From positions 1 through 64,000 of IMG/VR virus record IMGVR_UViG_3300020198_000006: DNA of 64,000 bases; one strand, written 5' to 3'. The DNA comes from a virus. A program made the position numbers and the translations under genes. Shown here piece after piece: positions 1-64,000 of the stretch. Within the stretch, counting starts at the first letter, position 1. Every line of letters starts with the position of its first letter. The notes under the pieces are model-generated. The model was not told the DNA's origin. It saw nothing but the letters and a program-made list of their open reading frames with translations, and ran no database searches.

Positions 1-832
1 CCATTCTACCCAAACCTTCGATTCCTTTAGCAAAACCATATTCATTGATTTTTCCTAAATTCTTTTGTGTTTCTTCAACAACTTTTCTTGATTGTAACCC
101 AAGTGTTAGTGATGATTTACCAACTTTATCAATCGTGTTTAATGCATTTTGTGCACCAACACCAACCATTTCAAAGTTTCTGAATATTTTACCCATGTCC
201 TCTAAATCACCAACAAACGCACGTGATGTTGTCGCCATTTGGTCCATCGTATCACTATTCATTAAAGCAAACCGACCGGTTTCCTGCATAGTGTTGATTA
301 CAGTTTTCTTTAAGTCCTCAAAACCATAACCCATTGAAACAACACCAGGTAAAGCTTCAAAGATTTCACTTCTATAATCTCTTGATAATTCTCCCGCAAT
401 TCCAATTTGTGAATTTAATTCATTTCTTAAATTAACTTCTTTTGTTAAGATATCTGTTGAACCTTCCATTACACCCTTTAGTGCCATGGAACCAATATTT
501 CCTAAACCTTTAATTAAATCACCTTCTTTACCAAAGAAACCGGCAACAACATCTTTAATTGATTCCGCAATTGTACTTGGTTGAATTATATCAGCATTAT
601 TATATGACGTTATTTTGTTTCCTAAGTCTTGTATCTGATATGCTTTTGAGGCTGTTGGGGTACTATATGATTTTGATGAATCTGATAAATTTGTGTTATA
701 AGCGTTCCAATAATAGCCTATATCATTTAATAGTGATGGATTATTTTTCACCTCATCACAATCATAAAATTCACTCTTAAACTGGGTTTTACTGAGTCCT
801 TGTTTAATATCTTTAATTTTGGGTGCTGCCAT
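1..832 (-). CDS. Probable tape measure protein, N-terminal part (runs off window)
   Basis: Not in ORF track. ATG at 832 (MAAPKIKDIKQGLSKTQF...), open to the window edge, helical Ala/Gly/Met-rich sequence, directly downstream of tube and chaperone genes, late-promoter motif at 836-843. Confidence 0.7.
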   Translation of the reverse strand, partial: MAAPKIKDIKQGLSKTQFKSEFYDCDEVKNNPSLLNDIGYYWNAYNTNLSDSSKSYSTPTASKAYQIQDLGNKITSYNNADIIQPSTIAESIKDVVAGFFGKEGDLIKGLGNIGSMALKGVMEGSTDILTKEVNLRNELNSQIGIAGELSRDYRSEIFEALPGVVSMGYGFEDLKKTVINTMQETGRFALMNSDTMDQMATTSRAFVGDLEDMGKIFRNFEMVGVGAQNALNTIDKVGKSSLTLGLQSRKVVEETQKNLGKINEYGFAKGIEGLGRM

Positions 833-843
833 ACCTATAAATA

Positions 844-999
844 CTATTTCGGACTATTTTCCAATTCAATTAAATAACTAACATAATACCTACGTAAATA
901 GACGGGCATGTTCAGGATGTCCCCATAAGAGAAACCTCTTTTAACTAAAAATAAAATTTCGTCTAACTGACCTTTCTTATAATCCGTAGAAAGGGCGAA
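844..999 (-). CDS. Frameshift extension of the tail assembly chaperone (T4 gp51-like / GT-like segment)
   Basis: +1 frame relative to 977..1729 is open from the TTT TTT CGC site to TAG at 844-846: FALSTDYKKGQLDEILFLVKRGFSYGDILNMPVYLRRYYVSYLIELENSPK; no ATG until codon 31. Confidence 0.65.
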   Translation of the reverse strand, partial: FALSTDYKKGQLDEILFLVKRGFSYGDILNMPVYLRRYYVSYLIELENSPK

Positions 1000-1729
1000 A
1001 AAACTCTACCCCGAATCCAATTTCAACTTGGATATCTTCTCCTGACGGGGTTTTTACTGTTTTTGCTAAATCTAATGAAGGTTTATGTTCTTTTACGTAT
1101 TTTCTAAACGATTGAGAATCTTTAATTGGGAGTTTTTCAATAAAATTTCTGATGTTCATCGTGTCCCTGTTACCCGCAACAGATTTAATCATCATCTCAA
1201 GTTGTTTAGTAACAATTGGAGCCACTCCAATTCCATTCCAACTTTTTTCAATATTCTCAATTTCTTTTTGTTGCTTTTTAGTTAAAAACTTAAATGTAAT
1301 TTCAATATTTGTTTTTTCCGTGGTGTATTTGAATTCTCCCATCGAATCTGATTCAAGTGTAAAGTCCTTGAAGGATATTTCACTTAAATCCAATGTTGTA
1401 GAAAATTTTTCATCTGTTTTTGGGTCAGTAAGCGAAATACTATACTCAGCACCAAACGCAGTATTTCTTAAAAAGATAAGTACCGCTTGCTTATCCTCAT
1501 CAACTAATTCATCGATAATAAAATCTCTATCTAAAATTTTTCTTTTTAGTAGTTCTTCAATTACTGTGTTTGATGCAATTAAGTTTTGTGCCGATAAAAT
1601 ATTTTCATCAGATGCGGTTAAGTAAGCAACCTTTAATGATTTTTTACTGCTGTTTGAATAGTGTATACCTCGTGAGGGTAACTCCACCACATCATATGCG
1701 ATGGTTGGGTCAATTCTAAATTCTTCCAT
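977..1729 (-). CDS. T4 gp26-like baseplate hub / tail assembly chaperone
   Basis: VELPSRG N-terminal motif, C-terminal FF; position between tail tube and tape measure. Confidence 0.7.
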   Translation of the reverse strand: MEEFRIDPTIAYDVVELPSRGIHYSNSSKKSLKVAYLTASDENILSAQNLIASNTVIEELLKRKILDRDFIIDELVDEDKQAVLIFLRNTAFGAEYSISLTDPKTDEKFSTTLDLSEISFKDFTLESDSMGEFKYTTEKTNIEITFKFLTKKQQKEIENIEKSWNGIGVAPIVTKQLEMMIKSVAGNRDTMNIRNFIEKLPIKDSQSFRKYVKEHKPSLDLAKTVKTPSGEDIQVEIGFGVEFFRPFYGL

Positions 1730-1774
1730 ATATGTGTTTTGTTATATAACTACATTAATTTACGAAATATCCAC

Positions 1775-1807
1775 AAAAAAGTAAAGGTCTCCTTTTGAGA
1801 GACCTTC
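1775..1807 (-). terminator. Rho-independent terminator after tail tube gene
   Basis: AAGGTCTC-loop-GAGACCTT hairpin followed by U-rich tract on the minus strand. Confidence 0.6.
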
Positions 1808-1834
1808 ACGTTGACAGATTTTATTTTTAATGTA

Positions 1835-2323
1835 TTAGTATACTTGAATACATCTGTCCATTCTTAAAGAACATTGGATAGATGCAATATCATCTCTTGA
1901 GTAATCAAGTTCATTGAAGTTCAAGTCTGTGATAAATGTTCCTTGAAGAATCCATTTTTCAACCACAACACCCGTTGGGTCTAACATTTCTAATTCAATA
2001 TCCTTTTTATAACCAGCTGCGTAACCCATACGACCTGTTACTGATTCGGCATGTAAACGGAACCATTCCATAAGTGCTTGTGAAGCTGAAGGACCAATTG
2101 GGTCTTTAAAGGTTACTCTCATTTCATTCCATTCAAATCTACCAGCAACATATGTTGAGGTGTTTATAAAAGGAATTGCAACTGAGTTGATTTTAGCACT
2201 CGGTCTAGCTGCTGATGATACATACCATTCGTTGATACCCAATGATGAAGGGAAACGAAGGATGAATCGGTTAACTCTTTTCGGTTCGTAAGGAACCGGC
2301 ATTTTCATTAATAAATCTGCCAT
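1835..2323 (-). CDS. Tail tube protein (T4 gp19-like)
   Basis: EPKRVNRF, AGRFEW, YKKDIELEMLDPTG..VEKW motifs; downstream of sheath. Confidence 0.9.
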   Translation of the reverse strand: MADLLMKMPVPYEPKRVNRFILRFPSSLGINEWYVSSAARPSAKINSVAIPFINTSTYVAGRFEWNEMRVTFKDPIGPSASQALMEWFRLHAESVTGRMGYAAGYKKDIELEMLDPTGVVVEKWILQGTFITDLNFNELDYSRDDIASIQCSLRMDRCIQVY

Positions 2324-2466
2324 GTCTATTTAATTTTTTAGTTGTTGTTTATCTACTTTCTTATAAATATGTCATTGTCAAAAAAAATATTTTATCGTTC
2401 AACCCTTGATTCTTTAATTTTTTTTTCGTATTTTTTATATACTAGTATTGATACTAGAACCAGATT

Positions 2467-2536
2467 AAACTAGATTAATTAAATATAAACTAGATTAATT
2501 AAATATAAACTAGATTAATTAAATATAAACTAGATT
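2467..2536. repeat. 20-bp tandem repeat (AAACTAGATTAATTAAATAT) x3.5 in the sheath-tube intergenic region
   Basis: Exact head-to-tail copies, each with a TTAATTAA palindrome; flanked by further CTAG-containing partial copies. Confidence 0.9.
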
Positions 2537-2619
2537 CTAGTATATACTGGGTTTTTTCTCAATTCTTGGGTTAATATTAAAATATAACTTTTATACATTT
2601 TGGTTCCATGTGGAACATT

Positions 2620-2651
2620 TAAAAGGGGAAGCGGTTAAACTCCCCCTTTTC
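2620..2651. terminator. Terminator after tail sheath gene
   Basis: AAAAGGGGAAG...CTCCCCCTTTT inverted repeat with A/T tracts on both sides. Confidence 0.65.
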
Positions 2652-2652
2652 A

Positions 2653-5499
2653 TTAGATATTATCGAATGATGCTCCAGTAGGTGTTATTATGAACTCAAC
2701 GTCGATGAATTCAAGTGAACGTGTTGGTTTGATGTAAATCTTACCTCTAAGAGTGTTTGCATCAATGTCCTCAGGGTCATTTGATACGGTTACACGGAAT
2801 TCGTATAAACCTCTTTCTCTCTTTATAGACTCAAGAATTGGGTTTACCAATCTCAAGAACTCGTTTCTTACTTGTTCGTCGTTTTGTTCGAATAGTAATC
2901 TAACTGCAACCGCTGAAATTAACTTTCTGGCTCTTAACAAGAGTCTTCTTACGTTAATTCTGTCCAACGCAGATTCTCTAACCTGAAGGGTTTTGTTACC
3001 CCATATGATTGTACCTGTATCTGAGAAGGTTGCGATTGGGTTAATTCTGTTTTTATATAATTCGTCTCTTTCGTCTAAGGTCAATTTCTTGGTTGCTTTA
3101 ATCGCTTTTACCAAACCTCTTGAGTAACCCGCTACCGCGAACCAAGGGAATGACACATTATCCGTAAGGGCTATGTTTCTTACAACCTCACCTGTTGGTG
3201 GAACAAGCAATTGGGTGGCATTATCTTGGTCTCTAACCTGAATCCATGGCCAATATGTGGCTGTGTAGTTAGTGTCAAGAGAAACACCATCCAAAGCGGC
3301 TACCACTTCCTCAACTGTTGAGAAATTAGGTGGTGATATGATATAAAGTGAATCCGCTCTATCATTTTCCATGATGTCGATTGCCTGTGAAGTCAATGAA
3401 CTATGGTCATAGAAGTTGATACCGGGAGATGCGAATATGTTGATATCCACAGCTTCAGGGTTTGAGTAGGTCTGAATACCTTTTAAGTATGAATAGTAGT
3501 CAGAATTACCAACCGTAGTACTGAATACACCACCATTTGACGTGTTTCCACTAATATACGTTGGCTTTCCGAAGATATAAGAATCCCCGAATGTTCTAAC
3601 TTCTCTGTAAATGTCCCATCCGTCAAATCCACCACACACCGCAAAAGTGAATTTACGGTAGTTGATGTTAGTCATAACATTATCAACACCTGTTTGACCC
3701 TCTAAATCATACGATGTAGTTGTGAATGTTGTACCTGTGATTGTTGATGCGTTTGTAGATAAGTGGAAACCTTTAGTAGTACCTACCGCTGCAGCTCCCT
3801 TATACTTAAATAAATCCTTATCAAATCCTGTCTGAGAAGATAAACCAAAGGTTATCTTTCTGATTTTGTCCCCACCTGAAAGGATGGGGGTACCATCGGC
3901 TTCGTATCCCATAACGTCACCAGCGTCAAAGAATTGAGTTTTAAACATAACAGAACCCAAGGTTGTATCTGAGAACGATGTATTAGCCACGAATCCTTTA
4001 AAACCAGCAGGGAACGCATCTACGGGATGGTTAATTGCCATGTTTAACATGATATACTTAGAACGTAATTCATATTCACCATCAGATGTACCAACTTTTC
4101 TCGCCACATAACCTGGTAAGTCAGGGTTCATTGAACATCTTGTGAATTTTTCAAGAACAAGTTGATTGTCGTCAGTATCGTTGAAATCACGAACTAACAT
4201 ATCAAATTCACCTGTTTCTAAGTTAATATTAATGATTGAAATTTTTACTTGTTCATTCGCTGCGTTACCATCACAGATAGTAATCACTTCAAACAAATCA
4301 GATACTTCACCACCACGAACTTCAGATACAACCATTGGTGACATTGGGGTATCCCATTGTTCCGCGAAGTTTGAACCTTCTGAAACAAACACCTCATCTA
4401 AACTTAGACCTCTTACATTACCTTGTTGGAACGCCGCTTTTAAGTATGCGGAATATGCTTCGTGAACAAAGATAGGTACTTCCTTTCTTGGTTTATCAAA
4501 CACATCGGTACCTAAAACCTTAGTTATGTACTTAGATGATGTTGTATCCATAGAACATGTAAATGTCTTACCACTACTTGTTGTACCTGTAACCTGAATT
4601 GTAAATTCAGAGAATGGATTCACCCTAAGTGAACTACCCACAACATTGAAACTTGTGTTTCCTGTCAATTCAAGACCTAAAGTTTGACCTGAGTATGAAC
4701 CTCTTGGTCTGAAAGCCGCCACAACTTTATTATTGTGTTCACTTTTAACTGTTGAGTTATAAACAAATTGAGTCACATTGAATTGTTCTGTGCCACCTGA
4801 TGTGTATACAAATAAGAAGGAGTAAACCTCAGTACCACCTGAATTACATACTATATTATACCATTCTTTACCATTTTGGTTGTTAGCATTATTTAAACCT
4901 GTTAAAGGTGAAATTACTTCTAAACTTGTGGTTAGACCTGATGTAGACGATGATGGTACGTTACCAATAACAAACCATTGTCCCGTATTTCCTGTTGTAT
5001 TACCACTAAATGAGGAGAATAGATAATTGTCCATAGTTTGACCATCATATGAAGTAATTCCTGAAATGTTTCCAAAGAATGTACTACCAGTTATTTGGTT
5101 AAGGGTGGATGGGTCACACGTACCTGTGGTTGAGCCACTCAAAGAACCCAAGGTTAAACCGCCGAGGGTTTTAATTGCGTAAGTCTTAACAGGTTTATAA
5201 CCTGTAAGACCGAGAATTCTTGTTACAAAAAGTTGATTTGATTCCTCAAGATAAGATTTTGCTACGTAAGGTAACTCAAATTTTGGGTTACCATTACCAT
5301 CTTTTACTGGTGTAGAACCTCCGAAGTAAAGTTTAAACTCATCATAATCTGTTACAAGGATTGGTTCAAAAGCGGGACCTTTAAGGGTCTCACCAACTAA
5401 ACCAAGAGTTGTAACACCAACACTCTGTGCTACGAATGTTAAATCTTTTTCTGATGTGTAGACACCCGGAGATACAAATACTCTATTTGAATTTGCCAT
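2653..5499 (-). CDS. Contractile tail sheath protein (T4 gp18-like)
   Basis: N-terminal FVSPGVY, C-terminal PWFAVAG..RG, LYKNRINPI, WGNKTLQ, DRINVRRLL, KPTRSLEFI. Confidence 0.95.
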   Translation of the reverse strand: MANSNRVFVSPGVYTSEKDLTFVAQSVGVTTLGLVGETLKGPAFEPILVTDYDEFKLYFGGSTPVKDGNGNPKFELPYVAKSYLEESNQLFVTRILGLTGYKPVKTYAIKTLGGLTLGSLSGSTTGTCDPSTLNQITGSTFFGNISGITSYDGQTMDNYLFSSFSGNTTGNTGQWFVIGNVPSSSTSGLTTSLEVISPLTGLNNANNQNGKEWYNIVCNSGGTEVYSFLFVYTSGGTEQFNVTQFVYNSTVKSEHNNKVVAAFRPRGSYSGQTLGLELTGNTSFNVVGSSLRVNPFSEFTIQVTGTTSSGKTFTCSMDTTSSKYITKVLGTDVFDKPRKEVPIFVHEAYSAYLKAAFQQGNVRGLSLDEVFVSEGSNFAEQWDTPMSPMVVSEVRGGEVSDLFEVITICDGNAANEQVKISIININLETGEFDMLVRDFNDTDDNQLVLEKFTRCSMNPDLPGYVARKVGTSDGEYELRSKYIMLNMAINHPVDAFPAGFKGFVANTSFSDTTLGSVMFKTQFFDAGDVMGYEADGTPILSGGDKIRKITFGLSSQTGFDKDLFKYKGAAAVGTTKGFHLSTNASTITGTTFTTTSYDLEGQTGVDNVMTNINYRKFTFAVCGGFDGWDIYREVRTFGDSYIFGKPTYISGNTSNGGVFSTTVGNSDYYSYLKGIQTYSNPEAVDINIFASPGINFYDHSSLTSQAIDIMENDRADSLYIISPPNFSTVEEVVAALDGVSLDTNYTATYWPWIQVRDQDNATQLLVPPTGEVVRNIALTDNVSFPWFAVAGYSRGLVKAIKATKKLTLDERDELYKNRINPIATFSDTGTIIWGNKTLQVRESALDRINVRRLLLRARKLISAVAVRLLFEQNDEQVRNEFLRLVNPILESIKRERGLYEFRVTVSNDPEDIDANTLRGKIYIKPTRSLEFIDVEFIITPTGASFDNI

Positions 5500-5619
5500 T
5501 TTTAAAAGTTTGGTTAATTTATTTTATTATTCTTATAAATATCTTTGTTTTTAGCAAAGATTTCCTGACTTTTTTCAAAAAGGATAATTAAAAATCCTTT
5601 TTTATCATTATTTATCTTT

Positions 5620-5799
5620 ATGGAAAAAGAGAACCTAAAAAACATCAAAGTCAGCGAAAAACATCATCAAATGTTGAAGGAATATTGTGATAAAAACGGA
5701 CTAAAAATTTATAAAGCAGTCCAAAAGTGGATTGAGGAATCTTGTAAATCTAAGAAAAAAGATATCTACGAGAAAAAAGATATCTACGGGGAAAATTAA
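5620..5799 (+). CDS. Small ribbon-helix-helix-like DNA-binding protein (59 aa)
   Basis: Below ORF-track cutoff: MEKENLKNIKVSEKHHQMLKEYCDKNGLKIYKAVQKWIEE...; beta-alpha-alpha pattern typical of RHH. Confidence 0.55.
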   Translation: MEKENLKNIKVSEKHHQMLKEYCDKNGLKIYKAVQKWIEESCKSKKKDIYEKKDIYGEN

Positions 5800-7049
5800 C
5801 TCAAGTAAACGACACTTACTTTTGAACCAACTGCGGGTGCTGATAGTAATTTAAACTTGTAGTTACCTGAAACTTCAAAACCGACACCTTCATCTTCCAC
5901 AAGACCATTAATATCTAAACTGATAATACTATTAAGAGCATTTGATGTGGTAAACTCTAAACTTGAGCCATTATAGGTAAAACTTTCATTAATTACATTT
6001 AATGGTTTACCAAATGTATCTATAAATGTGTCATTTCTACCTTTATAATATGTGATAGTCACGACTGAACCATCTAATGGGGGTTGAACAAAGGTTATTT
6101 TTGATGTTTGAGCAACGTGGAGGTAATCCACATTTCGTATTTGTATAAGACCATTAATTGCAACAGTAAACAATACATTTATTGTTTCGCCCACACTAAA
6201 GACGGTTTGAACACCATCAGCAGGAAAAGACATGATTGTTATCTCAATAGTTTTGACAATATACTTTTTGGTATAATTGTTACTCTTAATAAACTCGTTC
6301 AATAAAAACATTCTACTAACCGCCGGTTTAACCTCAAACTCCTCTTCGTCTATTAGTAAACCAAGCATTATAAAGGTGTAATTTTGAATATAGAACCTAC
6401 GACCTTCCAAAGTATCCATTGGAGTGCTATCCTCGATTCTATCTAAAACAAGAGGTATGTAATGACCTTTTACGCTTGTATATGACTGACGAGACGAGAA
6501 TTTCTGTAAAACAATCCTATTGAACTTATTAATATCCCTAAGTTTTGTACATATAATTGTTACATCAAAAGTTATATCTATTGGTACAGGTTGTGGTATC
6601 TTATATATGTCGGCACCCATTTGTGTCCCGTTCCATGTCGGAACAGAGGCATAGAAGAAATCTCTTCTGTCTGGTATTGTTCGTTGAATTGATGGATTAG
6701 TACCGGGTTGAACATCTGGTCTTCTGATTACAGCTATAAAGGGTAACTTCATATTACCATCCTCATCTGCAAATGTCCAATTGTTTGAAACCTCACCCCA
6801 TCTTTGAATCGTCAAGATTCTTGGAATAATGGGTATTTGGTCACCACCAGAGACAACCTTGAAATTTTGTTTTACAAAATCAAGCATACCTAAATCAAGG
6901 TCCTCATGTAAAATAGAATCGGGTAAGAAGGTATCTGATTTAGTTATTCTCTCCAATAACCCTTTTCTCCTCCCTACAATGTCAGGACCATTCATGTCTT
7001 GTTTAACCCCGTAAACTTGAACATTATTTTTTCTTTTAGGTATTCCCAT
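5796..7049 (-). CDS. Tail terminator / sheath stabiliser (gp15-like) with C-terminal beta-repeat domains
   Basis: PQPVPIDITFDVTI motif, position beside sheath and neck genes; two C-terminal NGL....Y/F...PP.GS.V.I.Y repeats. Confidence 0.55.
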   Translation of the reverse strand: MGIPKRKNNVQVYGVKQDMNGPDIVGRRKGLLERITKSDTFLPDSILHEDLDLGMLDFVKQNFKVVSGGDQIPIIPRILTIQRWGEVSNNWTFADEDGNMKLPFIAVIRRPDVQPGTNPSIQRTIPDRRDFFYASVPTWNGTQMGADIYKIPQPVPIDITFDVTIICTKLRDINKFNRIVLQKFSSRQSYTSVKGHYIPLVLDRIEDSTPMDTLEGRRFYIQNYTFIMLGLLIDEEEFEVKPAVSRMFLLNEFIKSNNYTKKYIVKTIEITIMSFPADGVQTVFSVGETINVLFTVAINGLIQIRNVDYLHVAQTSKITFVQPPLDGSVVTITYYKGRNDTFIDTFGKPLNVINESFTYNGSSLEFTTSNALNSIISLDINGLVEDEGVGFEVSGNYKFKLLSAPAVGSKVSVVYLS

Positions 7050-7051
7050 GA

Positions 7052-7564
7052 TTATATTCCTCTAAATTCAGATTCTTGTGTTGCTACACAAATTATTGTT
7101 CTATAATGTGGCTTAAAACCAAACATATTATGTTTATTGTCCGATGTTACTTTACCATCATTGGTTACAGTATAGTATCTAACTCTTTCTTCACTTTCAG
7201 GATAACCGACGTAGTCACCATATCTAATATCTATTTTCAATTCTTCTAAATGTTTAATGTAAACAGATATTATCATATTACCCGGCTCTAAGTACCTACC
7301 TAACCCACCCTTATAGGTGGTGTTTTTTGGCTCCTCAATCTTTACTAAACCATTAAACTCAACAGGAGGTAAAAATTTAATTTGGTCTTTACCAACTTCA
7401 GCATAAACCTCATCCGTATCGGTCTTTTGTTTGTCAACTCTAAAGAGAACCAATTTCATATTTAAATCCCCATGAAGGTATTCTTGACCTATCATTTGAT
7501 TTAAATCAAAATCTGCTTCTGAAAAGAATTTACTGACTCTTGTTATGGGTAATTTATGCTTCAT
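7052..7564 (-). CDS. Neck / head-closure protein (gp14-like)
   Basis: EVYAE..KF.PPVE and IRYGDY motifs; likely ATG at 7564 just after the late-promoter motif at 7570-7576. Confidence 0.6.
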   Translation of the reverse strand: MKHKLPITRVSKFFSEADFDLNQMIGQEYLHGDLNMKLVLFRVDKQKTDTDEVYAEVGKDQIKFLPPVEFNGLVKIEEPKNTTYKGGLGRYLEPGNMIISVYIKHLEELKIDIRYGDYVGYPESEERVRYYTVTNDGKVTSDNKHNMFGFKPHYRTIICVATQESEFRGI

Positions 7565-7614
7565 ACTCAATAAATAGTTCAATTATTCTTTCTATTTTAT
7601 TATATTTAGGTTAT

Positions 7615-9366
7615 ATGCAGAACAAGATTCTAGAAATAGAGGCGAGAGACATACTGCTTGAATATGAAGGTTTTAACAATCAATTACTTGATTGGAAACA
7701 CAAATTTCATAATGTTAAAAATTTTCAATTAACAAGACCCCAAGCGGAATATGTTACAAAGTATTACGAAACAGTACCTCGAGTTGCTCGAAAGCATATC
7801 ACCATTGCCAAGAATTTTGGTGAAAAAATTATGGAGGACAAGAAGTTAACCAAAGCACCTGAAAAGATTTGGTGTGAAAAATTATTGTGTGAAAGCGATA
7901 AGGCATACCATATATGGGGTAAAATTATTGATTCCGAAACGAATCATGCGATGTGGATTCCAAAATCATCTATTATCCAAGAAGAAAAAAAATTAGATAG
8001 AATAATAGATTATACTCCTTACTCACATAGACCGCCAATGGAACATCAAAAAGAAGCCATTGAAAAATTGTTAGCCAATGACAAATACATTCTTGCTGAT
8101 GATATGGGTCTTGGTAAAAGCACGTCCGCGATTATTGCCTCACTAGAATGTGGAGCAAAAAAAGTTCTAATTATTTGTCCCGCATCACTAAAGATTAACT
8201 GGTCAAGAGAGATTGAAAATTACTCAAGAAAAAAATCATTAATTGTTGAAGGCAGAAAATGGGGTTCCACATTTGATTATTATATAATCAATTATGATAT
8301 ATTAAAAAACTATCACACAACCGATAAATCAGAAGATAGTGAAGCATATAAATTAATCATAAATGAAAATTTTGATTTGGTAATAATTGATGAGGCTCAC
8401 TATGTTTCAAATCCAACAGCACAGAGAACAAAACTAATTAATGATGTTGTAAAACAAATACCTAAGGTATGGTTGCTTACAGGAACCCCAATGACATCAA
8501 GACCGATAAACTATTATAATTTATTAAAAATTGTTAATTCACCAATTGCATTAAATTGGCAAGGTTATGTCAGAAGATATTGTGCGGGTTATCAGTTTAA
8601 AGTTGGGGGTAAAAAAATATGGAACACGGGTGGGGCAAGTAATTTAGATGAACTAAGAGAAAGAACAAAAAATTTGGTATTAAGAAGAATAAAAACCGAC
8701 ATTCTCGATTTACCCGAAAAAATTATAACTCCTATTTTCTTAGATATGCAGAGTACTTTCTACAATGAAGAGTTAGAAGAATTCATGAAAATATCTAAGG
8801 AAAATAAAAAGAATGAATCAATTAGTGTAACATTAAATCGTCTAATGAAAATTAGACAAGTAATTGCATACGAAAAAGTACCATACACATATGAGTTAAT
8901 TGATAAGTTCACAGAACAAGGTAAAAAAGTAATTGTATTTACAAACTTTACTATGAGTTTGGATATGATTCACGAGAAGTATAAGAAAAATTCTGTGACC
9001 CTTGATGGTAGAATGTCAAAAGAAAGAAGACAAGAAAGTGTTGACAGATTTCAAAATGAGGATAAAATAAAAATATTCGTATCCAATATTAGAGCGGGTG
9101 GCGTTGGAATTACTTTAACTGCGGCAGAAGCAGTAATAATGAATGACCTGTCATTTGTACCATCAGACCACTCCCAAGCAGAAGATAGGGCATATAGATA
9201 TGGACAGAAGAATAGTGTACTTGTTTACTATCCTATTTTTGAAAACACAATCGAAATGATTGTTTATAATATATTACAAAAGAAAAAGAATATTATCGAC
9301 CAAGTAATGGGAGATAATGAATATTCAGAAAGTTTTGCTCAATCACTTCTTAATGAGCTCCTCTAA
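7615..9366 (+). CDS. SNF2/SMARCAL1-like helicase
   Basis: LADDMGLGKS (Walker A), IIDEAH, LTGTP, GVGITLT, QAEDRAYRYGQ; likely ATG at 7615. Confidence 0.93.
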   Translation: MQNKILEIEARDILLEYEGFNNQLLDWKHKFHNVKNFQLTRPQAEYVTKYYETVPRVARKHITIAKNFGEKIMEDKKLTKAPEKIWCEKLLCESDKAYHIWGKIIDSETNHAMWIPKSSIIQEEKKLDRIIDYTPYSHRPPMEHQKEAIEKLLANDKYILADDMGLGKSTSAIIASLECGAKKVLIICPASLKINWSREIENYSRKKSLIVEGRKWGSTFDYYIINYDILKNYHTTDKSEDSEAYKLIINENFDLVIIDEAHYVSNPTAQRTKLINDVVKQIPKVWLLTGTPMTSRPINYYNLLKIVNSPIALNWQGYVRRYCAGYQFKVGGKKIWNTGGASNLDELRERTKNLVLRRIKTDILDLPEKIITPIFLDMQSTFYNEELEEFMKISKENKKNESISVTLNRLMKIRQVIAYEKVPYTYELIDKFTEQGKKVIVFTNFTMSLDMIHEKYKKNSVTLDGRMSKERRQESVDRFQNEDKIKIFVSNIRAGGVGITLTAAEAVIMNDLSFVPSDHSQAEDRAYRYGQKNSVLVYYPIFENTIEMIVYNILQKKKNIIDQVMGDNEYSESFAQSLLNELL

Positions 9367-10533
9367 GTACTCTAAACTTTCTTTCTTAGGCACATCCTTT
9401 TCAAACTGATTAATTAAATCTCTCCAAGAATCTATTATGACAGACTCGTTAAAATCTTGGTGATTTTTTGGTAGAATTACATTCACCGACTTATCACCAA
9501 TTTTAATGCTTGTTTCTTCCAAAACATCCATGTTAAATTCTATTCCGTGCTTGGAACAATACATAAAAAATTCAAAAAATATTTTTGAATTAAAAATTTG
9601 GCCGATTTGTTCTTCCATTATTATTTGTTCTTTTTTATATGAATATGAATATTTACCTGTTTTACTTTTCTTGGTGTCAAATAAATTGGGCGACATATTT
9701 AAGAAAATCATATTAGATGGATTTGGAATATGGGTATTTTCATCAATATTTATTTGAACCAAAACCAAATAATCTATTCCCTTATCAGAATAATAAGATG
9801 TGTTGATAGATTTATAAATTACGTTTTCATCATAAATCCTTACGTTTTTTATCTGAAACTTTTTCTTTTTAGATGGTATTTTCTTTTCTATTGTGTACAA
9901 GTCCACACCATTTTTCATATCATCTGAGTTACCCCTTAATGATGAATTTCTAATTACATCATAACCGTTGGGATATTTTGTTTTTAGAAAAAACTCAACA
10001 GCGAGTTCACCAAATGTGCCGGCCGCCATTGTAAAAGTTGCAATTTCTAAAAGGTGATGTAAAATATCGTTCTTGGATACTTTACCCAAGTCCTTAAATA
10101 ATTTATCACCATAATAATATAACCAATTAAAATAATTTTTGAGCTCATCGTTAATAGATTGAACGTCTTCATTTTTGGGGTCAAAATCTATTAACTTAAC
10201 TTTTCTACCATCAACCTCCTCTATACCCTTAGAGAAAAAATCATTTGATATATTTTGATTTAGATATTGAACAATTATGTCCTGAATATCTGTGTGAGTG
10301 TTAAATTGGTTCACTGCAGACCAAGTTCTCTTAGGTGTTAAAACCCCCTCCGCGCCATTCTCCGTTACTCTACCATACTGACCATACTTTGAATAGAAAA
10401 CATCATAAATTACCCTCCAACTGCTCGTAAGGATACTTTTAGAGGTGTCGTATGGTTTTTTACCCACACAAATTCTATTGATTCCTTGTGAAAACCTACT
10501 TTTAGTATATTTAAATTTAAATTTTGATTTCAC
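9343..10533 (-). CDS. Hypothetical protein with a possible PD-(D/E)XK nuclease domain
   Basis: G..GELAVE ... DDMKNGVDL ... FQIK pattern; host-type promoter TATATTTG upstream. Confidence 0.45.
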   Translation of the reverse strand: MKSKFKFKYTKSRFSQGINRICVGKKPYDTSKSILTSSWRVIYDVFYSKYGQYGRVTENGAEGVLTPKRTWSAVNQFNTHTDIQDIIVQYLNQNISNDFFSKGIEEVDGRKVKLIDFDPKNEDVQSINDELKNYFNWLYYYGDKLFKDLGKVSKNDILHHLLEIATFTMAAGTFGELAVEFFLKTKYPNGYDVIRNSSLRGNSDDMKNGVDLYTIEKKIPSKKKKFQIKNVRIYDENVIYKSINTSYYSDKGIDYLVLVQINIDENTHIPNPSNMIFLNMSPNLFDTKKSKTGKYSYSYKKEQIIMEEQIGQIFNSKIFFEFFMYCSKHGIEFNMDVLEETSIKIGDKSVNVILPKNHQDFNESVIIDSWRDLINQFEKDVPKKESLEYLEELIKK

Positions 10534-10585
10534 GAAAAATACTTAATATCCAAATATACGGATATTTATAATAAAAAACAATAGA

Positions 10586-11704
10586 ATGTCATCTACAGTA
10601 ATAACTCAACCAGATAGAGAAAAACTTTACACAAAAATATTCCACCTTTTGGGTATGCCGGTTCGTGGAATTGAACTTACTGAAGAACAAATGGACACTT
10701 TTTTGGAGTTGTCTCTTTCTGAATACGAACAATATGTAAGCGATTGGTTAATCGAGTCTCAATGGTCGGCTTTGGCGGGGTTAAATGTGGATACACAATC
10801 ACTTACAAGGGCGTTTACAACAAGAAGTTTGGATTACGAAACTCAATATACCCATTCATATTCTAAAATTGTGGGTCTTCAAACAGGTGGTAATAGTGAA
10901 TTGAAAAAAGATTACATTTCATTGTCCGCAAATACACAAACTTATATAATACAGGCTGGTAGAGAAATTAACGAGTTACTATGGTTCTCAAGAGCAGAGT
11001 TGACCGACTCAATAGTTGACCCATTCTTAGGTGGATTTGGAGGTCTCGGTGGTGTTGCGTTTGGTGGGGTTGGTGGTTTTGCACAACAGGGTTCATCGGG
11101 TTCTTATTTTATGTTGCCAGCATATGATTTGTTATTAAGAATGCAAGATAGAAATATTAAGAACCGACTAATTGGTATGGATTTAACATACCGAATTACT
11201 GCGGGTCCTAATGGTACAAAATTATTGCACCTTTACAATGTACCCGGAGGTAGATTTGATTTCGGTTCAATAAAAAACAATCAAGCGAGAGTATGGTATT
11301 GGTACTATGATACCACATCTTTAGATACGTGTTTAAAGAAAAATAGTGGTATTGTTAAGTTACCCTCAGATGTTGAGATAGAAGAATTGACATGGGATAT
11401 GTTAAATAAGCCCGCACAAAACTGGGTTAGAAAGTATCTCATCACTTACGCCAAAGAAGGTCTTGCAAGAATTTGGGGTAAATTCTCAGGGGATTTACAA
11501 GTACCCGATAGTTCAATTAAACTGGACTATGCAACTTTACTTACCGAAGTAAAAGATGAAAGGTCAAAATTAGAAGAAGAACTTAAATTAAGACTTGAAA
11601 GACTTCGTCCAGAAAAAATTCTTGAGAGAAAGGGAAATGAGGCGGAGAATCTTAACAAAGCACTCAAGTATAGACCAATACAATCGCCATTTAACGTGAT
11701 TTAA
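10586..11704 (+). CDS. Neck / head-tail adaptor protein (gp13-like)
   Basis: LGMPVRGIELTEEQMD N-terminus and WVRKYLITYAKEGLARIWGKF C-terminal motif typical of gp13 family; late promoter at 10563. Confidence 0.8.
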   Translation: MSSTVITQPDREKLYTKIFHLLGMPVRGIELTEEQMDTFLELSLSEYEQYVSDWLIESQWSALAGLNVDTQSLTRAFTTRSLDYETQYTHSYSKIVGLQTGGNSELKKDYISLSANTQTYIIQAGREINELLWFSRAELTDSIVDPFLGGFGGLGGVAFGGVGGFAQQGSSGSYFMLPAYDLLLRMQDRNIKNRLIGMDLTYRITAGPNGTKLLHLYNVPGGRFDFGSIKNNQARVWYWYYDTTSLDTCLKKNSGIVKLPSDVEIEELTWDMLNKPAQNWVRKYLITYAKEGLARIWGKFSGDLQVPDSSIKLDYATLLTEVKDERSKLEEELKLRLERLRPEKILERKGNEAENLNKALKYRPIQSPFNVI

Positions 11705-14598
11705 ATTTCCACCGCATGGTATGCAAAGTCATTACCACTGGCTTGAATTATCTCGTCTTCGTTACTCTTTGTGCTGGCAGCTTGTAGATTTACAACCTTA
11801 CGATTGTGGTCCACCCAATACTTGTCAACTAAATCTATACTATTCTCCACATACATAAAGAATGGGTCTTTTTTAACTCTATTCCAAAAAATTACCTCAC
11901 TATCTGATAATGTCATAACCTCATCAAACTTATCTTGACCATCTTCTTTTAATGGTTGACCACCTATTAGTTCACATTGTGACTTTGTAAAATATTGTCT
12001 GTCTTTGGGGTCCTCAATTAAAATGTCCCCCCTTATATCAGGTTTGAAAACACAAAGTAATGATTCAATTCTTTTGTTGAATGTTGTCAAATATCTGGCG
12101 ACATTATAATCTCCCCTCATATTTGGATTGTTTTGAATATCCTTTTCAGAAATCATATAACAATTTATTTCCAAATAGTCGGGTGGCATTTGATAACCAT
12201 TAGTCGCAAAAAACTCTTCTTGTCTTTTTTTACTTGGATTAGAAACCTTTTGTACATCACCATCGGATTTATTTGTTCCATTGTTGACATAATAGATAGT
12301 CTCACCGAGACCCGCATGATAATTGTTTTGTAAAACTAATTCCATATGGGCTTGTCGAGACATCAATGAACCCGATTTAGTTGTCTTCTTAATATGTTTT
12401 TTATAATCGTCAACAGATTGTTTTACTCTCGCTTTGTTTGCAATCTTTGATAATGGTATTTCTTTATTAAAAATTTTCCCAACGTGTTGATAATATAACT
12501 CAACAAACGAAAGCCCATCACCATTTAAAAGAAGTTTTAAACCTTCGTCTAAAAATTCAACTATATATTCTTGTAATTTTTTTGACTTGATTGTGTTACC
12601 TGTAAGTTTAATAATTTCTTTACCTTTCTTAATTAGTTTGATAATGTAGTTCTTACGAGAAACATTAATACATGAAGGAGCGGTGTAGTCAATATCTAAA
12701 CCCATTTCATTTCTCATGAAGTGGTCATTGAACTCTGCGGTATCCGCCTCAAGACCTTTATATTTCTTTCCCAATTCAACTAATTCATTGTTTCCCTTAC
12801 CAACATAAACGTGAGCATCAATTGTGTCGGGCGTTTCAAAGTTCACACCATCCGTATCCATCACAAGTGGTTTGTACCCTTTTTTCATGAAAAACATAAT
12901 CATCATACGGAGACATTGACGACCTGTACAAGTAATTGTTTCACCCATGTTCATATCACCCCATGGAAATACTTGTGGAGCGGACAATGAACCGAAATAT
13001 GCATTGATAAAAATCTTAATTGGTAATTGTTTTCGGTCATACATCTCCGACTGTACGGGGTCACTTGACTTTAATTCTCCCGAAAGACGTTTGTATTTAA
13101 TACGAATGTTACGAAAATACTTCAACATCGATTTATGAACATTCATAACATCACAATCAGGAAACACATCATAAACCAGTTGAATTGATGGGTATAGTGA
13201 TGCATAGTCAAACTTAACAATGTTTTTAGCATAACCAACGTTTAATAAACGAGACAATCCACCTGTAATTGCTCGTTTATCATCTTTAATTGGAATTGCT
13301 AAATTATTTTCATACGACCACGCCAACATGATAATCTTCCATAGTGTGGCAGTGCCCATTGTGGCAATTCTTTCGTAAGTCGTTGGTACTAACTTTGAAA
13401 GTAGAAAAGTTGATTGTGAGAATGAATCATCAACAACCATGGTTTCATACAAGTCATCATCAAGGTATTGTTCAACAACCTTACGACCCGACCAAATCTC
13501 AAACTTACCTGGATACTTTTCAAGTAAACCTTCAGTTCCCGACTCACCAATCTTTTTATAGTTACCCGTTTTCGGATTCACGTAGTAACTTTCATTATCA
13601 AGATAGATTTTTGAAATCCATGCACCATCAACATATACACGATTTGGTTTTTCTTTTTCCAAATACTTTGTAATGTATTTCAATCCCCAAGATTTAATTT
13701 CAGAATTGATTGCTTGTGCTCTACGAACAGAGTGAGCAACATCAATTATATTAAACCCCCATATAACGTGTTGGGTATATGGTTCAACTTCATTGGCCAA
13801 TTTCAATACCCCTTCCTTTTCTTTTATTCCATGAGCGGTGAATATTTGTGTCAAATCATTCACGTCAATACCAAGAATGTGAGCTCTTTTTAAAATAAAT
13901 GGCCAATCAAAAGACGCAGAGTTATACCCACCAATAATTGTTGGTTTTACCTCTCTTATTAGTTCAAAAAACCCCTCGATACATTTTTTCTCACCATCTT
14001 CACCAAAGGCGGAAATAGTTCTTTGTAAACCGCGATTATCTTTTACTCCAATAAGGATTATCTCATTGGTTTCAGGTTCAAGACCGGTGGTTTCAATGTC
14101 AAATACAAATCTGTGAACACCCGAATAATCATCAATTCCCTTGAATAGTCTTTTCTTTTTTTGTATTAAAAATTGTTCAGCGGGTGAAAGTATTGTAAAG
14201 TATTGTTTTGTTTTCTCACCCCAAGGGTCTATACCACCTTGTCTAAAAAAGTTAACCAACTCGGTATATCCTTTAATAGATTTTATCAAGTAAGTCATAC
14301 CATTTTCAAGACGTTCATTACCATGAGTATCCAATTTTTCAATCATGATACCATACTCACCCATTTTCTTTTTCTGTAACGACTTGTTGTTTTGGTAAAA
14401 ATTTAATCCCGACAAATCCCCAACCCATAAAAATGGAACAAAAGTATCCGCCTTGATTATTTTACCCATTTCAGGGTCCTGTATAACCTTATAAATTCTA
14501 TTTGTTTTGTAGTCGTACTCGACCCCAACTATATATTCCTCTGGGTCCCAACCATTTAGAAAACTTTCTATGACTTCTTGTGAAATAACTTCTGACAT
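11701..14598 (-). CDS. Family B DNA polymerase
   Basis: Exonuclease FDIETTG, GYNS..FDWPF; polymerase DYASLYPS, K..INAYFG, MDTDG. Confidence 0.97.
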   Translation of the reverse strand: MSEVISQEVIESFLNGWDPEEYIVGVEYDYKTNRIYKVIQDPEMGKIIKADTFVPFLWVGDLSGLNFYQNNKSLQKKKMGEYGIMIEKLDTHGNERLENGMTYLIKSIKGYTELVNFFRQGGIDPWGEKTKQYFTILSPAEQFLIQKKKRLFKGIDDYSGVHRFVFDIETTGLEPETNEIILIGVKDNRGLQRTISAFGEDGEKKCIEGFFELIREVKPTIIGGYNSASFDWPFILKRAHILGIDVNDLTQIFTAHGIKEKEGVLKLANEVEPYTQHVIWGFNIIDVAHSVRRAQAINSEIKSWGLKYITKYLEKEKPNRVYVDGAWISKIYLDNESYYVNPKTGNYKKIGESGTEGLLEKYPGKFEIWSGRKVVEQYLDDDLYETMVVDDSFSQSTFLLSKLVPTTYERIATMGTATLWKIIMLAWSYENNLAIPIKDDKRAITGGLSRLLNVGYAKNIVKFDYASLYPSIQLVYDVFPDCDVMNVHKSMLKYFRNIRIKYKRLSGELKSSDPVQSEMYDRKQLPIKIFINAYFGSLSAPQVFPWGDMNMGETITCTGRQCLRMMIMFFMKKGYKPLVMDTDGVNFETPDTIDAHVYVGKGNNELVELGKKYKGLEADTAEFNDHFMRNEMGLDIDYTAPSCINVSRKNYIIKLIKKGKEIIKLTGNTIKSKKLQEYIVEFLDEGLKLLLNGDGLSFVELYYQHVGKIFNKEIPLSKIANKARVKQSVDDYKKHIKKTTKSGSLMSRQAHMELVLQNNYHAGLGETIYYVNNGTNKSDGDVQKVSNPSKKRQEEFFATNGYQMPPDYLEINCYMISEKDIQNNPNMRGDYNVARYLTTFNKRIESLLCVFKPDIRGDILIEDPKDRQYFTKSQCELIGGQPLKEDGQDKFDEVMTLSDSEVIFWNRVKKDPFFMYVENSIDLVDKYWVDHNRKVVNLQAASTKSNEDEIIQASGNDFAYHAVEI

Positions 14599-14658
14599 TT
14601 GATATTTTTTTAGTTTGACACATTAGCATATACCACTTGGTATAGTTTGTCTTACTAT

Positions 14659-14689
14659 CAAATATACAAAATTTTCAGAAAAAATCAAA
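14659..14689 (-). promoter_or_regulatory. Bacteroidota-type sigma70 promoter for DNA polymerase
   Basis: Minus strand TTTG (14689-14686), 19-nt spacer, TATATTTG (14666-14659), matching the TTTG / TAnnTTTG consensus. Confidence 0.65.
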
Positions 14690-15053
14690 ATATGGTGATG
14701 AACAATTTCTCCTTCACAGGAAGGATAAGCTTTGTTGTGGGATTTAAATTAGTGTCTAAAAATTGAACTGTAATCTTACCCTCGTACTTACCCACATTTG
14801 AGGTTTGAGATTCTTTAAATCTGTGAGTTATATAGTACTCATCTGTTGTTTGATTATATTTTTTGTCTCTTGTGGTTATATAACAAGTAGAACTTAATAT
14901 CTCAGGTTCACCATCTTCAATTTTAAACATATCAAAAGTAATGTTGGCGTTTTCCAATAAATCATTAAAAGACGATTTATCATTTTTTCCATCATCAATC
15001 ATTCTCATTTTCAAAATTGGGTCACTTGCTCCCTGTCTTATAAAAAATTCCAT
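14685..15053 (-). CDS. Small Ig-like virion protein (BppU N-terminal-like)
   Basis: MEFFIRQG...T...GKYEGKITVQF...ILP pattern; late promoter at 15058-15065. Confidence 0.5.
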   Translation of the reverse strand: MEFFIRQGASDPILKMRMIDDGKNDKSSFNDLLENANITFDMFKIEDGEPEILSSTCYITTRDKKYNQTTDEYYITHRFKESQTSNVGKYEGKITVQFLDTNLNPTTKLILPVKEKLFITIF

Positions 15054-15097
15054 ATTTTATAAATATTATTTACAATAAAAAATTGATAGATTTTTTA

Positions 15098-16933
15098 TCA
15101 AACACAATCAAATAAATTAGAACATGATTGTATACCACCAGTCACAATTACACCAGGGTTAGCTACCGGGGTTGTAGAAGAACAACGTGAAATCGTTCCA
15201 CCTGCGGATAGGTTGAAAGAAATTAGTTGTTGAGTCGCACAATCAGTATATGTAAAATACTCAGGTGAACTAGTGGTGTTATTTGCTGTATAACAGAAAC
15301 ATGGAATTGATTGTGTAATTGTGGGGGTTGGAGTTGGTGTCTGAGTAGAAGTTATTGTTGGTGTTGCAGTTGGTGTGCTAGTGACTGTTGGTGTACTTGT
15401 TATTGTTGGTGTTATAGTTGGAGTACTAGTAATTGTTGTACTCGCAGTTATTGTTGGTGTAGATGTGAGTGTTGGGGTCTTTGTAAATGTTGGGGTCGGT
15501 GTGGTAGTTAAACCCGGAGTTATCGACGGTGTGGGGGTAACGGTTCTCGTTGGTGTCGGAGTAGGAGTGGGGGTTAATACAACACCTGTAACCGTGTCAG
15601 AACATCCCGAAACACAATCAACAATTGTGTAACTTGGTCTTATTCGTGTTATGTGATGATGTCTTACATGTACAAAATTTAAAGGTTCTTGAAAGTATTT
15701 TACTCTCTTGATATTAAAACAACAAACACCATTGTGTATACCCCCACCATAAAGACTACCCATACCCCAAGATTGGATAAATGGTTGGACACCTCTTTTT
15801 GATGGTACTATTTCTTCAAAATTTTCATATTTGTAAATTGGACGACCGTTAAGATAAATCTTTAAAACACCCAATCTTCTATGCCTTTCTAACGCCCATT
15901 TCTTTATTAATTCTTCTTCTTCTGTATAGATTGTAGTTTGAGTTGAGGTGATAGAACTTCCTGTTGGTGGAGTGTATGGTATTGTTTTGACACCCGGTAT
16001 TAAATCGTTCCAACCACCATCGTTTTCAACATTACAATCTGATAAGTGTCTATATCTATCAAATGTAATTGTGATATTAAAATCTTGTGAAGTACCACTC
16101 AAGCATAGTTGTGGTGTACTACCCGTTAAAGTGTAATAACCACTTTCAAAACCCGAATTTCCACAATAACCGGAGTAGTGAACAGATTTCCAAACTATTC
16201 TTCTGTCTGTTGAAAATGAAAAGGATAGATTATTATCCGCATAACCTGCTATGGGTGAATCGCCTCTTGTTCCAAAATAATAAAAAACACCGCCACTTGA
16301 CCAGGTTAGATTTTCTCTATTGAACACCATATCGATTGTCCAACCTTTTTCGGGTCTTCTATCAAATAAAAATTCACACTTATTTGCCCCGCCGCCATGA
16401 TTGAATTGATATGCCCAAGGTTTACAATTTAGAATTGGGTCTGTTGGACAACAATTATTTGCGTTGGCCAAGTTATCCACACACCCAAGTTTTACCCCTG
16501 TAAATCCCGTAATATTTAAAGAATATAGATTTAACGACGGTTGATTATATCCTATAATTTTAAAATAGTGTTTTTTTCCGTATGTATCAATAAACTCATA
16601 AACATCATTGTCCAAAATGGTATCAAGGTTGTTCATGTGAGTGTGAAACGTTACAAATGGTAACGACCATGTGAATCCTGAATATGGGTAATTGGGGTCG
16701 TTTACCCTGTTATCTATTTCATGTAAAATAATGGTTTCTTTGGAACACCCCAACCCCGTAAGTCCTGTGGTATTTATTTTTAGTGAGTTATACACTATTG
16801 GTGTATTAAAATCCAAAACATCATCATCGTAGTCTGTTTCAGTTTTACCAACTTCATAATCGTAAAATTCTGACGAATCTATCTTTAGGTCGAACTTTGA
16901 CCCTATAAATTTAAGTATATTCTCACTGTTCAT
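15098..16933 (-). CDS. Virion protein with lectin/LamG-like domain and Thr/Pro-rich linker
   Basis: LKIYLNGR, FNITITFDRY; ~85-aa TPT repeat linker; Cys-rich C-terminal domain. Confidence 0.6.
   Translation of the reverse strand: MNSENILKFIGSKFDLKIDSSEFYDYEVGKTETDYDDDVLDFNTPIVYNSLKINTTGLTGLGCSKETIILHEIDNRVNDPNYPYSGFTWSLPFVTFHTHMNNLDTILDNDVYEFIDTYGKKHYFKIIGYNQPSLNLYSLNITGFTGVKLGCVDNLANANNCCPTDPILNCKPWAYQFNHGGGANKCEFLFDRRPEKGWTIDMVFNRENLTWSSGGVFYYFGTRGDSPIAGYADNNLSFSFSTDRRIVWKSVHYSGYCGNSGFESGYYTLTGSTPQLCLSGTSQDFNITITFDRYRHLSDCNVENDGGWNDLIPGVKTIPYTPPTGSSITSTQTTIYTEEEELIKKWALERHRRLGVLKIYLNGRPIYKYENFEEIVPSKRGVQPFIQSWGMGSLYGGGIHNGVCCFNIKRVKYFQEPLNFVHVRHHHITRIRPSYTIVDCVSGCSDTVTGVVLTPTPTPTPTRTVTPTPSITPGLTTTPTPTFTKTPTLTSTPTITASTTITSTPTITPTITSTPTVTSTPTATPTITSTQTPTPTPTITQSIPCFCYTANNTTSSPEYFTYTDCATQQLISFNLSAGGTISRCSSTTPVANPGVIVTGGIQSCSNLFDCV
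15315..15575 (-). repeat. Thr-Pro low-complexity repeat within the 611-aa CDS
   Basis: TPTPTPTPTRTVTPTPSITP...TSTPTITPTITSTPT. Confidence 0.85.
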
Positions 16934-16940
16934 ATTATTA

Positions 16941-16972
16941 ATAAATATCTTTTCCTTATTTTGATATTTATA
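16941..16972. promoter_or_regulatory. Divergent pair of late-promoter motifs (TATTTAT)
   Basis: ATAAATA at 16941-16947 (faces the 16933 gene) and TATTTATA at 16965-16972 (faces the 16989 gene). Confidence 0.6.
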
Positions 16973-16988
16973 TAAAAAATGGTATTAA

Positions 16989-17732
16989 ATGGATAAATAC
17001 ATAAAAAATATTATTGAAGAGACCTTTGCGTCAAAAAAACAACAAAGGTTTTTTTACGCTCAAGCCGCCAAAGGTGGTAAAAAGGGTAAAAAATGGGCTA
17101 AGTGGGCTAAGGAATTCTCAAGTAAAACCGATTTTGATAAAATACCCGATGAAGTTGAAGAAAAGGAGATTGATGAGATTGTGGATGAAAAAGGTAATAT
17201 TTCAAGAAAAAAAGTACCCGTAAGTAAGGATAGCAAGGGTAATACCAAAAAAACCACAGACCAAGTGGTAAAAACTGGTGGTGGGTCTATGGGTATACAT
17301 GGTGTACATGGTACTCACACTTCTTTAAGATATTGGGCCGAAGCGGACATGAGTAAGGCTTTGGGATATGAAAAAACATTAGGTCAAGATGCGGATAAAG
17401 AAGATGCTGAAGATTATTTTGAAAAAGAATTGGGGATGAGTGAACCTGAAACCGATGAAAGACTTTCATCATACGGATATGATGAAAAACTAGAGGGGGA
17501 CAAAGTTAGATTAATTGAAAACCCCAAAAAGTATATTCAAGATTATGTAGAAAGTATTTTAATAAAAAAATCTAAAAGCGGAGATTTGGTAAATAAAGAC
17601 CAAACGGAAAGTGTTGATAAAGAACTTAATCCGATTATAAAAAAACAAATCGAAGCGCTTAAAAACACATTAGTAAAGAATAATCTTTCAGTAAAAGATA
17701 TTCTTAAACTTTTAGACAAAGACGATGAATAA
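16989..17732 (+). CDS. Hypothetical late protein, probable head-internal protein
   Basis: 247-aa ORF, IIEETFASKKQQRFFYA motif, late promoter upstream. Confidence 0.55.
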   Translation: MDKYIKNIIEETFASKKQQRFFYAQAAKGGKKGKKWAKWAKEFSSKTDFDKIPDEVEEKEIDEIVDEKGNISRKKVPVSKDSKGNTKKTTDQVVKTGGGSMGIHGVHGTHTSLRYWAEADMSKALGYEKTLGQDADKEDAEDYFEKELGMSEPETDERLSSYGYDEKLEGDKVRLIENPKKYIQDYVESILIKKSKSGDLVNKDQTESVDKELNPIIKKQIEALKNTLVKNNLSVKDILKLLDKDDE

Positions 17733-18222
17733 AGATTTAAAAGGTAGAGTTTTTAATGTACCCCAAGATATTTTGGATAAAATAAACCAAACAGTTTATG
17801 GTTTAAATGGTCAGAATGTGTATGGGATTCAAAGAGCAAAAAAACTTTTACAAGATAAATCTGTAAAGTATGGTCAATTAAAAAGGATTATCCATGATAT
17901 CCAAAATTTGGATAAAACAAAAGACCAAGTAAAATATAATTTATGTGGTGGTGAGTTAATGGAAAAATGGGCAATGACCCATTTACAAGGTGAAAGAGAC
18001 TTAATCAAAGGAAACAAAGCGTCGAGAAAAAATGCAAATGAGATGTCGGGATTAACGGGAGAAAGAAAAAATAGTTATTTAAAATCCCACTCAAAAAAAT
18101 TTAGTTTTAAAATTCCAACAAATCTTGTTAAAAGTAATTCACATAAAACAAGTATATCACCGATAACATCATTGGGTTTATTTGAAGAACTTGAAAAAAT
18201 AAAGAAATTAATATCTTATTAA
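17725..18222 (+). CDS. Hypothetical protein
   Basis: 165-aa ORF overlapping the upstream stop; C-terminal EELEKIKKLI motif. Confidence 0.6.
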   Translation: MNKDLKGRVFNVPQDILDKINQTVYGLNGQNVYGIQRAKKLLQDKSVKYGQLKRIIHDIQNLDKTKDQVKYNLCGGELMEKWAMTHLQGERDLIKGNKASRKNANEMSGLTGERKNSYLKSHSKKFSFKIPTNLVKSNSHKTSISPITSLGLFEELEKIKKLISY

Positions 18223-18223
18223 T

Positions 18224-19165
18224 ATGCCAACTCAATTAGAGATAATCGCAGAACAACAAAGACAAATTCATATTGCCAAAAACGGGTATAATCCTAATGA
18301 AATTTATAGTTCAAGTAGTAGGAATGCAATTTCAGATGGTGATGAAAAGGGAAAAGGTGAACTAAATGGTAGTATTGGTTCTAAAACAGACATTATAGAA
18401 AGAAACGCCTCATTTGCAAGAAACATATATAATCCATTAGGTGGATATGATTCAAATCACCCAAATGCATTATCAACGGGAGATGAAAAGGGAAAAGGTG
18501 AAAATACTGGCGCCATTGGAAGTTCTGTTGACATTAATATGAGAAATACATCACTATCAAGAAACATATACAATTATAATTTTGGATATGGTGTAAACAA
18601 CCCAAATGCATTATCAACGGGAGATGAAAAGGGAAAAGGTGAACTAAATGGTAGTATTGGTTCAAACACCGATATAAACGAAAGAAATACATCATTTGCA
18701 AGAAACATATATAATTCAAACACGGGTTACGATTCAAATCATCCAAATGCGTTATCGACAGGTGATGAAAAAGGTAAAGGAGAATTGAATAATAATATTG
18801 GTGGATTAACAGATATAAATCAAAGAACTACATTGATAGCAAGAAACATATATAATAATGTTTCTCAGTATGACTCTAACCATCCAAATGCGTTATCGAC
18901 AGGTGATGAAAAAGGTAAAGGAGAATTGAATAATAATATTGGTGGATTAACAGATATAAATCAAAGAACCGATTTATTTGGTAGAAACATTTATAATAAA
19001 ATTTTTGAATACTCATCAGTAAATCCGAACGCCATTTCTGATGGTGATGAAAAGGGAAGAGGTGAAAATAATAATTCTGTGGGTACAAGAACAGATATAA
19101 ATGAAAGAGTTGTGTCTGTTGCAAGAAATAGATATAAAGATTCTAACACATATCCTGATTTTTAA
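18224..19165 (+). CDS. Tandem-repeat protein (six 47-aa GDEKGKGE repeats)
   Basis: Repeat RNIYN....Y....PNALS.GDEKGKGE....IG..TDIN.R at 141-nt period. Confidence 0.8.
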   Translation: MPTQLEIIAEQQRQIHIAKNGYNPNEIYSSSSRNAISDGDEKGKGELNGSIGSKTDIIERNASFARNIYNPLGGYDSNHPNALSTGDEKGKGENTGAIGSSVDINMRNTSLSRNIYNYNFGYGVNNPNALSTGDEKGKGELNGSIGSNTDINERNTSFARNIYNSNTGYDSNHPNALSTGDEKGKGELNNNIGGLTDINQRTTLIARNIYNNVSQYDSNHPNALSTGDEKGKGELNNNIGGLTDINQRTDLFGRNIYNKIFEYSSVNPNAISDGDEKGRGENNNSVGTRTDINERVVSVARNRYKDSNTYPDF

Positions 19166-20001
19166 TGATTAATTTTAATCGAATATTATCTAATCTTCTT
19201 ATGGAAGCTCCACTTGGTAGTAAAAGGGATAGATTAATTCGTGCAATTAAAAATCGTAACCCCGTTTCTTTTTATTATAATGGTAAGAAGGGTGAAGTTT
19301 TACCGGGTAGAAGAATTAAAGCTGAGATAGTTGCTTTAGGTGTTACTAAAAAAGGAAATGTTGCTGTTAGGGGTTGGGTACAACCACCATCAGTATCTAA
19401 AAAAGGTTTTCGTGAACATGGATGGAGATTGTTTATTATAAACAATATGTCAGGTATTCAAGTATATGAAGACGAAACTTTTGAAACTAAAAGACCATGG
19501 TTAAATGATAGTGGGGATAAAAGTTTAACTGCTGTTTACGCCACAAGCGATTGGGGAATAACATCTAAACCAAAACAAGTGGAACCACAACGACCAACCA
19601 CTCCAACCCCAACACCTCAAAAACCTGAGATTAAACAAGAATTACCCCAACCAAAACAAGACGATAAACCAACTCAAACACCTGAACCTGAAATCAATTT
19701 TGCTGGTCAAGTTTATGATGAATTAAAAAGTAAGATTCAAGATGTTGGGGGGCAAAAACAAATTACTCCCGATGAATTTTCAAAATCACTTGATGTGTTA
19801 AGAAAAAAGAAAATACAGGATTGGTCAAATAGACAAAGAGAATTAGGCGCCAATACAAATCCGGGTGAAGGTACACGTAGAAGAATAGAAAAAGATGCTG
19901 AGGTTGAGTTATATGATGAATTGAAACAGAACAATGTAATCGTTGCTCTTTCACAATTACAAGAATCAATAAGTAGAATAAGAGCTTTAATGTTCTTTTA
20001 A
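19165..20001 (+). CDS. WYL-like domain protein with Pro-rich linker
   Basis: LIRAIKNRNPVSFYY...R...VALG......VRGW...GWRLF..NM matches the WYL core pattern. Confidence 0.65.
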   Translation: MINFNRILSNLLMEAPLGSKRDRLIRAIKNRNPVSFYYNGKKGEVLPGRRIKAEIVALGVTKKGNVAVRGWVQPPSVSKKGFREHGWRLFIINNMSGIQVYEDETFETKRPWLNDSGDKSLTAVYATSDWGITSKPKQVEPQRPTTPTPTPQKPEIKQELPQPKQDDKPTQTPEPEINFAGQVYDELKSKIQDVGGQKQITPDEFSKSLDVLRKKKIQDWSNRQRELGANTNPGEGTRRRIEKDAEVELYDELKQNNVIVALSQLQESISRIRALMFF

Positions 20002-20030
20002 AAATATTTATATTTTAAAAAACAATTAAT

Positions 20031-20597
20031 ATGTCAGGAAAAGGAGTAATATCACAAAATGAATTAATGCAGAAATTGGTTCAAGCTAAAAAAGTAATGA
20101 ATAAAGTTGATGTGGGGAATTTTGAAAGAGGTTACGTCAATGAAGCACTATTAAGGTCAAACCCTGAAGATATCAAATCTACCGATGTTGATGTACCATC
20201 ACCAAAACAAAAAACATTTTCACATAACCCAAATAAGATTATGGAGTCAAAATTGCCAGATGTGGTTAAAAAGGCGATGATTGACCACCCAATTTCTCAG
20301 ATTAGTTTAAGTGATTCACTCGATTTAGATTTTGTCAACAAGACAAAAAAATTAATGGAAGCTGAAGGGGTATCGTCTAAACCAAAACAATCCGTATCAA
20401 AATCTTCATCATCATCAAACGTTGATATGAAAGAGATTGCAATCATAATTGAGAATACTGTTCGTAAAGTATTAGATGAGAAGCTGAATCAATTATTAAC
20501 TGCCCAACAGACACTTTCAATTAATGAAAATTTAGTTTTAAAAGTTGGTGATTCCATATTCAAGGGTAAAATTACTGGAGTAAATAAACCCAAGTAA
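20031..20597 (+). CDS. Hypothetical late protein
   Basis: 188-aa ORF, SKLPDVVKKAMIDHPI; late promoter at 20005. Confidence 0.6.
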   Translation: MSGKGVISQNELMQKLVQAKKVMNKVDVGNFERGYVNEALLRSNPEDIKSTDVDVPSPKQKTFSHNPNKIMESKLPDVVKKAMIDHPISQISLSDSLDLDFVNKTKKLMEAEGVSSKPKQSVSKSSSSSNVDMKEIAIIIENTVRKVLDEKLNQLLTAQQTLSINENLVLKVGDSIFKGKITGVNKPK

Positions 20598-20651
20598 CAT
20601 TTGGTTTTTTAAATTTTTTTCCTTATTATTTAAGACATACAAGTGTATTGA

Positions 20652-21872
20652 ATGTCAAAAATTAGAATATTAGCAATACCACCGGACAAATTTGGTGTGG
20701 GTAAATATAGAATATTAGACCCATTTAAATATATCGGAGAACACCATGGAGATGAATTCCACATTGACATTACCATGAACGCGGACGATAATGATGAATA
20801 TTTTAAAAACTACGATATTGTTGTTTTTCATAGTTTTATTCATCAAATGTCACTTGAAAAAAATATTGATAGAATCAACAAATTAAAATCACAAGGGATT
20901 AAGGTTGTCATGGATATCGACGACTATTGGTCTGTTGACCATAGACACCCTATGTATCACCAAATTAAATCAAACGAAATACCAAGAAAAAAAGTAGAGA
21001 TGATGAAGTTATCTGATTGGGTAACTTGTACTACTGAAATTTTTGAAAAGTCAATTCGTTCAAAAGCCGGAGTTAAAAACGTGGTTACATTTCCAAATGC
21101 GGTCAACCCTAATGAATCTCAATTTCAACCCAATCCGGTTGAGTCTGATAAAATTAGATTTGGGTGGTTAGGAGGTTCAACACATTTACATGATATTAGT
21201 TTAATGTCATCAGGAATTTCTTCTGTCCTTGGTCAAACCAATAACACTCAATTTGTTCTGTGTGGGTTTGATTTAAGAGGTAATATAACCGAAATTAACC
21301 CAATAACAAAAGAACAAAGAGCTCGACCCATACAACCAATGGAAACTGTTTGGTATAAGTATGAAGAGATTTTTACAGACAAGTATCAGTTTGTTGATGA
21401 GGATTATAAAAACTATCTATTAACTTTTACTGAAACAGAATTTAATACTTCTGATAGAAGATATAGAAGAGTATGGACTCAACCTGTGAGCAAATACGCC
21501 TCAAACTACAATCTTTTTGATATTTCATTAGCACCATTAGTTCCAAGTGAATTTAATGCCAATAAATCACAATTAAAAGTGATTGAAGCGGGATTTCATA
21601 AAAAGGCATTAATTGCTAGTGATACCCAACCTTATACCCTTGATTTAATTGGAGCAATAGAATATGGTGGTAAGTTTAATGACAAAGGAAATTGTTTATT
21701 AGTTTCCCCAAATAAAAATCACAAACAATGGTTCCAACACATGAAAAGATTAGTCGACAATCCTAACATGATTGAAGACTTAGGGAATAAACTTTACGAA
21801 ACTGTCAAAGACAGATATTCATTAAAAAATGTTTCTAAAAATAGAACAGAATTTTTCAAATCAATAATTTAA
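20652..21872 (+). CDS. Glycosyltransferase (GT-B, GT4-like)
   Basis: GVGKYRI, VVMDIDDYW, RFGWLGGSTH, DISLAPL...FNANKSQLKVIEAG. Confidence 0.85.
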   Translation: MSKIRILAIPPDKFGVGKYRILDPFKYIGEHHGDEFHIDITMNADDNDEYFKNYDIVVFHSFIHQMSLEKNIDRINKLKSQGIKVVMDIDDYWSVDHRHPMYHQIKSNEIPRKKVEMMKLSDWVTCTTEIFEKSIRSKAGVKNVVTFPNAVNPNESQFQPNPVESDKIRFGWLGGSTHLHDISLMSSGISSVLGQTNNTQFVLCGFDLRGNITEINPITKEQRARPIQPMETVWYKYEEIFTDKYQFVDEDYKNYLLTFTETEFNTSDRRYRRVWTQPVSKYASNYNLFDISLAPLVPSEFNANKSQLKVIEAGFHKKALIASDTQPYTLDLIGAIEYGGKFNDKGNCLLVSPNKNHKQWFQHMKRLVDNPNMIEDLGNKLYETVKDRYSLKNVSKNRTEFFKSII

Positions 21873-21884
21873 AAACCAAAAAAT

Positions 21885-22115
21885 ATGCATTATTTAGTAA
21901 CAGTAGGTTACGAGTTAGAACAACTCGACCGAAACGGAAATCCAAGACTTCAAAAAGTTAAGTACATTGTTGACGCAGAATCGGTTGAGGCGGCAACAAT
22001 TGTTATTTCAAAATATAGAGCCGGAGACACTCGAGGTAGTGAAAGTTTGGCAATTGTTAAAATGCCGATTGAATGTATCATTAACAAGAATAGCACCCCC
22101 CAATATTATAAATAA
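21885..22115 (+). CDS. Small hypothetical protein (DUF4494-like)
   Basis: G......KYIVDAESVEAA pattern; operon position. Confidence 0.5.
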   Translation: MHYLVTVGYELEQLDRNGNPRLQKVKYIVDAESVEAATIVISKYRAGDTRGSESLAIVKMPIECIINKNSTPQYYK

Positions 22116-22121
22116 ATTTTT

Positions 22122-22346
22122 ATGCAATTTCACAGCAAAGACGTTCAGATTCTCAGACAATCTCAAATTAAACTTGTATTGGAGTATTTTAATTCTATTG
22201 GGTTAACAGTGACAGTTGAGGAATTACAAAGGGTTACCGATGTATTTGTTGAATGTTGTTTAAGACCTGCCGATGATGATTTAAAAAATAGAATTAAATC
22301 ACTCGATAAGTGGGTGTCTGATAAACTATCAGAAAAAAATGGATAA
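22122..22346 (+). CDS. Hypothetical protein
   Basis: 74-aa ORF in a tightly packed operon. Confidence 0.6.
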   Translation: MQFHSKDVQILRQSQIKLVLEYFNSIGLTVTVEELQRVTDVFVECCLRPADDDLKNRIKSLDKWVSDKLSEKNG

Positions 22347-22929
22347 AAAAGAAATTGACGATTACATTAAGAGGCTCGAATCAATTGAAAAGGAATTGAT
22401 GTCGGATGACCCTGAATTATCTGTTATAGGTGATTTAAATAAGTTGTTGTCATCATTAGATACCGAAGTATCGACCGAAATAAACTTTGTGCCGCTAGAA
22501 ATTAAAATAAAGAAACTTAATCCGACCGCCACAATCCCTACTTACGCTAAACTTGGTGATGCCGGTATGGACTTGACAATAACAAGTATCATATCAGAAA
22601 CAACAACCGACGTATCGTATGGATTTGGTATTGCTTTAGAAATACCAAATGGGTATATTGGATTGTTTTTTCCCCGTTCATCGATTAGAAAATACGATTT
22701 GACGTTAACAAATTGTGTTGGTGTAATTGATAGTGGTTATAGAGGTGAACTTCAAGCAACGTTTAAAAAGACAAATTGGTTAAAGGGGGATTCTTCCGAA
22801 AAATATAATGTGGGAGATAAGTGCGCACAGATAATCATAATTCCGTATCCACAAGTAAAATTTACAGAAGTTAATGAACTTTCATCAAGTGAAAGAAGTG
22901 TGGGTGGATTTGGTTCGACCGGAAAATAA
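22339..22929 (+). CDS. dut: dUTP diphosphatase (trimeric)
   Basis: GDAGMDL, PRSS, GVIDSGYRGE, AQ, R..GGFGSTG. Confidence 0.95.
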   Translation: MDKKEIDDYIKRLESIEKELMSDDPELSVIGDLNKLLSSLDTEVSTEINFVPLEIKIKKLNPTATIPTYAKLGDAGMDLTITSIISETTTDVSYGFGIALEIPNGYIGLFFPRSSIRKYDLTLTNCVGVIDSGYRGELQATFKKTNWLKGDSSEKYNVGDKCAQIIIIPYPQVKFTEVNELSSSERSVGGFGSTGK

Positions 22930-22951
22930 ACATATTATTAAAAAATAAATA

Positions 22952-23683
22952 TTGAAAAGAGCAACTTCGAAATCGGGAACCACAAAAACGGGTACATTAA
23001 TCGATGAAAATAAATTAATAAAGAAAGATAGAATTAGAGAAATCATTAGACAACCAAAAGAAAAGTTCTTAACTAAAAACCAAGAACAATATTGGAAAAT
23101 TTTAGGCGAAAATGAAATTACTCTTTGTTCTGGCCCCGCGGGTGTAGGTAAATCGTATATCGCAATGAAGCGTGCGGTTGATTTATTATGGGACGATAAT
23201 AATAGGTTTGAAAAAATTATAATTGTACGACCAGCGGTTGAGGCCGAAGAAAAACTTGGTTCACTGCCGGGTAACTTAGAAGAAAAACTTGACCCATACA
23301 TTTATCCATCTTATTATCTTTTAAATAAAATTGTAGGTAAAGAATCCAGAGAAAGATTAAAAGAAGGGGGGTTTATTGAAATTGCCGCTTTAGCATATAT
23401 GAGAGGATGGAATATTGATAATACCATTCTTGTATTTGAAGAAGCACAAAACACAACCACCGCTCAAATGAAACTTCTTCTAACAAGAATAGGATTTAAC
23501 TCTAAATTTTTCATTTCCGGCGATTTAGAACAATCAGACAAATTCAAAGACAAAACAAAAACAGGTTTGTACGACGCAAAAATTCGTTTACAGGACATTA
23601 AAAATGTAGGAATTTTTGAATTTGACAATAAGGATATTGTTAGAAATCCGATTATATCGGAGATATTAAAAAGGTACGATTAA
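22952..23683 (+). CDS. phoH: PhoH-family ATPase
   Basis: GPAGVGKS, RPAVEA.EKLGSLPG, AYMRG, EEAQN, LTRIG, GDLEQSD, DIVRNP. Confidence 0.95.
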   Translation: MKRATSKSGTTKTGTLIDENKLIKKDRIREIIRQPKEKFLTKNQEQYWKILGENEITLCSGPAGVGKSYIAMKRAVDLLWDDNNRFEKIIIVRPAVEAEEKLGSLPGNLEEKLDPYIYPSYYLLNKIVGKESRERLKEGGFIEIAALAYMRGWNIDNTILVFEEAQNTTTAQMKLLLTRIGFNSKFFISGDLEQSDKFKDKTKTGLYDAKIRLQDIKNVGIFEFDNKDIVRNPIISEILKRYD

Positions 23684-23722
23684 TCCTTTACTTATAACAT
23701 TTTTAAAATTATATTTCCAAAT

Positions 23723-24400
23723 ATGGAAGTATTCGTGAGCATTGATGGTGTTCTAAGGAACATCATTCAAAAGTTTGATTATCACTACAAAGATTATTTT
23801 TTTAATACAGAAACCGAAAATGAAGAATCTTTTGATTATGGTGTTAAAGAACCAATTTTAAATGATAATATTTTAGACTCTTATAAATTTCAATCATACG
23901 ATGAATTTATTAAGTTCTTATATTTTGATTTCCCTATTGAAATTTTTGGTCACGCGGGTTTAAGTTATAATCAAGCTGCGACAGAATTAAACACATTAAT
24001 ATTTGAAAATTTAAACATAACATTTACATTAGTTGGATTGAATGAAAGGGGTAAGGCGAAACCCTCAACCCTTTTCTTTTTGTCACGAAATGGTATCATA
24101 TGTGATAATGTAAAATTTTCTAATCTTGATGAAATTAAAAAATTATGGAAAGAATGTGATGTATGGATTACCGATGATAAAAGAGTAGTAGATTCTTGCC
24201 CAACAAGTAAAATGGTAATAAAATTCAACACTTCATTTAATAATCACTTTACAAATCCATTGAAAATAAATAAATTATCAGAAATAAAAAAAGAATGGTT
24301 GAAATTTTCGGAAAAAACTATTACATCGACATTGAAGGGATTACTTCAAAATGTCAAACAGGTAATGCGGTTCAAAATGAAGATGGAAGTAAAAGCTTAG
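23723..24400 (+). CDS. HAD-fold 5'(3')-deoxyribonucleotidase-like protein with altered motif I
   Basis: VSIDGVLRN (first Asp replaced by Ser), CDVWITDD. Confidence 0.55.
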   Translation: MEVFVSIDGVLRNIIQKFDYHYKDYFFNTETENEESFDYGVKEPILNDNILDSYKFQSYDEFIKFLYFDFPIEIFGHAGLSYNQAATELNTLIFENLNITFTLVGLNERGKAKPSTLFFLSRNGIICDNVKFSNLDEIKKLWKECDVWITDDKRVVDSCPTSKMVIKFNTSFNNHFTNPLKINKLSEIKKEWLKFSEKTITSTLKGLLQNVKQVMRFKMKMEVKA

Positions 24401-24576
24401 AGGTAAATCTTTTTAAATACGAAACCATAAAATTATGTGTAGAAAGAATATTAAACGAAATACAAGAAATTGACGAAGAAATGGGTCCATTTGGGCAAGG
24501 TGATTTGTCAGTATCATTTAAAATAGCCTTTAACACACTAATAAAATACAAAATCTTGATAGAAGAAGATGAATAA
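24295..24576 (+). CDS. Hypothetical protein
   Basis: 93-aa ORF coupled to the next gene. Confidence 0.6.
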   Translation: MVEIFGKNYYIDIEGITSKCQTGNAVQNEDGSKSLEVNLFKYETIKLCVERILNEIQEIDEEMGPFGQGDLSVSFKIAFNTLIKYKILIEEDE

Positions 24577-25636
24577 TAAAGAAAACTTAGAAAAATTAGA
24601 ATCTTCATTGAGTAATTTAAACTCAAATGAACATGTGATTTATTTTTTGACTTATGACACAAAAAATAATCCAAGAGCGGGAATTAAACATATCTATGAT
24701 ATGGCTTTAACTTTAAAAGAAAACGGCAATGATGTGAAAATATTGGTGGAGGATAAAACCTACACAGGTGTTAAAGGGTGGTTAGGAGATAAATACGATT
24801 CTATCGATGTTGTTACCATCAAAGACGATAGAGTTGAAATAAAAATCGAGGACATCGTTGTAATTCCTGAATATTACTCAAACGCATTGGAGAATCTATC
24901 AAACATTAGATGTGTAAAAGTGATGTTAGTTCAACAAAAAGAACTAATATTTGAAACATTACCTATTGGTAGTAAGTGGGGTGATTACGGATTTGATAAA
25001 GCAATAACAACCACAGTTAATGCTAAAGAATACATCAATGATTATTTTAAAGATGTCAACGTTTTCATAATTCCACCAATGATTGGAGACCATTTTGTAC
25101 CATCTACAAAATTAACTAAACCAACAATTGCCATTTCTTGTAGAGACAGGTCAATTAATAAGAAATTAATCTCTGAATTTTACATTAAACATCCTCATTT
25201 AAGATGGATTAACTTCAAAGATATGAATCAAATTACATATGAAGATTTTCCTTCTGTGTTAAACAAGTGTATGGTGTCTGTATGGGTAGATGATGACTCT
25301 ACTTTTGGTACATTTCCATTGGAGTCCATGAAATGTGGAGTACCGGTAGTTGGTAAAATTCCAAAAACCGACCCAGATTGGATTGGTGAAAATGGAATGT
25401 GGACATATGATGAATCTAAGATTACTGAAATCCTTGGAAAATTTGTTATGGCTTGGTTAGAAGGGGTTGAACTATCTGATGAGGTAAAAGAGAAAATGAG
25501 AGATACCCTTTTACCATATGATTCTGAAATTACTAAGAAAAATATCATTACAATATTTGATTCTTTCAAAAATAACAGAATTGCAACTATTGAAAAAGCA
25601 TTAGAAAAATTAAATAAAGAAGAGGTTACATTATGA
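24569..25636 (+). CDS. Glycosyltransferase-like protein (GT-B, GT4-like)
   Basis: AGIKHIY..A..L, DIVVIPE, STFGTFPLESMKCGVPVVG (GT4 E/xxFG.P.LEAM.CG.PV motif). Confidence 0.75.
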   Translation: MNNKENLEKLESSLSNLNSNEHVIYFLTYDTKNNPRAGIKHIYDMALTLKENGNDVKILVEDKTYTGVKGWLGDKYDSIDVVTIKDDRVEIKIEDIVVIPEYYSNALENLSNIRCVKVMLVQQKELIFETLPIGSKWGDYGFDKAITTTVNAKEYINDYFKDVNVFIIPPMIGDHFVPSTKLTKPTIAISCRDRSINKKLISEFYIKHPHLRWINFKDMNQITYEDFPSVLNKCMVSVWVDDDSTFGTFPLESMKCGVPVVGKIPKTDPDWIGENGMWTYDESKITEILGKFVMAWLEGVELSDEVKEKMRDTLLPYDSEITKKNIITIFDSFKNNRIATIEKALEKLNKEEVTL

Positions 25637-26412
25637 AAAATATAACAATAATTCTACCCATTCACCTATGGGATGATGACCATAAAATAATGTTTGAGAA
25701 CTCGGTAAAATCTGTTGGGGAGTTTTCAAATGACGTTAAATTACTAATTGTTGGACCCAAAAAGGTGGTTTCTAACATTCAGATTGTTTCAGATAAAATA
25801 GAATCTAAAATAATTGAAAATGGTGGCTCTACAGATTTTTGTAGTCAAGTAAACCTCGGTATTGAAAAATGTGATACCGAATGGTTTTCTATTTTAGAAG
25901 TTGACGATGAATTCAAACCAACATGGTTAAAGTCTATGGATGCGTACAGTAAAGAAAACCCTAATGTAGATGTGTTTTTACCTATTGTTAAAGACATCAA
26001 TGTGGAGGGTAAGTTCTTGAGTTATACGAATGAATCTACATGGGCATATGGGTTTACAGACAAACAAGGAATTTTAGATAATGAAGCATTACTCGACTAC
26101 CAAAATTTTCAAATAAGTGGTGGTTTTTATAGAACTTCTGTTATTAAGGAAAATGGTAAATTAAAAGAAAATATCAAATTAACTTTTGGGTATGAATTTC
26201 TTCTAAGATTAACACACAACAATGTTGTAGTTATGACCGTACCAAAAGTGGGATACCAACACGTTAACTTCAGAGAAAACTCATTATTTTGGTTATACAA
26301 GAATGACGATTCGATGAAAATGTCAGAAGGCGAGGTTAAATTCTGGCTTGAGACTGCTAAGAAAGAATTCTTCTTTAAAAATAAACGCGACGTAAAATAT
26401 GTACTAAGCTAA
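25633..26412 (+). CDS. Glycosyltransferase (GT-A, GT2-like)
   Basis: ITIILPIH, QVNLGI, EWFSILEVDD, YEFLLRL. Confidence 0.75.
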   Translation: MKNITIILPIHLWDDDHKIMFENSVKSVGEFSNDVKLLIVGPKKVVSNIQIVSDKIESKIIENGGSTDFCSQVNLGIEKCDTEWFSILEVDDEFKPTWLKSMDAYSKENPNVDVFLPIVKDINVEGKFLSYTNESTWAYGFTDKQGILDNEALLDYQNFQISGGFYRTSVIKENGKLKENIKLTFGYEFLLRLTHNNVVVMTVPKVGYQHVNFRENSLFWLYKNDDSMKMSEGEVKFWLETAKKEFFFKNKRDVKYVLS

Positions 26413-26413
26413 T

Positions 26414-27112
26414 ATGCCCCGTAAAAGAACCCAAAAAATATATTTTGGGGAGGAGCAAGAACAAGCGGTAGTCCGATACTTACAATCAGACTCCGAATCA
26501 GAAAAGAACAAGATATTCAATGAATATTTAAGAGAACCTCTCATCATAATGGTTGAATCAATTATTCGACGTTATAAATTATATAGAAAAGACTTTGAAT
26601 TTGTAGATATCCACGCGGATACGATGTCGTTTTTGATTACTAAAATTAACAAATTCGACCATACAAAAAACCATAAAGCGTACTCCTATTTTGGTACAAT
26701 TTGTAAGAATTATCTTATGGGCGCTATTCAAAAAGACGCAAAGGAAATGAATAGAAGTGTATCCTATGATGATATATCGTCAGACTTGGAAGAAAGCACC
26801 GCACATTCATACACCATAGACGAGGCCCACATAGACTATAGAGACGTTATAATCAAGTTTACCATAGAAATGGAGGAATTTATGGAGGTGGAAGATTTAT
26901 CCGAAAACGAACAAAAATTAGGTTTTGCATTACTTGAAATATTTGGAAACTTTGAAAAGATATTCCAAATTGGTGACGGTAACAAATTCAATAAAAACCT
27001 AATTCTTTTGTCATTAAGGGAGATGACTTCACTTTCAACCAAAGAAATAAGAATTTCCATGAGAAAGTACAAAAAACTATATGAGTGGATAATCTTCAAG
27101 CTCATAAATTAA
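26414..27112 (+). CDS. Phage late sigma factor (T4 gp55-like)
   Basis: KFDHTKNHKAYSYFGTICKNYL resembles sigma region 2 of gp55 (FD..K...FAYFTQI). Confidence 0.7.
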   Translation: MPRKRTQKIYFGEEQEQAVVRYLQSDSESEKNKIFNEYLREPLIIMVESIIRRYKLYRKDFEFVDIHADTMSFLITKINKFDHTKNHKAYSYFGTICKNYLMGAIQKDAKEMNRSVSYDDISSDLEESTAHSYTIDEAHIDYRDVIIKFTIEMEEFMEVEDLSENEQKLGFALLEIFGNFEKIFQIGDGNKFNKNLILLSLREMTSLSTKEIRISMRKYKKLYEWIIFKLIN

Positions 27113-27133
27113 CAAATTATCTATTTATAGAGT

Positions 27134-27511
27134 ATGAGAGAAAAAAAGAATATAATATCTCTTGACACGGATTCGGCTCTTGCACTTATGCAAGAAATCT
27201 ATAATGATGTTGTAGAACAAAAGAATACCGCCTCAATGATTACAAAGAAGATGTTGACATTCATGAAAGACGCTGAAGATATGAGTGTTATTGGTCCCGT
27301 AATTAAAGAACAACAAAAGATATTAAACGATTGTACCGAAAAGAAAATTTCATTGGTCAAACTTCAGAGTGCCCTACTTAAGCAAACCCTAGGTTCAGGT
27401 TCCGGTGTCGGAGGTGGTAAATTACAACTAACCGACGAGGATAGAGTTTTGTTAGAGAAGTTAATGGACGACTCTGACGAAAACCCCAAACCCGGAATCT
27501 ATAAAACCTAA
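27134..27511 (+). CDS. Hypothetical helical late protein (possible terminase small subunit)
   Basis: 125-aa all-helical ORF, late promoter at 27122; TerS call is a guess from size and pattern. Confidence 0.4.
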   Translation: MREKKNIISLDTDSALALMQEIYNDVVEQKNTASMITKKMLTFMKDAEDMSVIGPVIKEQQKILNDCTEKKISLVKLQSALLKQTLGSGSGVGGGKLQLTDEDRVLLEKLMDDSDENPKPGIYKT

Positions 27512-29460
27512 TGAGTAAGTTAAAAAATACCAAAAAGAGGCTTCAATCAAAAATTGAAGCAATTAAAAAGATTAACGACGACCCAAAGGGGTTTACGGAT
27601 ATTGTTGCGGATAAGTATCTAAAAAATATCCCATCAACAAATGATTTTGTAGGTAAAAAACTTGACGCATTAAAAAATAAAAGAGCCCAAAAAAAGGAGA
27701 ATAAAAAAGATATTTTTGAGGAACTTTTAGATGTTGTTGAACAATTTTTAGGGGTAGACAAGAAAAATTCTGAATCAGAAGCCAATGTTGTACAATCGGG
27801 TACAACCACAAACCCTGAAAAAAATAAAACAAAGAAAAGGGTAAAGCAACACGCACTCTCATCAGTAGAAAAAACATTAGATTCTGCAAAAGATATTGTT
27901 GTTAAAAGATTAAGTGAGGCCCTTTTTATGGGTGACGGAATTTGTGGTAGTAATGGTACATTAACCGGTGACACAATAAATTTAAAACCCGAAGAATTTG
28001 ATTTTCTTGATATTCTTACTATGGACCCCACAAGTCCATGCGGTCAAATTATATATGAACCAAAGAATCCGGATAGAAACAAACAAAAGGTAAACAGAGA
28101 ATTATATAAAATATTTAGCGGAGGTTCATATACATTCACTTCAAATAATAATACTTCATTATTCAATGCAAGTTGGAGTAGTGCGAATCAACATTATGTA
28201 ATTACAGGTCTAACTCAAGGAAATACTAACGGAATTAAAGTTCAAAACTTTATTTCGGATTATTATTCATCTATTGAATTTCCCGAGCTAAATGACATTG
28301 CAAAGACTGCAATGTTACTTACAATACAGGGCGGTCAAAAATGCGGTAAAACAAAAAAATACGAAGCATCTATAAATAATATTGATAGATTATTAAAAAA
28401 ATTATTATCAATATGTGGTTCAGAGAATAACAAAGATGACTTAAAAAAACAAAACGCGGTTGACATGTTCGACCAAAGTGAAGAAAATATTGAGTTTTAC
28501 TTTGATTTTGACGATGTTGAAGGGATTGACTTAGATGATGAAGATTTGAGATATAGAAGAGTTCTTAGATTTAAAGATTGTTATAATTTTGAAATGGAGG
28601 TCGATGATACTCATATTGAAGACTTTATATATCTCACAAAAAATAAAGATATTAAAAAGGCGATTGATGATTCTCTTAATAAAGTAGCTGCTGACGCAAG
28701 TGAACAATCTGGATTGTCGTTATCCATATCAGAGCTATTAAATAGTTTACTTAATAGTTTCATTTTAAGTTTACCAAAGGCAATAATTATGGCTGTTTTA
28801 TCGGCTAAATTATTTTTACCTCTGATAATTTTATACAAATATTTCAAAACACTCGCATTAAATGTTGTTGTAAACATTAAAGAATTAGTTAAGAAATTCT
28901 ATAAGGCAGTTTATTTTATTATTAAAGATTTATTTTGGTTGTTTATTACCGAATTTTGGAGACTTATTAAAATTGATTTAATTGCGTTTGTAACAAGATT
29001 GGTTAGAAAAATATTAAAAGAAAAATATAAAAGATATCTTTTAATCGTTTCTTCGTTACTTGCTCTTTTAAGAAAAGCTAAGGAAACCGAAATAGATAAT
29101 TGTTATACTATTTTTCAAACAATACTAAACACCGTCACAACCGCATTGAATGGAAAAACACCATTTGATATTGCATCATTTTTATTATTAGCATCAGACC
29201 AAGCGTCAGGTTTTAGTAAAGAGAGGGCGTTTGTAAATATTAGTGAAAAAATGGCGGCTGCGGGTATCCCAACAGGACCAATATTTGGTGAGGATAATGA
29301 TTTTATGACAGCCATTAAGAATGTAATTGATGGGTACTCCGAAGAAGAAGACGCAAATTCATTTGTCAAGATTGTACTTAAAGGAGGTGTACTACCAGGA
29401 CCAACGGGTGGTGCGGTAATTCCACCCGGAATAATCTCAGGTGTGGGTAAAAAGATTTAA
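27511..29460 (+). CDS. Large probable virion/baseplate protein
   Basis: 649-aa ORF upstream of gp5-like gene; hydrophobic central segment. Confidence 0.55.
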   Translation: MSKLKNTKKRLQSKIEAIKKINDDPKGFTDIVADKYLKNIPSTNDFVGKKLDALKNKRAQKKENKKDIFEELLDVVEQFLGVDKKNSESEANVVQSGTTTNPEKNKTKKRVKQHALSSVEKTLDSAKDIVVKRLSEALFMGDGICGSNGTLTGDTINLKPEEFDFLDILTMDPTSPCGQIIYEPKNPDRNKQKVNRELYKIFSGGSYTFTSNNNTSLFNASWSSANQHYVITGLTQGNTNGIKVQNFISDYYSSIEFPELNDIAKTAMLLTIQGGQKCGKTKKYEASINNIDRLLKKLLSICGSENNKDDLKKQNAVDMFDQSEENIEFYFDFDDVEGIDLDDEDLRYRRVLRFKDCYNFEMEVDDTHIEDFIYLTKNKDIKKAIDDSLNKVAADASEQSGLSLSISELLNSLLNSFILSLPKAIIMAVLSAKLFLPLIILYKYFKTLALNVVVNIKELVKKFYKAVYFIIKDLFWLFITEFWRLIKIDLIAFVTRLVRKILKEKYKRYLLIVSSLLALLRKAKETEIDNCYTIFQTILNTVTTALNGKTPFDIASFLLLASDQASGFSKERAFVNISEKMAAAGIPTGPIFGEDNDFMTAIKNVIDGYSEEEDANSFVKIVLKGGVLPGPTGGAVIPPGIISGVGKKI

Positions 29461-29461
29461 T

Positions 29462-29662
29462 ATGGAAAAAGAAAAGATTTTAGAGATTGTTGAAAACGTT
29501 AAGAACAAATCTAACAAAGATTTATTTGATGCGGAATCTTCTCTTTTTGATGAATACGAAAAGACGAAAGAGGTTGTGGTTGCACTAACAAAACATATGG
29601 ATATTATTGAAGATTTACATGGTAAAATTGTTGAAGAAATAGAAAAAAGAAAGGCGTTATGA
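29462..29662 (+). CDS. Small coiled-coil hypothetical protein
   Basis: ATG at 29462 right after the upstream stop; overlaps next start. Confidence 0.6.
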   Translation: MEKEKILEIVENVKNKSNKDLFDAESSLFDEYEKTKEVVVALTKHMDIIEDLHGKIVEEIEKRKAL

Positions 29663-31221
29663 AAATAATTGATTTAGGTATTTGTATCGACAATGAAGAC
29701 CCATTGGGTATAGGAAGAATTCGCGTCGTTGGCTATGATGATTATACAGGTGGTAAGGAAAACTATAAAAAATATAAACCGTGGAGTGAAGATGATTCAT
29801 TTATCGCTCTACCATTTTTACCTAATAATATTAATTTTATTCCTGAGATAGGGCAAACAGTAAAAGTTATACGATATAACACAAATAAAACAACTGTTAA
29901 TCAAGAATATATAAGTGGTCCTTTCACAACAAGATACGATTTTAACTCTCAGATATTCTCACAACAAATTAGTCCGACAACATTTGGTTCTGGAATTAAA
30001 GATAAACCTGAAATATTTTCTAACGGAAATCTACCATCTGATTGTGAAGGAACTATTTCAAAAAATACCGATTATTCTGTTTCAGGTAAATTTGGTTCAG
30101 ATGTTCTTTTTACTGAAAATGGTCTTGTTTTGAGAGGGGGTAAATTATTGTCAAAACAGGCGTCAAGTGTTGAAGAAAGAAAAAGACTATCCAATTATCC
30201 AATCGCCGCCAAGAAAGTATCTAAATTACATCTAAGGAAATTCCCTGAAAAGAGAGAATTAAGAATTGATGTTGTTGAAAAGACAAAATATGACAATGCA
30301 AATTTATTGTACGTAATTGAATATTCAATAGATAGTATATCTACCCCTACAACAATTAATTTTTTTGTTTACAAAATTAACACGGGGGGTTACGGGGATA
30401 TTTTCAAATCAAATACTTTTACAGAATTTACCGAAATACCAACCACATTAAGTGTTTTGTTAAATAATGATGGGACCACAACAACCCCAACGTTTAGTGT
30501 AAATATGACCACAAAAACTGATTATACAACTGATACTATAAATGACAAAATAACCGCAATTTGTTCAGAAATAAGATTAACTCTTCTCAAAATAAAAGAA
30601 GACGGATTTGATGGATTATTTAGTTCTACTATTAGGGCAAAATTTTATTCACAGGAAGAAGATTTAAAACTAATATATCCATTCTTTTTTAGACCAACAC
30701 AATCACTAAGAACTTTATCAACGTCAAATACCACAGAATTAGAAAGAAAAAATACTTTATTAAATGGGGTTAAGTTATGTAAAGGAGTTCAACAGAGCGG
30801 ACTTGTGTGGTCAACATCGAGATTTAGCGCACCATCATCTATAAATAAAGAAGAATCTGAAAAATTAGTAAAAGACAATACCTCAAGGGAACAAACATTT
30901 TCAAGTTTAACATCTGATAAAATATACCTTTTGTCGACTGATACAAACTTCACAGACAAATATGTGGAATTCGAGAAATTAAACAACTATGAATATACCC
31001 AAGACGACTACTTAGGTGAAATTGACCCAAACACATATGCAATTGTTAGAGGGGAGGTTCTTTTGGAATTTTTAAGGGCGATGTACAATGTCCTATTAAC
31101 TCACACCCATAATATCAACAGACCATACGCAAGGACAACATATGACTCACATGATACCTTAGTGGAGCTCTTCAACAAACTAGAATCAGAACTTCTGAAC
31201 AAGTCGGTGAGAACCAACTAA
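29659..31221 (+). CDS. Baseplate central spike protein (gp5/VgrG-like OB-fold)
   Basis: N-terminal GICIDNEDPLGIGRIRV...IPEIGQTV; C-terminal THTH iron-binding motif. Confidence 0.75.
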   Translation: MKIIDLGICIDNEDPLGIGRIRVVGYDDYTGGKENYKKYKPWSEDDSFIALPFLPNNINFIPEIGQTVKVIRYNTNKTTVNQEYISGPFTTRYDFNSQIFSQQISPTTFGSGIKDKPEIFSNGNLPSDCEGTISKNTDYSVSGKFGSDVLFTENGLVLRGGKLLSKQASSVEERKRLSNYPIAAKKVSKLHLRKFPEKRELRIDVVEKTKYDNANLLYVIEYSIDSISTPTTINFFVYKINTGGYGDIFKSNTFTEFTEIPTTLSVLLNNDGTTTTPTFSVNMTTKTDYTTDTINDKITAICSEIRLTLLKIKEDGFDGLFSSTIRAKFYSQEEDLKLIYPFFFRPTQSLRTLSTSNTTELERKNTLLNGVKLCKGVQQSGLVWSTSRFSAPSSINKEESEKLVKDNTSREQTFSSLTSDKIYLLSTDTNFTDKYVEFEKLNNYEYTQDDYLGEIDPNTYAIVRGEVLLEFLRAMYNVLLTHTHNINRPYARTTYDSHDTLVELFNKLESELLNKSVRTN

Positions 31222-31244
31222 TTTGATATTTATTAAATAAAAAG

Positions 31245-32621
31245 ATGTCATATTTCCGTTCATATTTCGAGAAAAACAATACAATTATTAAAAATTCTCA
31301 GGTTAATACCGCGAAAAATCCAACCACGGAGATTTTTTACGGGTCCAGTTTTTCCAAATTTTTATTTAAAGTAGATTTTACGGATTTAATATCTAAAATC
31401 CAAAATGGTGATTTGGTTATTAATTCAAATACCAAACATTACTTAAAAATAACCAATACGGTGTCAGGAGATGCTCAATTGGTGGGTGAGAAAAGAAACA
31501 CGGGAAGACAAAGAACCACATCTTTTGATTTGATTCTTTTTCAAGTACCTGAGAATTGGGACGAGGGTGTTGGTTTTGATTATGAAGATGGTGGATATGA
31601 TTATACTGTTGGTAACAATACATTTGATGAAAGACCTTCTAACTGGTATAATAGAACGACTTTAAATCCGTGGACAACACCCGGCGTATACCAAAGTACC
31701 CCCACAATAGTTAGTACAATACACTTTGATAATGGTGACGAAAATATAAATGTGAATATTACAGACTACGTTAATGGTATTGTACTATCAGGTAACACCA
31801 ACCACGGGTTAGGTTTGGCTTTTGCCACATTATATGAAAATATTAATGATGAATATGACCAATCGGTCGCATTCTTTACCAAATACACACAGACATTCTA
31901 TGAACCCTTTGTTGAAACAGAATTTGCAGATAGAATTGAGGACCATAGACAAAACTTTATAGGTGAAAGACAGAATAATTTATATCTATATGTAACAAAA
32001 GGAACAAACTTTTATAACTTAACAAACCCCCCAACTGTGGATATTCTCAATAGTTCTGGAGTTGCAATTTCCGGATTAACAGGGTTAACTACAACAAGAA
32101 TAAGAAAAGGAATATACAAACTAACCTTTGGTTTAACAGGTCAGTTATGTGATGGTAATAGATTCTTCTATGATAAATGGAAAAATCTATCTATAGATGG
32201 GGTTTCAATTGCGAATGTAACTCAAAAGTTCGTACCAAAACCATTTACCGATTACTACTCATTTGGTTCAAACCCAACCGAGGCTCAAAAATACATAGTT
32301 CAGTTTTTCGGTATTAAACAAAATGAAAGGATTATAAGGGGGGAGTTGAAAAAAATAGTTTTAACATTTAAATCTATTGAAGTACGAATGGCTCAACTAT
32401 TTGAAGATGTTTATTATCGTGTTTTTGTAAAAGAGGGTAAAACCAATGTCATTGTATATGATTGGACTAAAGTTGATATGACAACAACTGAAAATTCATT
32501 CTTTTTGGATACATCATATATGATTCCAAGAGAGTATTTTATGGAGTTCAAAGCCAAAACTCACACGGAAGAAATCTTCTATGATGATTATGTAAAATTC
32601 GAAATATTGTCAGAAAAGTAA
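31245..32621 (+). CDS. Probable virion structural protein (beta-rich)
   Basis: WDEGVG, SNW, FFTKYTQTFYEP; late promoter at 31227. Confidence 0.55.
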   Translation: MSYFRSYFEKNNTIIKNSQVNTAKNPTTEIFYGSSFSKFLFKVDFTDLISKIQNGDLVINSNTKHYLKITNTVSGDAQLVGEKRNTGRQRTTSFDLILFQVPENWDEGVGFDYEDGGYDYTVGNNTFDERPSNWYNRTTLNPWTTPGVYQSTPTIVSTIHFDNGDENINVNITDYVNGIVLSGNTNHGLGLAFATLYENINDEYDQSVAFFTKYTQTFYEPFVETEFADRIEDHRQNFIGERQNNLYLYVTKGTNFYNLTNPPTVDILNSSGVAISGLTGLTTTRIRKGIYKLTFGLTGQLCDGNRFFYDKWKNLSIDGVSIANVTQKFVPKPFTDYYSFGSNPTEAQKYIVQFFGIKQNERIIRGELKKIVLTFKSIEVRMAQLFEDVYYRVFVKEGKTNVIVYDWTKVDMTTTENSFFLDTSYMIPREYFMEFKAKTHTEEIFYDDYVKFEILSEK

Positions 32622-32635
32622 AATATTTATAGATT

Positions 32636-33394
32636 ATGAGTAAACTTGAAAATATTATCAAAAAACACCTTAAAGCAATTAGTGAAAGTGAAATGCCAGA
32701 GCAAGAGAATTACATGTTCTTTGGTAACATTGAACAAATGAAAAGACAATGTGAATTGTTGATGAATGAGGATAAAAATGAAATTGACTCCATTCTTAAA
32801 CAACACGATTGGGCTCAGGACCACATCGCAGAAGCTAAGAGTTTATTGGACCAAGTGTTTGATTTTTTAATGAATCAAACTAAAGGTGGGGATTCTGAAA
32901 TAGACGAAAGTTTATTAAGTGAACAACCATTTAATGATGGTGGAGAACCTATGATGACCCATCAACAATATAGAGATTATAGTGAACCAGCTGAACCAGA
33001 TGACGATGATTATGGTGGTGATGTGCCCAATAATGACACCGCAGTTGGTTGGTTAAGGAATGAATTAGAAGAAAACAATATTTTTTTAGAAAACTATGGT
33101 GGTGACGAATATATGATATCTTGCGAAAAAGTCAGATGTGATTTCATGATATATTTTGATAATAAAAATGACATTGAAACATCCGTGAAAATATACATAT
33201 ATAATGGCGATACCAATGAAGAGATTGAACAAAGGTTCGTGGATGTGATTGAGGCATTCAATTTTATATTAAGTGTAAAGGATAAGTATCAATTCCAAAG
33301 TTATGAAAGTGCGGTAAGAGATTATGTGAAGTCACAAAGAGATGACGCTATGGATAGATATAATAATAGAATGGAACGCGGTAGTTTTGACTAA
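32636..33394 (+). CDS. Hypothetical acidic late protein, probable head-internal
   Basis: NYMFFGN...HDWAQDHI; I/L-x-E sites; late promoter at 32624. Confidence 0.55.
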   Translation: MSKLENIIKKHLKAISESEMPEQENYMFFGNIEQMKRQCELLMNEDKNEIDSILKQHDWAQDHIAEAKSLLDQVFDFLMNQTKGGDSEIDESLLSEQPFNDGGEPMMTHQQYRDYSEPAEPDDDDYGGDVPNNDTAVGWLRNELEENNIFLENYGGDEYMISCEKVRCDFMIYFDNKNDIETSVKIYIYNGDTNEEIEQRFVDVIEAFNFILSVKDKYQFQSYESAVRDYVKSQRDDAMDRYNNRMERGSFD

Positions 33395-33404
33395 ACGTAA
33401 TTAT

Positions 33405-33665
33405 ATGAAGATTATTGTTAACGAAGAGGATAAGAAATATATTCAAGAATGTCTTGATAGTGGTGATGTCCTAAAAGAAGACCTTAGACGTTGGTTTAAG
33501 GAAAAGTGGGTGGACGTAAGTCGTAAGGTAGATGGTAAACATCCACCCTGTGGTAGAAAAGACGCGGATGGTAAGTCTTACCCAAAATGTAGACCATCTA
33601 AAAAAGTATCTAAAGATACTCCAAAAACCGCAGGTTCATATAGCAAAAAAGAAAAAAATCTATGA
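33405..33665 (+). CDS. Basic head-internal-like protein, N-terminal segment
   Basis: LRRWFKEKWVD...CGR....YPKCRP; ATG at 33405; appears to continue in the -1 frame into 33662..34369. Confidence 0.6.
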   Translation: MKIIVNEEDKKYIQECLDSGDVLKEDLRRWFKEKWVDVSRKVDGKHPPCGRKDADGKSYPKCRPSKKVSKDTPKTAGSYSKKEKNL

Positions 33666-34369
33666 CTTCTCAAAAAAGAAGGGCGGAAAAAGAAAATCCA
33701 AAATCAGGTAAAGGTAACACACTCACATTCACTCGTTTTGATGAAAATAGAACCATTACATTGGACTTCACGGAATTTATTGAGTCATACCCCGCACCAA
33801 AAATTGCTTCTCTTAATGAGTCTAAAAATCAATTAAGTGAGGGTTTATTATTTCATATTCAAAATGAAAAACCATTAATTGAAAACGTATTCAGAATATA
33901 CTCTGAAAAATTCTTTGGTTTGTTTAACGAATCAAGAGAATTATTAAACAAAGGTATTCTTGAAGTTTCTGGTGATGATTATGAATTATTAATGACAGAT
34001 ATCGGTAAAACGGGTATCTACGAAGGTGAAGAAGTTTATTTAGATATTCCGTTTATATTAGATGAAGAAGAATATCTTGTTGAAGCGAAACACGGGGGTA
34101 AAAATGTGAACTTGGGTAGACCCTTTAGAACTCCCGGTGGACCAAAAAAGTTTGCGGTTTATGTAAAGAACAATAGTGGTAATGTTGTTAAAGTAACTTT
34201 CGGCGACCCCAATCTTAAAATAAGAAATAATAATAAATCAGCCGCAAAATCATTTAGAGCTCGTCACAAATGTGACCAAAAGAAAGATAGAACTACGGCA
34301 GGATATTGGAGTTGTAACATATCAAAATATCGTAAAGCTCTCGGTATCAAATCATCAAACCCTTGGTAA
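33662..34369 (+). CDS. Basic head-internal-like protein, C-terminal segment
   Basis: KKFAVYV...VTFGDP...SFRARHKC....AGYWSC motif. Confidence 0.6.
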   Translation: MTSQKRRAEKENPKSGKGNTLTFTRFDENRTITLDFTEFIESYPAPKIASLNESKNQLSEGLLFHIQNEKPLIENVFRIYSEKFFGLFNESRELLNKGILEVSGDDYELLMTDIGKTGIYEGEEVYLDIPFILDEEEYLVEAKHGGKNVNLGRPFRTPGGPKKFAVYVKNNSGNVVKVTFGDPNLKIRNNNKSAAKSFRARHKCDQKKDRTTAGYWSCNISKYRKALGIKSSNPW

Positions 34370-34662
34370 TGGATTTTCCATTTGAAGAAGAACAACAAGG
34401 CGGGTTTTACATTAGAACATTTTCATCGAACTTACCCGATATGGAGTTAAAGTGGCATTTTGATGAAGAGGATAGAACTGTTGTTTGTGAATATGAAACA
34501 GATTGGATGTTTCAAATGGACGACGAACTACCAATCGTTATAAAAAAAAATACCCCCATTTTTATTCCTGAAGGTACATATCATCGTATCATTAAAGGAA
34601 CAGGAGACTTAGTTGTCAGGGTAAAAAAACACCTGAACCCCACATTCTTTGAACATTTCTAA
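34363..34662 (+). CDS. Cupin-fold small protein
   Basis: LKWHFDEEDR ... IFIPEGTYHRIIKG. Confidence 0.65.
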   Translation: MVMDFPFEEEQQGGFYIRTFSSNLPDMELKWHFDEEDRTVVCEYETDWMFQMDDELPIVIKKNTPIFIPEGTYHRIIKGTGDLVVRVKKHLNPTFFEHF

Positions 34663-35058
34663 TGATATTTTTTGTTGTTCATTCCATTTTTCATTATTTT
34701 TAGTTGTACATATTTCTTTACAAAAAATAGTTTTTATACCTGCATTTATTATTCCTTTAGCACAATCTGTACAAGGAATACCACAAGTAAGATAAATTGT
34801 AGAATTTTTTGTAGATACCCCTGTTCTTGCAGCATTAATGATACTATTGATTTCTGCGTGTACCATGTAAAAGTACTTTTCAGGTCTCTCCTGACGTTCT
34901 TTTTTAGAATCATCCATTCCCCTCGGAAATGAATTATAACCCGTAGAAAGTACCTCATTGTCCTCCCCAACGATAACCGCACCTATTTGTGTTGATTGGT
35001 CTTTGGATTTTAACTTAACTTGTTCCGCCAATCCTAAAAAATACTCTGTCCAATTCAT
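34609..35058 (-). CDS. dCMP deaminase
   Basis: SKD.STQIGAVIV, TGYN, HAEINSI, PCTDC; likely ATG at 35058. Confidence 0.93.
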   Translation of the reverse strand: MNWTEYFLGLAEQVKLKSKDQSTQIGAVIVGEDNEVLSTGYNSFPRGMDDSKKERQERPEKYFYMVHAEINSIINAARTGVSTKNSTIYLTCGIPCTDCAKGIINAGIKTIFCKEICTTKNNEKWNEQQKISLEMFKECGVQVFFYPDN

Positions 35059-35369
35059 ATTAACTTTTGTGGTATCCAATACCACACCCTATCTTCTGAG
35101 TATCGGTTTAAAGACTTACCTTCCTTTTTTTCGATTATTTTGCTTATTTGTTGAATATGATTACTATTGGATATATCAACACCAACCATATATCCCGAAC
35201 CATCTTTTAAGTGAATGGTTTCTTTAATTGGATGTTTATACTTACCCTCATCGTATAAGATTAACATTTTAACCATTTCATCCTTTTTCATTTTACACTC
35301 AATACTTCTTTGGTGTATTAATTTTTCAAGGACATCCAATCTTAATTTACTATAATCAATTTCAGACAT
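35055..35369 (-). CDS. Hypothetical protein
   Basis: 104-aa ORF; host-type TATATTTG promoter element just upstream. Confidence 0.6.
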   Translation of the reverse strand: MSEIDYSKLRLDVLEKLIHQRSIECKMKKDEMVKMLILYDEGKYKHPIKETIHLKDGSGYMVGVDISNSNHIQQISKIIEKKEGKSLNRYSEDRVWYWIPQKLI

Positions 35370-35428
35370 AATTGCAAATATACCGAATATTTTTTGGAAA
35401 TCAAAATAATTTTTATTATACTTTCAAT

Positions 35429-35797
35429 ATGGAATTTGTTAGTGATTTTAAAAAGGATTTAAACTTAGGTCAAGAAGGTGAAAAAAGAGCTGCGAAGATT
35501 TTTGAAATACCTGTAACGGGTATTGAGGTAAAAGACGACCAACAGGCACTATACACCGGTAATCTTTTTATCGAATATGAAAGTAGAGGTAAAAAAAGTG
35601 GAATTTCTACAACGGAAGCGGAGGTTATATTTTTTCTAATTAAAGGAAGTGCGGGTGGATTATTTTTCTACACAGAAGAACTTAAAAAGATATTAAGACC
35701 ATTAATTAAAACGCACACAATTGTGGGTGGTGATAATAACACAAGTAAAGGAATATTAATTAGTATTTCTGAATTAATGAAACTACGTGTAAAATAA
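35429..35797 (+). CDS. PD-(D/E)XK-like endonuclease-fold protein
   Basis: F..DL..GQEGE, IEVKDD....TGNLFIEY..RGK.SGISTT.A, GGDNNTSKG. Confidence 0.6.
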   Translation: MEFVSDFKKDLNLGQEGEKRAAKIFEIPVTGIEVKDDQQALYTGNLFIEYESRGKKSGISTTEAEVIFFLIKGSAGGLFFYTEELKKILRPLIKTHTIVGGDNNTSKGILISISELMKLRVK

Positions 35798-35825
35798 AAA
35801 ACCCCCGAGAAATCGGGGGTTTTTA
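35795..35825. terminator. Bidirectional terminator between the nuclease-like gene and MCP
   Basis: AAAAACCCCCGA-GAAA-TCGGGGGTTTTT. Confidence 0.8.
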
Positions 35826-35840
35826 TATTAAGATAAACGA

Positions 35841-37559
35841 TTATCTTAAAGTGTCAAGACTGAATGTAACCAATCCATGTACGTCGATTACACCATAGTA
35901 ACGGTTGTTAACCATTTTCTTAGCGTATCTCGTCATAATACCCTTAATTGGGGTAAAGTTGAACGGATTATACATAGTCGGAGTCAACTGTAGAGGTACA
36001 TATGGTGCGTAAATGTAACCAGCGTCTAACAATGACTTACCTTTGTGACCGACGATAACCTTAGTAGGTGGTAAGTATGGGTCACGGTACACTTGGTAAC
36101 GACCTGATAAAGAACCGATTTTCTCGATACCCATGTTGTATTGGTCTTGCTCAGGAGCTGCGCTTGATACGTGGAAATACTCCAAATCATCAAATATTGC
36201 AGATACCTCAGAAGATACTACAATCCAGTTAGCTCCACCACGAAGAGTTGTCTTGTGGATTTGAGCAGATAATTGGTTAATTTTGGTAACCAAAGTTTGG
36301 TTCCAGTCCTTTTGAGTATAACCCAAGAATGGAGTGTTACCACTTGCTCCGTATCTCCATTCGTTGTAGTCCCACTTAGCTCTCCAAGCGGCACCTTTAC
36401 GAAGGTCACGAAGAATTTCACGGTCAATTTCAGCCGCAACTTGCTCAGACAATAAAGCTGTTAATTCAGCTTCAGCGTCGATGTTGTGGAATGCTGACAC
36501 GTCTTGAGCCAATTCAGGAGACCAGCTAGCTCTTAACTTTCTTTCACTAACAGAAACTGTTACTGATTGAAGGTCGAAAGTTACTTCACCGATTTCTTCT
36601 TCGAACTCAAGAGATGCATATGACCTGTAACTTACCATAACGTTAACAAGTTCCAAGTCGTTAGAAGAGAAGTTAGCAGGTGTGAAACCTGATACTGCGC
36701 TATATGACTCAAGGTCAACAGCCAAGAAGATTTTACCTTCTTCATCACAGATGTCTTGGAATTTGTCCATGTTAGTACCGCCTTTTTGACCGTACTCGAT
36801 AAGACCTTTACCATATTTCTGTGTTACAACGTTGAAATTTTTAACACCATTGTTTCCAGTGTTACCAGTAATTTCAACACTTAAAGATGAAAGGAACTCG
36901 TCGGTATCCATAAGGCTACCATCAGCACCTAACATTTTACCTTGTCCTGCTTTAGTGAAACCACTAATAACAACAATTGCACTGCTAACGGATGCACCAC
37001 TTAAGGCGGCTGTACTTTGAGTTGGTACACCATTGCTGAAAGTTACGAAAGCGAAAGGCGTAGCTGTGGTAGTTGTAGCGGCTCCTTTAGAGTAATCGAA
37101 GACACCAGAAGAAGCTGAATCATCGACCTCATAGAAACGGTCATAAAGATTTTTTGTATTACCGCTATAATATGCGTCGGGGTCAGCCTGTGTATTAGGA
37201 TAACCGAAAGGTGCAGCTTTTCCGTCTGCAATTTTAGGTACAAAGAAGAACAATTTACCGATTGGTAAGTTCATTGCCTGTACAGAAACGATGTCGTTTG
37301 CTAACAATTTAGAGAAAACGCGACGAATGATTGGGAAAACCACGGTCTCGAAAGAACCACTTGCATCAGCAGTTGCGGCTTCGTTGATTAAGTAAGACGC
37401 TTGGTTTTCGTATAATTGTGCTACGTTATCTTTTTGGTGACCGTCAAGTCCTTCAAGGAACCCGAGGTCATCCCATTTTTTAATGGTATCTTCTTTGATA
37501 ACACGAAGGTGCTTAAGACCGATGTTACCAACCATACCTGATTCTAATAGTGCTCCCAT
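35841..37559 (-). CDS. Major capsid protein (T4 gp23-like)
   Basis: PIIRRVF...VSVQAM, RKLRASWSPELAQD..AFHNIDAEAELT, YAPYVPL, GIMTRY. Confidence 0.97.
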   Translation of the reverse strand: MGALLESGMVGNIGLKHLRVIKEDTIKKWDDLGFLEGLDGHQKDNVAQLYENQASYLINEAATADASGSFETVVFPIIRRVFSKLLANDIVSVQAMNLPIGKLFFFVPKIADGKAAPFGYPNTQADPDAYYSGNTKNLYDRFYEVDDSASSGVFDYSKGAATTTTATPFAFVTFSNGVPTQSTAALSGASVSSAIVVISGFTKAGQGKMLGADGSLMDTDEFLSSLSVEITGNTGNNGVKNFNVVTQKYGKGLIEYGQKGGTNMDKFQDICDEEGKIFLAVDLESYSAVSGFTPANFSSNDLELVNVMVSYRSYASLEFEEEIGEVTFDLQSVTVSVSERKLRASWSPELAQDVSAFHNIDAEAELTALLSEQVAAEIDREILRDLRKGAAWRAKWDYNEWRYGASGNTPFLGYTQKDWNQTLVTKINQLSAQIHKTTLRGGANWIVVSSEVSAIFDDLEYFHVSSAAPEQDQYNMGIEKIGSLSGRYQVYRDPYLPPTKVIVGHKGKSLLDAGYIYAPYVPLQLTPTMYNPFNFTPIKGIMTRYAKKMVNNRYYGVIDVHGLVTFSLDTLR

Positions 37560-37595
37560 TTTAATATTTTTTTGGTTTTTTATTGTTTATTTTTA

Positions 37596-38882
37596 TTATT
37601 TCAACTTACTCATCAAGTCTCTCATTCTTCTGAATTGAGGATTCTCATAAGCTTTTGACTCTGAAAGAACCCCAGTTGAAGATGAAGTACTTGGTGCTGT
37701 AGTTATTTTTTCAACCACCGATTCAGTCACGGGTTTTTTAGTGTCTAATTCGGCTTTAATTGATACATAAAGATTCTTAGATTCCTTCAAGGTTGAGATT
37801 GAATCGAATCTTTTAAGAATATTTAGTTTTTCCTGTTTTGTTGTGGAATGTTCTGTGAACAAACGAGTGGCATATGCTAAATTGGCGTTGAAAACAGCAA
37901 CTTCGTTAAGTTTTTCCTTGAATAAGACAAGTGCTTTTTTATACTCGCTGTTTTGTTTTTTCAAGTTTTGAACTTCTTCGTTTAATTCACCACCGTGATT
38001 TGAACCAGCTTTAAAAACTTTTTTGCTTTTTATACCAGCTCTTTCACCGCCATGAGGATTCCATTTTGTTCTTGCGGCTTCACCCACTTCTTTTTCATTT
38101 TCATTAGGTTCATCAAAAATAGTTTCAGAAAACTCTTTATCACCTTCGCCATCATTTGGTATAAATACTTTATCATCAAGCTCTGGTTCATCATCAAGTT
38201 CTGGTTTATCTTCATCATCAAGTTCTGGTTCATCATCAAGTTCGATTTCGTAAACTACTGTATCGGATTCTTCCTCCATCGGAATGTCTAAAGTTTCGTC
38301 GATAGGTTCATCCGCATCTTTTTCTTCATCTAACTTAATGATGTACTCATCGTCGCCATCCTCAAGTTCAATTTGGTCATCATCTTTTTTAACAATGATT
38401 CCATCTTCAGGTCTCATAGCTTTGAAGACTTTCAAAACTTCGTCTTCATCGGCACCTGTCATGTCAACAACATCATCTCCCATTTCGTCAGAATCTTCTG
38501 GATTCATTTCATCTTCTGGATTCATTTCATCTTCTGAATCCTTAGAATTGATGTCCTTAGATATTTCATCTTCTGAGTCCTTAGAATTGATGTCCTTAGA
38601 CATTTCATCTTCTGAGTCCTTAGACATTTCATCATCACCATCTTCGTTATCGAGACTATCCTCTTCATCCCCAGTTTTTACTGGTACATCATCTGATGCC
38701 TCTTCTTCAGAATCGGGTTGTTCTGTAACAACCTCTTTCTCTTCTTCCAATGATTCTTTTAGCAAATCGTTTAGTTCTTGTTTCATTGTAGAAGCAAGTA
38801 TACCTTTTGCATTTGCTTTGACTGCCTCTTCAAGTGTCTGCACCTGAAGTAACGCTTGTTCTAAAATAGATTTTTCGCTCAT
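37596..38882 (-). CDS. Prohead core / scaffolding protein
   Basis: Highly acidic, between protease and MCP; LNEVAVFNANLAY; internal SEDEMSKD and DDEPEL repeats. Confidence 0.8.
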   Translation of the reverse strand: MSEKSILEQALLQVQTLEEAVKANAKGILASTMKQELNDLLKESLEEEKEVVTEQPDSEEEASDDVPVKTGDEEDSLDNEDGDDEMSKDSEDEMSKDINSKDSEDEISKDINSKDSEDEMNPEDEMNPEDSDEMGDDVVDMTGADEDEVLKVFKAMRPEDGIIVKKDDDQIELEDGDDEYIIKLDEEKDADEPIDETLDIPMEEESDTVVYEIELDDEPELDDEDKPELDDEPELDDKVFIPNDGEGDKEFSETIFDEPNENEKEVGEAARTKWNPHGGERAGIKSKKVFKAGSNHGGELNEEVQNLKKQNSEYKKALVLFKEKLNEVAVFNANLAYATRLFTEHSTTKQEKLNILKRFDSISTLKESKNLYVSIKAELDTKKPVTESVVEKITTAPSTSSSTGVLSESKAYENPQFRRMRDLMSKLK

Positions 38883-38962
38883 TTGGAGTTTTATTTTCTT
38901 ATAAATATTATGATTATGTAAAAAAATACTTTTTACGATATTAAAATCTTAAATAAATTAGA

Positions 38963-39646
38963 TTACTTAGATAGGAAAGTATCCAATTTTAACATTAAAG
39001 TTTTCATTCTATCCGATTGCGGGTCACCTTCCTGAATAGGTTCTTGGTAGTTGTCTATTTCACCTGGGTCCTTAAAAATATAAGCGCCGGGGGTAGATGG
39101 AGATGATACTAAATCAAAACATACTAATTCGAAATCATCTTGTACTATGTTTTGACCTTTTATATTTTTTAATGAACCAACCCCTCTTGAGGATATACCT
39201 AACGATGCACCATTCATTAATAACATCGCCGCTTGGTCCCCCTTGGTACTAACGACACCCATTTTCTTCCAACCGGGTGACGTAAATAACTTTAGTTTAC
39301 CCATTAGTATTTTACCATCCCACCAAGTCTCAAGGATAGAGTGTGAAACTCTATCTAAATCAATTAATGAAGATGTTGGGTGATTAAGTTCACTTAATGC
39401 TCCACCCTTTTGAATTAAATTTTGATATTTTTCGGCTTCTCTTTTTAAAATGGTTTCAGGATATACTCTACCATTTTTATTTGGAGTATCGTATTTTTGT
39501 AAAACAGCATAAAGAATTATATCCTGTGAAAAATCCACGTCTTTCATCTCGGATATAATTTTTTTGTTTTCTTTCGGGGAAACGTGACCCGCGTCGTATT
39601 CTATTAAAACGCCATTGCCAGTCTCATTAGGCCCAAGTACTTTCAT
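38963..39646 (-). CDS. Prohead protease (T4 gp21-like)
   Basis: NKNGRVYP, ELNHP, VSH, GISSRGVGS, FDLVSSPSTPGA. Confidence 0.93.
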   Translation of the reverse strand: MKVLGPNETGNGVLIEYDAGHVSPKENKKIISEMKDVDFSQDIILYAVLQKYDTPNKNGRVYPETILKREAEKYQNLIQKGGALSELNHPTSSLIDLDRVSHSILETWWDGKILMGKLKLFTSPGWKKMGVVSTKGDQAAMLLMNGASLGISSRGVGSLKNIKGQNIVQDDFELVCFDLVSSPSTPGAYIFKDPGEIDNYQEPIQEGDPQSDRMKTLMLKLDTFLSK

Positions 39647-39681
39647 TTATCCTTTTATATAATAAATACCACAATACCGAA

Positions 39682-40107
39682 TTAATTCTTTGTTTTGTAG
39701 AAATTAAACAAAGTTTCGTCATTTAATATGGTATCCACTATAGTTACAGATAGGTCTGTGACAATCTTTTTTACCTCTTTAATCTTAATATCGAAGTACT
39801 TGTCCGCATATAAAGTTATCTCCAAATCCATAAAAGACCTTTTGTTGGTTTTTACACCTCTAGTTTTGATGTCTAGGTCCACTATGGATTCTGGCTTGAA
39901 ATATTCAGACCTCAAATCGTAAATTTTCTGTTTTATTTTCCTCCTTGTTTGTGATATGACCCTATCAAAGTCACAATCATCATCGTTTGGCTGCGTCCAC
40001 GAATTTAATTTAACATATATTGTTTTTAAATTTTTATAGTCAACCGTTCCATAACCAATTTTTACGTTTTTATAGACACCAAGTTTTATAAATTTTCCAC
40101 TTTTCAT
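39682..40107 (-). CDS. Hypothetical protein
   Basis: 141-aa ORF in the head module. Confidence 0.6.
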   Translation of the reverse strand: MKSGKFIKLGVYKNVKIGYGTVDYKNLKTIYVKLNSWTQPNDDDCDFDRVISQTRRKIKQKIYDLRSEYFKPESIVDLDIKTRGVKTNKRSFMDLEITLYADKYFDIKIKEVKKIVTDLSVTIVDTILNDETLFNFYKTKN

Positions 40108-40207
40108 TAATATTATTCATACTTAATATATTTTATGGTGTATTTAAAATATACAAAATAAACTTAACAAAACCAAATTTTTTACTTATATTTAAAAAAA
40201 AACGATT

Positions 40208-40399
40208 ATGATTATTGTCAATGTTTCAAAAGAAAAAAACCTTGAATCCGCACTAAAAAAATACAAAAACAAGGTTCACAAAATAAAACAAACTGAAGAA
40301 CTAAAAGGTAGACAAGAATATGTTAAACCATCGGTACAAAAAAGAAGTCAAAAGCTCAAAGCAATTTACAAAGAACAACTAAACAGAACCGATAATTAA
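40208..40399 (+). CDS. rpsU: 30S ribosomal protein bS21 (phage-encoded)
   Basis: NLESALKKYK.KV....ELKGRQEYVKPSV.KR; Tyr at position 54; opposite strand within the head genes. Confidence 0.9.
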   Translation: MIIVNVSKEKNLESALKKYKNKVHKIKQTEELKGRQEYVKPSVQKRSQKLKAIYKEQLNRTDN

Positions 40400-41133
40400 T
40401 CCAAGTTCTTATTTAATTCAATAAGTCTATAGTAATTAAACTTACTAATTTCTGATTCGGTAATATCCTTCTTAACCTCTGTTAACTTTGTCAGCAAAAA
40501 AGAATCAGAATTCTCCTTTAAAATCTTTTCAATTTTCTGAGACATACTTTCTCTCAATGAATTCATCTCCGTATTTAATTCTTCGGGTTTCATTGAAACG
40601 ATTTTCTTAAAGGTTTCCTTTTGTCCATCATTCATAAAATCAGTAAACTTCGTATTAAAGTTGTTTACCAATACCGCAGTAAGTAATGATTGATTATTGG
40701 TATAAGATGCTGATTCCGAAACATTAGATGATTTTGGTGAAGTAAGATGTGATATGAGTCTTTGTTTGGCGTTTACCTTTCTTTCAACATTTAACAATGA
40801 TGTTTGTTCAGATAAAACATCTAAACAATCATAAACTTCATTTTTTAAAGGAGTTACACTTTTTAAAATGTTGCTAAGATTAGATACCCCCTCATCCAAT
40901 AGTTTTGATTTTTCTACTAAAAGGGTTTCTATTTGTTCAACAAACAATCTAGCGGTATCCACATTTGGAATGTGTTTATTTTCGACATCTCCATAAAACA
41001 AATACATTTCAATCAAATTTTTATTTGATTTGATTTGTTTTAATAAATCTTTTACATCTGATTTTTTATCAGAAGCGAAAGACTCGGTTAATTTAACCAA
41101 CAATTTTGTTTTTACATTACCAAAATTTGACAT
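40396..41133 (-). CDS. Hypothetical head-module protein
   Basis: 245-aa ORF immediately downstream of portal. Confidence 0.6.
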   Translation of the reverse strand: MSNFGNVKTKLLVKLTESFASDKKSDVKDLLKQIKSNKNLIEMYLFYGDVENKHIPNVDTARLFVEQIETLLVEKSKLLDEGVSNLSNILKSVTPLKNEVYDCLDVLSEQTSLLNVERKVNAKQRLISHLTSPKSSNVSESASYTNNQSLLTAVLVNNFNTKFTDFMNDGQKETFKKIVSMKPEELNTEMNSLRESMSQKIEKILKENSDSFLLTKLTEVKKDITESEISKFNYYRLIELNKNLD

Positions 41134-41134
41134 C

Positions 41135-42931
41135 TTATTTTTCGTTTAATATATTTTTTAATTTATTTTCTATCTCATAAATATTCTGTTGGGCCTTATT
41201 AATATCAAAAAGGTCATTAATATTGTCACCCTCACCTAACATTCCCAAAATATTACGTTTTTTAGTTGATTCACTTAATGGTGCTGCCGGTCCTGCTCCC
41301 GCCAGTGGTGGAGGTTCACCCATATTACCACCCGGAGTGGCTACTTCACCAGCGGCCCCAGCCTCCTGTCTTTCTTCTTCAGGTACACCATACTTTGCAT
41401 CCACATCGTCAAATACACCTGAACGTTTAATAACGATTTGTGTATTTTGTAATTCCATACCCACGGCTCTTTCAAGTCTTTGTTGTTGTAAATCCAACAA
41501 CACCTCACTATCACTCATTCCAAGAATATTTTTCTTAGCCCATGTATGTGATACTGGTAAGATACCAACTTGAGATTGGTCAGACGTGGCATTTTTATAA
41601 AGTTCAATCTTTTCTTTCCATTGTTCAATCCTTAATAAATCAGATTGTGCTGATGGATTTGTTAATGAAAGAGTGAAGTTATTTAATTCATCTTCCATTC
41701 CAAGAAGATATAAGTGAACAAGAGCAATCTTATTCAATTCTTGAATTAAAGATTTTTGAATTCTATTGATTGTTCTTGCGAAACGAATATCCATTAACGC
41801 AAGTTGTTTACCGTCACCAACAACTTCTTCAAATCCTAAGAATGCCTTTGGAATTCTAAGAGCGGCTAATAATTTCTTTTGAATATATTCAATATCCGCA
41901 ATCTCTCCTAGGTTTTGTGCTCCCGCTAAAGTTTCAATCGGGTTAGTTTGTGATGGGTCACGAATTGGAATAAAATAATCTTGGTCAACCGCCATTTGAT
42001 TATATCTCATATCAACCTGACCATTTCTTGGGTCAACTACTTGGTCTCTTTTGAATTTATTAGCAACACGTTGAACATATTGTTCAATGTCCTTATCATC
42101 CATGTTACCAACAAATACTTTAAATACGCGTCTTTCGGGTGCTCTCGTTGTTCTATAAATCAACATCGCGTCTTCTGCAAGAAGTAATTGTTTCCAAATT
42201 CTTCTAATCTTGTCCAACATGGATGTACCATATGGAAGTTTTCTATCATCACCAAGTAATCTAAAATGTGCGATTTCCCAAGCTTGAAATTCCAATTCTT
42301 TATTTTTCCATTGGAATCTTAATTCTCTTGTTGGTGCTTTAATGTCTCTTTGATGTGGTGTCTTTGATTCCCTACCCTCTATTCTCTCTATTTCAATATT
42401 TGGTAATTGTTGGCAACCAATGATACCCTTTTCGGGGTCAATTTTTAAATAAACAAAATCATCACCATACTTACAAACGCCTCTAGCCCACATCTGTAGG
42501 TTTGTGTTTAAATCTAAACGATTGATAAATAAGTCTTCTAAAATTTGTTTGATACGACTTGACTCCGAGAATATTGTTAGAATATCGCCCTTCTCAGAAA
42601 GTGTCGTAGACTCTTCAGCATAGATATCAAGTGATGCTGAAATTTCAGGAGTAAACTCCATGGATTCGTAGTCATAATATGCCGCTAATCTATTTGGTTC
42701 ATAATAGACGGATTGGTTATAAAGAGATTGTTCGAGTTTTGTCCATTTATCTGCAATGTATTGACTCTGTTGAGCTTGTAACATTGCTTTCTCATACTCT
42801 TCTCTACTATTGGTTTTTATTATCTCATCCCTCGAAAAATTAAATGACGGGGTCTCTTCAGGTCTTTGATTACCCGCAAACCCAAACATTTTGGTTAATC
42901 TTTGGAATACTGTTAAATTATTATCCGCCAT
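41135..42931 (-). CDS. Portal protein (T4 gp20-like)
   Basis: PEISASLDIYAEE, QLLLAEDAMLIYRTTRAPERRVF, DYFIPIR, IETLAGAQNLGEIADIEY. Confidence 0.96.
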   Translation of the reverse strand: MADNNLTVFQRLTKMFGFAGNQRPEETPSFNFSRDEIIKTNSREEYEKAMLQAQQSQYIADKWTKLEQSLYNQSVYYEPNRLAAYYDYESMEFTPEISASLDIYAEESTTLSEKGDILTIFSESSRIKQILEDLFINRLDLNTNLQMWARGVCKYGDDFVYLKIDPEKGIIGCQQLPNIEIERIEGRESKTPHQRDIKAPTRELRFQWKNKELEFQAWEIAHFRLLGDDRKLPYGTSMLDKIRRIWKQLLLAEDAMLIYRTTRAPERRVFKVFVGNMDDKDIEQYVQRVANKFKRDQVVDPRNGQVDMRYNQMAVDQDYFIPIRDPSQTNPIETLAGAQNLGEIADIEYIQKKLLAALRIPKAFLGFEEVVGDGKQLALMDIRFARTINRIQKSLIQELNKIALVHLYLLGMEDELNNFTLSLTNPSAQSDLLRIEQWKEKIELYKNATSDQSQVGILPVSHTWAKKNILGMSDSEVLLDLQQQRLERAVGMELQNTQIVIKRSGVFDDVDAKYGVPEEERQEAGAAGEVATPGGNMGEPPPLAGAGPAAPLSESTKKRNILGMLGEGDNINDLFDINKAQQNIYEIENKLKNILNEK

Positions 42932-42993
42932 TTATATAAATAGTTTTCTTTAAAAGATAATTAATTTCTTCAGTATAATAAAGTTGTGTGGCG

Positions 42994-44769
42994 TTATTTT
43001 TTTTTAGAGAAAAGCCAAGAATATTCCTTGTATTGGTCCTTACCTGGTACCCCAAAAGTTGTATTTACAATTTGTTTTCCGTCAGTTTGCATTGCACCAA
43101 TTTGGTCAAATGCAGTTCCATATGAATAAAAAGATTTCTTTGTTTCATATGTTCTTTCAGATAAAGTCCAAGATTCCATCATTGCTTTGTTTTTGGAATT
43201 ATTTCTCTGTAACTGATTAAAACTTATGTCTCCAGCATATAACGCCATTGACAAACTCATAATGGCATCGTCATGATGACCCTTCATATGGTCGGGTCTT
43301 CCATTTAAGTAAACAAACGTACTTAATTCATTTAATAAACGACTTGACCTAACACCAAATCCCTTTCTCAATTGTTCTTCAAATGCCGCGACAATTTGAG
43401 TTCTTTTGTTGTTAAAATTGATACCGGGAATTTTTTCCATTGCTTTTTTATTATAATCCCAAATGTTCTTGGTATTCATCCCATCAATAAACAAGTTTTT
43501 GTAATTCATTTCTTGTAGTTTTCTTGATGTAGCAATACCCATTCCACCAGTAATATCAATCACAATGAACGCGTCATAAAGAATACCCCATTTGTAACAT
43601 ACTCCCGCCAAATCGTCTGGCGGCATTTTACCAATATATTCTGCAACTTGTTCTCTTTCATCAAAATCAATAATGCTTATCGAGGAAAAATCTTCACTAT
43701 CTCCGCGACTAACATCCACACCCATAATATATCTGTTACCTTGTACAGGTTCTTTCCATTGCCAAAAAGTACCATTAATGTATTTTTCTTTAGGTACTCT
43801 AATTAAATTTTTTGCTATATGTTCTTGCATCTCACCCGGTATAACCCCATCACCTGAACCTAAAAAGTCACACTCTAATTCCTGTGCAATTTTTCTCCTA
43901 TCGTACTTAAACTTTTTCGCCATTGATTCAAACCATGATGAAAATGGTTTATAACCCTGTTCTTCATACCCTTGATATTTTTCTATATCAAATTCATATA
44001 AAACTACTTCATTATCGTCGTATTGCTCTCTATTCAACATATAATGAACAATGTCATTACACTTAACCCATCTTAAATCTTTTGTATATCGAGGGTCTTT
44101 AAACCAACGTAAATTTGAAATATGAAAATCATTTATTTTACGAATTGCTTGGTCGTATACACCATAATAAATTGGGTCATATCCGTTTGGGGTTGAGATA
44201 AGAATAATCTTACCTCCTGTAGACAGGGACGCCATAGACGCCGCCCAAAAGTCATCTCCCGCTTCGATATATGCTGCCTCGTCAAAAATAAGAATTGTGG
44301 GAGTATAACCACGTAGAGCATCCGCGGATGTTGCAACCGCTTTTACTTCACAACCATTATTTAATCTAAATCTACTTTCAGAGTTTTTATCGGGAGAAAA
44401 CCCGACATTAATCCACTCTGGCCATTGGCCTAAGAAATAACGAATTTTATTTGCCATTTCTATCGCCGTATCACGTTTGTTTGCAATTACAAGTACCCTT
44501 TCGGGATTATCAGTATTTGCCAATTGTATTCTTCTTGAAATCCATGCCGCGGTTACCGTAGACACCCCCGCCTGTCTATACTTTCTTGTTATGTTATCAT
44601 TATATTCTTCATAATCTTTAAGTAACTGAATTTGGTCTGGAAATAAATCCAATGGAACAAACTTTTTTTGCGTATTATCATAAGTTGTTAAGTATGTTTT
44701 TAATGCATACACAACATCTTTTTTAATACGAGCAAATTCTTTTAATTGTAATAGTTTTTGATTGTCCAT
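42994..44769 (-). CDS. Terminase large subunit (T4 gp17-like)
   Basis: KYRQAGVST, IFDEAAYI, ISTPNG, QELEC.F.GSG, GVDVSRG...DFS, HDDAIMS. Confidence 0.96.
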   Translation of the reverse strand: MDNQKLLQLKEFARIKKDVVYALKTYLTTYDNTQKKFVPLDLFPDQIQLLKDYEEYNDNITRKYRQAGVSTVTAAWISRRIQLANTDNPERVLVIANKRDTAIEMANKIRYFLGQWPEWINVGFSPDKNSESRFRLNNGCEVKAVATSADALRGYTPTILIFDEAAYIEAGDDFWAASMASLSTGGKIILISTPNGYDPIYYGVYDQAIRKINDFHISNLRWFKDPRYTKDLRWVKCNDIVHYMLNREQYDDNEVVLYEFDIEKYQGYEEQGYKPFSSWFESMAKKFKYDRRKIAQELECDFLGSGDGVIPGEMQEHIAKNLIRVPKEKYINGTFWQWKEPVQGNRYIMGVDVSRGDSEDFSSISIIDFDEREQVAEYIGKMPPDDLAGVCYKWGILYDAFIVIDITGGMGIATSRKLQEMNYKNLFIDGMNTKNIWDYNKKAMEKIPGINFNNKRTQIVAAFEEQLRKGFGVRSSRLLNELSTFVYLNGRPDHMKGHHDDAIMSLSMALYAGDISFNQLQRNNSKNKAMMESWTLSERTYETKKSFYSYGTAFDQIGAMQTDGKQIVNTTFGVPGKDQYKEYSWLFSKKK

Positions 44770-44783
44770 ATATATAAATATGA

Positions 44784-44810
44784 AAAAAGGGTGATTTTAC
44801 CACCCTTTTC
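44784..44810 (-). terminator. Terminator upstream of terminase
   Basis: AAAAAAGGGTG-loop-CACCCTTTT inverted repeat. Confidence 0.6.
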
Positions 44811-44825
44811 TTATTATCTCCATTA

Positions 44826-46166
44826 TTAACTGCTAGGGTCGTCATCAGATAAGCTTATTCCAAGACCTCCTAAGAAGTCCCCAAGGTCATTATCGTCAGT
44901 ATTATCTGTAATGTTATCTAAATCTTCATTAAATCTGGCGACAGCATCTTGATAGTTTTGGTCTTTGAACATTTGGTCAATACCTTGCATCAATTCACCC
45001 ATCAAATGTTTACCCTTCTCAGAACCCGAAACAACTTCTTTCATGAATACTAAAAAATGTTTTGCGGGAAGTTTAAAAATTTCAACCAACAAATAGTTTT
45101 GTAACTCTACTTTATTTTCATTAGTTAAAATATCTTCAGGGAATTGTCTTCTAATTCTATCCCAAATTGCGGGACCTAAACGTAAATCCCACATCTCTTT
45201 TTCAATAGTATCTTCAGAACCTTCAATTTCTGACCACGCTTCCGCGTCTTCATTACCCTCTTCGTCAGTAGGTTTTCCTTGAATTGCAAATAATTCCATA
45301 ATACCTTTAATCAATTCATGAACAAGTATTGGAAAATTAATACCTCTAGCAACGATTGTCGGAGGATTGGTATTTCTTTTTACTTCTTCCTTTCCACCAA
45401 CTGAACCACCACCTTCAGGTCCTCCCATCATCATTCTCATTGTCTCATCACTTAACTGCCAATATAGAGTGTCATTAATTGACATCAAAATACCATATTG
45501 GGCAATTATATTATCTGAACCTGTAATTTCTCTGATTCTATCTGCTGCGTAGTGATACATGTAGTGACCTTTCTTAGAAGCACCCTGTATCATATTATTT
45601 ATAAGTCTTCTTTTCGCCTTTTCCATGGTCATTGACTCTAAATCTGTCATCAAATCTTGTTCAATATCGACAGGGTCAAGGTTTTGTTGTTGTTGTATTT
45701 CTCGATTGAAGTTTTGAGTATCAATTTCACCCATACCAACAATCTTAGCATCGAATTGTAATGACCCTTCAGGTATCCCCATTTCTTTCATCACTAATTC
45801 AACCGCGAGTCTTTCTAATTCTTCTCTATGTGCAGACTCAGTTTGAACAATTTCATTATGGGCCGTCATCATCATTTGAGCCAACGGCATGATACCTTGT
45901 TCACCTTGCATAGGAGTATTAACACCAGTATATTCTCTAACTTTCGATACTACTTGTCTGTATCTTTCAGAAGCAAGTAATTCTTGGAAATTATTATTAG
46001 GTTCCTCTCCTGTTGATGGTAAAGGAATTTTTTTTAATGGCGTATCTCCTCGTGATAATTTATCTTGTAAACCCTGATATGGTCTATCAGGTGTATCAAA
46101 GCCCATCGCCATTTCGTCTATGTTTTCCCTTAATATAGACAATAAATTCTTTTTAGAAAACTCCAT
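44826..46166 (-). CDS. Conserved-looking hypothetical late protein
   Basis: 446 aa; KRRLINNMIQGA, FPILVHELIKG, WDLRLGP. Confidence 0.6.
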   Translation of the reverse strand: MEFSKKNLLSILRENIDEMAMGFDTPDRPYQGLQDKLSRGDTPLKKIPLPSTGEEPNNNFQELLASERYRQVVSKVREYTGVNTPMQGEQGIMPLAQMMMTAHNEIVQTESAHREELERLAVELVMKEMGIPEGSLQFDAKIVGMGEIDTQNFNREIQQQQNLDPVDIEQDLMTDLESMTMEKAKRRLINNMIQGASKKGHYMYHYAADRIREITGSDNIIAQYGILMSINDTLYWQLSDETMRMMMGGPEGGGSVGGKEEVKRNTNPPTIVARGINFPILVHELIKGIMELFAIQGKPTDEEGNEDAEAWSEIEGSEDTIEKEMWDLRLGPAIWDRIRRQFPEDILTNENKVELQNYLLVEIFKLPAKHFLVFMKEVVSGSEKGKHLMGELMQGIDQMFKDQNYQDAVARFNEDLDNITDNTDDNDLGDFLGGLGISLSDDDPSS

Positions 46167-47041
46167 TATTTTTTCTTTTTTTCTTCTCTCAACGCTTTTG
46201 GTTTAGGGTCCTTTCCGGGTCCTGGCTCATATGGAGTTTTTGGTTTACTTGGTTTTTCAGTTGGTGGTGCATCGGGAATTACTTCCGGCGGCGCCGGTTT
46301 AGTTTCAGGTCGATTACCCACAATTGAATCATACGTCATGAATTCAGGAACACCGTTGTGACCTTTTCTCGCCTTAGTCATTGGCATTGGTGATGCGGTC
46401 TCTGTAATTTTTTCTGTAATTATCGATAAAATATCAGACTTAGAAGTAAATTGTGAGAATTTTGATTCTGTTAAACCCATAACCCACTCATTCATACTTC
46501 TTTTTTTAGCATTAGAAGTCTCAATCATTTTTTTTATACATGCTTTAACCTCTTCATCTGTTACCTTTCTTCCTAATTTTTTTTCCATCTCAGTTTTAAA
46601 CCATGACATAGACATCTTCTTAGAATCTTCTTCATCAAGCTCGTAACTCTTTTTACCTCTAGCACTATATTTTGATTCTTCCTTTTTTTTGTCTCTGATT
46701 GTCTTTTCACTAAATCTACCATCATACGCCCCTTGCTTAATCATATTATCTCTCTTCGCGCCTCGCCTAATTGAATCGAGTTTTGATGCAATCTCATCCT
46801 TGTTAGGTATTTTGGTTTCATCCTCTTTCATTTCTTCCTCGTATGTAACGATTGTTTGATTTGATTTTTTAGCCTTATCGACTTTCTGTGCAAGTTGTGG
46901 GTCTTTTTTAGATATCATCACATCTTCTTCAGATAGTACCGTTTTAGCTAAAGTGGTGAGTTGTCCATCACTCAAACGAGACAAGGTTTTTTCAGAAAAA
47001 CCTTCAAATAACAACTTTTCAATTATGTCTTTACGTTTCAT
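46166..47041 (-). CDS. Hypothetical charged protein, probable head-internal
   Basis: 291 aa; many I/L-x-E sites; Pro-rich C-terminus. Confidence 0.55.
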   Translation of the reverse strand: MKRKDIIEKLLFEGFSEKTLSRLSDGQLTTLAKTVLSEEDVMISKKDPQLAQKVDKAKKSNQTIVTYEEEMKEDETKIPNKDEIASKLDSIRRGAKRDNMIKQGAYDGRFSEKTIRDKKKEESKYSARGKKSYELDEEDSKKMSMSWFKTEMEKKLGRKVTDEEVKACIKKMIETSNAKKRSMNEWVMGLTESKFSQFTSKSDILSIITEKITETASPMPMTKARKGHNGVPEFMTYDSIVGNRPETKPAPPEVIPDAPPTEKPSKPKTPYEPGPGKDPKPKALREEKKKK

Positions 47042-47439
47042 ATCTCTTTAAATTTTAGTTCTTGTTTTTCTAATAAATACCCTCTCGATTTTAATTTTTT
47101 TGTTACCGATTCGATACTTTCACCAAAACGAAAAAACAATCTTTCAAACTCTAAATCGAAATTAGATTTTTCCCAAGCCATGGCGATTATACCATCCACA
47201 GCATCAATAACACCGAAGTAGTCTGAATTTTGAATTAATTCTAAAACCAAATCGGTGTCTTTGAGTAATCCAACCAAGTCTATGTATTCAACCCTTGGGG
47301 ATTTTAATGTCATTGTAGAAGATGCGGGAACGTCAAACCACTCCTCTATGTCAATCTCAGTCCTTTCGCTGAATATGAATTCGTACTGTTTTTGACCTTT
47401 ATAATCTGAGCCGATTTCATTGACATAGATTAGACGCAT
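47038..47439 (-). CDS. Hypothetical protein
   Basis: 133 aa; YEFIFS, DAVDGIIAMAWE. Confidence 0.6.
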   Translation of the reverse strand: MRLIYVNEIGSDYKGQKQYEFIFSERTEIDIEEWFDVPASSTMTLKSPRVEYIDLVGLLKDTDLVLELIQNSDYFGVIDAVDGIIAMAWEKSNFDLEFERLFFRFGESIESVTKKLKSRGYLLEKQELKFKEI

Positions 47440-47440
47440 T

Positions 47441-48439
47441 TTACTTAAAGTATTTTCCTAAAGTCTCTTCAATACTTTTGTTAATATCTCTTTTAATTTC
47501 ATCTAAATCAAGTTCCACCACATCTGTTTCGTTCATACCGATATCAGCAAACTTTCTTAGGTCGATTTCTTCATCTTGAACCGCGGGCATATTAACAAAA
47601 CTCTCTAATTTATCCATTGTTTCGCCCAATTCAGATTCTCCGCTTTCAGGTTCTTCTTTCGCGGGCATTTCTGGTTCCTCCGCTGGTATTTCTGGTTCTT
47701 CACCACCTTCCTCAGATTCTTCTCTTTCAAACTTCTTAGCAATTTCCTCGATATCATCGTCCTCAAGTTTCTCTAAGTTTACTGCCGAAATAACCATATT
47801 AAGAACGTACTTGATATCATCACTTTCCATCTTCTCTTTTTGGTCTCTTAATTCTTGACCAAGTTTACCAGCAAATTTTTGAATTTCCGCCATGTAATCA
47901 GATGGTTTACCTTCTGCACTCATTTCGTCTGACGGCATTTCACCTTCCGGTGCGGCGGGTTCCATTCCCGCATCTTCAGCTGGTGGAGGTGGAATTTCTC
48001 CCCCTTCTGGTGAAGGTGGTGGAGGTGGAATTTCTCCCCCTTCTGGTGCTGGTGGGACTTCCATAGTAGGTTCCGCAGGAGGAGCCTCTTTTTGGTCCTT
48101 ATTTTGTTTTAAAACATATTTTGTAACTTCTTGTAATTCTTGACTTTTAACTAATTCAAGTCTTTTTAATGCTTCGGAATATGACTTAAATTTATTTTTA
48201 TTCTTCATGAATAGACCACCAATGTAGTCTAATGAACCTTCGTTTAAACCCTTTTTAACATAATAACCATCCTTTTCTTTAACAATACCATACACACCAT
48301 TTGCAGACTCAGTTATGTGTTCCACTTTATTTGATTTGGTTACTTTAGGTTTATTACCGTAATAAGTCAATTCAAGAATTCTCTTTAACTTATCATCTCC
48401 GTGAAGTTTTTCACTTCCTAATGGTTTTAAATCTCCCAT
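47441..48439 (-). CDS. Hypothetical acidic/Pro-rich late protein, probable head-internal
   Basis: YGIVKEKDGYYVK; PEGGEIPPPP repeat; late promoter at 48477. Confidence 0.6.
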   Translation of the reverse strand: MGDLKPLGSEKLHGDDKLKRILELTYYGNKPKVTKSNKVEHITESANGVYGIVKEKDGYYVKKGLNEGSLDYIGGLFMKNKNKFKSYSEALKRLELVKSQELQEVTKYVLKQNKDQKEAPPAEPTMEVPPAPEGGEIPPPPPSPEGGEIPPPPAEDAGMEPAAPEGEMPSDEMSAEGKPSDYMAEIQKFAGKLGQELRDQKEKMESDDIKYVLNMVISAVNLEKLEDDDIEEIAKKFEREESEEGGEEPEIPAEEPEMPAKEEPESGESELGETMDKLESFVNMPAVQDEEIDLRKFADIGMNETDVVELDLDEIKRDINKSIEETLGKYFK

Positions 48440-48514
48440 GTTTTTAATTTATTGATTGTATATTATTCTAGTATCCTATAAATATGTGCATATAAAGAAA
48501 AAAATTGGGGCTTA

Positions 48515-49300
48515 CTATTGTGGAAGGGACAATTTTTTATCTCTAACCATTGTTTTTATTGACATTAACTTCTTTATATAACCATTTCTCCTTAACAATT
48601 TAAATGTTAAATTCTCATATGAATATTCACCTCCTGATTCGAGACCACATTGTCTAAATTTCTTAATCTTGTCCTTTAATTCATCTACCTTCTCAGTTAC
48701 GTCCTCTCCCGATTCACCCAATTCATTTAATAAGTCTATCTGTTTTGCGTATTCCTCACCCTTTTCAAGTATTTTTTTCTCATCAATGTCTTCAGGGTTT
48801 TCTAATTTCTTAGGTTCTACCACCCATTCATTATTTAGAACGGAGTATACTCCCGTAGACGTATGTTTTTCATCAATATCTTGAACATAAAGTTCAACGT
48901 CGAAATTTTTTATTGTAATGCTGGTATTGGAGTTCCAAATATTTTTTTTACTATTAAAAAATTCTTTAACTATTGTGTGATAGGATACCGAACTTGCTTT
49001 ACCAGAGTCAAACTCATCTAAATCAATCAATATGTGTAAATCAACATCAGAATAATTTGACCAATTAAAATTTGCCAATGAACCTGTTAATACAATATCA
49101 TATACAAAAAAATCTATATCAACAAACTCTAAAAATTCATTACTTATTGCAAGTAATTTTTCCCTTATTTCTTCTTTTAGTATAAATGTGTCACCATCTT
49201 TATCAAAAATTACATCGGACAAAGAATCTTTTGACCTGAAAGATTTTACAATCTCTTGGTCTTTTTCCATATCTTCTATTAGTTCTGATATTAAACTCAT
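48515..49300 (-). CDS. Pol-beta-superfamily nucleotidyltransferase
   Basis: LTGSLANFNW...SDVDLH (GS...DxD) plus VELYVQD. Confidence 0.75.
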   Translation of the reverse strand: MSLISELIEDMEKDQEIVKSFRSKDSLSDVIFDKDGDTFILKEEIREKLLAISNEFLEFVDIDFFVYDIVLTGSLANFNWSNYSDVDLHILIDLDEFDSGKASSVSYHTIVKEFFNSKKNIWNSNTSITIKNFDVELYVQDIDEKHTSTGVYSVLNNEWVVEPKKLENPEDIDEKKILEKGEEYAKQIDLLNELGESGEDVTEKVDELKDKIKKFRQCGLESGGEYSYENLTFKLLRRNGYIKKLMSIKTMVRDKKLSLPQ

Positions 49301-49542
49301 TTTACTTTACGATACTTGTAATTTTTTGATATAGTACTATTAAAATATTTTCCTTGTGATTCTGCCATACGAAACCTTGTAAAGGTTTCCCATGGAACAT
49401 CATCGTACTCATAAATAGAGCCGTTATTAAATTCCATTAACAACTTCTTATCGTCAGTATTGTAAGTTGACGACTTTAAATTAGAAGAACTAATACTAAC
49501 CTCAATTAGGTTACCCGTGATTTTTTCTGATGTTATACTCAT
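49297..49542 (-). CDS. KTSC domain protein
   Basis: SSSNL....Y......L..EFNNGSIYEY.DVP.......AESQGKYFN..I. Confidence 0.9.
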   Translation of the reverse strand: MSITSEKITGNLIEVSISSSNLKSSTYNTDDKKLLMEFNNGSIYEYDDVPWETFTRFRMAESQGKYFNSTISKNYKYRKVK

Positions 49543-49582
49543 TTTGATATTTTTAATATAATATACTTAATAAATATCAAAA

Positions 49583-49610
49583 AGAAAACCCCGAGAAATC
49601 GGGGTTTCTA
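49583..49610 (-). terminator. Terminator after hsp20
   Basis: AAAACCCCGA-GAAA-TCGGGGTTT, near-identical to the hairpin at 35795. Confidence 0.7.
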
Positions 49611-49982
49611 CTAATTCAAAGAAATGAACCTTTCAAGAGATTTTTTCTTGGATTTTGGAAGAATGATTTCTAATACACCATTTTCTACTTTACCTGTAAT
49701 GTCCTTTTCAGAAACATCATCAGGTAGTGAATAAGTCTTTTTAAAAGAACTTACGAAAGAATAATTGACATTATCGTTTTCTTCCTTTTTATAGGAGATA
49801 GTTAGGATTCCCTCTTTAATTGAAATCGACAAATCTTCTTTTGTCAATCCCGGAACTGAGAGGTAAACCGCATACTCATTATCTCTTGTAAAGAGTTTCG
49901 ATGAATTATCCCTTACAAAGGATGGTCTTTCAAAGAAAGTGTCTAACACGTCTTTGAATGGGTCTCTATAAAATGTAATCAT
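49611..49982 (-). CDS. Small heat-shock protein (Hsp20/alpha-crystallin)
   Basis: VPGLTKEDLSI....GILTIS, SFKKTYSLP, GKVENGVLEIILPK. Confidence 0.93.
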   Translation of the reverse strand: MITFYRDPFKDVLDTFFERPSFVRDNSSKLFTRDNEYAVYLSVPGLTKEDLSISIKEGILTISYKKEENDNVNYSFVSSFKKTYSLPDDVSEKDITGKVENGVLEIILPKSKKKSLERFISLN

Positions 49983-50133
49983 AGTTTATTATATTTTTGT
50001 ATACTTGTACTCAAATAACATTCCAACGAATAAAATTAGACAAAGTGTCATGTGTTTTTAATTTTAATTGAAAATTTGTCTTTGATTTGTTTTTTAGACG
50101 GATTATTGTTATATTTTATTAAAATAAAACGAC

Positions 50134-52152
50134 ATGCCAGTAGATTTTTTTGAAGAAGGACCGACGACCACCCCTAAAAGGGGGAAAAAGGGTTCAACAA
50201 CCCCAATTCTTGATAATTTTTCAAGGGATTTAAACAAATTAGCTGAAGAGGGTAAAATAGACCCAATCATCGGTAGAGATAAGGAAGTAAAAAGAATCGC
50301 ACAGATACTTTCCCGTAAGAAGAAAAACAACGTAGTTGTTGTTGGTGATTCTGGTGTTGGTAAATCGGCATTAGTTGAAAAATTGGCAATGTTAATTGTC
50401 AAGGGTGAGTCTCCATCTAATCTAATAGACAAACGAATAATGTCTTTAGATTTAACTTCTCTTGTTGCGGGAACAAAGTATCGTGGCCAATTTGAAGAAA
50501 GAATTAAAGCGATATTAAATGAACTTCATAATGAACCAAATGTAATCATCTTCATTGATGAATTACATACCATGATTGGTGCGGGAAATGCTAGTGGTTC
50601 AATGGATGCTGCTAATATACTTAAGCCCGCTCTTGCAAGAGGAGAAATACAATGTATCGGAGCAACAACCTTTGATGAATTTAAAAAACATATTGAGAAG
50701 GATTCAGCATTGGTTAGAAGATTTCAAAAAATAGTTTTAAAGGAACCTACCTATCAAGAGACAATACAAATTCTACAAAACTTAAAGGATTCATATCAAA
50801 ACTATCATAAAGTATTCTACGAAGATGGTGTCATTGATACCATTGTTAAACTATCTGGTCGTTTCATAACAGACAGACAATTCCCCGATAAGGCAATAGA
50901 CGTATTAGACGAACTTGGTTCAGATAAAAAAATAAATATCAAAGTTCCCGACATTGTCGAGAAACTAAAAAAGGATGCTGACGAAATCAAAAACAAGAAG
51001 ATACTTGTAGTAAAGAGTCAGAACTATGAACAAGCAGCAAAGCTCAGAGATGAAGAAAGAAAAATAATGTTAAAACTAGAAGCAGAAAAAAATAAGTGGT
51101 TAGAACAACAAAAAGATAACAAGACACCAATCTATGTTGATGATGTCTATGAGATTGTATCTAACATGACGGGTGTTCCCATTACAAAGTTAGACGACAA
51201 CGAAACAAAAAACTTATTAAATCTTGAGGAGATATTGTCCTCCAAGGTTATTGGACAAAACGAAGCGATATCAATTATATCTAAAGCGATTAGAAGAAAT
51301 AGAGTTGGGATAAAAGATAATAACAAACCAATTGGTTCATTTATATTCTTAGGTTCTACAGGTGTTGGTAAAACATTTCTTGCAAAATCAATTGCTGAAT
51401 TATTATTTGGTGACCCCGAAAAAGTGATTCGTGTTGATATGAGTGAGTTTATGGAAAAACACAATGTATCTCGACTCATTGGCTCACCTCCTGGTTATGT
51501 TGGGTATGATGAGGGGGGTCAACTTACCGAAAAAATTAAAAACAACCCATTTGCTGTTGTATTATTTGACGAAATTGAAAAAGCACATAAAGATGTATTC
51601 AACATCCTTCTTCAGATTTTAGATGAAGGATATTTGACTGATTCTTTTGGTAGAAAAGTAAACTTTACTAATACTATCATAATCATGACCTCAAACATCG
51701 GCACCAAGAAAGTTTTCGATTTCGGAGGCGGTGTTGGATTCAATACCTCGTCAAGTGAAACCCAAAAGTATGAGATTAGAAAATCAATCATACAAAAATC
51801 ACTTAAACAACAATTTAATCCCGAATTCTTAAATCGTATTGATGATGTTATTTTATTCAATGCACTCAATGAAGAAACTATTAATAAAATTATCGAGATT
51901 GAACTTTCGAAATTGGTTACAAGATTGTGCGAAAAAAACTTCAACATTTTGTTTGATAAAAGTGTAATCAATCAAATTGCAGAACTTAATACCCAAGAGG
52001 AGTATGGTGCTCGACCAATAAAAAGAATAATACAAAACTTGTGTGAAGACTTTCTTTCCGATGAAATATTGAGGGGCACAATAAAAGAAAATCAGGTAAC
52101 TACAATTAGGTTTAAGGATGGCCAACTAAAGATTTTAGATAAAATGGTGTAA
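50134..52152 (+). CDS. clpC: ClpC-like AAA+ unfoldase lacking the N-terminal domain
   Basis: Two AAA modules (GDSGVGKS; GSTGVGKT), [14 protein letters not shown] motif [14 protein letters not shown] ClpP-binding loop, GARP. Confidence 0.92.
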
Positions 52153-52191
52153 ATATTCTGATTTTTTAAAAAATCATATATATTTATATCT

Positions 52192-52288
52192 ACAAGGAAA
52201 TCTTTGCCGAAATCCTTTCGTTTTTAGTCTGTGGGGTTGAACCCACAAAATGACCTCAAAGCCCCGATTCCCGTCGGGGCTTTTTATC
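52192..52288 (+). ncRNA. Candidate small RNA (late promoter to terminator)
   Basis: TATTTATA at 52181-52188, hairpins AAGGA..TCCTT and TGTGG..CCACA, terminator AAAGCCCCGA..TCGGGGCTTTTT; no credible ORF. Confidence 0.45.
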
Positions 52289-52311
52289 TAAAATTTTTAT
52301 ATATTTGTAAA

Positions 52312-52494
52312 ATGATAAAATATATTTTAATTTTAGTCACGGTATTCTCATTGGGTATCGTGGCGTGTGGTAACAATTCCACCACATCAACGGAAACAAC
52401 GGACTCAACCGCGGTAGCAGTGGACCCTTTCTCACCTACCGCAAATGATTCTACTACTGCTCAGATTACCGACAGTACTTTGAATCAACAATAA
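52312..52494 (+). CDS. Small lipoprotein
   Basis: MIKYILILVTVFSLGIVAC lipobox; Ser/Thr-rich tail with three DST motifs; TATATTTG promoter element just upstream. Confidence 0.7.
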   Translation: MIKYILILVTVFSLGIVACGNNSTTSTETTDSTAVAVDPFSPTANDSTTAQITDSTLNQQ

Positions 52495-52588
52495 TTTGAC
52501 AAGTGCTCACTACCAATGGCGGAAATGTGAGTTGAATGTATTGATTGTGACACCACAGCCTCCAATTTTATAAAACAAATAACTTTAT

Positions 52589-53002
52589 ATGAAATATAAA
52601 ATATATTTAGATGATGTTAGAACCCCCATTGCAAAAGATGAATGGGTGGTGGTCCGTTCGTATGAAGAATTTGTGAATATAATATCCGAAATTGGACTAG
52701 AAAATATCGAACTAATTTCTCTTGACCATGACTTAGGTGATACCGCAATGGCTGAGTGGCATTGTAATGTTTATCACAATTACAAATTGGATTATGATAA
52801 CATTTTGGAAAAGACTGGAATGGATTGTACTAAATGGTTGGTTGAACAATGGATGGGTGGGAAACCTGTTGTAGATGTTGTTATTCACTCGGCTAATGCA
52901 ATGGGTAGTGGGAATATGATGGGATACATAAACAATTATAGACATATACATCGTCTACCTCAGAATTGTGTGAGGGTTCAATGGGAGCACACAATTAATT
53001 AA
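52589..53002 (+). CDS. Cyclic-phosphate processing receiver-like domain protein
   Basis: IYLDDVRTP, ISLDHDLG, TGMDCTKWL, IHSAN..G...M. Confidence 0.8.
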   Translation: MKYKIYLDDVRTPIAKDEWVVVRSYEEFVNIISEIGLENIELISLDHDLGDTAMAEWHCNVYHNYKLDYDNILEKTGMDCTKWLVEQWMGGKPVVDVVIHSANAMGSGNMMGYINNYRHIHRLPQNCVRVQWEHTIN

Positions 53003-53090
53003 CAATGGGGTGTTGAAAAACTTTTTGGTGTATCCCGAACTTTTAATCATATTTGCTTAACCGATTAACTAATTTATAAACCAACCCTGT

Positions 53091-53423
53091 ATGTCTAAAA
53101 TTAAAACTAACGTATCTACAAAAAAACTATCTATAAAAGGAAAGTATAATGAATTTAGCGACTTCTATGACGTTAACAAAGTAATAATCTATCAGAACAT
53201 ACTCAAGTTGTTCAAAACCTTTGAGGATAAAGAAAAAAACACACTTGTTTTAACAATATCGGCAAAGATTAAAAACATTGAATGGGAAACCGATTTGAAA
53301 TTTACTCGTGATGAGATTAATGTTCTAAAAAGAGATATTATGCCCTATTTTGAAGAGATTGAGGATTATGAAACTTGTGGTGAGATATGTGAACTATATA
53401 CAAGTTTGAAAGAAAAAAAGTAA
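53091..53423 (+). CDS. Hypothetical protein with a C-terminal UVR-like motif
   Basis: YFEEIEDYETCGEI. Confidence 0.55.
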   Translation: MSKIKTNVSTKKLSIKGKYNEFSDFYDVNKVIIYQNILKLFKTFEDKEKNTLVLTISAKIKNIEWETDLKFTRDEINVLKRDIMPYFEEIEDYETCGEICELYTSLKEKK

Positions 53424-53512
53424 TTTTAATCTCCTGAAATTCATATTAATAAATATTAAAATGGGGGTCTATTAACCCCCATAATTTTTATACATAATCA
53501 TTTTTTTAACCA

Positions 53513-54286
53513 CTAATTAGGGAAAACACCTTTTTTAATCATTCTAAGAAGAATTCTACAACAAGCAATATCTAAAGCTTTTTTTGTTGATATACCAATT
53601 GTGGATTGATTGAACTTAACCTCACTTAAATTATCGTCATTTAGTAGTGTTAATTCTCTTACAGTTTTAGCTTCTCCTAAACCACTTGCAGCGATTATTT
53701 CTCCGGTCTCAGCATCAGTAAATCTTACTTGAAGACCTAATCTTGTATTTACAATATTTTTTACACCATCTTTTAAATTTACAGTTTCATCTTCCGATAC
53801 GGAAAAATCATAAACTTCAATCGTAACGAAATACCGAGCTAACCTGATTTTACCTCTCTCATCAAGTTTATCTTGAGTTATACCTGATTGTGATGCCTGG
53901 AATTGTTTTACCATACGATTTTTTATCTCCGTCTGACTTTCAGTAAACACAAATCTGTTTAGTTCTGATAGAAATTCTAAACTGATATTTGCAACACCTA
54001 AACCAACTTTCTTTTCTTTTAATTCGGGATATTGTTCATAAACCTCATCATTGATACCAATTTTTAAAATTTGAATGGGTATTTGAGGTCCACCATAGTC
54101 CATCAAATAATTGATATTAACACTTGTTTCAAACGAAGCCTTATATTGTTCTGTTTGTGTTTTACCAACAACTTGAGCGGTTAATTTATTTGTTATACAA
54201 AACATTAAAATAAACCAAATAGCAATAATACCAACTGTTATCCACAACTCTTTACTTTTTTCGCTCATTTTAAACATGTAATTCAT
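53513..54286 (-). CDS. CsgG-like secreted/outer-membrane protein
   Basis: N-terminal hydrophobic signal; LGVANI..E.L....RF..., ARYFVTIEVYDF, LGLQVRFTDAETGEII...GLGEA. Confidence 0.6.
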   Translation of the reverse strand: MNYMFKMSEKSKELWITVGIIAIWFILMFCITNKLTAQVVGKTQTEQYKASFETSVNINYLMDYGGPQIPIQILKIGINDEVYEQYPELKEKKVGLGVANISLEFLSELNRFVFTESQTEIKNRMVKQFQASQSGITQDKLDERGKIRLARYFVTIEVYDFSVSEDETVNLKDGVKNIVNTRLGLQVRFTDAETGEIIAASGLGEAKTVRELTLLNDDNLSEVKFNQSTIGISTKKALDIACCRILLRMIKKGVFPN

Positions 54287-54289
54287 ATT

Positions 54290-54575
54290 TTATTCTATAA
54301 TATCTTTTATTTTACCACACTTTAAACATTCTTCGACGCCATCACCATCCATATCCCCCCATACGTGTTCACATTGTCTATGTGCGAAATACATATCAAT
54401 CTTACCATCGCCATCAAAGTCAATACCATCCATTATACCATCTTCGTCCACTTCTACACCAGTTCTTGCTTTAGTTGTTTGTTTTTCTTCTAATTTTGAT
54501 ACTGTGGGTATAACTTCTTCCTCTTTTTTAAACCAGACCATGTTCCGTCTTGTTCTTGTGTTTCTTCTGACACAG
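54290..54575 (-). pseudogene. Chimeric gene remnant with DxDGDG Ca-binding motifs
   Basis: C-terminal DFDGDG / DMDGDG ORF preceded, in another frame, by a short GTG-SEETQEQDGTWSGLKK start. Confidence 0.45.
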
Positions 54576-54589
54576 TTTTAGACTTTTAA

Positions 54590-55032
54590 AAATTGTTTAG
54601 TTAATTGTTTATTATAATTATTTAGAACTAAATAATAGCTTCCATTACTTACATTCGTCATATCAATTTGTTTATATACCACAGTTTGATATCCATTTCC
54701 TGATATATTACCAAATTGTTTAATCATTTTACCTGATACATCGTAAACCGCAACCCCCGATTTAGTCGAAACAATATCAAAGAAGATTAATTCAATATAT
54801 AACGTATAATTAGGTTGTTCTTTAGCCCCAACTAAGATTAAACCACCCTACCCTGCTCGTTTATTATTTCTTGAGCAATATTTCTAACACCAAACGCCAA
54901 ATTTTTATTACCCACAAGTGTTCCAACCTTAATATTGTTAACAACTGGGTCTACGAAAATTGTCGCATTACTTTGAGCTTCTACACCCAAGAAGAGTAAA
55001 AGTGTTAGTATCGTTATAACAATTAATTTCAA
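54590..55032 (-). pseudogene. Frameshifted secreted-protein remnant fused to a T9SS C-terminal sorting domain
   Basis: Signal-peptide ORF 55032-54838 continues after a frameshift as LILVGAKEQPNYTLYIELIFFDIVSTKSGVAVYDVSGKMIKQFG...QIDMTNVSNGSYYLVLN. Confidence 0.6.
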
Positions 55033-55076
55033 TGATTTAATTGGTAAATTTTTATAAATTATGATATTAACCTAAA

Positions 55077-55331
55077 TTATTCGGGGGTCGCGCCACCACC
55101 ATTCTTCTTATTTATCCATTTGTCTACCGATGCAATACCAAATGAACCTAAGGTAATAACCAAGAATCCATCGAATATGAATTCATTAATTAACAACTCT
55201 TTACCTAAAAAACCTGTAGTTAGGTCAACAAAGAGTGCAATCACCATCATTGTGAAAGAAAGAAAACCAACTACTGACTTTTCGTTGATTGTGTTGTTGT
55301 CGTTGAACAACTCGCTAAAAAATTTTTTCAT
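55077..55331 (-). CDS. Small two-TM membrane protein (holin-like)
   Basis: Two hydrophobic helices, basic C-terminus; late promoter at 55375. Confidence 0.55.
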   Translation of the reverse strand: MKKFFSELFNDNNTINEKSVVGFLSFTMMVIALFVDLTTGFLGKELLINEFIFDGFLVITLGSFGIASVDKWINKKNGGGATPE

Positions 55332-55628
55332 ACTTCATAGTTTTAGTTAGTGTTTAGTTTATGTTTTGGTTATCTATAAATACATTGAAATGGTTATAAA
55401 CGGTTGGATTTTTACACTAAAAATTTTTTTGAGTTTTTATTTACTTTTACGGCACTTATTATTACCTTTATAATAGATTTAAACTTAAATTAATCTTCGA
55501 TGAGACAATTCGTGCATACGACATCATTTACAATCTGTTCAAAATGGGCGGAGGTCTCTTGTAAGTATTTGAGTTTTATAGGATACTGAAAGAACCTCGG
55601 GAGAAATCTCAAGGACCTCCCAACCAAC

Positions 55629-55704
55629 GGTCGGGTAGCTCAGCGGTAGAGCAATCTCACTAAAACGAGACGTGACGCGATAGGTTCGACCCCTCCCCCA
55701 ACCA
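55629..55704 (+). pseudogene. Degenerate tRNA (identity unclear)
   Basis: GGTCGGG/CCCAACC acceptor, TAGCTCAGCGGTAGAGC D-arm, GGTTCGAC T-loop; irregular 8-nt anticodon loop and weak T-stem. Confidence 0.6.
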
Positions 55705-55750
55705 CTACGATTATCGTTCTTTGACATATTTTTAAAAAACAATTATTATT

Positions 55751-56107
55751 ATGGAACAGTTATTTGCATTTGTTCTTGGTGTTGGCATTATGTCATTGAT
55801 TTATGGTTTAGTGTTAGTATTGAGAATGAGAAAAGAACTCAACAATGTTGAATCAAATTTACATAACACAAAAGATGAGGTTATGTCAATTAATAGGGAA
55901 ATTGAAAGAATCGATAAGAGAATTGACTCAAGGGTCGATAAACTTACCGATATAATATTTCGAGAATTAGAAAATAAGGAAAAAGACCTCCAAGATTCTA
56001 TGACTCGAAATTATGAACAAACAAACAGAGATTTTGAATCCGTATGGAGAGAAATTGATAAACAACAACAAAACAAAAATAAAACACGTAAAGTGTTAAC
56101 AGACTAA
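55751..56107 (+). CDS. Membrane-anchored coiled-coil protein inside the tRNA array
   Basis: N-terminal TM helix followed by heptad repeats (IDSRVDKL). Confidence 0.7.
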   Translation: MEQLFAFVLGVGIMSLIYGLVLVLRMRKELNNVESNLHNTKDEVMSINREIERIDKRIDSRVDKLTDIIFRELENKEKDLQDSMTRNYEQTNRDFESVWREIDKQQQNKNKTRKVLTD

Positions 56108-56141
56108 AAGTCATAAACAAAGAACGGTAATCGTTTTTTTT

Positions 56142-56216
56142 GTTCCTGTCGTCTAATGGTTAGGACACCTCCCTTTCACGAAAGTCATGTCGGTTCGAGT
56201 CCGACCTTGGGGGTAC
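56142..56216 (+). pseudogene. Degenerate tRNA-Glu(TTC)
   Basis: GTCGTCTAATGGTTAGGAC D-arm, CT-TTC-AC loop, GTCGG-TTCGAGT-CCGAC T-arm; anticodon stem CCTCC/GAAAG mismatched, acceptor irregular. Confidence 0.65.
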
Positions 56217-56222
56217 AGAAAT

Positions 56223-56330
56223 AGTCGGGTGGTGGAAGCGAGTAGTTGTACAGCTGCCGATGGAAAGACACGGGGATGTGAAAGTCCCCACCAATAACGG
56301 CATATAGGTTCGAATCCAATCGGGGATACT
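56223..56330 (+). pseudogene. Degenerate tRNA-like element with insertions
   Basis: AGTCGGGTGGTGGAA start, GGGGA..TCCCC hairpin, AGGTTCGAATCC T-arm; over-long and acceptor broken. Confidence 0.45.
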
Positions 56331-56332
56331 CA

Positions 56333-56408
56333 CAGGGAAATATCGCGGTTCTGTAACGTACTTGGTTTAGGACCAATGAGTTGCGGGTTCGAATCCTGTT
56401 TTCTCAAC
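56333..56408 (+). pseudogene. Degenerate tRNA-Pro-derived gene (loop TTTAGGA)
   Basis: TTGG-TTTAGGA-CCAA arm resembling tRNA-Pro TTTGGGA, GCGGGTTCGAATCCTGT T-arm; D-arm and acceptor decayed. Confidence 0.5.
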
Positions 56409-56457
56409 TTTATCATCGGTAATGATGATAATTTATTTTATCGTCTATTTCAACGAT

Positions 56458-56529
56458 GTCTCCTTAGCTCAGCGGTAGAGCATCTCGCTGTTAACGAGAG
56501 GGTCCGAGGTTCGAAACCTCGAGGGGACG
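56458..56529 (+). tRNA. tRNA-Asn(GTT)
   Basis: Full cloverleaf: GTCTCCT/AGGGGAC acceptor, GCTC/GAGC D-stem, TCTCG-CTGTTAA-CGAGA, CGAGG-TTCGAAA-CCTCG, discriminator G; CCA not encoded. Confidence 0.92.
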
Positions 56530-56534
56530 CTTTA

Positions 56535-56588
56535 GGACCCTTAGGACTCATAATCATTAGGCCCACGGTTCGAGCCCGTGAGGGTCCA
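56535..56588 (+). pseudogene. tRNA-Met/Ile2(CAT) with deleted D-arm
   Basis: Perfect GGACCCT/AGGGTCC acceptor, CT-CAT-AA loop, CACGG-TTCGAGC-CCGTG T-arm; about 20 nt of D-arm and 5' anticodon stem missing. Confidence 0.7.
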
Positions 56589-56751
56589 CTATGATGACCT
56601 ATAGTGCAAACCATTTGGTGGGGATTTAAAAAAAATTTAAAAATTTTTTAAAAAAATTTTGGAATTTGGTTTTTTTCCTTTATCCTTGTAAAAGATTTGA
56701 GGATTTAGATATTGAGTCGAGAATCCAAAAAATAAGATTGTTCTTTGAATT

Positions 56752-57562
56752 AAGATATTGGGCGGTCTATAGTCCATAAAATAAACCATGAAAGTGGTAT
56801 AAAGTGACCTATTTGGTTTAAGTAGGTTGCGGCTTCCGCAAGGGAGCTCGAGTAGACAAACGAGGTATCGTTGAATCTTGAGTACCGAGGGTAACACTGT
56901 AGGGAAAGTGGTTTGATGAACGGGGGATGCGGGTCCTTCGTTTGAGGTGGGAACACCAATAAGAATAACTCGTAAGGTTTATGCAAGAAACACGGTCATC
57001 CAACTATGTCATTGCGTAATTCAATATGATGGGAATCTTAAAACCGAAAGGTATGGTTGTGTACGGGTGGTGCTGTTACAATCCTTGAATTGAATCTGCC
57101 AAGGTTTATTTCATGAAGGGGTCCAAAAATATGGAGGTCGGGAGACTTCAGAGGGTAGTTCAGTATCGTGTTGTCCAAAAGATAACATGGCTGGTTGTCG
57201 AGCCGCTACCTTCACCATCCGCGAACCAATACTTTGGTCTAATCAATGTCCAAAACATTAAATTAAATCAAGGAAAAGCGCTCGTCAGTCGTCGGAAACA
57301 GGTGACTACTTAGTAATGATGTGTTCATTGCCGTAGAGGGCTCCAAACCCAATACGATTTTTAAGAAAGTTCTCTAATCTCGCAAGGATTAATTGGGGTG
57401 GCAACCTCGAAGAGTGATGAGTATTAAGAGAGTATTCGATGACTCAAGGATTGGTTAATCTAATTGACCGTCACTGGTTGGTACAACCCAAAAGGTTGTG
57501 GATATGAAGGCAAACCATAAACCTTCTAAAGTCAACTACATAAACGTGTAATCTCAACGTGT
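56752..57562 (+). ncRNA. Large structured ncRNA, GOLLD-like (~800 nt)
   Basis: Raised GC, no credible ORF, many hairpins with GNRA-type loops (TTCC-GCAA-GGGA, ACC-GAAA-GGT, CAT-GAAA-GTG, CTC-GCAA-GG), beside tRNAs, upstream host-type promoter (56658-56688) and terminator at 57596; boundaries approximate. Confidence 0.65.
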
Positions 57563-57594
57563 TTTTTATTTTATTGAGAAGCCAACCGCTATAT

Positions 57595-57624
57595 TAAGTC
57601 AGAAGAAATTCTGACTTTTTTTAT
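57595..57624 (+). terminator. Terminator after the large ncRNA
   Basis: AAGTCAGAA-GAAA-TTCTGACTT followed by T-run. Confidence 0.8.
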
Positions 57625-57724
57625 GTTTTTAACATAAATTTCATTATATTATTTTATGAGAATTATTTCCATTGCAAAACAATAATAACATGGATAAAAC
57701 CAAATAAAAAAGAAAAAGAAAAAA

Positions 57725-57955
57725 ATGAGTAAAAATCTTGAAGAAAAATTATTAATCGGATATGAAGAATATTTGAAACTACCAAAAGCAGAGTGTAGTG
57801 GTATTAATAAAAAAACGGAATTATATACAAATGGTTGATGTGTATTATTAGGAAGGTCAATATCACACCCACATCCGCATAGACATTATACATTATTAGA
57901 ATTTGTATATTGGTGTGGAAAAAATGAATTATTATACAGAAGATTTATACCATAA
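57725..57955 (+). pseudogene. Small ORF interrupted by one in-frame TGA
   Basis: MSKNLEEKLLIGYEEYLKLPKAECSGINKKTELYTNG*CVLLGRSISHPHPHRHYTLLEFVYWCGKNELLYRRFIP. Confidence 0.45.
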
Positions 57956-58099
57956 ACCAACCAAATATTAAAGTCATACAAAGTATGAAAATGAAAAATA
58001 AACAACAAAAAAAAATAAAATGTCCTCATTGTGGTATTGAGGGTGGTAACACTATGGGTAGATGGCATTTTGATAACTGTAAATATAAATAATAAAATT

Positions 58100-58849
58100 A
58101 TGTGTAGAATCGTATGTATATCTGACACGCATGGTCTTCATAAAATAATGGGTAAATATGGGCGGTTACCTGAAGGTGATGTATTAATTCATGCGGGTGA
58201 TTGTACAAATGTTGGTAAAGAAAAAGAAATAGAAGATTTTGTTCATTGGTTTCAAAATCTAAAAGGATTTGATACTAAAATTTTTATTGCCGGTAACCAC
58301 GATTTTGGTTTTGAAAATTACAATGGTATTAGACATAATGGTGATGCTCCTTGGTTACACCATTTGTTGAATGAGGAAAATCTCTCACAATCCGATGTTG
58401 TTTATTTACACGATTCTGAGTTTATTATTGAATCACCTGAATTTTCAAGACCAATAAAATTTTATGGTAGTCCCTGGCAACCTGAATTTTATGATTGGGC
58501 ATTTAATTTACCGAGGAATGGGTCTGAGTTAGAAAAAAAATGGTCTCAAATACCTGATGAAACAGATGTTCTTATAACTCATTGCCCACCACACACTAAA
58601 AGAGATTTTATACCAAATAATCTACAAGTTGGTTGTGAACTTCTAATGTTTCGCGTGGAACAATTGAAACCATTAGTTCATGTTTTTGGTCATATCCATA
58701 ATGCACATGGTGCCCAATACAATGAGGATACTATCTTCGTTAACGCCGCGATATGTACCGAAAGATATGTTCCATCAAATAAACCGATAATCATCGATTT
58801 AAATGAAGTCGATGGTAAAATGATTGCTACATATGTCGAAAATAATTAG
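58100..58849 (+). CDS. Calcineurin-like metallophosphoesterase (MPPED-like)
   Basis: SDTH, HAGD, AGNHD, YGSPWQP, LITHCPP, HVFGHIH; likely ATG at 58100. Confidence 0.92.
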   Translation: MCRIVCISDTHGLHKIMGKYGRLPEGDVLIHAGDCTNVGKEKEIEDFVHWFQNLKGFDTKIFIAGNHDFGFENYNGIRHNGDAPWLHHLLNEENLSQSDVVYLHDSEFIIESPEFSRPIKFYGSPWQPEFYDWAFNLPRNGSELEKKWSQIPDETDVLITHCPPHTKRDFIPNNLQVGCELLMFRVEQLKPLVHVFGHIHNAHGAQYNEDTIFVNAAICTERYVPSNKPIIIDLNEVDGKMIATYVENN

Positions 58850-59510
58850 TCCTGTAAGTGTTGTTATATCAACCAGAGCCATAGATGAGGTTCACATGAA
58901 TAAGGTGAAAAAAAGTTTTTCTCACCCTAAAACAGAGATGTTAATTTATGTAAATAACGGGGATTACTCACTCCCTCAGTTATACAATAAAGGTTTGAGT
59001 GAATCAAAACATGACATTGTTGTTTTCATGCACGATGATGTTATTTTTGAAACCACCAACATAACGGGTAAACTAAACAAATTATTTAAAAATCATCCTG
59101 AACACGGAATTATTGGTTTAGCGGGTACCGATACGTTGGTGACAGGTAAATGGTGGGAAAGAACCGACAAAACATATGGTCAGGTTAAACACGAATACAA
59201 CGGTAGAGTACATAGGAACAATTTTTCAGGAACCTTTGGTGATAGTCTTAAAGACGTTGTCGCGGTTGATGGTTTATTCATTGCAGTTCACAAACAAAGA
59301 ATAAAAGAAAAATTTGATGAGGAGTTTCCCGGATTCCATTTTTACGATATACCATTCTGCGTTGCTAACTACACAAAAGGTGTTAAAGTCGGTGTAACAA
59401 CCAAGATTTTAGTTATCCATAAATCAGTAGGTATGTTGAATAAAAAATGGGAAAAGAACAAATTGTTCTTTGAAGCCAAATATGGTAATTTACTCCCACT
59501 AAAAACATAG
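58824..59510 (+). CDS. Glycosyltransferase-like protein (GT-A)
   Basis: SLPQLYNKGL, VVFMHDDV, GIIGLAG, VVAVDGLFIA, FDE...GFHFYD, H.S.G. Confidence 0.85.
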   Translation: MLHMSKIISPVSVVISTRAIDEVHMNKVKKSFSHPKTEMLIYVNNGDYSLPQLYNKGLSESKHDIVVFMHDDVIFETTNITGKLNKLFKNHPEHGIIGLAGTDTLVTGKWWERTDKTYGQVKHEYNGRVHRNNFSGTFGDSLKDVVAVDGLFIAVHKQRIKEKFDEEFPGFHFYDIPFCVANYTKGVKVGVTTKILVIHKSVGMLNKKWEKNKLFFEAKYGNLLPLKT

Positions 59511-59559
59511 TAGTTTTTTCAAATAATAGAAATATTTATTTATATAAAAACTATATTAT

Positions 59560-59754
59560 ATGGTAACAATTATTGTAGTATTACTAATTTCAGCTGGAGT
59601 AGTATACTTACTAGTTAAGAGTGGTAAACTTAAAGATGACAACGGCAATAACATACCTAATGTTGTTGAGAAACCAGTGGTTGATGTCGTTGAAAAAGTT
59701 AAAAAAACAGCAAAAAAAGTAACCGCTAAAAAATTAGAAAAAAAAACTAAATAA
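59560..59754 (+). CDS. Small membrane-anchored basic protein
   Basis: N-terminal TM, DDNGNNIP, Lys-rich tail; late promoter at 59533. Confidence 0.65.
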   Translation: MVTIIVVLLISAGVVYLLVKSGKLKDDNGNNIPNVVEKPVVDVVEKVKKTAKKVTAKKLEKKTK

Positions 59755-59836
59755 CTTTTTTATCAATCAATATATTGTGGGTTAAAATTTGTTTTTTAAC
59801 CCTTTTTTATCTATGTTTGTATTCTATTTATCATAT

Positions 59837-60231
59837 GGGGGTGACAGGCATTGATTGGCGTTGATATGGTAAATGGGCACGTAGTCGGATGTCATCTACG
59901 ACTTAAATCTATGGTGGTAGTTTTTAAACGGCAACGTTTATAACAACATGGAAGTAGCAGGTCTTCTTGCAACTTCTAAAGTAGCGGCCTAACCAAGTTA
60001 GGTTCTACAACGGGTCGACGGACATATAACCCAGGAACAGAAGTCCTTACGGTGTAACACCACCTCAGAGTGTTGGAGCAAACTTGACGGCTCTTGAAAA
60101 TCCGGTTATGAACAGGTTTGTTAATAGCTCTGAAAGAAATTAACTATTTGTTGGTTATGAATAATCAAATAAACGTGTAGTCCATTTATGATATTGCGAA
60201 CAAGACGCGGGTTCGAATCCCGCCATCTCCA
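59837..60231 (+). ncRNA. ssrA: tmRNA
   Basis: GGGGGTG/CATCTCC acceptor with G3:U pair, GCGGG-TTCGAAT-CCCGC T-arm, tag ORF 59930-59992 (A)GNVYNNMEVAGLLATSKVAA*. Confidence 0.93.
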
Positions 60232-60232
60232 C

Positions 60233-60268
60233 AAAAAGAAACCCACCTATTGGTGGGTTTTTTATTTT
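60233..60268. terminator. Bidirectional terminator after tmRNA
   Basis: AAAAAGAAACCCACC-TATT-GGTGGGTTTTTT. Confidence 0.8.
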
Positions 60269-60269
60269 A

Positions 60270-60390
60270 AACCTATGGTATCTTATAAACGAGCAAAGAG
60301 GTCAATTAAGACCCCTTTGCCTAGATGTTGGATACCCCCTTTCGTTTTTTAGTTTAGTTATCATCTATTGGCGACCAAACCAATAGAGTC
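60270..60390 (-). ncRNA. Candidate small RNA or 20-codon micropeptide transcript
   Basis: Late-promoter motif at 60396-60402; hairpins CTATTGG..CCAATAG and GCAAAGGGGTC..GACCTCTTTGC; possible ORF MITKLKNERGYPTSRQRGLN. Confidence 0.45.
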
Positions 60391-60417
60391 TACTAATAAA
60401 TATCAAGAAAGTATCGA

Positions 60418-61371
60418 TTAAGTATATAACCTGGCTAATAATTTTAGACCTGCTAATGTTAGTACTCCACCCACCAAACCACCCCCTCCATCCAAAAGTC
60501 CACCACCTTCCCTACCTTGAGGTTGTCCTTGGACTGGGACGGGATTCTGAGCAATGTATGAACTCATTTGTGGGTTATCAGCTACTTTTTCTTCTCTAAA
60601 CTTCTTATCATTTGTCATTTTATCTTCAAGAGCTGATAATGATGGTAACCCAAAAGTTGACAATAAGTTATTGGCCATGATAAATTTTCTAAATGAGTTT
60701 CTTCTATCTTGTCTTGACCAATACCGAAACCACCAATCTTTTACAAGCTCACCCGGATTGATACCCTTTCTAGCTGCGTATCTTGTCAATCTTTCACCCT
60801 GATAAAAACCTTTAAGTCCTGACCTAAATGATGTTGGTGAAGTAAATGCCGATTTTAATGCTCCTATAGGTTTTATTTTGGTTACCGAACTGGTAACAGA
60901 TTTTGACAATCCTGCGAGACCTTCTTTAAGTCCCGATGCCCATGAAGATTTTACACCACCTAATTTTTTTATTGTAGTTTGTACACCAGGATGATTCACA
61001 TATTTTAATGCTTTTTGTAATTCGGCGCCTAATTTTGGATTAGACGCAATCACTCTCGCTAAATCATCACCACTTCTATAAATACCTTTACCAAAGGCTT
61101 GTAAAGCTTTAATCAATGGTTTAACTGTAATATCCCCAATAACAGGTACAAGAGCAATTAACATAAGTGCAGCATATAATTTCTCACCTTTTATCAGATA
61201 ATAAATAATTAAGCCAATATCAGCAATTTCACCAATTACGGGAACAAAACCCGCCGCCATGAGAAGAGGCTCCACGTAGCGGGCGATGAACGCTAAAATA
61301 GCAGCTCCAACGACACCCTCATTGAGTTGTTCTTTTTTATATTCTAATATCTGTTTTTTTGTTAGTTCCAT
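60418..61371 (-). CDS. Probable virion-ejected protein with a pre-toxin-TG-like hydrophobic hairpin
   Basis: AGFVPVIGEIADIG...YAALMLIALVPVIGD; LNE site near N-terminus; hydrophobic C-terminus. Confidence 0.55.
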   Translation of the reverse strand: MELTKKQILEYKKEQLNEGVVGAAILAFIARYVEPLLMAAGFVPVIGEIADIGLIIYYLIKGEKLYAALMLIALVPVIGDITVKPLIKALQAFGKGIYRSGDDLARVIASNPKLGAELQKALKYVNHPGVQTTIKKLGGVKSSWASGLKEGLAGLSKSVTSSVTKIKPIGALKSAFTSPTSFRSGLKGFYQGERLTRYAARKGINPGELVKDWWFRYWSRQDRRNSFRKFIMANNLLSTFGLPSLSALEDKMTNDKKFREEKVADNPQMSSYIAQNPVPVQGQPQGREGGGLLDGGGGLVGGVLTLAGLKLLARLYT

Positions 61372-61958
61372 TAGTGTATGAATTTACAAACTTTGTCTGA
61401 TATGGTCTCACCAATATTAGAATCTTTTATTACTTCACCTAAAATGTTTCCTGCAACTGTTGACGTTATGGGTCTAAACCCAATACTATAATCATCTCTA
61501 TCAGAACCGATTTCACCCGCCGCAATATATCTTAACATAACAGTTAAAAGACCATCAATTAATCGCGGCATACCTTCTTTAGACATACATGTCTCCATAC
61601 TTTTAAATGGTTTTAATAAATGTAATGGATTGTAACTCGCAAAAAATTGTGCGGCGGTTGTTGAAAACCCGGCACCCGCCCCAAATACTTCTCTTAGAAT
61701 AAATCTGATTATATATTCTTTTGCGGAGTTAATTGCGGCGTCTCCCATTACCGATTTCCAATCCAATTTCTCCAATTGACCCCTTACATCAATTTCTTCA
61801 ATTGTGTAACCCTCTTCAATAAGTTTAGATGAAATAGAAAAGATTCGCTCAACTCTGAACGAATCGTCTCTAATATCTTCTACTTCAGAAAACGCCTCCT
61901 CGAGTTTTTTTTTACGTTCCTCAAGGAGTGTTTTTTTTATCTTGGTTTTTAATTCCAT
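61371..61958 (-). CDS. Hypothetical protein, probable head-internal
   Basis: 195 aa; KIKKTLLEE N-terminus; operon-coupled. Confidence 0.55.
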   Translation of the reverse strand: MELKTKIKKTLLEERKKKLEEAFSEVEDIRDDSFRVERIFSISSKLIEEGYTIEEIDVRGQLEKLDWKSVMGDAAINSAKEYIIRFILREVFGAGAGFSTTAAQFFASYNPLHLLKPFKSMETCMSKEGMPRLIDGLLTVMLRYIAAGEIGSDRDDYSIGFRPITSTVAGNILGEVIKDSNIGETISDKVCKFIH

Positions 61959-61960
61959 TT

Positions 61961-63844
61961 TTACTTAATTGGTTCTTGGGTAAGACCCGTAGGTTCATTT
62001 GTATCCTCTTCGTTATTTCTTTTAAACACTATCTTATCACCTTTTTTATAATCCTTAACTAATCTAGAAAGCCTATATCCCGTTTTTTTCATATGCTCTT
62101 CAAGTTTTGCTATTTCTTCTTTTGATAAGTCTGGTCCTTTATAAACAATTCGTCTACCTTTAAGTCTTCCAACCAACGTTTTATTTCTAACTAATCTAGT
62201 ATAAACATCTGAAGGTGATTCACCTGTCACTGTTGTGGTTGTACCTGTAGTAGTTGTACCTGTAGTAGTTGTACCTGTGGTTGGACCTGTTGTACCTGTG
62301 GTTGGACCTGTTGTACCCGTAATAGTTGTACCTGTGGTTGGACCTGTTGTACCTGTGGTTGGTGCGGGTTCACAATCCTTTATAATTAAGTTGTAGACAT
62401 CTTCAGATAATCCGGTGGTAAAAAGGTGAATCGACGTTTTATTTCTTCTTGACCACGCCTCTAAAGCCTCTCTAGTTCTATTACCAAGGTTACCTGTTTG
62501 GTATTTTTCTTCCATACCTAAACACTTCTGTACTTTCTTTATTTTTTCATTTTTACATCCAAAGAAAAATGGGAAAGAATCACACTCCTTATAGGTAATT
62601 GGTGGTTTTATGGGGTCAAGTGGTTTAGGTGGTACAACAGGCACTGGTTTCTTGTTATCCCAAGTAATAACAATATTTTGTTCTTTTAATAAACCTTCAG
62701 ATACTTGTTCTGCACCTGCAAGTCCACCACCTACAACGGCAGCAACACCGCCATCAGATGTACAAGCCCATGTACCTGACATCGCGTTGTCCATAGTCCA
62801 AACTCTTTGATTGGGATAGAATTTAAGACCTCCGTGACCTTTTGATTCCTCATCAAATTCATTTGTGGTATAAATCATCGGGTCGCCGTTACTTGTAACT
62901 CCCCATTCCATACCTTCTAAATTTACAACACAATCGGCCATTACCACTGGTTCTGGTTCACTATCACCAAATAAGCTTTTTAATATTTCATAAGTACCCC
63001 AACCAGCCAATCCATAAAGAATCATATTTTTCCAATTCAATTTTCCTCTTATATTCCTTAATTTGTCAAATGATTTGTACCTCTTTATTTTATTAGTGAT
63101 ATTACTAACGGCAGCTTTCAATTTAGCGGGCACTCCTTGAGCTGTTTTTAATTTATTTACTTGATTGGCGGCATCTGCAGCGGTTGCAGCATTTGTCTCA
63201 AGCCGCTTTACTTCTGGCGCAGCACCTCTTAAAGTTTTTGCTTTATTTAAAGTTTTTGCTTTATCTGCTGCAACTTGAACCGCTTTTTTAGTACCAACTG
63301 CACCACCCTGAGCAGCAGACTTTAACATATCATCAGCAGCTTTACCTTCGATACCCCATTGAGCCATTGTCTTTTTAGCCAATTCTAATTTTCTTGGGTC
63401 CGCAGGGTTCAACGTACCCTTAGGATATACTTGCTTTGCAATTTCAACGAATTTTGGTTCTGCTTGTAAGAAACCCTTTACCCTCTTTGTAAGTTCTGCA
63501 CTGTTTTTAATTACCATTTTAACTAAATTAGCAGATTCAACTGCAGTTAATTTATTTGTATTAATTGCTCTGATAAACTCCTCCGCGGTTTTATACTTGC
63601 CGCCGGTTATTTTGCTTAATTCTTGCCATAAAGCCTTTTCTTTTTTAGCTGCCATACCCAATGATAACGCAATATCCCTGCCCACTTGCGTTACTCGGGA
63701 TTCATTTACAGGTTGTTCTGTTTCATCGACAGGAATTTCGGGTTGTGATTTCTCATTTTCATTTAAAGAAATTTCATTCTTTGGTTTAAATGACTCAACC
63801 AAATTGATGTACTTTCTTATTAGTTTTGCGTCTTTGTTTTCCAT
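61961..63844 (-). CDS. Multi-domain protein with TM segment, peptidoglycan-binding-like motif and TGTT/TGPT repeat
   Basis: MILYGLAGWG TM-like segment; GCKNEKIKKVQKCLG....TGNLGNRTREAL (PG_binding_1-like); Thr/Gly repeat. Confidence 0.6.
   Translation of the reverse strand: MENKDAKLIRKYINLVESFKPKNEISLNENEKSQPEIPVDETEQPVNESRVTQVGRDIALSLGMAAKKEKALWQELSKITGGKYKTAEEFIRAINTNKLTAVESANLVKMVIKNSAELTKRVKGFLQAEPKFVEIAKQVYPKGTLNPADPRKLELAKKTMAQWGIEGKAADDMLKSAAQGGAVGTKKAVQVAADKAKTLNKAKTLRGAAPEVKRLETNAATAADAANQVNKLKTAQGVPAKLKAAVSNITNKIKRYKSFDKLRNIRGKLNWKNMILYGLAGWGTYEILKSLFGDSEPEPVVMADCVVNLEGMEWGVTSNGDPMIYTTNEFDEESKGHGGLKFYPNQRVWTMDNAMSGTWACTSDGGVAAVVGGGLAGAEQVSEGLLKEQNIVITWDNKKPVPVVPPKPLDPIKPPITYKECDSFPFFFGCKNEKIKKVQKCLGMEEKYQTGNLGNRTREALEAWSRRNKTSIHLFTTGLSEDVYNLIIKDCEPAPTTGTTGPTTGTTITGTTGPTTGTTGPTTGTTTTGTTTTGTTTTVTGESPSDVYTRLVRNKTLVGRLKGRRIVYKGPDLSKEEIAKLEEHMKKTGYRLSRLVKDYKKGDKIVFKRNNEEDTNEPTGLTQEPIK
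62221..62365 (-). repeat. TTG(T/P) peptide repeat
   Basis: TTGTTGPTTGTTITGTTGPTTGTTGPTTGTTTTGTTTTGTTTTVTG; repeated GTTGTACCTGT at DNA level. Confidence 0.85.
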
Positions 63845-63879
63845 TTTTTTTATTTTTATTTATTGTTATAGGTTTATAA

Positions 63880-64000
63880 TTAGTTGTTCGGTAAGCCCCT
63901 TGTAATTCTAAAAGTTGTCATAGTATTATCTAATGCACTGAATTGTGATTGTAAAGCATCCATTTCTGTTGATACCGCTCCTTTTACCATATCGTCGTTT
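63880..64000 (-). CDS. C-terminal end of a CDS entering from beyond the window
   Basis: ...NDDMVKGAVSTEMDALQSQFSALDNTMTTFRITRGLPNN*. Confidence 0.55.
   Translation of the reverse strand, partial: NDDMVKGAVSTEMDALQSQFSALDNTMTTFRITRGLPNN

Follow-up and report, generated by a model that had tools for sequence, protein, structure and literature searches.

Results

Genes and motif-bearing features of the window

The window, the whole 64,000-nt stretch analyzed here, comes from an uncultured freshwater jumbo phage. It encodes a tail sheath, a major capsid protein (MCP), further proteins carrying the four-residue motif [ST]GxT and a set of glycosyltransferase (GT) genes (Table 1). In the outward-facing particle proteins of this phage, [ST]GxT is about 5–10 times too frequent.

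Table 1. Positions of the motif-bearing proteins, GT genes and associated features in the window.
Feature	Position	Strand	Evidence
Tail sheath, 948 aa, 14 [ST]GxT	2653..5499	-	PF04984 and PF17482 above cut-off; phrog_23 2e-64
Motif-rich inserted sheath domain, residues ~104–320, 12/14 motifs	4540..5190	-	local shuffle, model
611-aa Thr/Pro-repeat protein, 4 motifs	15098..16933	-	4 vs 1.3–1.6, p 0.03–0.08
GT4-like GT-B glycosyltransferase, 406 aa, core gene	20652..21872	+	phrog_7162 6e-42
Putative GT-B glycosyltransferase, 355 aa	24569..25636	+	weak GT1 matches below Pfam cut-offs
GT2-type GT-A glycosyltransferase, 259 aa	25633..26412	+	PF00535 2e-6, above cut-off
649-aa protein, no known family, 3 motifs	27511..29460	+	3 vs 0.26–0.42, p 0.002–0.012
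458-aa protein, no known family, 3 motifs	31245..32621	+	3 vs 0.5, p 0.01–0.02
gp23-type MCP, 572 aa, 5 motifs	35841..37559	-	PF07068 1e-74
MCP segment longer than that of T4, residues ~135–324	36588..37157	-	BLASTP to T4 gp23
Calcineurin-like phosphoesterase	58031..58849	+	PF00149 2e-14
Small GT-A glycosyltransferase, family PF13712, 228 aa	58824..59510	+	PF13712 1.3e-28
TGTT/TGPT low-complexity linker, residues 497–536 of 627-aa protein	62237..62356	-	sequence read

Motif excess in the window

The original prediction, that [ST]GxT is the sequon of a phage-encoded virion glycosylation system, started from hand counts. On recount these were all exact (sheath 14, MCP 5, 611-aa protein 4, 649-aa and 458-aa proteins 3 each), and so was the near-absence of the motif from the PolB polymerase (1) and from the SNF2 helicase, ClpB/C-like ATPase, portal and TerL (0 each). 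Compared with shuffled sequence, the sheath, the MCP and the 458-aa and 649-aa proteins all carry too many motifs. The expected number in the sheath was 1.57 by whole-protein shuffle (p≤0.001) and 2.35 by 40-residue block shuffle; for the MCP it was 0.4 and 0.55, respectively. In block shuffles, p was 0.01 for the 458-aa protein and 0.012 for the 649-aa protein. The remaining proteins of the 94-kb contig, when pooled, hold about 11 motifs where about 10.4 are expected, and non-structural proteins show no [ST]GxT depletion. The excess is thus confirmed as real and is robust to every control run.

The enriched proteins had been described as virion proteins. This holds for the sheath and the MCP, whereas the 649-aa and 458-aa proteins are enriched but family-less. 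Pfam, PHROG and Atlas gave no identity for the 649-aa protein, whose gene comes after a late-promoter-like TATTTAT operon start (TATTTAT upstream of 27134). The same word lies 18 nt upstream of the 458-aa gene. For the 611-aa protein, which contains 24 TPT/PTP words, the enrichment is marginal and not significant. The TGTT/TGPT array of the 627-aa protein is present, but its ten overlapping matches fall inside one Thr/Gly/Pro tract, a low-complexity linker and a separate phenomenon.

Motif sites in the sheath and the capsid protein

The sheath motifs are the same fourteen words as originally listed and span residues 121–650. Residues 121–312 hold 12 of them versus about 1.2 expected by local shuffle. 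When local composition was kept over residues 100–320, of which Ser, Thr and Gly make up 42%, these 12 compared with 1.27 expected (p 2e-4). In the same region GxT occurs 14 times versus 4.3 expected and [ST]GxS 0 times versus 1.08 expected; Thr is favoured over Ser as the last motif residue. Within the sheath, only the inserted domain is modelled with confidence (pLDDT 75–87), and its predicted structure is weakly like the protruding domains of other sheaths (9ezm_A, Z 6.6; 8jaj_a, Z 5.3). The motifs in the model lie mid-strand, after a helix, in a hairpin loop and before a strand. Because these contexts are mixed, the motif does not correspond to one turn type.

Among 117 sheath homologues there are 5–14 motifs per protein. 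The motif occupies 24 sites in total, and 18 of these are filled in only 3–60% of the sequences. At sites 147, 170, 280 and 290, the Gly and the Thr at +2 disappear jointly. Control words in the homologues stay near expectation.

In BLASTP of the MCP against T4 gp23, only residues 58–134 and 325–545 align. The unaligned middle measures 190 aa in this phage, against 91 aa in T4. It contains three of the five MCP motifs (199, 231 and 290), and a fourth (132–135) straddles its start. The C-terminal end of the MCP has no Ser/Thr-rich tail.

Character of the motif

In ten enriched proteins of the clade genome G006, a Ser or Thr preceding Gly is coupled to a Thr at +2 from that Gly with an odds ratio of 9.1 (p 3e-25). 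[ST]GxT behaves as a single unit. When all three-residue gapped patterns were scanned in the G006 tail module, TGxT ranked first (58 vs 10.1 expected, z 15) and SGxT second (36 vs 8.1, z 9.8). Since the two lead an unbiased scan, the motif is not cherry-picked. In the distant genome G041, too, they lead all patterns without Cys. Similar words, including [ST]GxS, [ST]xGT, [ST]GxxT and [ST]AxT, are at or below expectation.

At about 59% of sites, position -2 is Ile, Leu, Phe, Tyr or Val. Nearly any residue can stand at x, though Pro rarely does. At position +2, Thr is enriched 2.4-fold and Val 1.4-fold; Val and Ile are not favoured as Thr is. Ser is encoded by both TCN and AGY and Thr by all four codons, the last Thr with background usage. 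Because the codons are mixed in this way, the excess reflects selection at the protein level.

The excess is confined to particle or tail-module proteins. Along G006 the observed-to-expected ratio is about 1.2 at 15–105 kb, 2.3–4.3 over 180–255 kb and 8.0 at 195–210 kb, and the enriched genes sit downstream of gp25 and Baseplate_J homologues. BLASTP of the enriched proteins against one another found no shared similarity, so the motif arose convergently. In a 4057-aa protein the motif occurs within repeat units spaced 17–19 residues, and two of its sites resemble a well-known fibre repeat with SGGTMTG-like words.

Relatives, sister lineage and controls

The motif excess is found in six large clade genomes. 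All six carry all four GTs, although the enzymes are only 32–49% identical among them. In a sister lineage with conserved synteny, three of the GTs are present but the motif excess is missing. The sheath has 0, 0, 0 and 2 motifs in the sister lineage versus 11–14 in the enriched lineage, and the MCP 0 versus 4–5. The 580-, 368-, 286-, 1947- and 1602-aa proteins carry 11, 9, 5, 9 and 6 motifs, and their sister orthologues 1, 1, 1, 1 and 0. These folds do not need the motif, because sister orthologues have 0–2 where the enriched lineage has 3–14. The same proteins fold without it, which argues that a trans-acting agent selected for the excess.

This comparison is one phylogenetic contrast, with the sister lineage seen as 11 incomplete fragments covering about 74% of the core genes (43/58). 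Of the 15 core genes unseen there, 13 fall in one uncovered block; the others are an 81-aa gene and the PF13712 GT-A. The contiguous block equivalent to 169–202 kb of G006 is uncovered and could hold a PF13712 GT. Over the 90 kb of synteny that was covered, the enriched genomes share no gene that the sister lineage lacks.

No motif excess was found in T4, three other large phages or two Bacteroidota chromosome stretches. The coupling odds ratios were 1.16 for T4, 1.07 for Mel-JY01, 1.20 for NCTB, 1.01 for LR756508 and 1.24–1.30 for the chromosome stretches. The excess is thus restricted to one lineage, apart from mild genome-wide coupling (odds ratio 2.1) in one Flavobacterium phage without these GTs. 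Thr/Pro repeats, another classic type of O-glycan substrate, form frequent tracts in G000, G006 and G049–G051; in G041, the sister lineage and the controls they do not exceed background.

Glycosyltransferases

Four GTs had been proposed in the window. All four calls stand, though not equally firmly: those at 20652, 25633 and 58824 are supported by family matches, while the one at 24569 has weak GT1 matches below cut-off and a PDB match to 8xsg, a "putative glycosyltransferase" (E 0.005). This 355-aa protein is kept in G006, G041, G049–G051 and the sister lineage. Its gene overlaps that of the 259-aa GT-A by 4 nt, and the latter ends 2 nt before a sigma-like gene. The two GTs are therefore placed as claimed, but the supposed late sigma factor (gene at 26414) matches Sigma70_r2 below threshold (E 0.004).

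The family profile of the 406-aa GT-B matches the GT4 enzymes PglA, TarM and MshA at 1e-9, and its model (pLDDT 96.6) has a generic GT4 fold. Structural neighbours include T4 alpha-GT, which acts on DNA (1y6f_B, rank 38, TM 0.59), and SdgB, which acts on protein (rank 43–46). The fold is silent on the acceptor, because the model is about equally close to small-molecule, lipid-linked, DNA and protein transferases. Homologues in the motif-free sister lineage are 45–47% identical to the 406-aa GT-B and 45% identical to the 259-aa GT-A.

The PF13712 GT-A was present in 6/6 enriched genomes and 0/11 sister-type fragments, which are incomplete; on this sampling it is the only one of the four GTs that tracks the motif. 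Its position varies among genomes. Its start is overlapped by 26 nt by the 3′ end of the phosphoesterase gene, and the pair is also adjacent in G006. Neither a TPR nor any other obvious protein-binding module is present in the four GTs. Co-occurrence of motif and GTs thus holds in that every enriched genome has all four, and fails in that 20652, 24569 and 25633 have counterparts in the motif-free sister. Because three of four are kept there, GT presence as such does not predict the motif.

Discussion

Comparison with known systems

Excerpts of a published description (PMC12619734) cite Freeman et al. 2023 for mycobacteriophage virion O-glycosylation by phage-encoded GTs, with glycans on the C-terminal ends of capsid and tail-tube subunits. 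Both systems have soluble phage-encoded GTs, and the putative modification here would likewise fall on capsid and tail proteins at the particle surface. Here, however, it would use an internal four-residue word over the sheath, the MCP insertion and baseplate-side proteins, and host phylum and GT set differ. The same excerpts describe the "moraphages" as large phages of an aquatic lineage, freshwater in source and with predicted Bacteroidota hosts. Their core includes four GT orthogroups, a ClpA-like ATPase, PhoH, dUTPase, sigma factor, sheath, gp23-type MCP, gp25 and gp6, and GT function is left open there (PMC12619734). By this description, their gene content, freshwater source and predicted hosts match the phage studied here.

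A second precedent is provided by collagen-like repeats. SgtA, a soluble GT-A of C. difficile, attaches O-GlcNAc as the first sugar to the Thr of Gly-Pro-Thr repeats in the surface protein BclA3 (PMC7157674). Its target and our motif have a Gly-x-Thr core in common, a precedent for the proposed GT-A. SgtA has a TPR and a regular collagen-like substrate, whereas the phage GT-As are 228–259 aa without TPR and the motif needs Ser or Thr before Gly and lies in beta-rich globular domains, not in triple helices. BclA of Bacillus anthracis is likewise O-glycosylated on Thr in Gly-Pro-Thr collagen-like repeats. Chlorovirus PBCV-1 builds its capsid N-glycans with its own soluble cytoplasmic GTs, at sites that are not cellular sequons; it differs in being a eukaryotic virus with N-linked glycans and unrelated capsid proteins. 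The Aah/TibC autotransporter heptosyltransferases, GtfA/B and SdgB O-glycosylate many Ser/Thr sites of beta-rich or repeat surface proteins in the cytoplasm before export. The likeness to them is the generic GT-B fold only; the phage enzymes have no GT9 signature, and those systems are not known to use an [ST]GxT word. The alpha- and beta-glucosyltransferases of T4 glucosylate DNA. They are GT-B enzymes of a T4-like phage, similar in size to the 406- and 355-aa proteins, but BLASTP of our GTs against T4 ORFs gave no match.

Alternative explanations

Ser/Thr/Gly-rich composition of the enriched regions, shared ancestry through a common domain or amplified repeats such as those of the 4057-aa protein, or a DNA word bias could in principle create the excess. 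We regard such an artefact as highly improbable. It is refuted by the local shuffles, the behaviour of similar words, the mutual dissimilarity of the enriched proteins and the mixed codons, with the 4057-aa repeat protein and the TGTT/TGPT linker as exceptions. Moreover, several Ser/Thr/Gly-rich proteins have no excess, for example a 2703-aa protein of G006 (16 vs 13.8). A non-enzymatic surface adaptation is a more serious alternative, possible but rather unlikely. The motif would then be a strand-end or turn cap, a solubility or anti-aggregation element, or a weak polysaccharide or ligand patch, favoured in some sublineages by host or habitat, and the GTs would have an unrelated role, for example in glycosylating DNA or host envelope glycans. 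The hydrophobic -2 position, the strand-end and loop sites in the model, the preference for beta-branched Thr over Ser and the two fibre-repeat-like sites fit this view. So do the persistence of three GTs without the motif, the location of the GTs among nucleotide-metabolism genes (dUTPase, PhoH) and the open GT function in the excerpts cited above. Motif-free orthologues of the same fold, the heterogeneous structural contexts and the weaker preference for Val and Ile at +2 speak against it, and an exact four-residue word in at least 10 unrelated proteins is hard to select without a reader. As to DNA glycosylation, no hydroxymethylase of the gp42 type turned up: the homologue of thymidylate synthase has its match in T4 td, not gp42, and the dUTPase is an ordinary dut. 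There was no Tet_JBP match for a TET route either, in a search that also matched nothing in controls.

The motif could instead be read by another trans-acting factor, such as a kinase, an acyl-, methyl- or ADP-ribosyl-transferase, a chaperone, a decoration protein or a host factor. The same comparative logic applies, and the motif has no direct link to any GT. Most clade genes belong to no known family, and the phosphoesterase gene overlaps the PF13712 GT gene. Pfam and PHROGs gave no candidate kinase or other transferase in the window, however, the covered syntenic 90 kb offered no candidate gene, and the single core gene tracking the motif is a GT. We consider such a factor unlikely.

Proposed role of the motif

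What stands of the sequon reading is a unit selected at the protein level on particle proteins and dispensable for their fold, as a sequon or recognition site would be; four GTs as its cause are not supported. We tentatively favour [ST]GxT as a sequon-like recognition motif, possibly for O-glycosylation. The existence of a reader, its nature as a GT and the identity of that GT are points we infer. Hydrophobic-[Ser/Thr]-Gly-x-Thr would be a short surface motif, gained independently and repeatedly in unrelated particle proteins of a clade of ~300-kb T4-like freshwater phages. These are the sheath, in its outer domain, the MCP, in its insertion, and large proteins encoded downstream of the baseplate wedge genes. 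A phage enzyme that modifies Thr or Ser in the cytoplasm, while the particle is being assembled or earlier, may use the motif as its acceptor or recognition site. The leading candidate for this modification would be O-glycosylation begun by the small PF13712 GT-A, and the other three GTs may lengthen the glycan or have a different, more ancient role.

Motif excess on the sheath and capsid proteins

The original prediction took [ST]GxT as the acceptor sequon of a phage-encoded virion O-glycosylation system with four glycosyltransferases (GTs). Every hand count behind it proved exact. The tail sheath holds 14 motifs versus 1.57 expected, 12 of them in residues 121-312. Shuffling of residues 100-320 alone, where Ser, Thr and Gly make up 42% of the sequence, gave 1.27 (p 2e-4). 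In this stretch [ST]GxS occurs 0 times (1.08 expected); there are 14 GxT versus 4.3 expected and one GxS versus 3.8 expected. With 40-residue block shuffles, the excess in the sheath and the major capsid protein (MCP) persisted at p<=0.001, and the 649-aa and 458-aa proteins reached p ~0.01. The remaining contig proteins together have ~11 motifs versus ~10.4 expected. The four motifs of the 611-aa protein are present, with marginal significance. The array in the 627-aa protein is also present but is a Thr/Gly/Pro linker. For the 649-aa protein, ESM Atlas gave nothing usable. The 611-aa protein has 24 TPT/PTP words in a mucin-like Thr/Pro tract.

Source phage and genes

The whole contig is 94 kb long and ~28% complete, and the window covers its first 64 kb. 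It comes from a T4-like jumbo phage with a genome of about 300-345 kb; one relative is 310,691 bp long (93% complete) and another, which is complete and has terminal repeats, 345,454 bp. The sheath belongs to the T4 gp18-type family, with conserved C-terminal sheath domains. The MCP is of the T4 gp23 type, with a Gp23 HMM match over an HK97-like core.

Features of the window and of related genomes
Feature	Position	Basis or remark
Tail tube	1835-2323	homology
Tail sheath, 948 aa	2653-5499 (-)	PF04984 1.6e-10 and PF17482 3e-7 (both above cut-off), phrog_23 2e-64, BLASTP to T4 gp18
SNF2 helicase	7540-9366	homology
PolB	11701-14598	homology
611-aa protein	15098-16933 (-)	
406-, 355- and 259-aa GTs	20652-26412	
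Sigma-like gene	26414-27112	homology
gp23-type MCP, 572 aa	35841-37559 (-)	PF07068 1.2e-74, phrog_138 1e-66, BLASTP to T4 gp23
Portal	41135-42931	homology
TerL	42994-44769	homology
ClpB/C-like ATPase	50134-52152	homology
Calcineurin-like phosphoesterase and PF13712 GT-A pair	58031-59510 (+)	genes overlap by 26 nt
PF13712 GT-A	58824-59510	
dUTPase, PhoH, prohead protease homologue		homology
Thymidylate-synthase-family ORF, 430 aa	G006:C1:102672-103964 (L136)	Pfam match split (1-161, 159-245) by ~45 extra residues
Thymidylate-synthase-family copy	Flavobacterium phage immuto 27293-28570	59% identical to the G006 ORF, same length
Sheath of G041	G041:C1:240355-242814 (L179)	
PF13712 GT-A fusion, G041	L176:16778-18433 (-)	
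PF13712 GT-A fusion, G050	L340:17083-18720 (-)	
Cys-word region	G041 200-305 kb (L177-L182)	
322-aa protein	G043:C1:5505-6473 (L200)	

Over both strands of the 94-kb contig the heptamer TATTTAT has 78 copies. Many structural genes, among them tube, sheath, portal and TerL, have a copy <=120 nt upstream, and copies also precede the 611-aa gene, the 125/649-aa operon and the 458-aa gene. None was found directly upstream of any of the four GT genes.

We know of no cultured member of this clade. A 3.8-kb contig of a Chitinophagaceae MAG (CAZUUI010000215.1) carries a PhoH 80% identical to that of the phage; the contig is a mis-binned phage fragment or else a clue to the host. The "moraphages" are described as jumbo phages from freshwater, with Bacteroidota as their predicted hosts and with four core GT orthogroups of open function (PMC12619734). 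Their gene content as published there, compared by description, agrees with that of the window.

The motif as a unit in related genomes

The near-complete relative G006, whose sheath is 76% identical to that of the window, has 244 motifs genome-wide versus 109 expected. The excess is concentrated in the tail module: the ratio of observed to expected was 8.0 at 195-210 kb, 2.3-4.3 across 180-255 kb and ~1.2 at 15-105 kb. Eight G006 proteins were enriched at p<=0.001 under local shuffles, including proteins of 580 aa (11 versus 0.8), 721 aa (14 versus 1.5) and 368 aa (9 versus 1.1). None of the eight matched a Pfam or PHROG family. Their genes lie downstream of the gp25 homologue, and in the distant genome G041 the enriched genes follow the homologues of both gp25 and Baseplate_J. 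This is the usual place of baseplate-distal and fibre genes.

An [ST] directly before Gly and a Thr at +2 occur together with an odds ratio of 9.1 (p 3e-25). A hydrophobic or aromatic residue occupies position -2, and almost any residue is found at x, though seldom Pro. We then scanned all three-residue gapped words in the G006 module, after removal of five Thr/Pro-repeat proteins. In this unbiased scan TGxT ranked first (z 15) and SGxT second (z 9.8). In G041 the two were the top non-Cys words. For some of the proteins enriched in G006, the G041 orthologue has few motifs or none, and other G041 proteins are enriched instead. Like a sequon, the motif is a short consensus enriched beyond composition, with turnover of position.

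[ST]GxT excess in enriched and control genomes
Genome	Observed/expected	Odds ratio
Enriched genomes
G000	3.27	3.75
G006	2.24	2.83
G041	2.08	2.22
G049	2.99	4.03
G050	3.10	3.60
G051	1.98	2.06
Controls
T4	1.35	1.16
Microcystis phage Mel-JY01	1.00	1.07
Phage NCTB	1.38	1.20
Huge phage LR756508, 100 kb	1.00	1.01
Two Bacteroidota chromosome stretches, 200 kb each	1.6	1.24-1.30

No individually enriched protein was found in T4, Mel-JY01, NCTB, LR756508 or the Bacteroidota stretches, and the distant sheath homologues of control phages have 0-1 motif each. Flavobacterium phage immuto showed mild coupling, spread genome-wide (observed/expected 1.73, odds ratio 2.1).

Other compositional features were seen in these genomes. 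Thr/Pro tracts are common in part of the clade: in the G006 tail module (L096-L099) seven proteins abound in them, including a 2703-aa protein with 186 TPT/PTP words. G049, G050 and G051 have 115-364 such words per genome; the density is 3-6 per 10,000 residues in T4 and the other controls, in the sister lineage and in G041. The Cys-word region of G041 has 9 CPxC versus 0.2 expected, with CxxCG and CxxHG likewise over-represented, which hints at zinc-binding or disulfide motifs that recur in tail proteins. Outside the large genomes, a 322-aa protein of the small phage G043 (31 kb, 92% complete) has 4 [ST]GxT versus 0.32 expected (p 3.5e-4); this phage has only a distant GT4 homologue.

The sister lineage

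A sister lineage (G042, G045-G048, G056-G058 and G061), made up of the relatives of IMGVR_UViG_3300025684_000025, 3300047380_000774, 3300031688_000009 and 3300028416_000009, is fully syntenic and close in its core proteins, with identities of 82% for the tube, 67% for the MCP, 63% for the portal and TerL and 60% for PolB. The motif excess is absent from it, whole fragments having observed/expected ratios of 0.27-1.48.

Motif counts in orthologous proteins
Protein	This lineage	Sister lineage
Sheath	11-14	0, 0, 0, 2
MCP	4-5	0
580-aa protein	11	1
368-aa protein	9	1
286-aa protein	5	1
1947-aa protein	9	1
1602-aa protein	6	0
649-aa protein	3-4	0
458-aa protein	3	0

Since the sister orthologues lack the motif excess, the folds do not need the motif, and a purely structural explanation therefore fails. 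The contrast between the two lineages implies a lineage-specific selective agent.

All four GTs have homologues in the six enriched large genomes, at just 32-49% identity in G041 and G050. However, the motif-free sister lineage keeps the 406-, 355- and 259-aa GTs at 39-47% identity, so these three do not predict the motif and the co-occurrence expected for them did not hold. Across the covered syntenic 90 kb, no gene turned up that the enriched genomes share and the sister lineage lacks. Between the lineages, identity is 58-82% for tube, PhoH, sigma, PolB, helicase, portal, TerL and MCP; the three shared GTs diverge more and are therefore among the fastest-evolving conserved genes.

The PF13712 GT-A

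The PF13712 GT-A is present in 6/6 enriched genomes and also in G052 and G055. Protein and Pfam profile searches found it in 0/11 sister-type fragments, which are incomplete genomes. G006 shares 58 genes with G041, G049, G050 and G051, and 43 of these were seen in sister fragments. Thirteen of the 15 unseen genes lie in one uncovered block (G006 169-202 kb); the others are an 81-aa gene and the PF13712 GT-A. This distribution is suggestive of an enzyme that tracks the motif, but it is not conclusive because the sister genome is incomplete and the position of the gene varies between genomes. The predicted link to four GTs, which found no support as stated, narrows on these incomplete fragments to one candidate.

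In the window the PF13712 GT-A gene overlaps a phosphoesterase gene, and the pair is also adjacent in G006. G059 and G060 have the phosphoesterase (41% identity) without an adjoining GT-A. G041 and G050 encode a fusion of two transferases, 545-551 aa long, in which the PF13712 GT-A is the N-terminal half and a GT4-type (PF13439) domain makes up the rest. G049, G052 and G055 have homologous open frames that are about as long (505-540 aa). A literature search for PF13712 returned nothing relevant.

Placement and evolution of the motif

AlphaFold modelled the whole sheath poorly (mean pLDDT 43), with confidence limited to residues 104-372 (pLDDT 75-87), and a wide fold search was dominated by a C-terminal helix. 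Residues 104-372 have a weak structural similarity to domains that protrude from other sheaths (9ezm_A, Z 6.6 with 99 residues aligned; 8jaj_a, Z 5.3). In the model, motif 121 lies inside a long strand, motifs 137, 165 and 187 just past helices, motif 234 in a hairpin loop, motif 270 in a tight two-residue turn, motifs 220 and 309 before or at strand starts and motif 304 at a strand end. The MCP motifs fall mostly in the inserted region, as first noted: three of five are inside and a fourth straddles its start. This insertion has 190 residues in place of 91 in T4 gp23.

In 117 sheath homologues (50-92% identical in this domain) we counted 5-14 motifs each, with a mean of 9.4. Their alignment has 24 motif positions, of which 6 are conserved and 18 occur in just 3-60% of sequences. 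Across these homologues the motif is at 6.1x expectation, and [ST]GxS, [ST]AxT, [ST]xGT, [ST]GxxT and others are at 0.3-1.6x. At several sites Gly and Thr(+2) were lost jointly, for example SG[VKIL]T versus SDK[IKS]. MCP motif counts ranged from 0 to 5 across 80 relatives. The sheath of G041, a complete 345-kb relative, has no counterpart to query residues 112-253, which make up most of the domain rich in motifs, and still has 5 motifs versus 1.1 expected.

Alternative sources of the motif and other roles of the GTs

A bias in DNA words could produce a recurrent peptide word, but the codons at motif sites include both Ser families and all four Thr codons, and this source was rejected. Descent from a common domain or repeat was rejected since the enriched proteins have no mutual BLASTP similarity. 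A requirement for a single beta-turn type does not fit the modelled sheath motifs, with their mixed contexts. Modification by the host D-[ST]-[AILVMT] system was also rejected, as this system is periplasmic and cannot reach cytoplasmic particle proteins.

The GTs could instead act on DNA. The 406-aa GT is a GT-B enzyme of the retaining GT4 type, with a nucleotide-sugar-binding C-terminal domain (model pLDDT 96.6). A profile of its family, which has 325 clusters at E<1e-30, matches PglA, TarM, TreT, MshA and BshA at 1e-9 to 1e-4. Its nearest structures by Foldseek are GlgM, PglA, MshA and BshA. The T4 alpha-GT ranked 38 and the protein O-GT SdgB ranked 43; with DNA and protein GTs at similar ranks, the acceptor is unreadable from the fold. 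A distant relative of this GT, P0310, had no relative among viral contigs. Against PDB sequences the four GTs gave zero or marginal matches, and NCBIfam hits were sub-threshold only. Ten GT neighbours matched no Pfam or PHROG family. The search for a glycosylated-DNA route found none. The thymidylate-synthase-family gene of G006 matches T4 td only and not the dCMP hydroxymethylase gp42 that T4-type glucosylation would need beside alpha/beta-GT homologues, the GTs match no T4 ORF, and the dUTPase is ordinary and dut-like. Tet_JBP (PF12851), the dioxygenase family of TET/JBP-dependent cytosine hypermodification, had no hit in five clade records or in control genomes, and is therefore uninformative.

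Interpretation

The observation behind the original prediction was confirmed and extended. Its sequon interpretation found partial support, for the recognition-site behaviour and not for the link to all four GTs. Judged from sequence, the motif resembles a recognition site in its behaviour, being compact, specific, floating, convergent, dispensable for the fold and presumably exposed.

The window encodes four GT-like genes, as a virion glycosylation system with its own enzymes would. To our knowledge, glycosylation of phage particle proteins is known only from mycobacteriophages, with no acceptor code described. There the acceptors are at the C-terminal ends of capsid and tail-tube subunits, whereas the candidate sites here are internal; the MCP C-terminus has no motif and is not Ser/Thr-rich, and the tail tube homologue has 0 motifs. 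SgtA provides a functional precedent: this soluble GT-A attaches O-GlcNAc to the Thr residues in Gly-Pro-Thr repeats (PMC7157674).

One possible scheme, which we consider rather unlikely in its entirety, would make hydrophobic-[S/T]-G-x-T the first O-glycosylation sequon to be defined in a tailed phage. The small cytoplasmic PF13712 GT-A, fused to a GT4 domain in several relatives, would start a glycan on Thr/Ser of sheath, capsid, and baseplate or fibre proteins. Other phage GTs would lengthen it. Together, the motif and the Thr/Pro tracts would coat the entire particle of this abundant freshwater jumbo-phage clade. Loss of the GT in one sublineage would then have been followed by erosion of the sequon across the whole particle proteome.

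The sister lineage, with the same genes and folds and the motif erased, is a natural experiment in which the idea can be tested sharply against a single named candidate enzyme. Should the motif not be a modification site, one four-residue word selected in concert across the particle proteome is still unusual and needs another explanation. If it is, a short, countable acceptor word would allow virion glycosylation to be predicted in metagenomic sequences. The means by which large environmental phages shield or functionalise the particle surface, be it against host defences, grazers or adsorption to debris, would also become directly accessible to study.

What the first reader, a model, noticed from the sequence alone, without database searches (positions are those of the whole stretch)
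56752..57562. ~800-nt ornate non-coding RNA next to tRNAs (GOLLD-like)
Seen: own host-type promoter (TTTG 56658, TATCCTTG 56681), strong terminator, GC-enriched, dense hairpins with GNRA-type loops, no credible protein. Established: GOLLD RNAs are ~800 nt, occur in lake metagenomes and phages beside tRNA genes, and have no known function. The family assignment is my inference from size and context; if Rfam does not match, it is a new giant RNA.
Basis: partly seen in the sequence, partly recalled or inferred. Interest (0 to 1): 0.7.

Follow-up and report, generated by a model that had tools for sequence, protein, structure and literature searches.

The report
GOLLD giant RNA in lake phage
The stretch is a genuine GOLLD RNA, a known ~800-nt phage RNA that builds protein-free nanocages, sitting in a large T4-like lake phage; the one new detail is that its leader carries the same "boxA" signal that bacteria use to transcribe ribosomal RNA.

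Summary
Window 56754-57562 (+) is a full-length GOLLD RNA. Rfam RF02032, which models only the 3' half, matches 57151-57560 end to end at 309 bits (cut-off 150). The 5' half (56754-57150) is homologous in 107 of 118 IMG/VR phage loci. Its 20 helices are supported by covariation: 97.7% of cells pair, against 36-41% in slid controls. Its motifs match env-38, the GOLLD solved by cryo-EM as a 14-mer nanocage.

The host element is a T4-like myovirus on a 94-kb contig, estimated 28% complete, recurrent in lake water, probably infecting Bacteroidota. GOLLD lies downstream of a tRNA island and 2.3 kb upstream of a phage tmRNA.

The new part is the leader. A Bacteroidota-type promoter (TTTG-N20-TATCCTTG) is followed by the 9-mer GTTCTTTGA (56740-56748). 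This 9-mer is exact in 53 of 58 non-redundant relatives, against a background of 0.012 per 165 nt. It is the motif found at the boxA positions of Bacteroidota rRNA operons. I infer Nus-factor antitermination and folding help during GOLLD synthesis. No paper I read or searched mentions this.

Verdict: a new member of a known family with one modestly novel, testable feature. The function of the cage remains unknown.

The parts
56657..56688 (+). Bacteroidota-type promoter: -33 TTTG (56657-56660), 20-nt spacer, -7 TATCCTTG (56681-56688). Predicted start of transcription is about 56691-56696.
   Evidence: Sequence. The same layout is seen in relatives: TAnnTTTG in 50/58, and a -33-like element as well in 47/58. 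The start site is inferred, not mapped.
56693..56753 (+). Transcribed leader of about 60 nt with a weak hairpin at 56701-56726.
   Evidence: Fold. The hairpin is not better than shuffles in this copy. In most relatives a clean hairpin of the type TTCGGAAACGTCCGAA sits directly before the 9-mer.
56740..56748 (+). boxA-like element GTTCTTTGA.
   Evidence: Exact in 53/58 non-redundant relatives within 160 nt upstream, and one mismatch in the other 5. It occurs 0 times antisense, in 1/57 downstream controls, and at a background of 0.012 per 165 nt. The same 9-mer is in Bacteroidota 16S leaders (13/31 exact, 28/31 loose) and in most 16S-23S spacers.
56754..57150 (+). GOLLD 5' domain, about 20 helices, of the env-38 type.
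   Evidence: nhmmer finds it in 107/118 loci. Structure counts: 109 pairs, 97.7% paired, 79 pairs with changes on both sides. Motifs are shared with the env-38 construct.
57151..57212 (+). First hairpin of the Rfam GOLLD model.
   Evidence: columns 540-603.
57213..57290 (+). A-rich, poorly conserved linker with no embedded tRNA.
   Evidence: Rfam alignment, model positions about 60-135. The columns are variable in A1. No tRNA is called there.
57291..57560 (+). GOLLD 3' domain core, including the long-range helix or pseudoknot and the conserved last loop GUAAUCUCA.
   Evidence: RF02032 at 309 bits. Covariation in columns 685-972 of A1.
57544..57575 (+). Last GOLLD hairpin (4 bp, 9-nt loop) plus a T-rich tail; probable 3' end.
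   Evidence: Sequence. A T-rich tail follows this hairpin in 44/58 relatives.
57596..57624 (+). Second, canonical terminator-like hairpin with a T run; a back-up or alternative 3' end.
56458..56530 (+). tRNA-Asn(GTT), the nearest canonical tRNA, 225 nt upstream of the GOLLD core.
59837..60234 (+). Phage-encoded tmRNA on the same strand, 2.3 kb downstream. It belongs to the recurring tRNA-GOLLD-tmRNA neighbourhood.
   Evidence: Rfam 73.5 bits and ARAGORN. A tmRNA was found in 18 related loci.

Best explanation
The locus is a self-contained transcription unit for a GOLLD RNA of the env-38 type. It is carried by a large T4-like lake phage that probably infects Bacteroidota.

Shown: family membership, the two-domain secondary structure, conservation in more than 100 phage contigs, and a conserved promoter-plus-leader layout.

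Inferred, step 1: host RNA polymerase starts at about 56693 from a Bacteroidota sigma-A type promoter.

Inferred, step 2: the nascent leader exposes GUUCUUUGA. This acts as boxA does in rRNA operons, loading NusB-S10 and the other Nus factors. That makes the polymerase resistant to Rho on this long untranslated RNA and helps it fold as it is made.

Inferred, step 3: transcription ends at the last GOLLD hairpin with its T run, or about 50 nt later at a stronger terminator.

Inferred, step 4: by homology of both domains to env-38, the ~810-nt RNA assembles without protein into a closed homo-oligomeric nanocage, a 14-mer in env-38.

What the cage does is unknown. My best guess is about 0.3. It rests on the same-strand tRNA island, the tmRNA and the published ideas. 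The guess is that the cage acts on the translation apparatus during infection, for example by holding or shielding tRNAs or ribosome parts.
For: Family membership: RF02032 at 309 bits, full model.

Structure: 142 of 208 predicted pairs show compensatory changes across 58 sequences that are 62-81% identical to the window copy. For the 5' domain alone, 97.7% of cells pair against 36-41% in slid controls, 79 pairs change on both sides against 21-35, and 0 of 500 shuffles reach the observed values.

Link to the solved structure: the env-38 construct shares the 5'-domain motifs, and its structure is a D7 14-mer (PMC12286853).

Leader motif: 53/58 exact, at variable distance (-7 to -101) from the RNA. 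It lies 12-62 nt after a TAnnTTTG box in 51/58, most often 28 nt. The same 9-mer sits at the leader and spacer boxA positions of Bacteroidota rRNA operons. In related phages it also lies 14-15 nt before tmRNA genes and 20-30 nt before the first tRNA of arrays. Published boxA consensus sequences: E. coli UGCUCUUUAACA, gamma-proteobacteria GYTCTTTAANA (PMC5725501), and B. subtilis, a hairpin followed by AUGAUCUUUGAAA that binds NusB (PMC13753749).

RNA libraries: contigs at least 80% alike, 90 of them at least 99% alike, cover 56752-57571 in four metatranscriptome libraries from four studies.

Phage identity: Gp23 capsid, Gp20 portal, tail sheath, T4-type terminase and family B polymerase.
Against: No start or end of the RNA is mapped, because the RNA libraries are contigs, mostly from relatives.

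NusB-S10 binding is untested, and the 9-mer could serve another purpose.

The leader hairpin of this copy is weak.

The Flavobacterium rRNA leaders I read use GTTCATTGA or GTTCnTAGA rather than GTTCTTTGA, so host and motif are not matched to a genus.

A GOLLD in Acinetobacter phage Herod sits inside a tRNA array and has no boxA, so the leader is a lineage feature, not a family feature.

I could not align env-38 with a tool, and the oligomer state varies between GOLLDs (10-mer in S. agalactiae, PMC12990946).

The host assignment rests on promoter type, one Flavobacterium MAG contig and a 38.5% capsid match to a Flavobacterium phage.
Confidence: 0.85

Rival explanations
1. The conserved GTTCTTTGA is not a Nus-factor site. 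It would instead be a phage-lineage signal of another kind, such as an RNase processing site, a binding site for a phage protein, or part of a phage promoter that happens to resemble boxA.
For: No binding data exist. In relatives it sits very close (14-30 nt) to the mature 5' ends of tmRNA and tRNA genes, which would also suit a processing signal. The motif is absent from the GOLLD locus of Acinetobacter phage Herod.
Against: The identical 9-mer occupies both classical boxA positions, the 16S leader and the 16S-23S spacer, in Bacteroidota genomes. It follows a host-type promoter and, in most relatives, a small hairpin, as described for B. subtilis rrn leaders. It matches 9 of 12 positions of E. 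coli boxA.
Confidence: 0.3
2. GOLLD has no promoter of its own. It is made as the tail of the upstream tRNA transcript and cut out by RNase P, RNase Z or RNase E.
For: It is on the same strand as the tRNA island. No terminator was predicted between 56590 and 56657. Of 231 tRNAs in related loci, 223 are on the GOLLD strand. The Herod GOLLD lies inside a tRNA array. Co-transcription was suggested in PMC5737381.
Against: A consensus promoter followed by a leader is conserved in 50/58 relatives, many of which have no tRNA within 2 kb upstream: 25 of 86 loci with enough flank have one. The two routes are not exclusive.
Confidence: 0.15
3. It is not GOLLD but a new giant RNA, an intron, RNase P or a decayed gene.
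For: None was found.
Against: RF02032 scores 309 bits. No other Rfam family matches at E up to 1 over 56750-57562. Covariation supports an RNA structure. There are no long ORFs.
Confidence: 0.01

Closest known systems
GOLLD RNA (Rfam RF02032), specifically the env-38 type solved by cryo-EM (Kretsch et al., Nature 2025, PMC12286853)
   Same: Full match to the 3'-domain model. The 5'-domain motifs are the same as in env-38. The length is about 810 nt. There is an A-rich linker between the domains. The setting is a lake or phage origin with tRNA genes nearby.
   Different: This copy sits in a T4-like jumbo phage with Bacteroidota-type signals. It has its own promoter and a boxA-bearing leader, which the GOLLD papers I read do not mention. 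Its oligomer state is not measured.
rRNA operon leader with boxA (Nus-factor antitermination complex, rrnTAC)
   Same: A promoter, then a small hairpin in most relatives, then G-Y-U-C-U-U-U-R-A in the transcribed leader of a long, structured, untranslated RNA. The 9-mer is the one found in Bacteroidota rRNA leaders and spacers.
   Different: The product is a phage RNA, not rRNA. No boxC, second spacer copy or RNase III stem was seen. Nus binding is not shown.
ROOL RNA (phage and prophage nanocage RNA)
   Same: A large ornate phage RNA near tRNAs that forms an RNA-only cage. Some gut-metagenome ROOL sequences in the published alignment also begin with UGUUCUUUGAU.
   Different: Sequence and fold are unrelated, and there is no Rfam ROOL match here.

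Membership tests
GOLLD (RF02032) | Covariance-model score at or above the curated gathering score (150 bits) over the conserved 3' domain | tested here: met
   309 bits, model positions 1-416 of 416, E about 1e-88.
GOLLD (RF02032) | Long-range helix or pseudoknot and multi-stem 3' domain kept by compensatory changes | tested here: met
   Columns 690-700 pair with columns 841-850, with for example GC:36 UA:15 and UA:43 CG:14. Few non-canonical pairs are marked in the Rfam alignment.
GOLLD (RF02032) | Large structured 5' domain joined to the 3' domain, about 800 nt in all | tested here: met
   20 helices and 109 pairs, 97.7% paired, 0 of 500 shuffles as high. The core spans 56754-57562, which is 809 nt.
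GOLLD (RF02032) | 5' domain of the common or env-38 architecture | tested here: inconclusive
   Short motifs agree by eye in the same order with the env-38 construct in Supplementary Table 4 of PMC12286853. No tool alignment was possible because that sequence has no reference here.
GOLLD (RF02032) | Phage or prophage setting, often beside tRNA genes | tested here: met
   T4-like structural genes. tRNA-Asn lies 225 nt upstream. Related loci carry 231 tRNAs, 223 of them on the same strand.
GOLLD (RF02032) | RNA-only homo-oligomeric nanocage | not testable with these tools
   Needs mass photometry or cryo-EM of the transcript.
boxA / Nus-factor antitermination leader | Sequence fits the boxA consensus and equals the motif at rRNA leader and spacer positions of the likely host phylum | tested here: met
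   GTTCTTTGA compared with GYTCTTTAA. It is exact in 13/31 16S leaders and in most spacers of the Bacteroidota genomes read.
boxA / Nus-factor antitermination leader | Lies in the transcribed leader, downstream of the promoter | tested here: inconclusive
   It lies 12-62 nt after a TAnnTTTG box in 51/58, but the start of transcription is predicted, not mapped.
boxA / Nus-factor antitermination leader | Binds NusB-S10 and confers resistance to Rho | not testable with these tools
   Needs binding and reporter assays.

The most novel reading that the evidence does not exclude
In this clade of Bacteroidota phages, the stable-RNA genes (GOLLD, tmRNA, tRNA arrays) are built as mimics of host rRNA operons. 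A boxA leader recruits the host Nus complex, which acts as antiterminator and as folding chaperone. GOLLD cage assembly in the cell would then depend on the rRNA transcription machinery. This would give the first handle on GOLLD biogenesis and a genetic switch, the boxA mutation, to study its function.
Probability: 0.5. Interest if true: 0.55.

Novelty: new member of a known kind. Interest (0 to 1): 0.35.

Why it matters
GOLLD is one of the largest bacterial and phage non-coding RNAs. Its cage structure was solved in 2025, but its function is still open. This copy adds a well-defined example with mapped parts: promoter, leader, two domains and terminator. It belongs to a large family of lake jumbo phages and is represented in freshwater metatranscriptome libraries. 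The conserved boxA-like leader suggests how such a long untranslated RNA escapes Rho and folds. It also offers a simple mutation to switch GOLLD production down in a future culture system. Otherwise the finding is an expected member of a known family.

Tried and rejected
1. Strict Bacteroidota promoter pattern in the window alone: 7 matches against 4.6 expected, not significant. The promoter call rests on relatives instead.

2. Sigma-70 scan: nothing useful for this organism type.

3. Search for the env-38 sequence in IMG/VR with a 27-nt motif: no hit. No tool alignment to the solved RNA could therefore be made.

4. Cultured phages: no cultured phage carries this GOLLD type. There were only two partial 5'-domain hits, in uncultured phages of 635-642 kb, so there is no host from culture.

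5. GTDB genomes: one hit only, a 7.4-kb contig of a Flavobacterium MAG. This is weak for host assignment.

6. RNA libraries: the flanks 56400-56750 and 57575-57750 have next to no cover while the GOLLD core has hundreds to tens of thousands. All runs are contigs, mostly from relatives whose flanks differ. I therefore do not use the uncovered flanks as evidence for transcript ends. It is at most a weak hint.

7. boxA as a universal GOLLD feature: rejected, because it is absent from the Acinetobacter phage Herod locus.

8. The leader hairpin as a boxB-like element in this copy: its fold is no better than shuffles.

9. A paper look-up for the 2009 GOLLD description failed because the paper is not held.

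10. I did not try to map the published loop names (L11a, L21a, L21b) onto this copy, because figures are not held.

Full report
1. What is there

An Rfam scan of the whole window gives four matches above curated thresholds. One is GOLLD (RF02032) at 57151-57560 on the + strand. It scores 309 bits against a gathering score of 150, E about 1e-88, and all 416 model positions are matched. The same match is the only one in the 94,151-bp virus contig that holds the window. At E up to 1, no intron, RNase P or other family matches 56750-57562.

The Rfam model covers only the conserved 3' half of GOLLD, so the 5' half needed its own test.

2. The 5' half

With nhmmer, the window's 56700-57150 matches 107 of them, and the conserved part begins at about 56749-56754.

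After removing sequences 93% or more identical, 58 remain. They are 62-81% identical to the window copy. RNAalifold on their alignment (A1) predicts 208 pairs, 142 of which show compensatory changes.

For the 5' domain alone there are 109 pairs in 20 helices:
- 97.7% of cells form standard pairs, against 36-41% when partners are slid by 1-3 columns.
- 79 pairs change on both sides, against 21-35 in the slid controls.
- None of 500 shuffles reaches the observed values.

The + strand folds far better than shuffles (z = -4.9) and the - strand does not (z = -1.1). GC content is 42.3% against 33.5% for the window.

The construct used for the 3.0 A cryo-EM structure of GOLLD env-38 is printed in Supplementary Table 4 of PMC12286853. 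Its first 280 nt carry the same motifs in the same order as the window copy.

3. The carrier

The window encodes a T4-type major capsid protein (Gp23 family), a Gp20 portal, a tail sheath, a T4-type large terminase and a family B DNA polymerase. CheckV rates the 94-kb contig 28% complete. Relatives of the GOLLD locus lie on contigs of up to 333 kb, so this is probably a jumbo phage.

Thirteen lake-water DNA runs hold 88% or more of the sampled words.

Evidence on the host is indirect:
- Bacteroidota-type promoters (section 4).
- One Flavobacterium MAG contig with this GOLLD type among 185,579 species genomes.
- A Flavobacterium phage as the closest cultured capsid match, at 38.5% identity.

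No cultured phage carries this GOLLD type.

4. The transcription unit

In this window alone the pattern is not significant.

In the 58 relatives the same layout recurs:
- A TAnnTTTG box lies within 70 nt upstream of a leader motif in 50 of 58, against 6.4% of random 70-nt windows.
- A -33-like element is also present in 47.
- The distance from the box to the motif is 12-62 nt, most often 28.

The leader motif is the 9-mer GTTCTTTGA, at 56740-56748 in the window:
- It is exact within 160 nt upstream of the RNA in 53 of 58 relatives. The other five differ by one base.
- It never occurs antisense there.
- It occurs in 1 of 57 downstream control stretches.
- It has a background of 0.012 per 165 nt.
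- Its distance from the RNA varies from 7 to 101 nt and the sequence between differs, so it is not simply inherited with the RNA core.

5. What the 9-mer is

I fetched 16S rRNA loci from Flavobacterium and from a spread of Bacteroidota genomes. The exact 9-mer is in the 16S leader in 13 of 31 loci, and a loose form is in 28 of 31. It is in the 16S-23S spacer of most. Flavobacterium uses GTTCATTGA or GTTCnTAGA instead. Leader and spacer are the two classical boxA positions.

Published consensus sequences are:
- E. coli: UGCUCUUUAACA.
- Gamma-proteobacteria: GYTCTTTAANA (PMC5725501).
- B. subtilis: a small hairpin followed by AUGAUCUUUGAAA, which binds NusB (PMC13753749).

In most relatives a small hairpin directly precedes the 9-mer. 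In the window copy the hairpin at 56701-56726 is weak.

In related phages the same 9-mer also lies 14-15 nt before tmRNA genes (7 loci) and 20-30 nt before the first tRNA of arrays (11 loci).

I therefore read it as a boxA that recruits the host Nus complex. That would protect an 800-nt untranslated RNA from Rho and could help it fold while it is made. This step is inferred; nothing here shows binding.

The GOLLD papers I could read or search do not mention boxA, Nus factors or antitermination. It is not a family-wide feature: the GOLLD of Acinetobacter phage Herod lies inside a tRNA array and has no such motif.

6. The 3' end

The last GOLLD hairpin (57544-57560, loop GUAAUCUCA) is followed by a T-rich run here and in 44 of 58 relatives. 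A stronger terminator-like hairpin follows at 57596-57617.

7. Expression

Four metatranscriptome libraries from four studies hold contigs at least 80% alike that cover 56752-57571. Ninety of them are at least 99% alike. These are contigs, mostly of relatives. They show that RNAs of this type are present in RNA libraries. They do not show where this transcript starts or ends.

8. Neighbourhood

Upstream on the same strand lie tRNA-Asn and several tRNA-like elements. Downstream lie a metallophosphoesterase, a glycosyltransferase and a phage tmRNA. Further upstream are a ClpB/ClpC-like ATPase and a cREC_REC protein.

In related loci, 223 of 231 tRNAs share the GOLLD strand, and 18 loci hold a tmRNA, usually downstream.

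9. Function

By homology, the RNA most likely forms a protein-free cage like env-38, which is a 14-mer (PMC12286853). The number of subunits differs between GOLLDs (PMC12990946). What the cage does is not known. The published ideas are that it holds tRNAs, ribosomes or other cargo. The neighbourhood here fits a link to translation, but I rate that at about 0.3.

10. Verdict

The observation and the interpretation are both confirmed. The RNA is a new member of a known family. The boxA-type leader is a modest, testable addition.

Noticed in passing
window 59788-60234: Phage-encoded tmRNA (Rfam 73.5 bits) with an unusual tag, GNVYNNMEVAGLLATSKVAA. It is preceded by a perfect Bacteroidota promoter (TTTG-N20-TATGTTTG, 59788-59819) and by TATTTAT at 59825-59831. 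Unlike several relatives, it has no boxA in front.
   Followed up: partly
window 55629-55705, 56148-56206, 56334-56407, 56535-56589: The tRNA island is mostly non-canonical. ARAGORN calls only tRNA-Asn cleanly. 55629-55705 has an odd anticodon loop (called 'tRNA-???'). 56535-56589 looks like a tRNA without a D arm: a 7-bp acceptor stem, a T arm and a CUCAUAA loop.
   Followed up: partly
window 55716-55724: A second exact GTTCTTTGA lies 11 nt after the tRNA-like gene and before a 118-aa ORF (55751-56107) that precedes the other tRNAs.
   Followed up: no
related loci, e.g. L117:6921, L084:10303, L051:645, L076:11643: In related phages the same 9-mer lies 14-15 nt upstream of tmRNA genes (7 loci) and 20-30 nt upstream of the first tRNA of arrays (11 loci).
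   Followed up: partly
window 50134-53002 and 58031-59510: Genes around the RNA island: a ClpB/ClpC-like double AAA ATPase, a cREC_REC protein (the receiver domain of cyclic-phosphate RNA-repair systems), a calcineurin-like phosphoesterase and a glycosyltransferase.
   Followed up: no
Supplementary File 2 (ROOL alignment) of PMC12286853: Several gut-metagenome ROOL sequences begin with UGUUCUUUGAU in the 5' flank of the alignment. A boxA-type leader may therefore also precede some ROOL RNAs.
   Followed up: no
LR745206.1 420429-420662 and LR756502.1 434264-434500: Two uncultured huge phages (635 and 642 kb) carry a stretch 68-72% identical to part of the GOLLD 5' domain.
   Followed up: no
L161 (Acinetobacter phage Herod, MW316732.1 24300-27300): This GOLLD lies inside a tRNA array (Lys, Ile and Asn before it; Asp, Phe, Val and Ser after it). 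The fetched 3-kb stretch has no boxA-like motif.
   Followed up: yes
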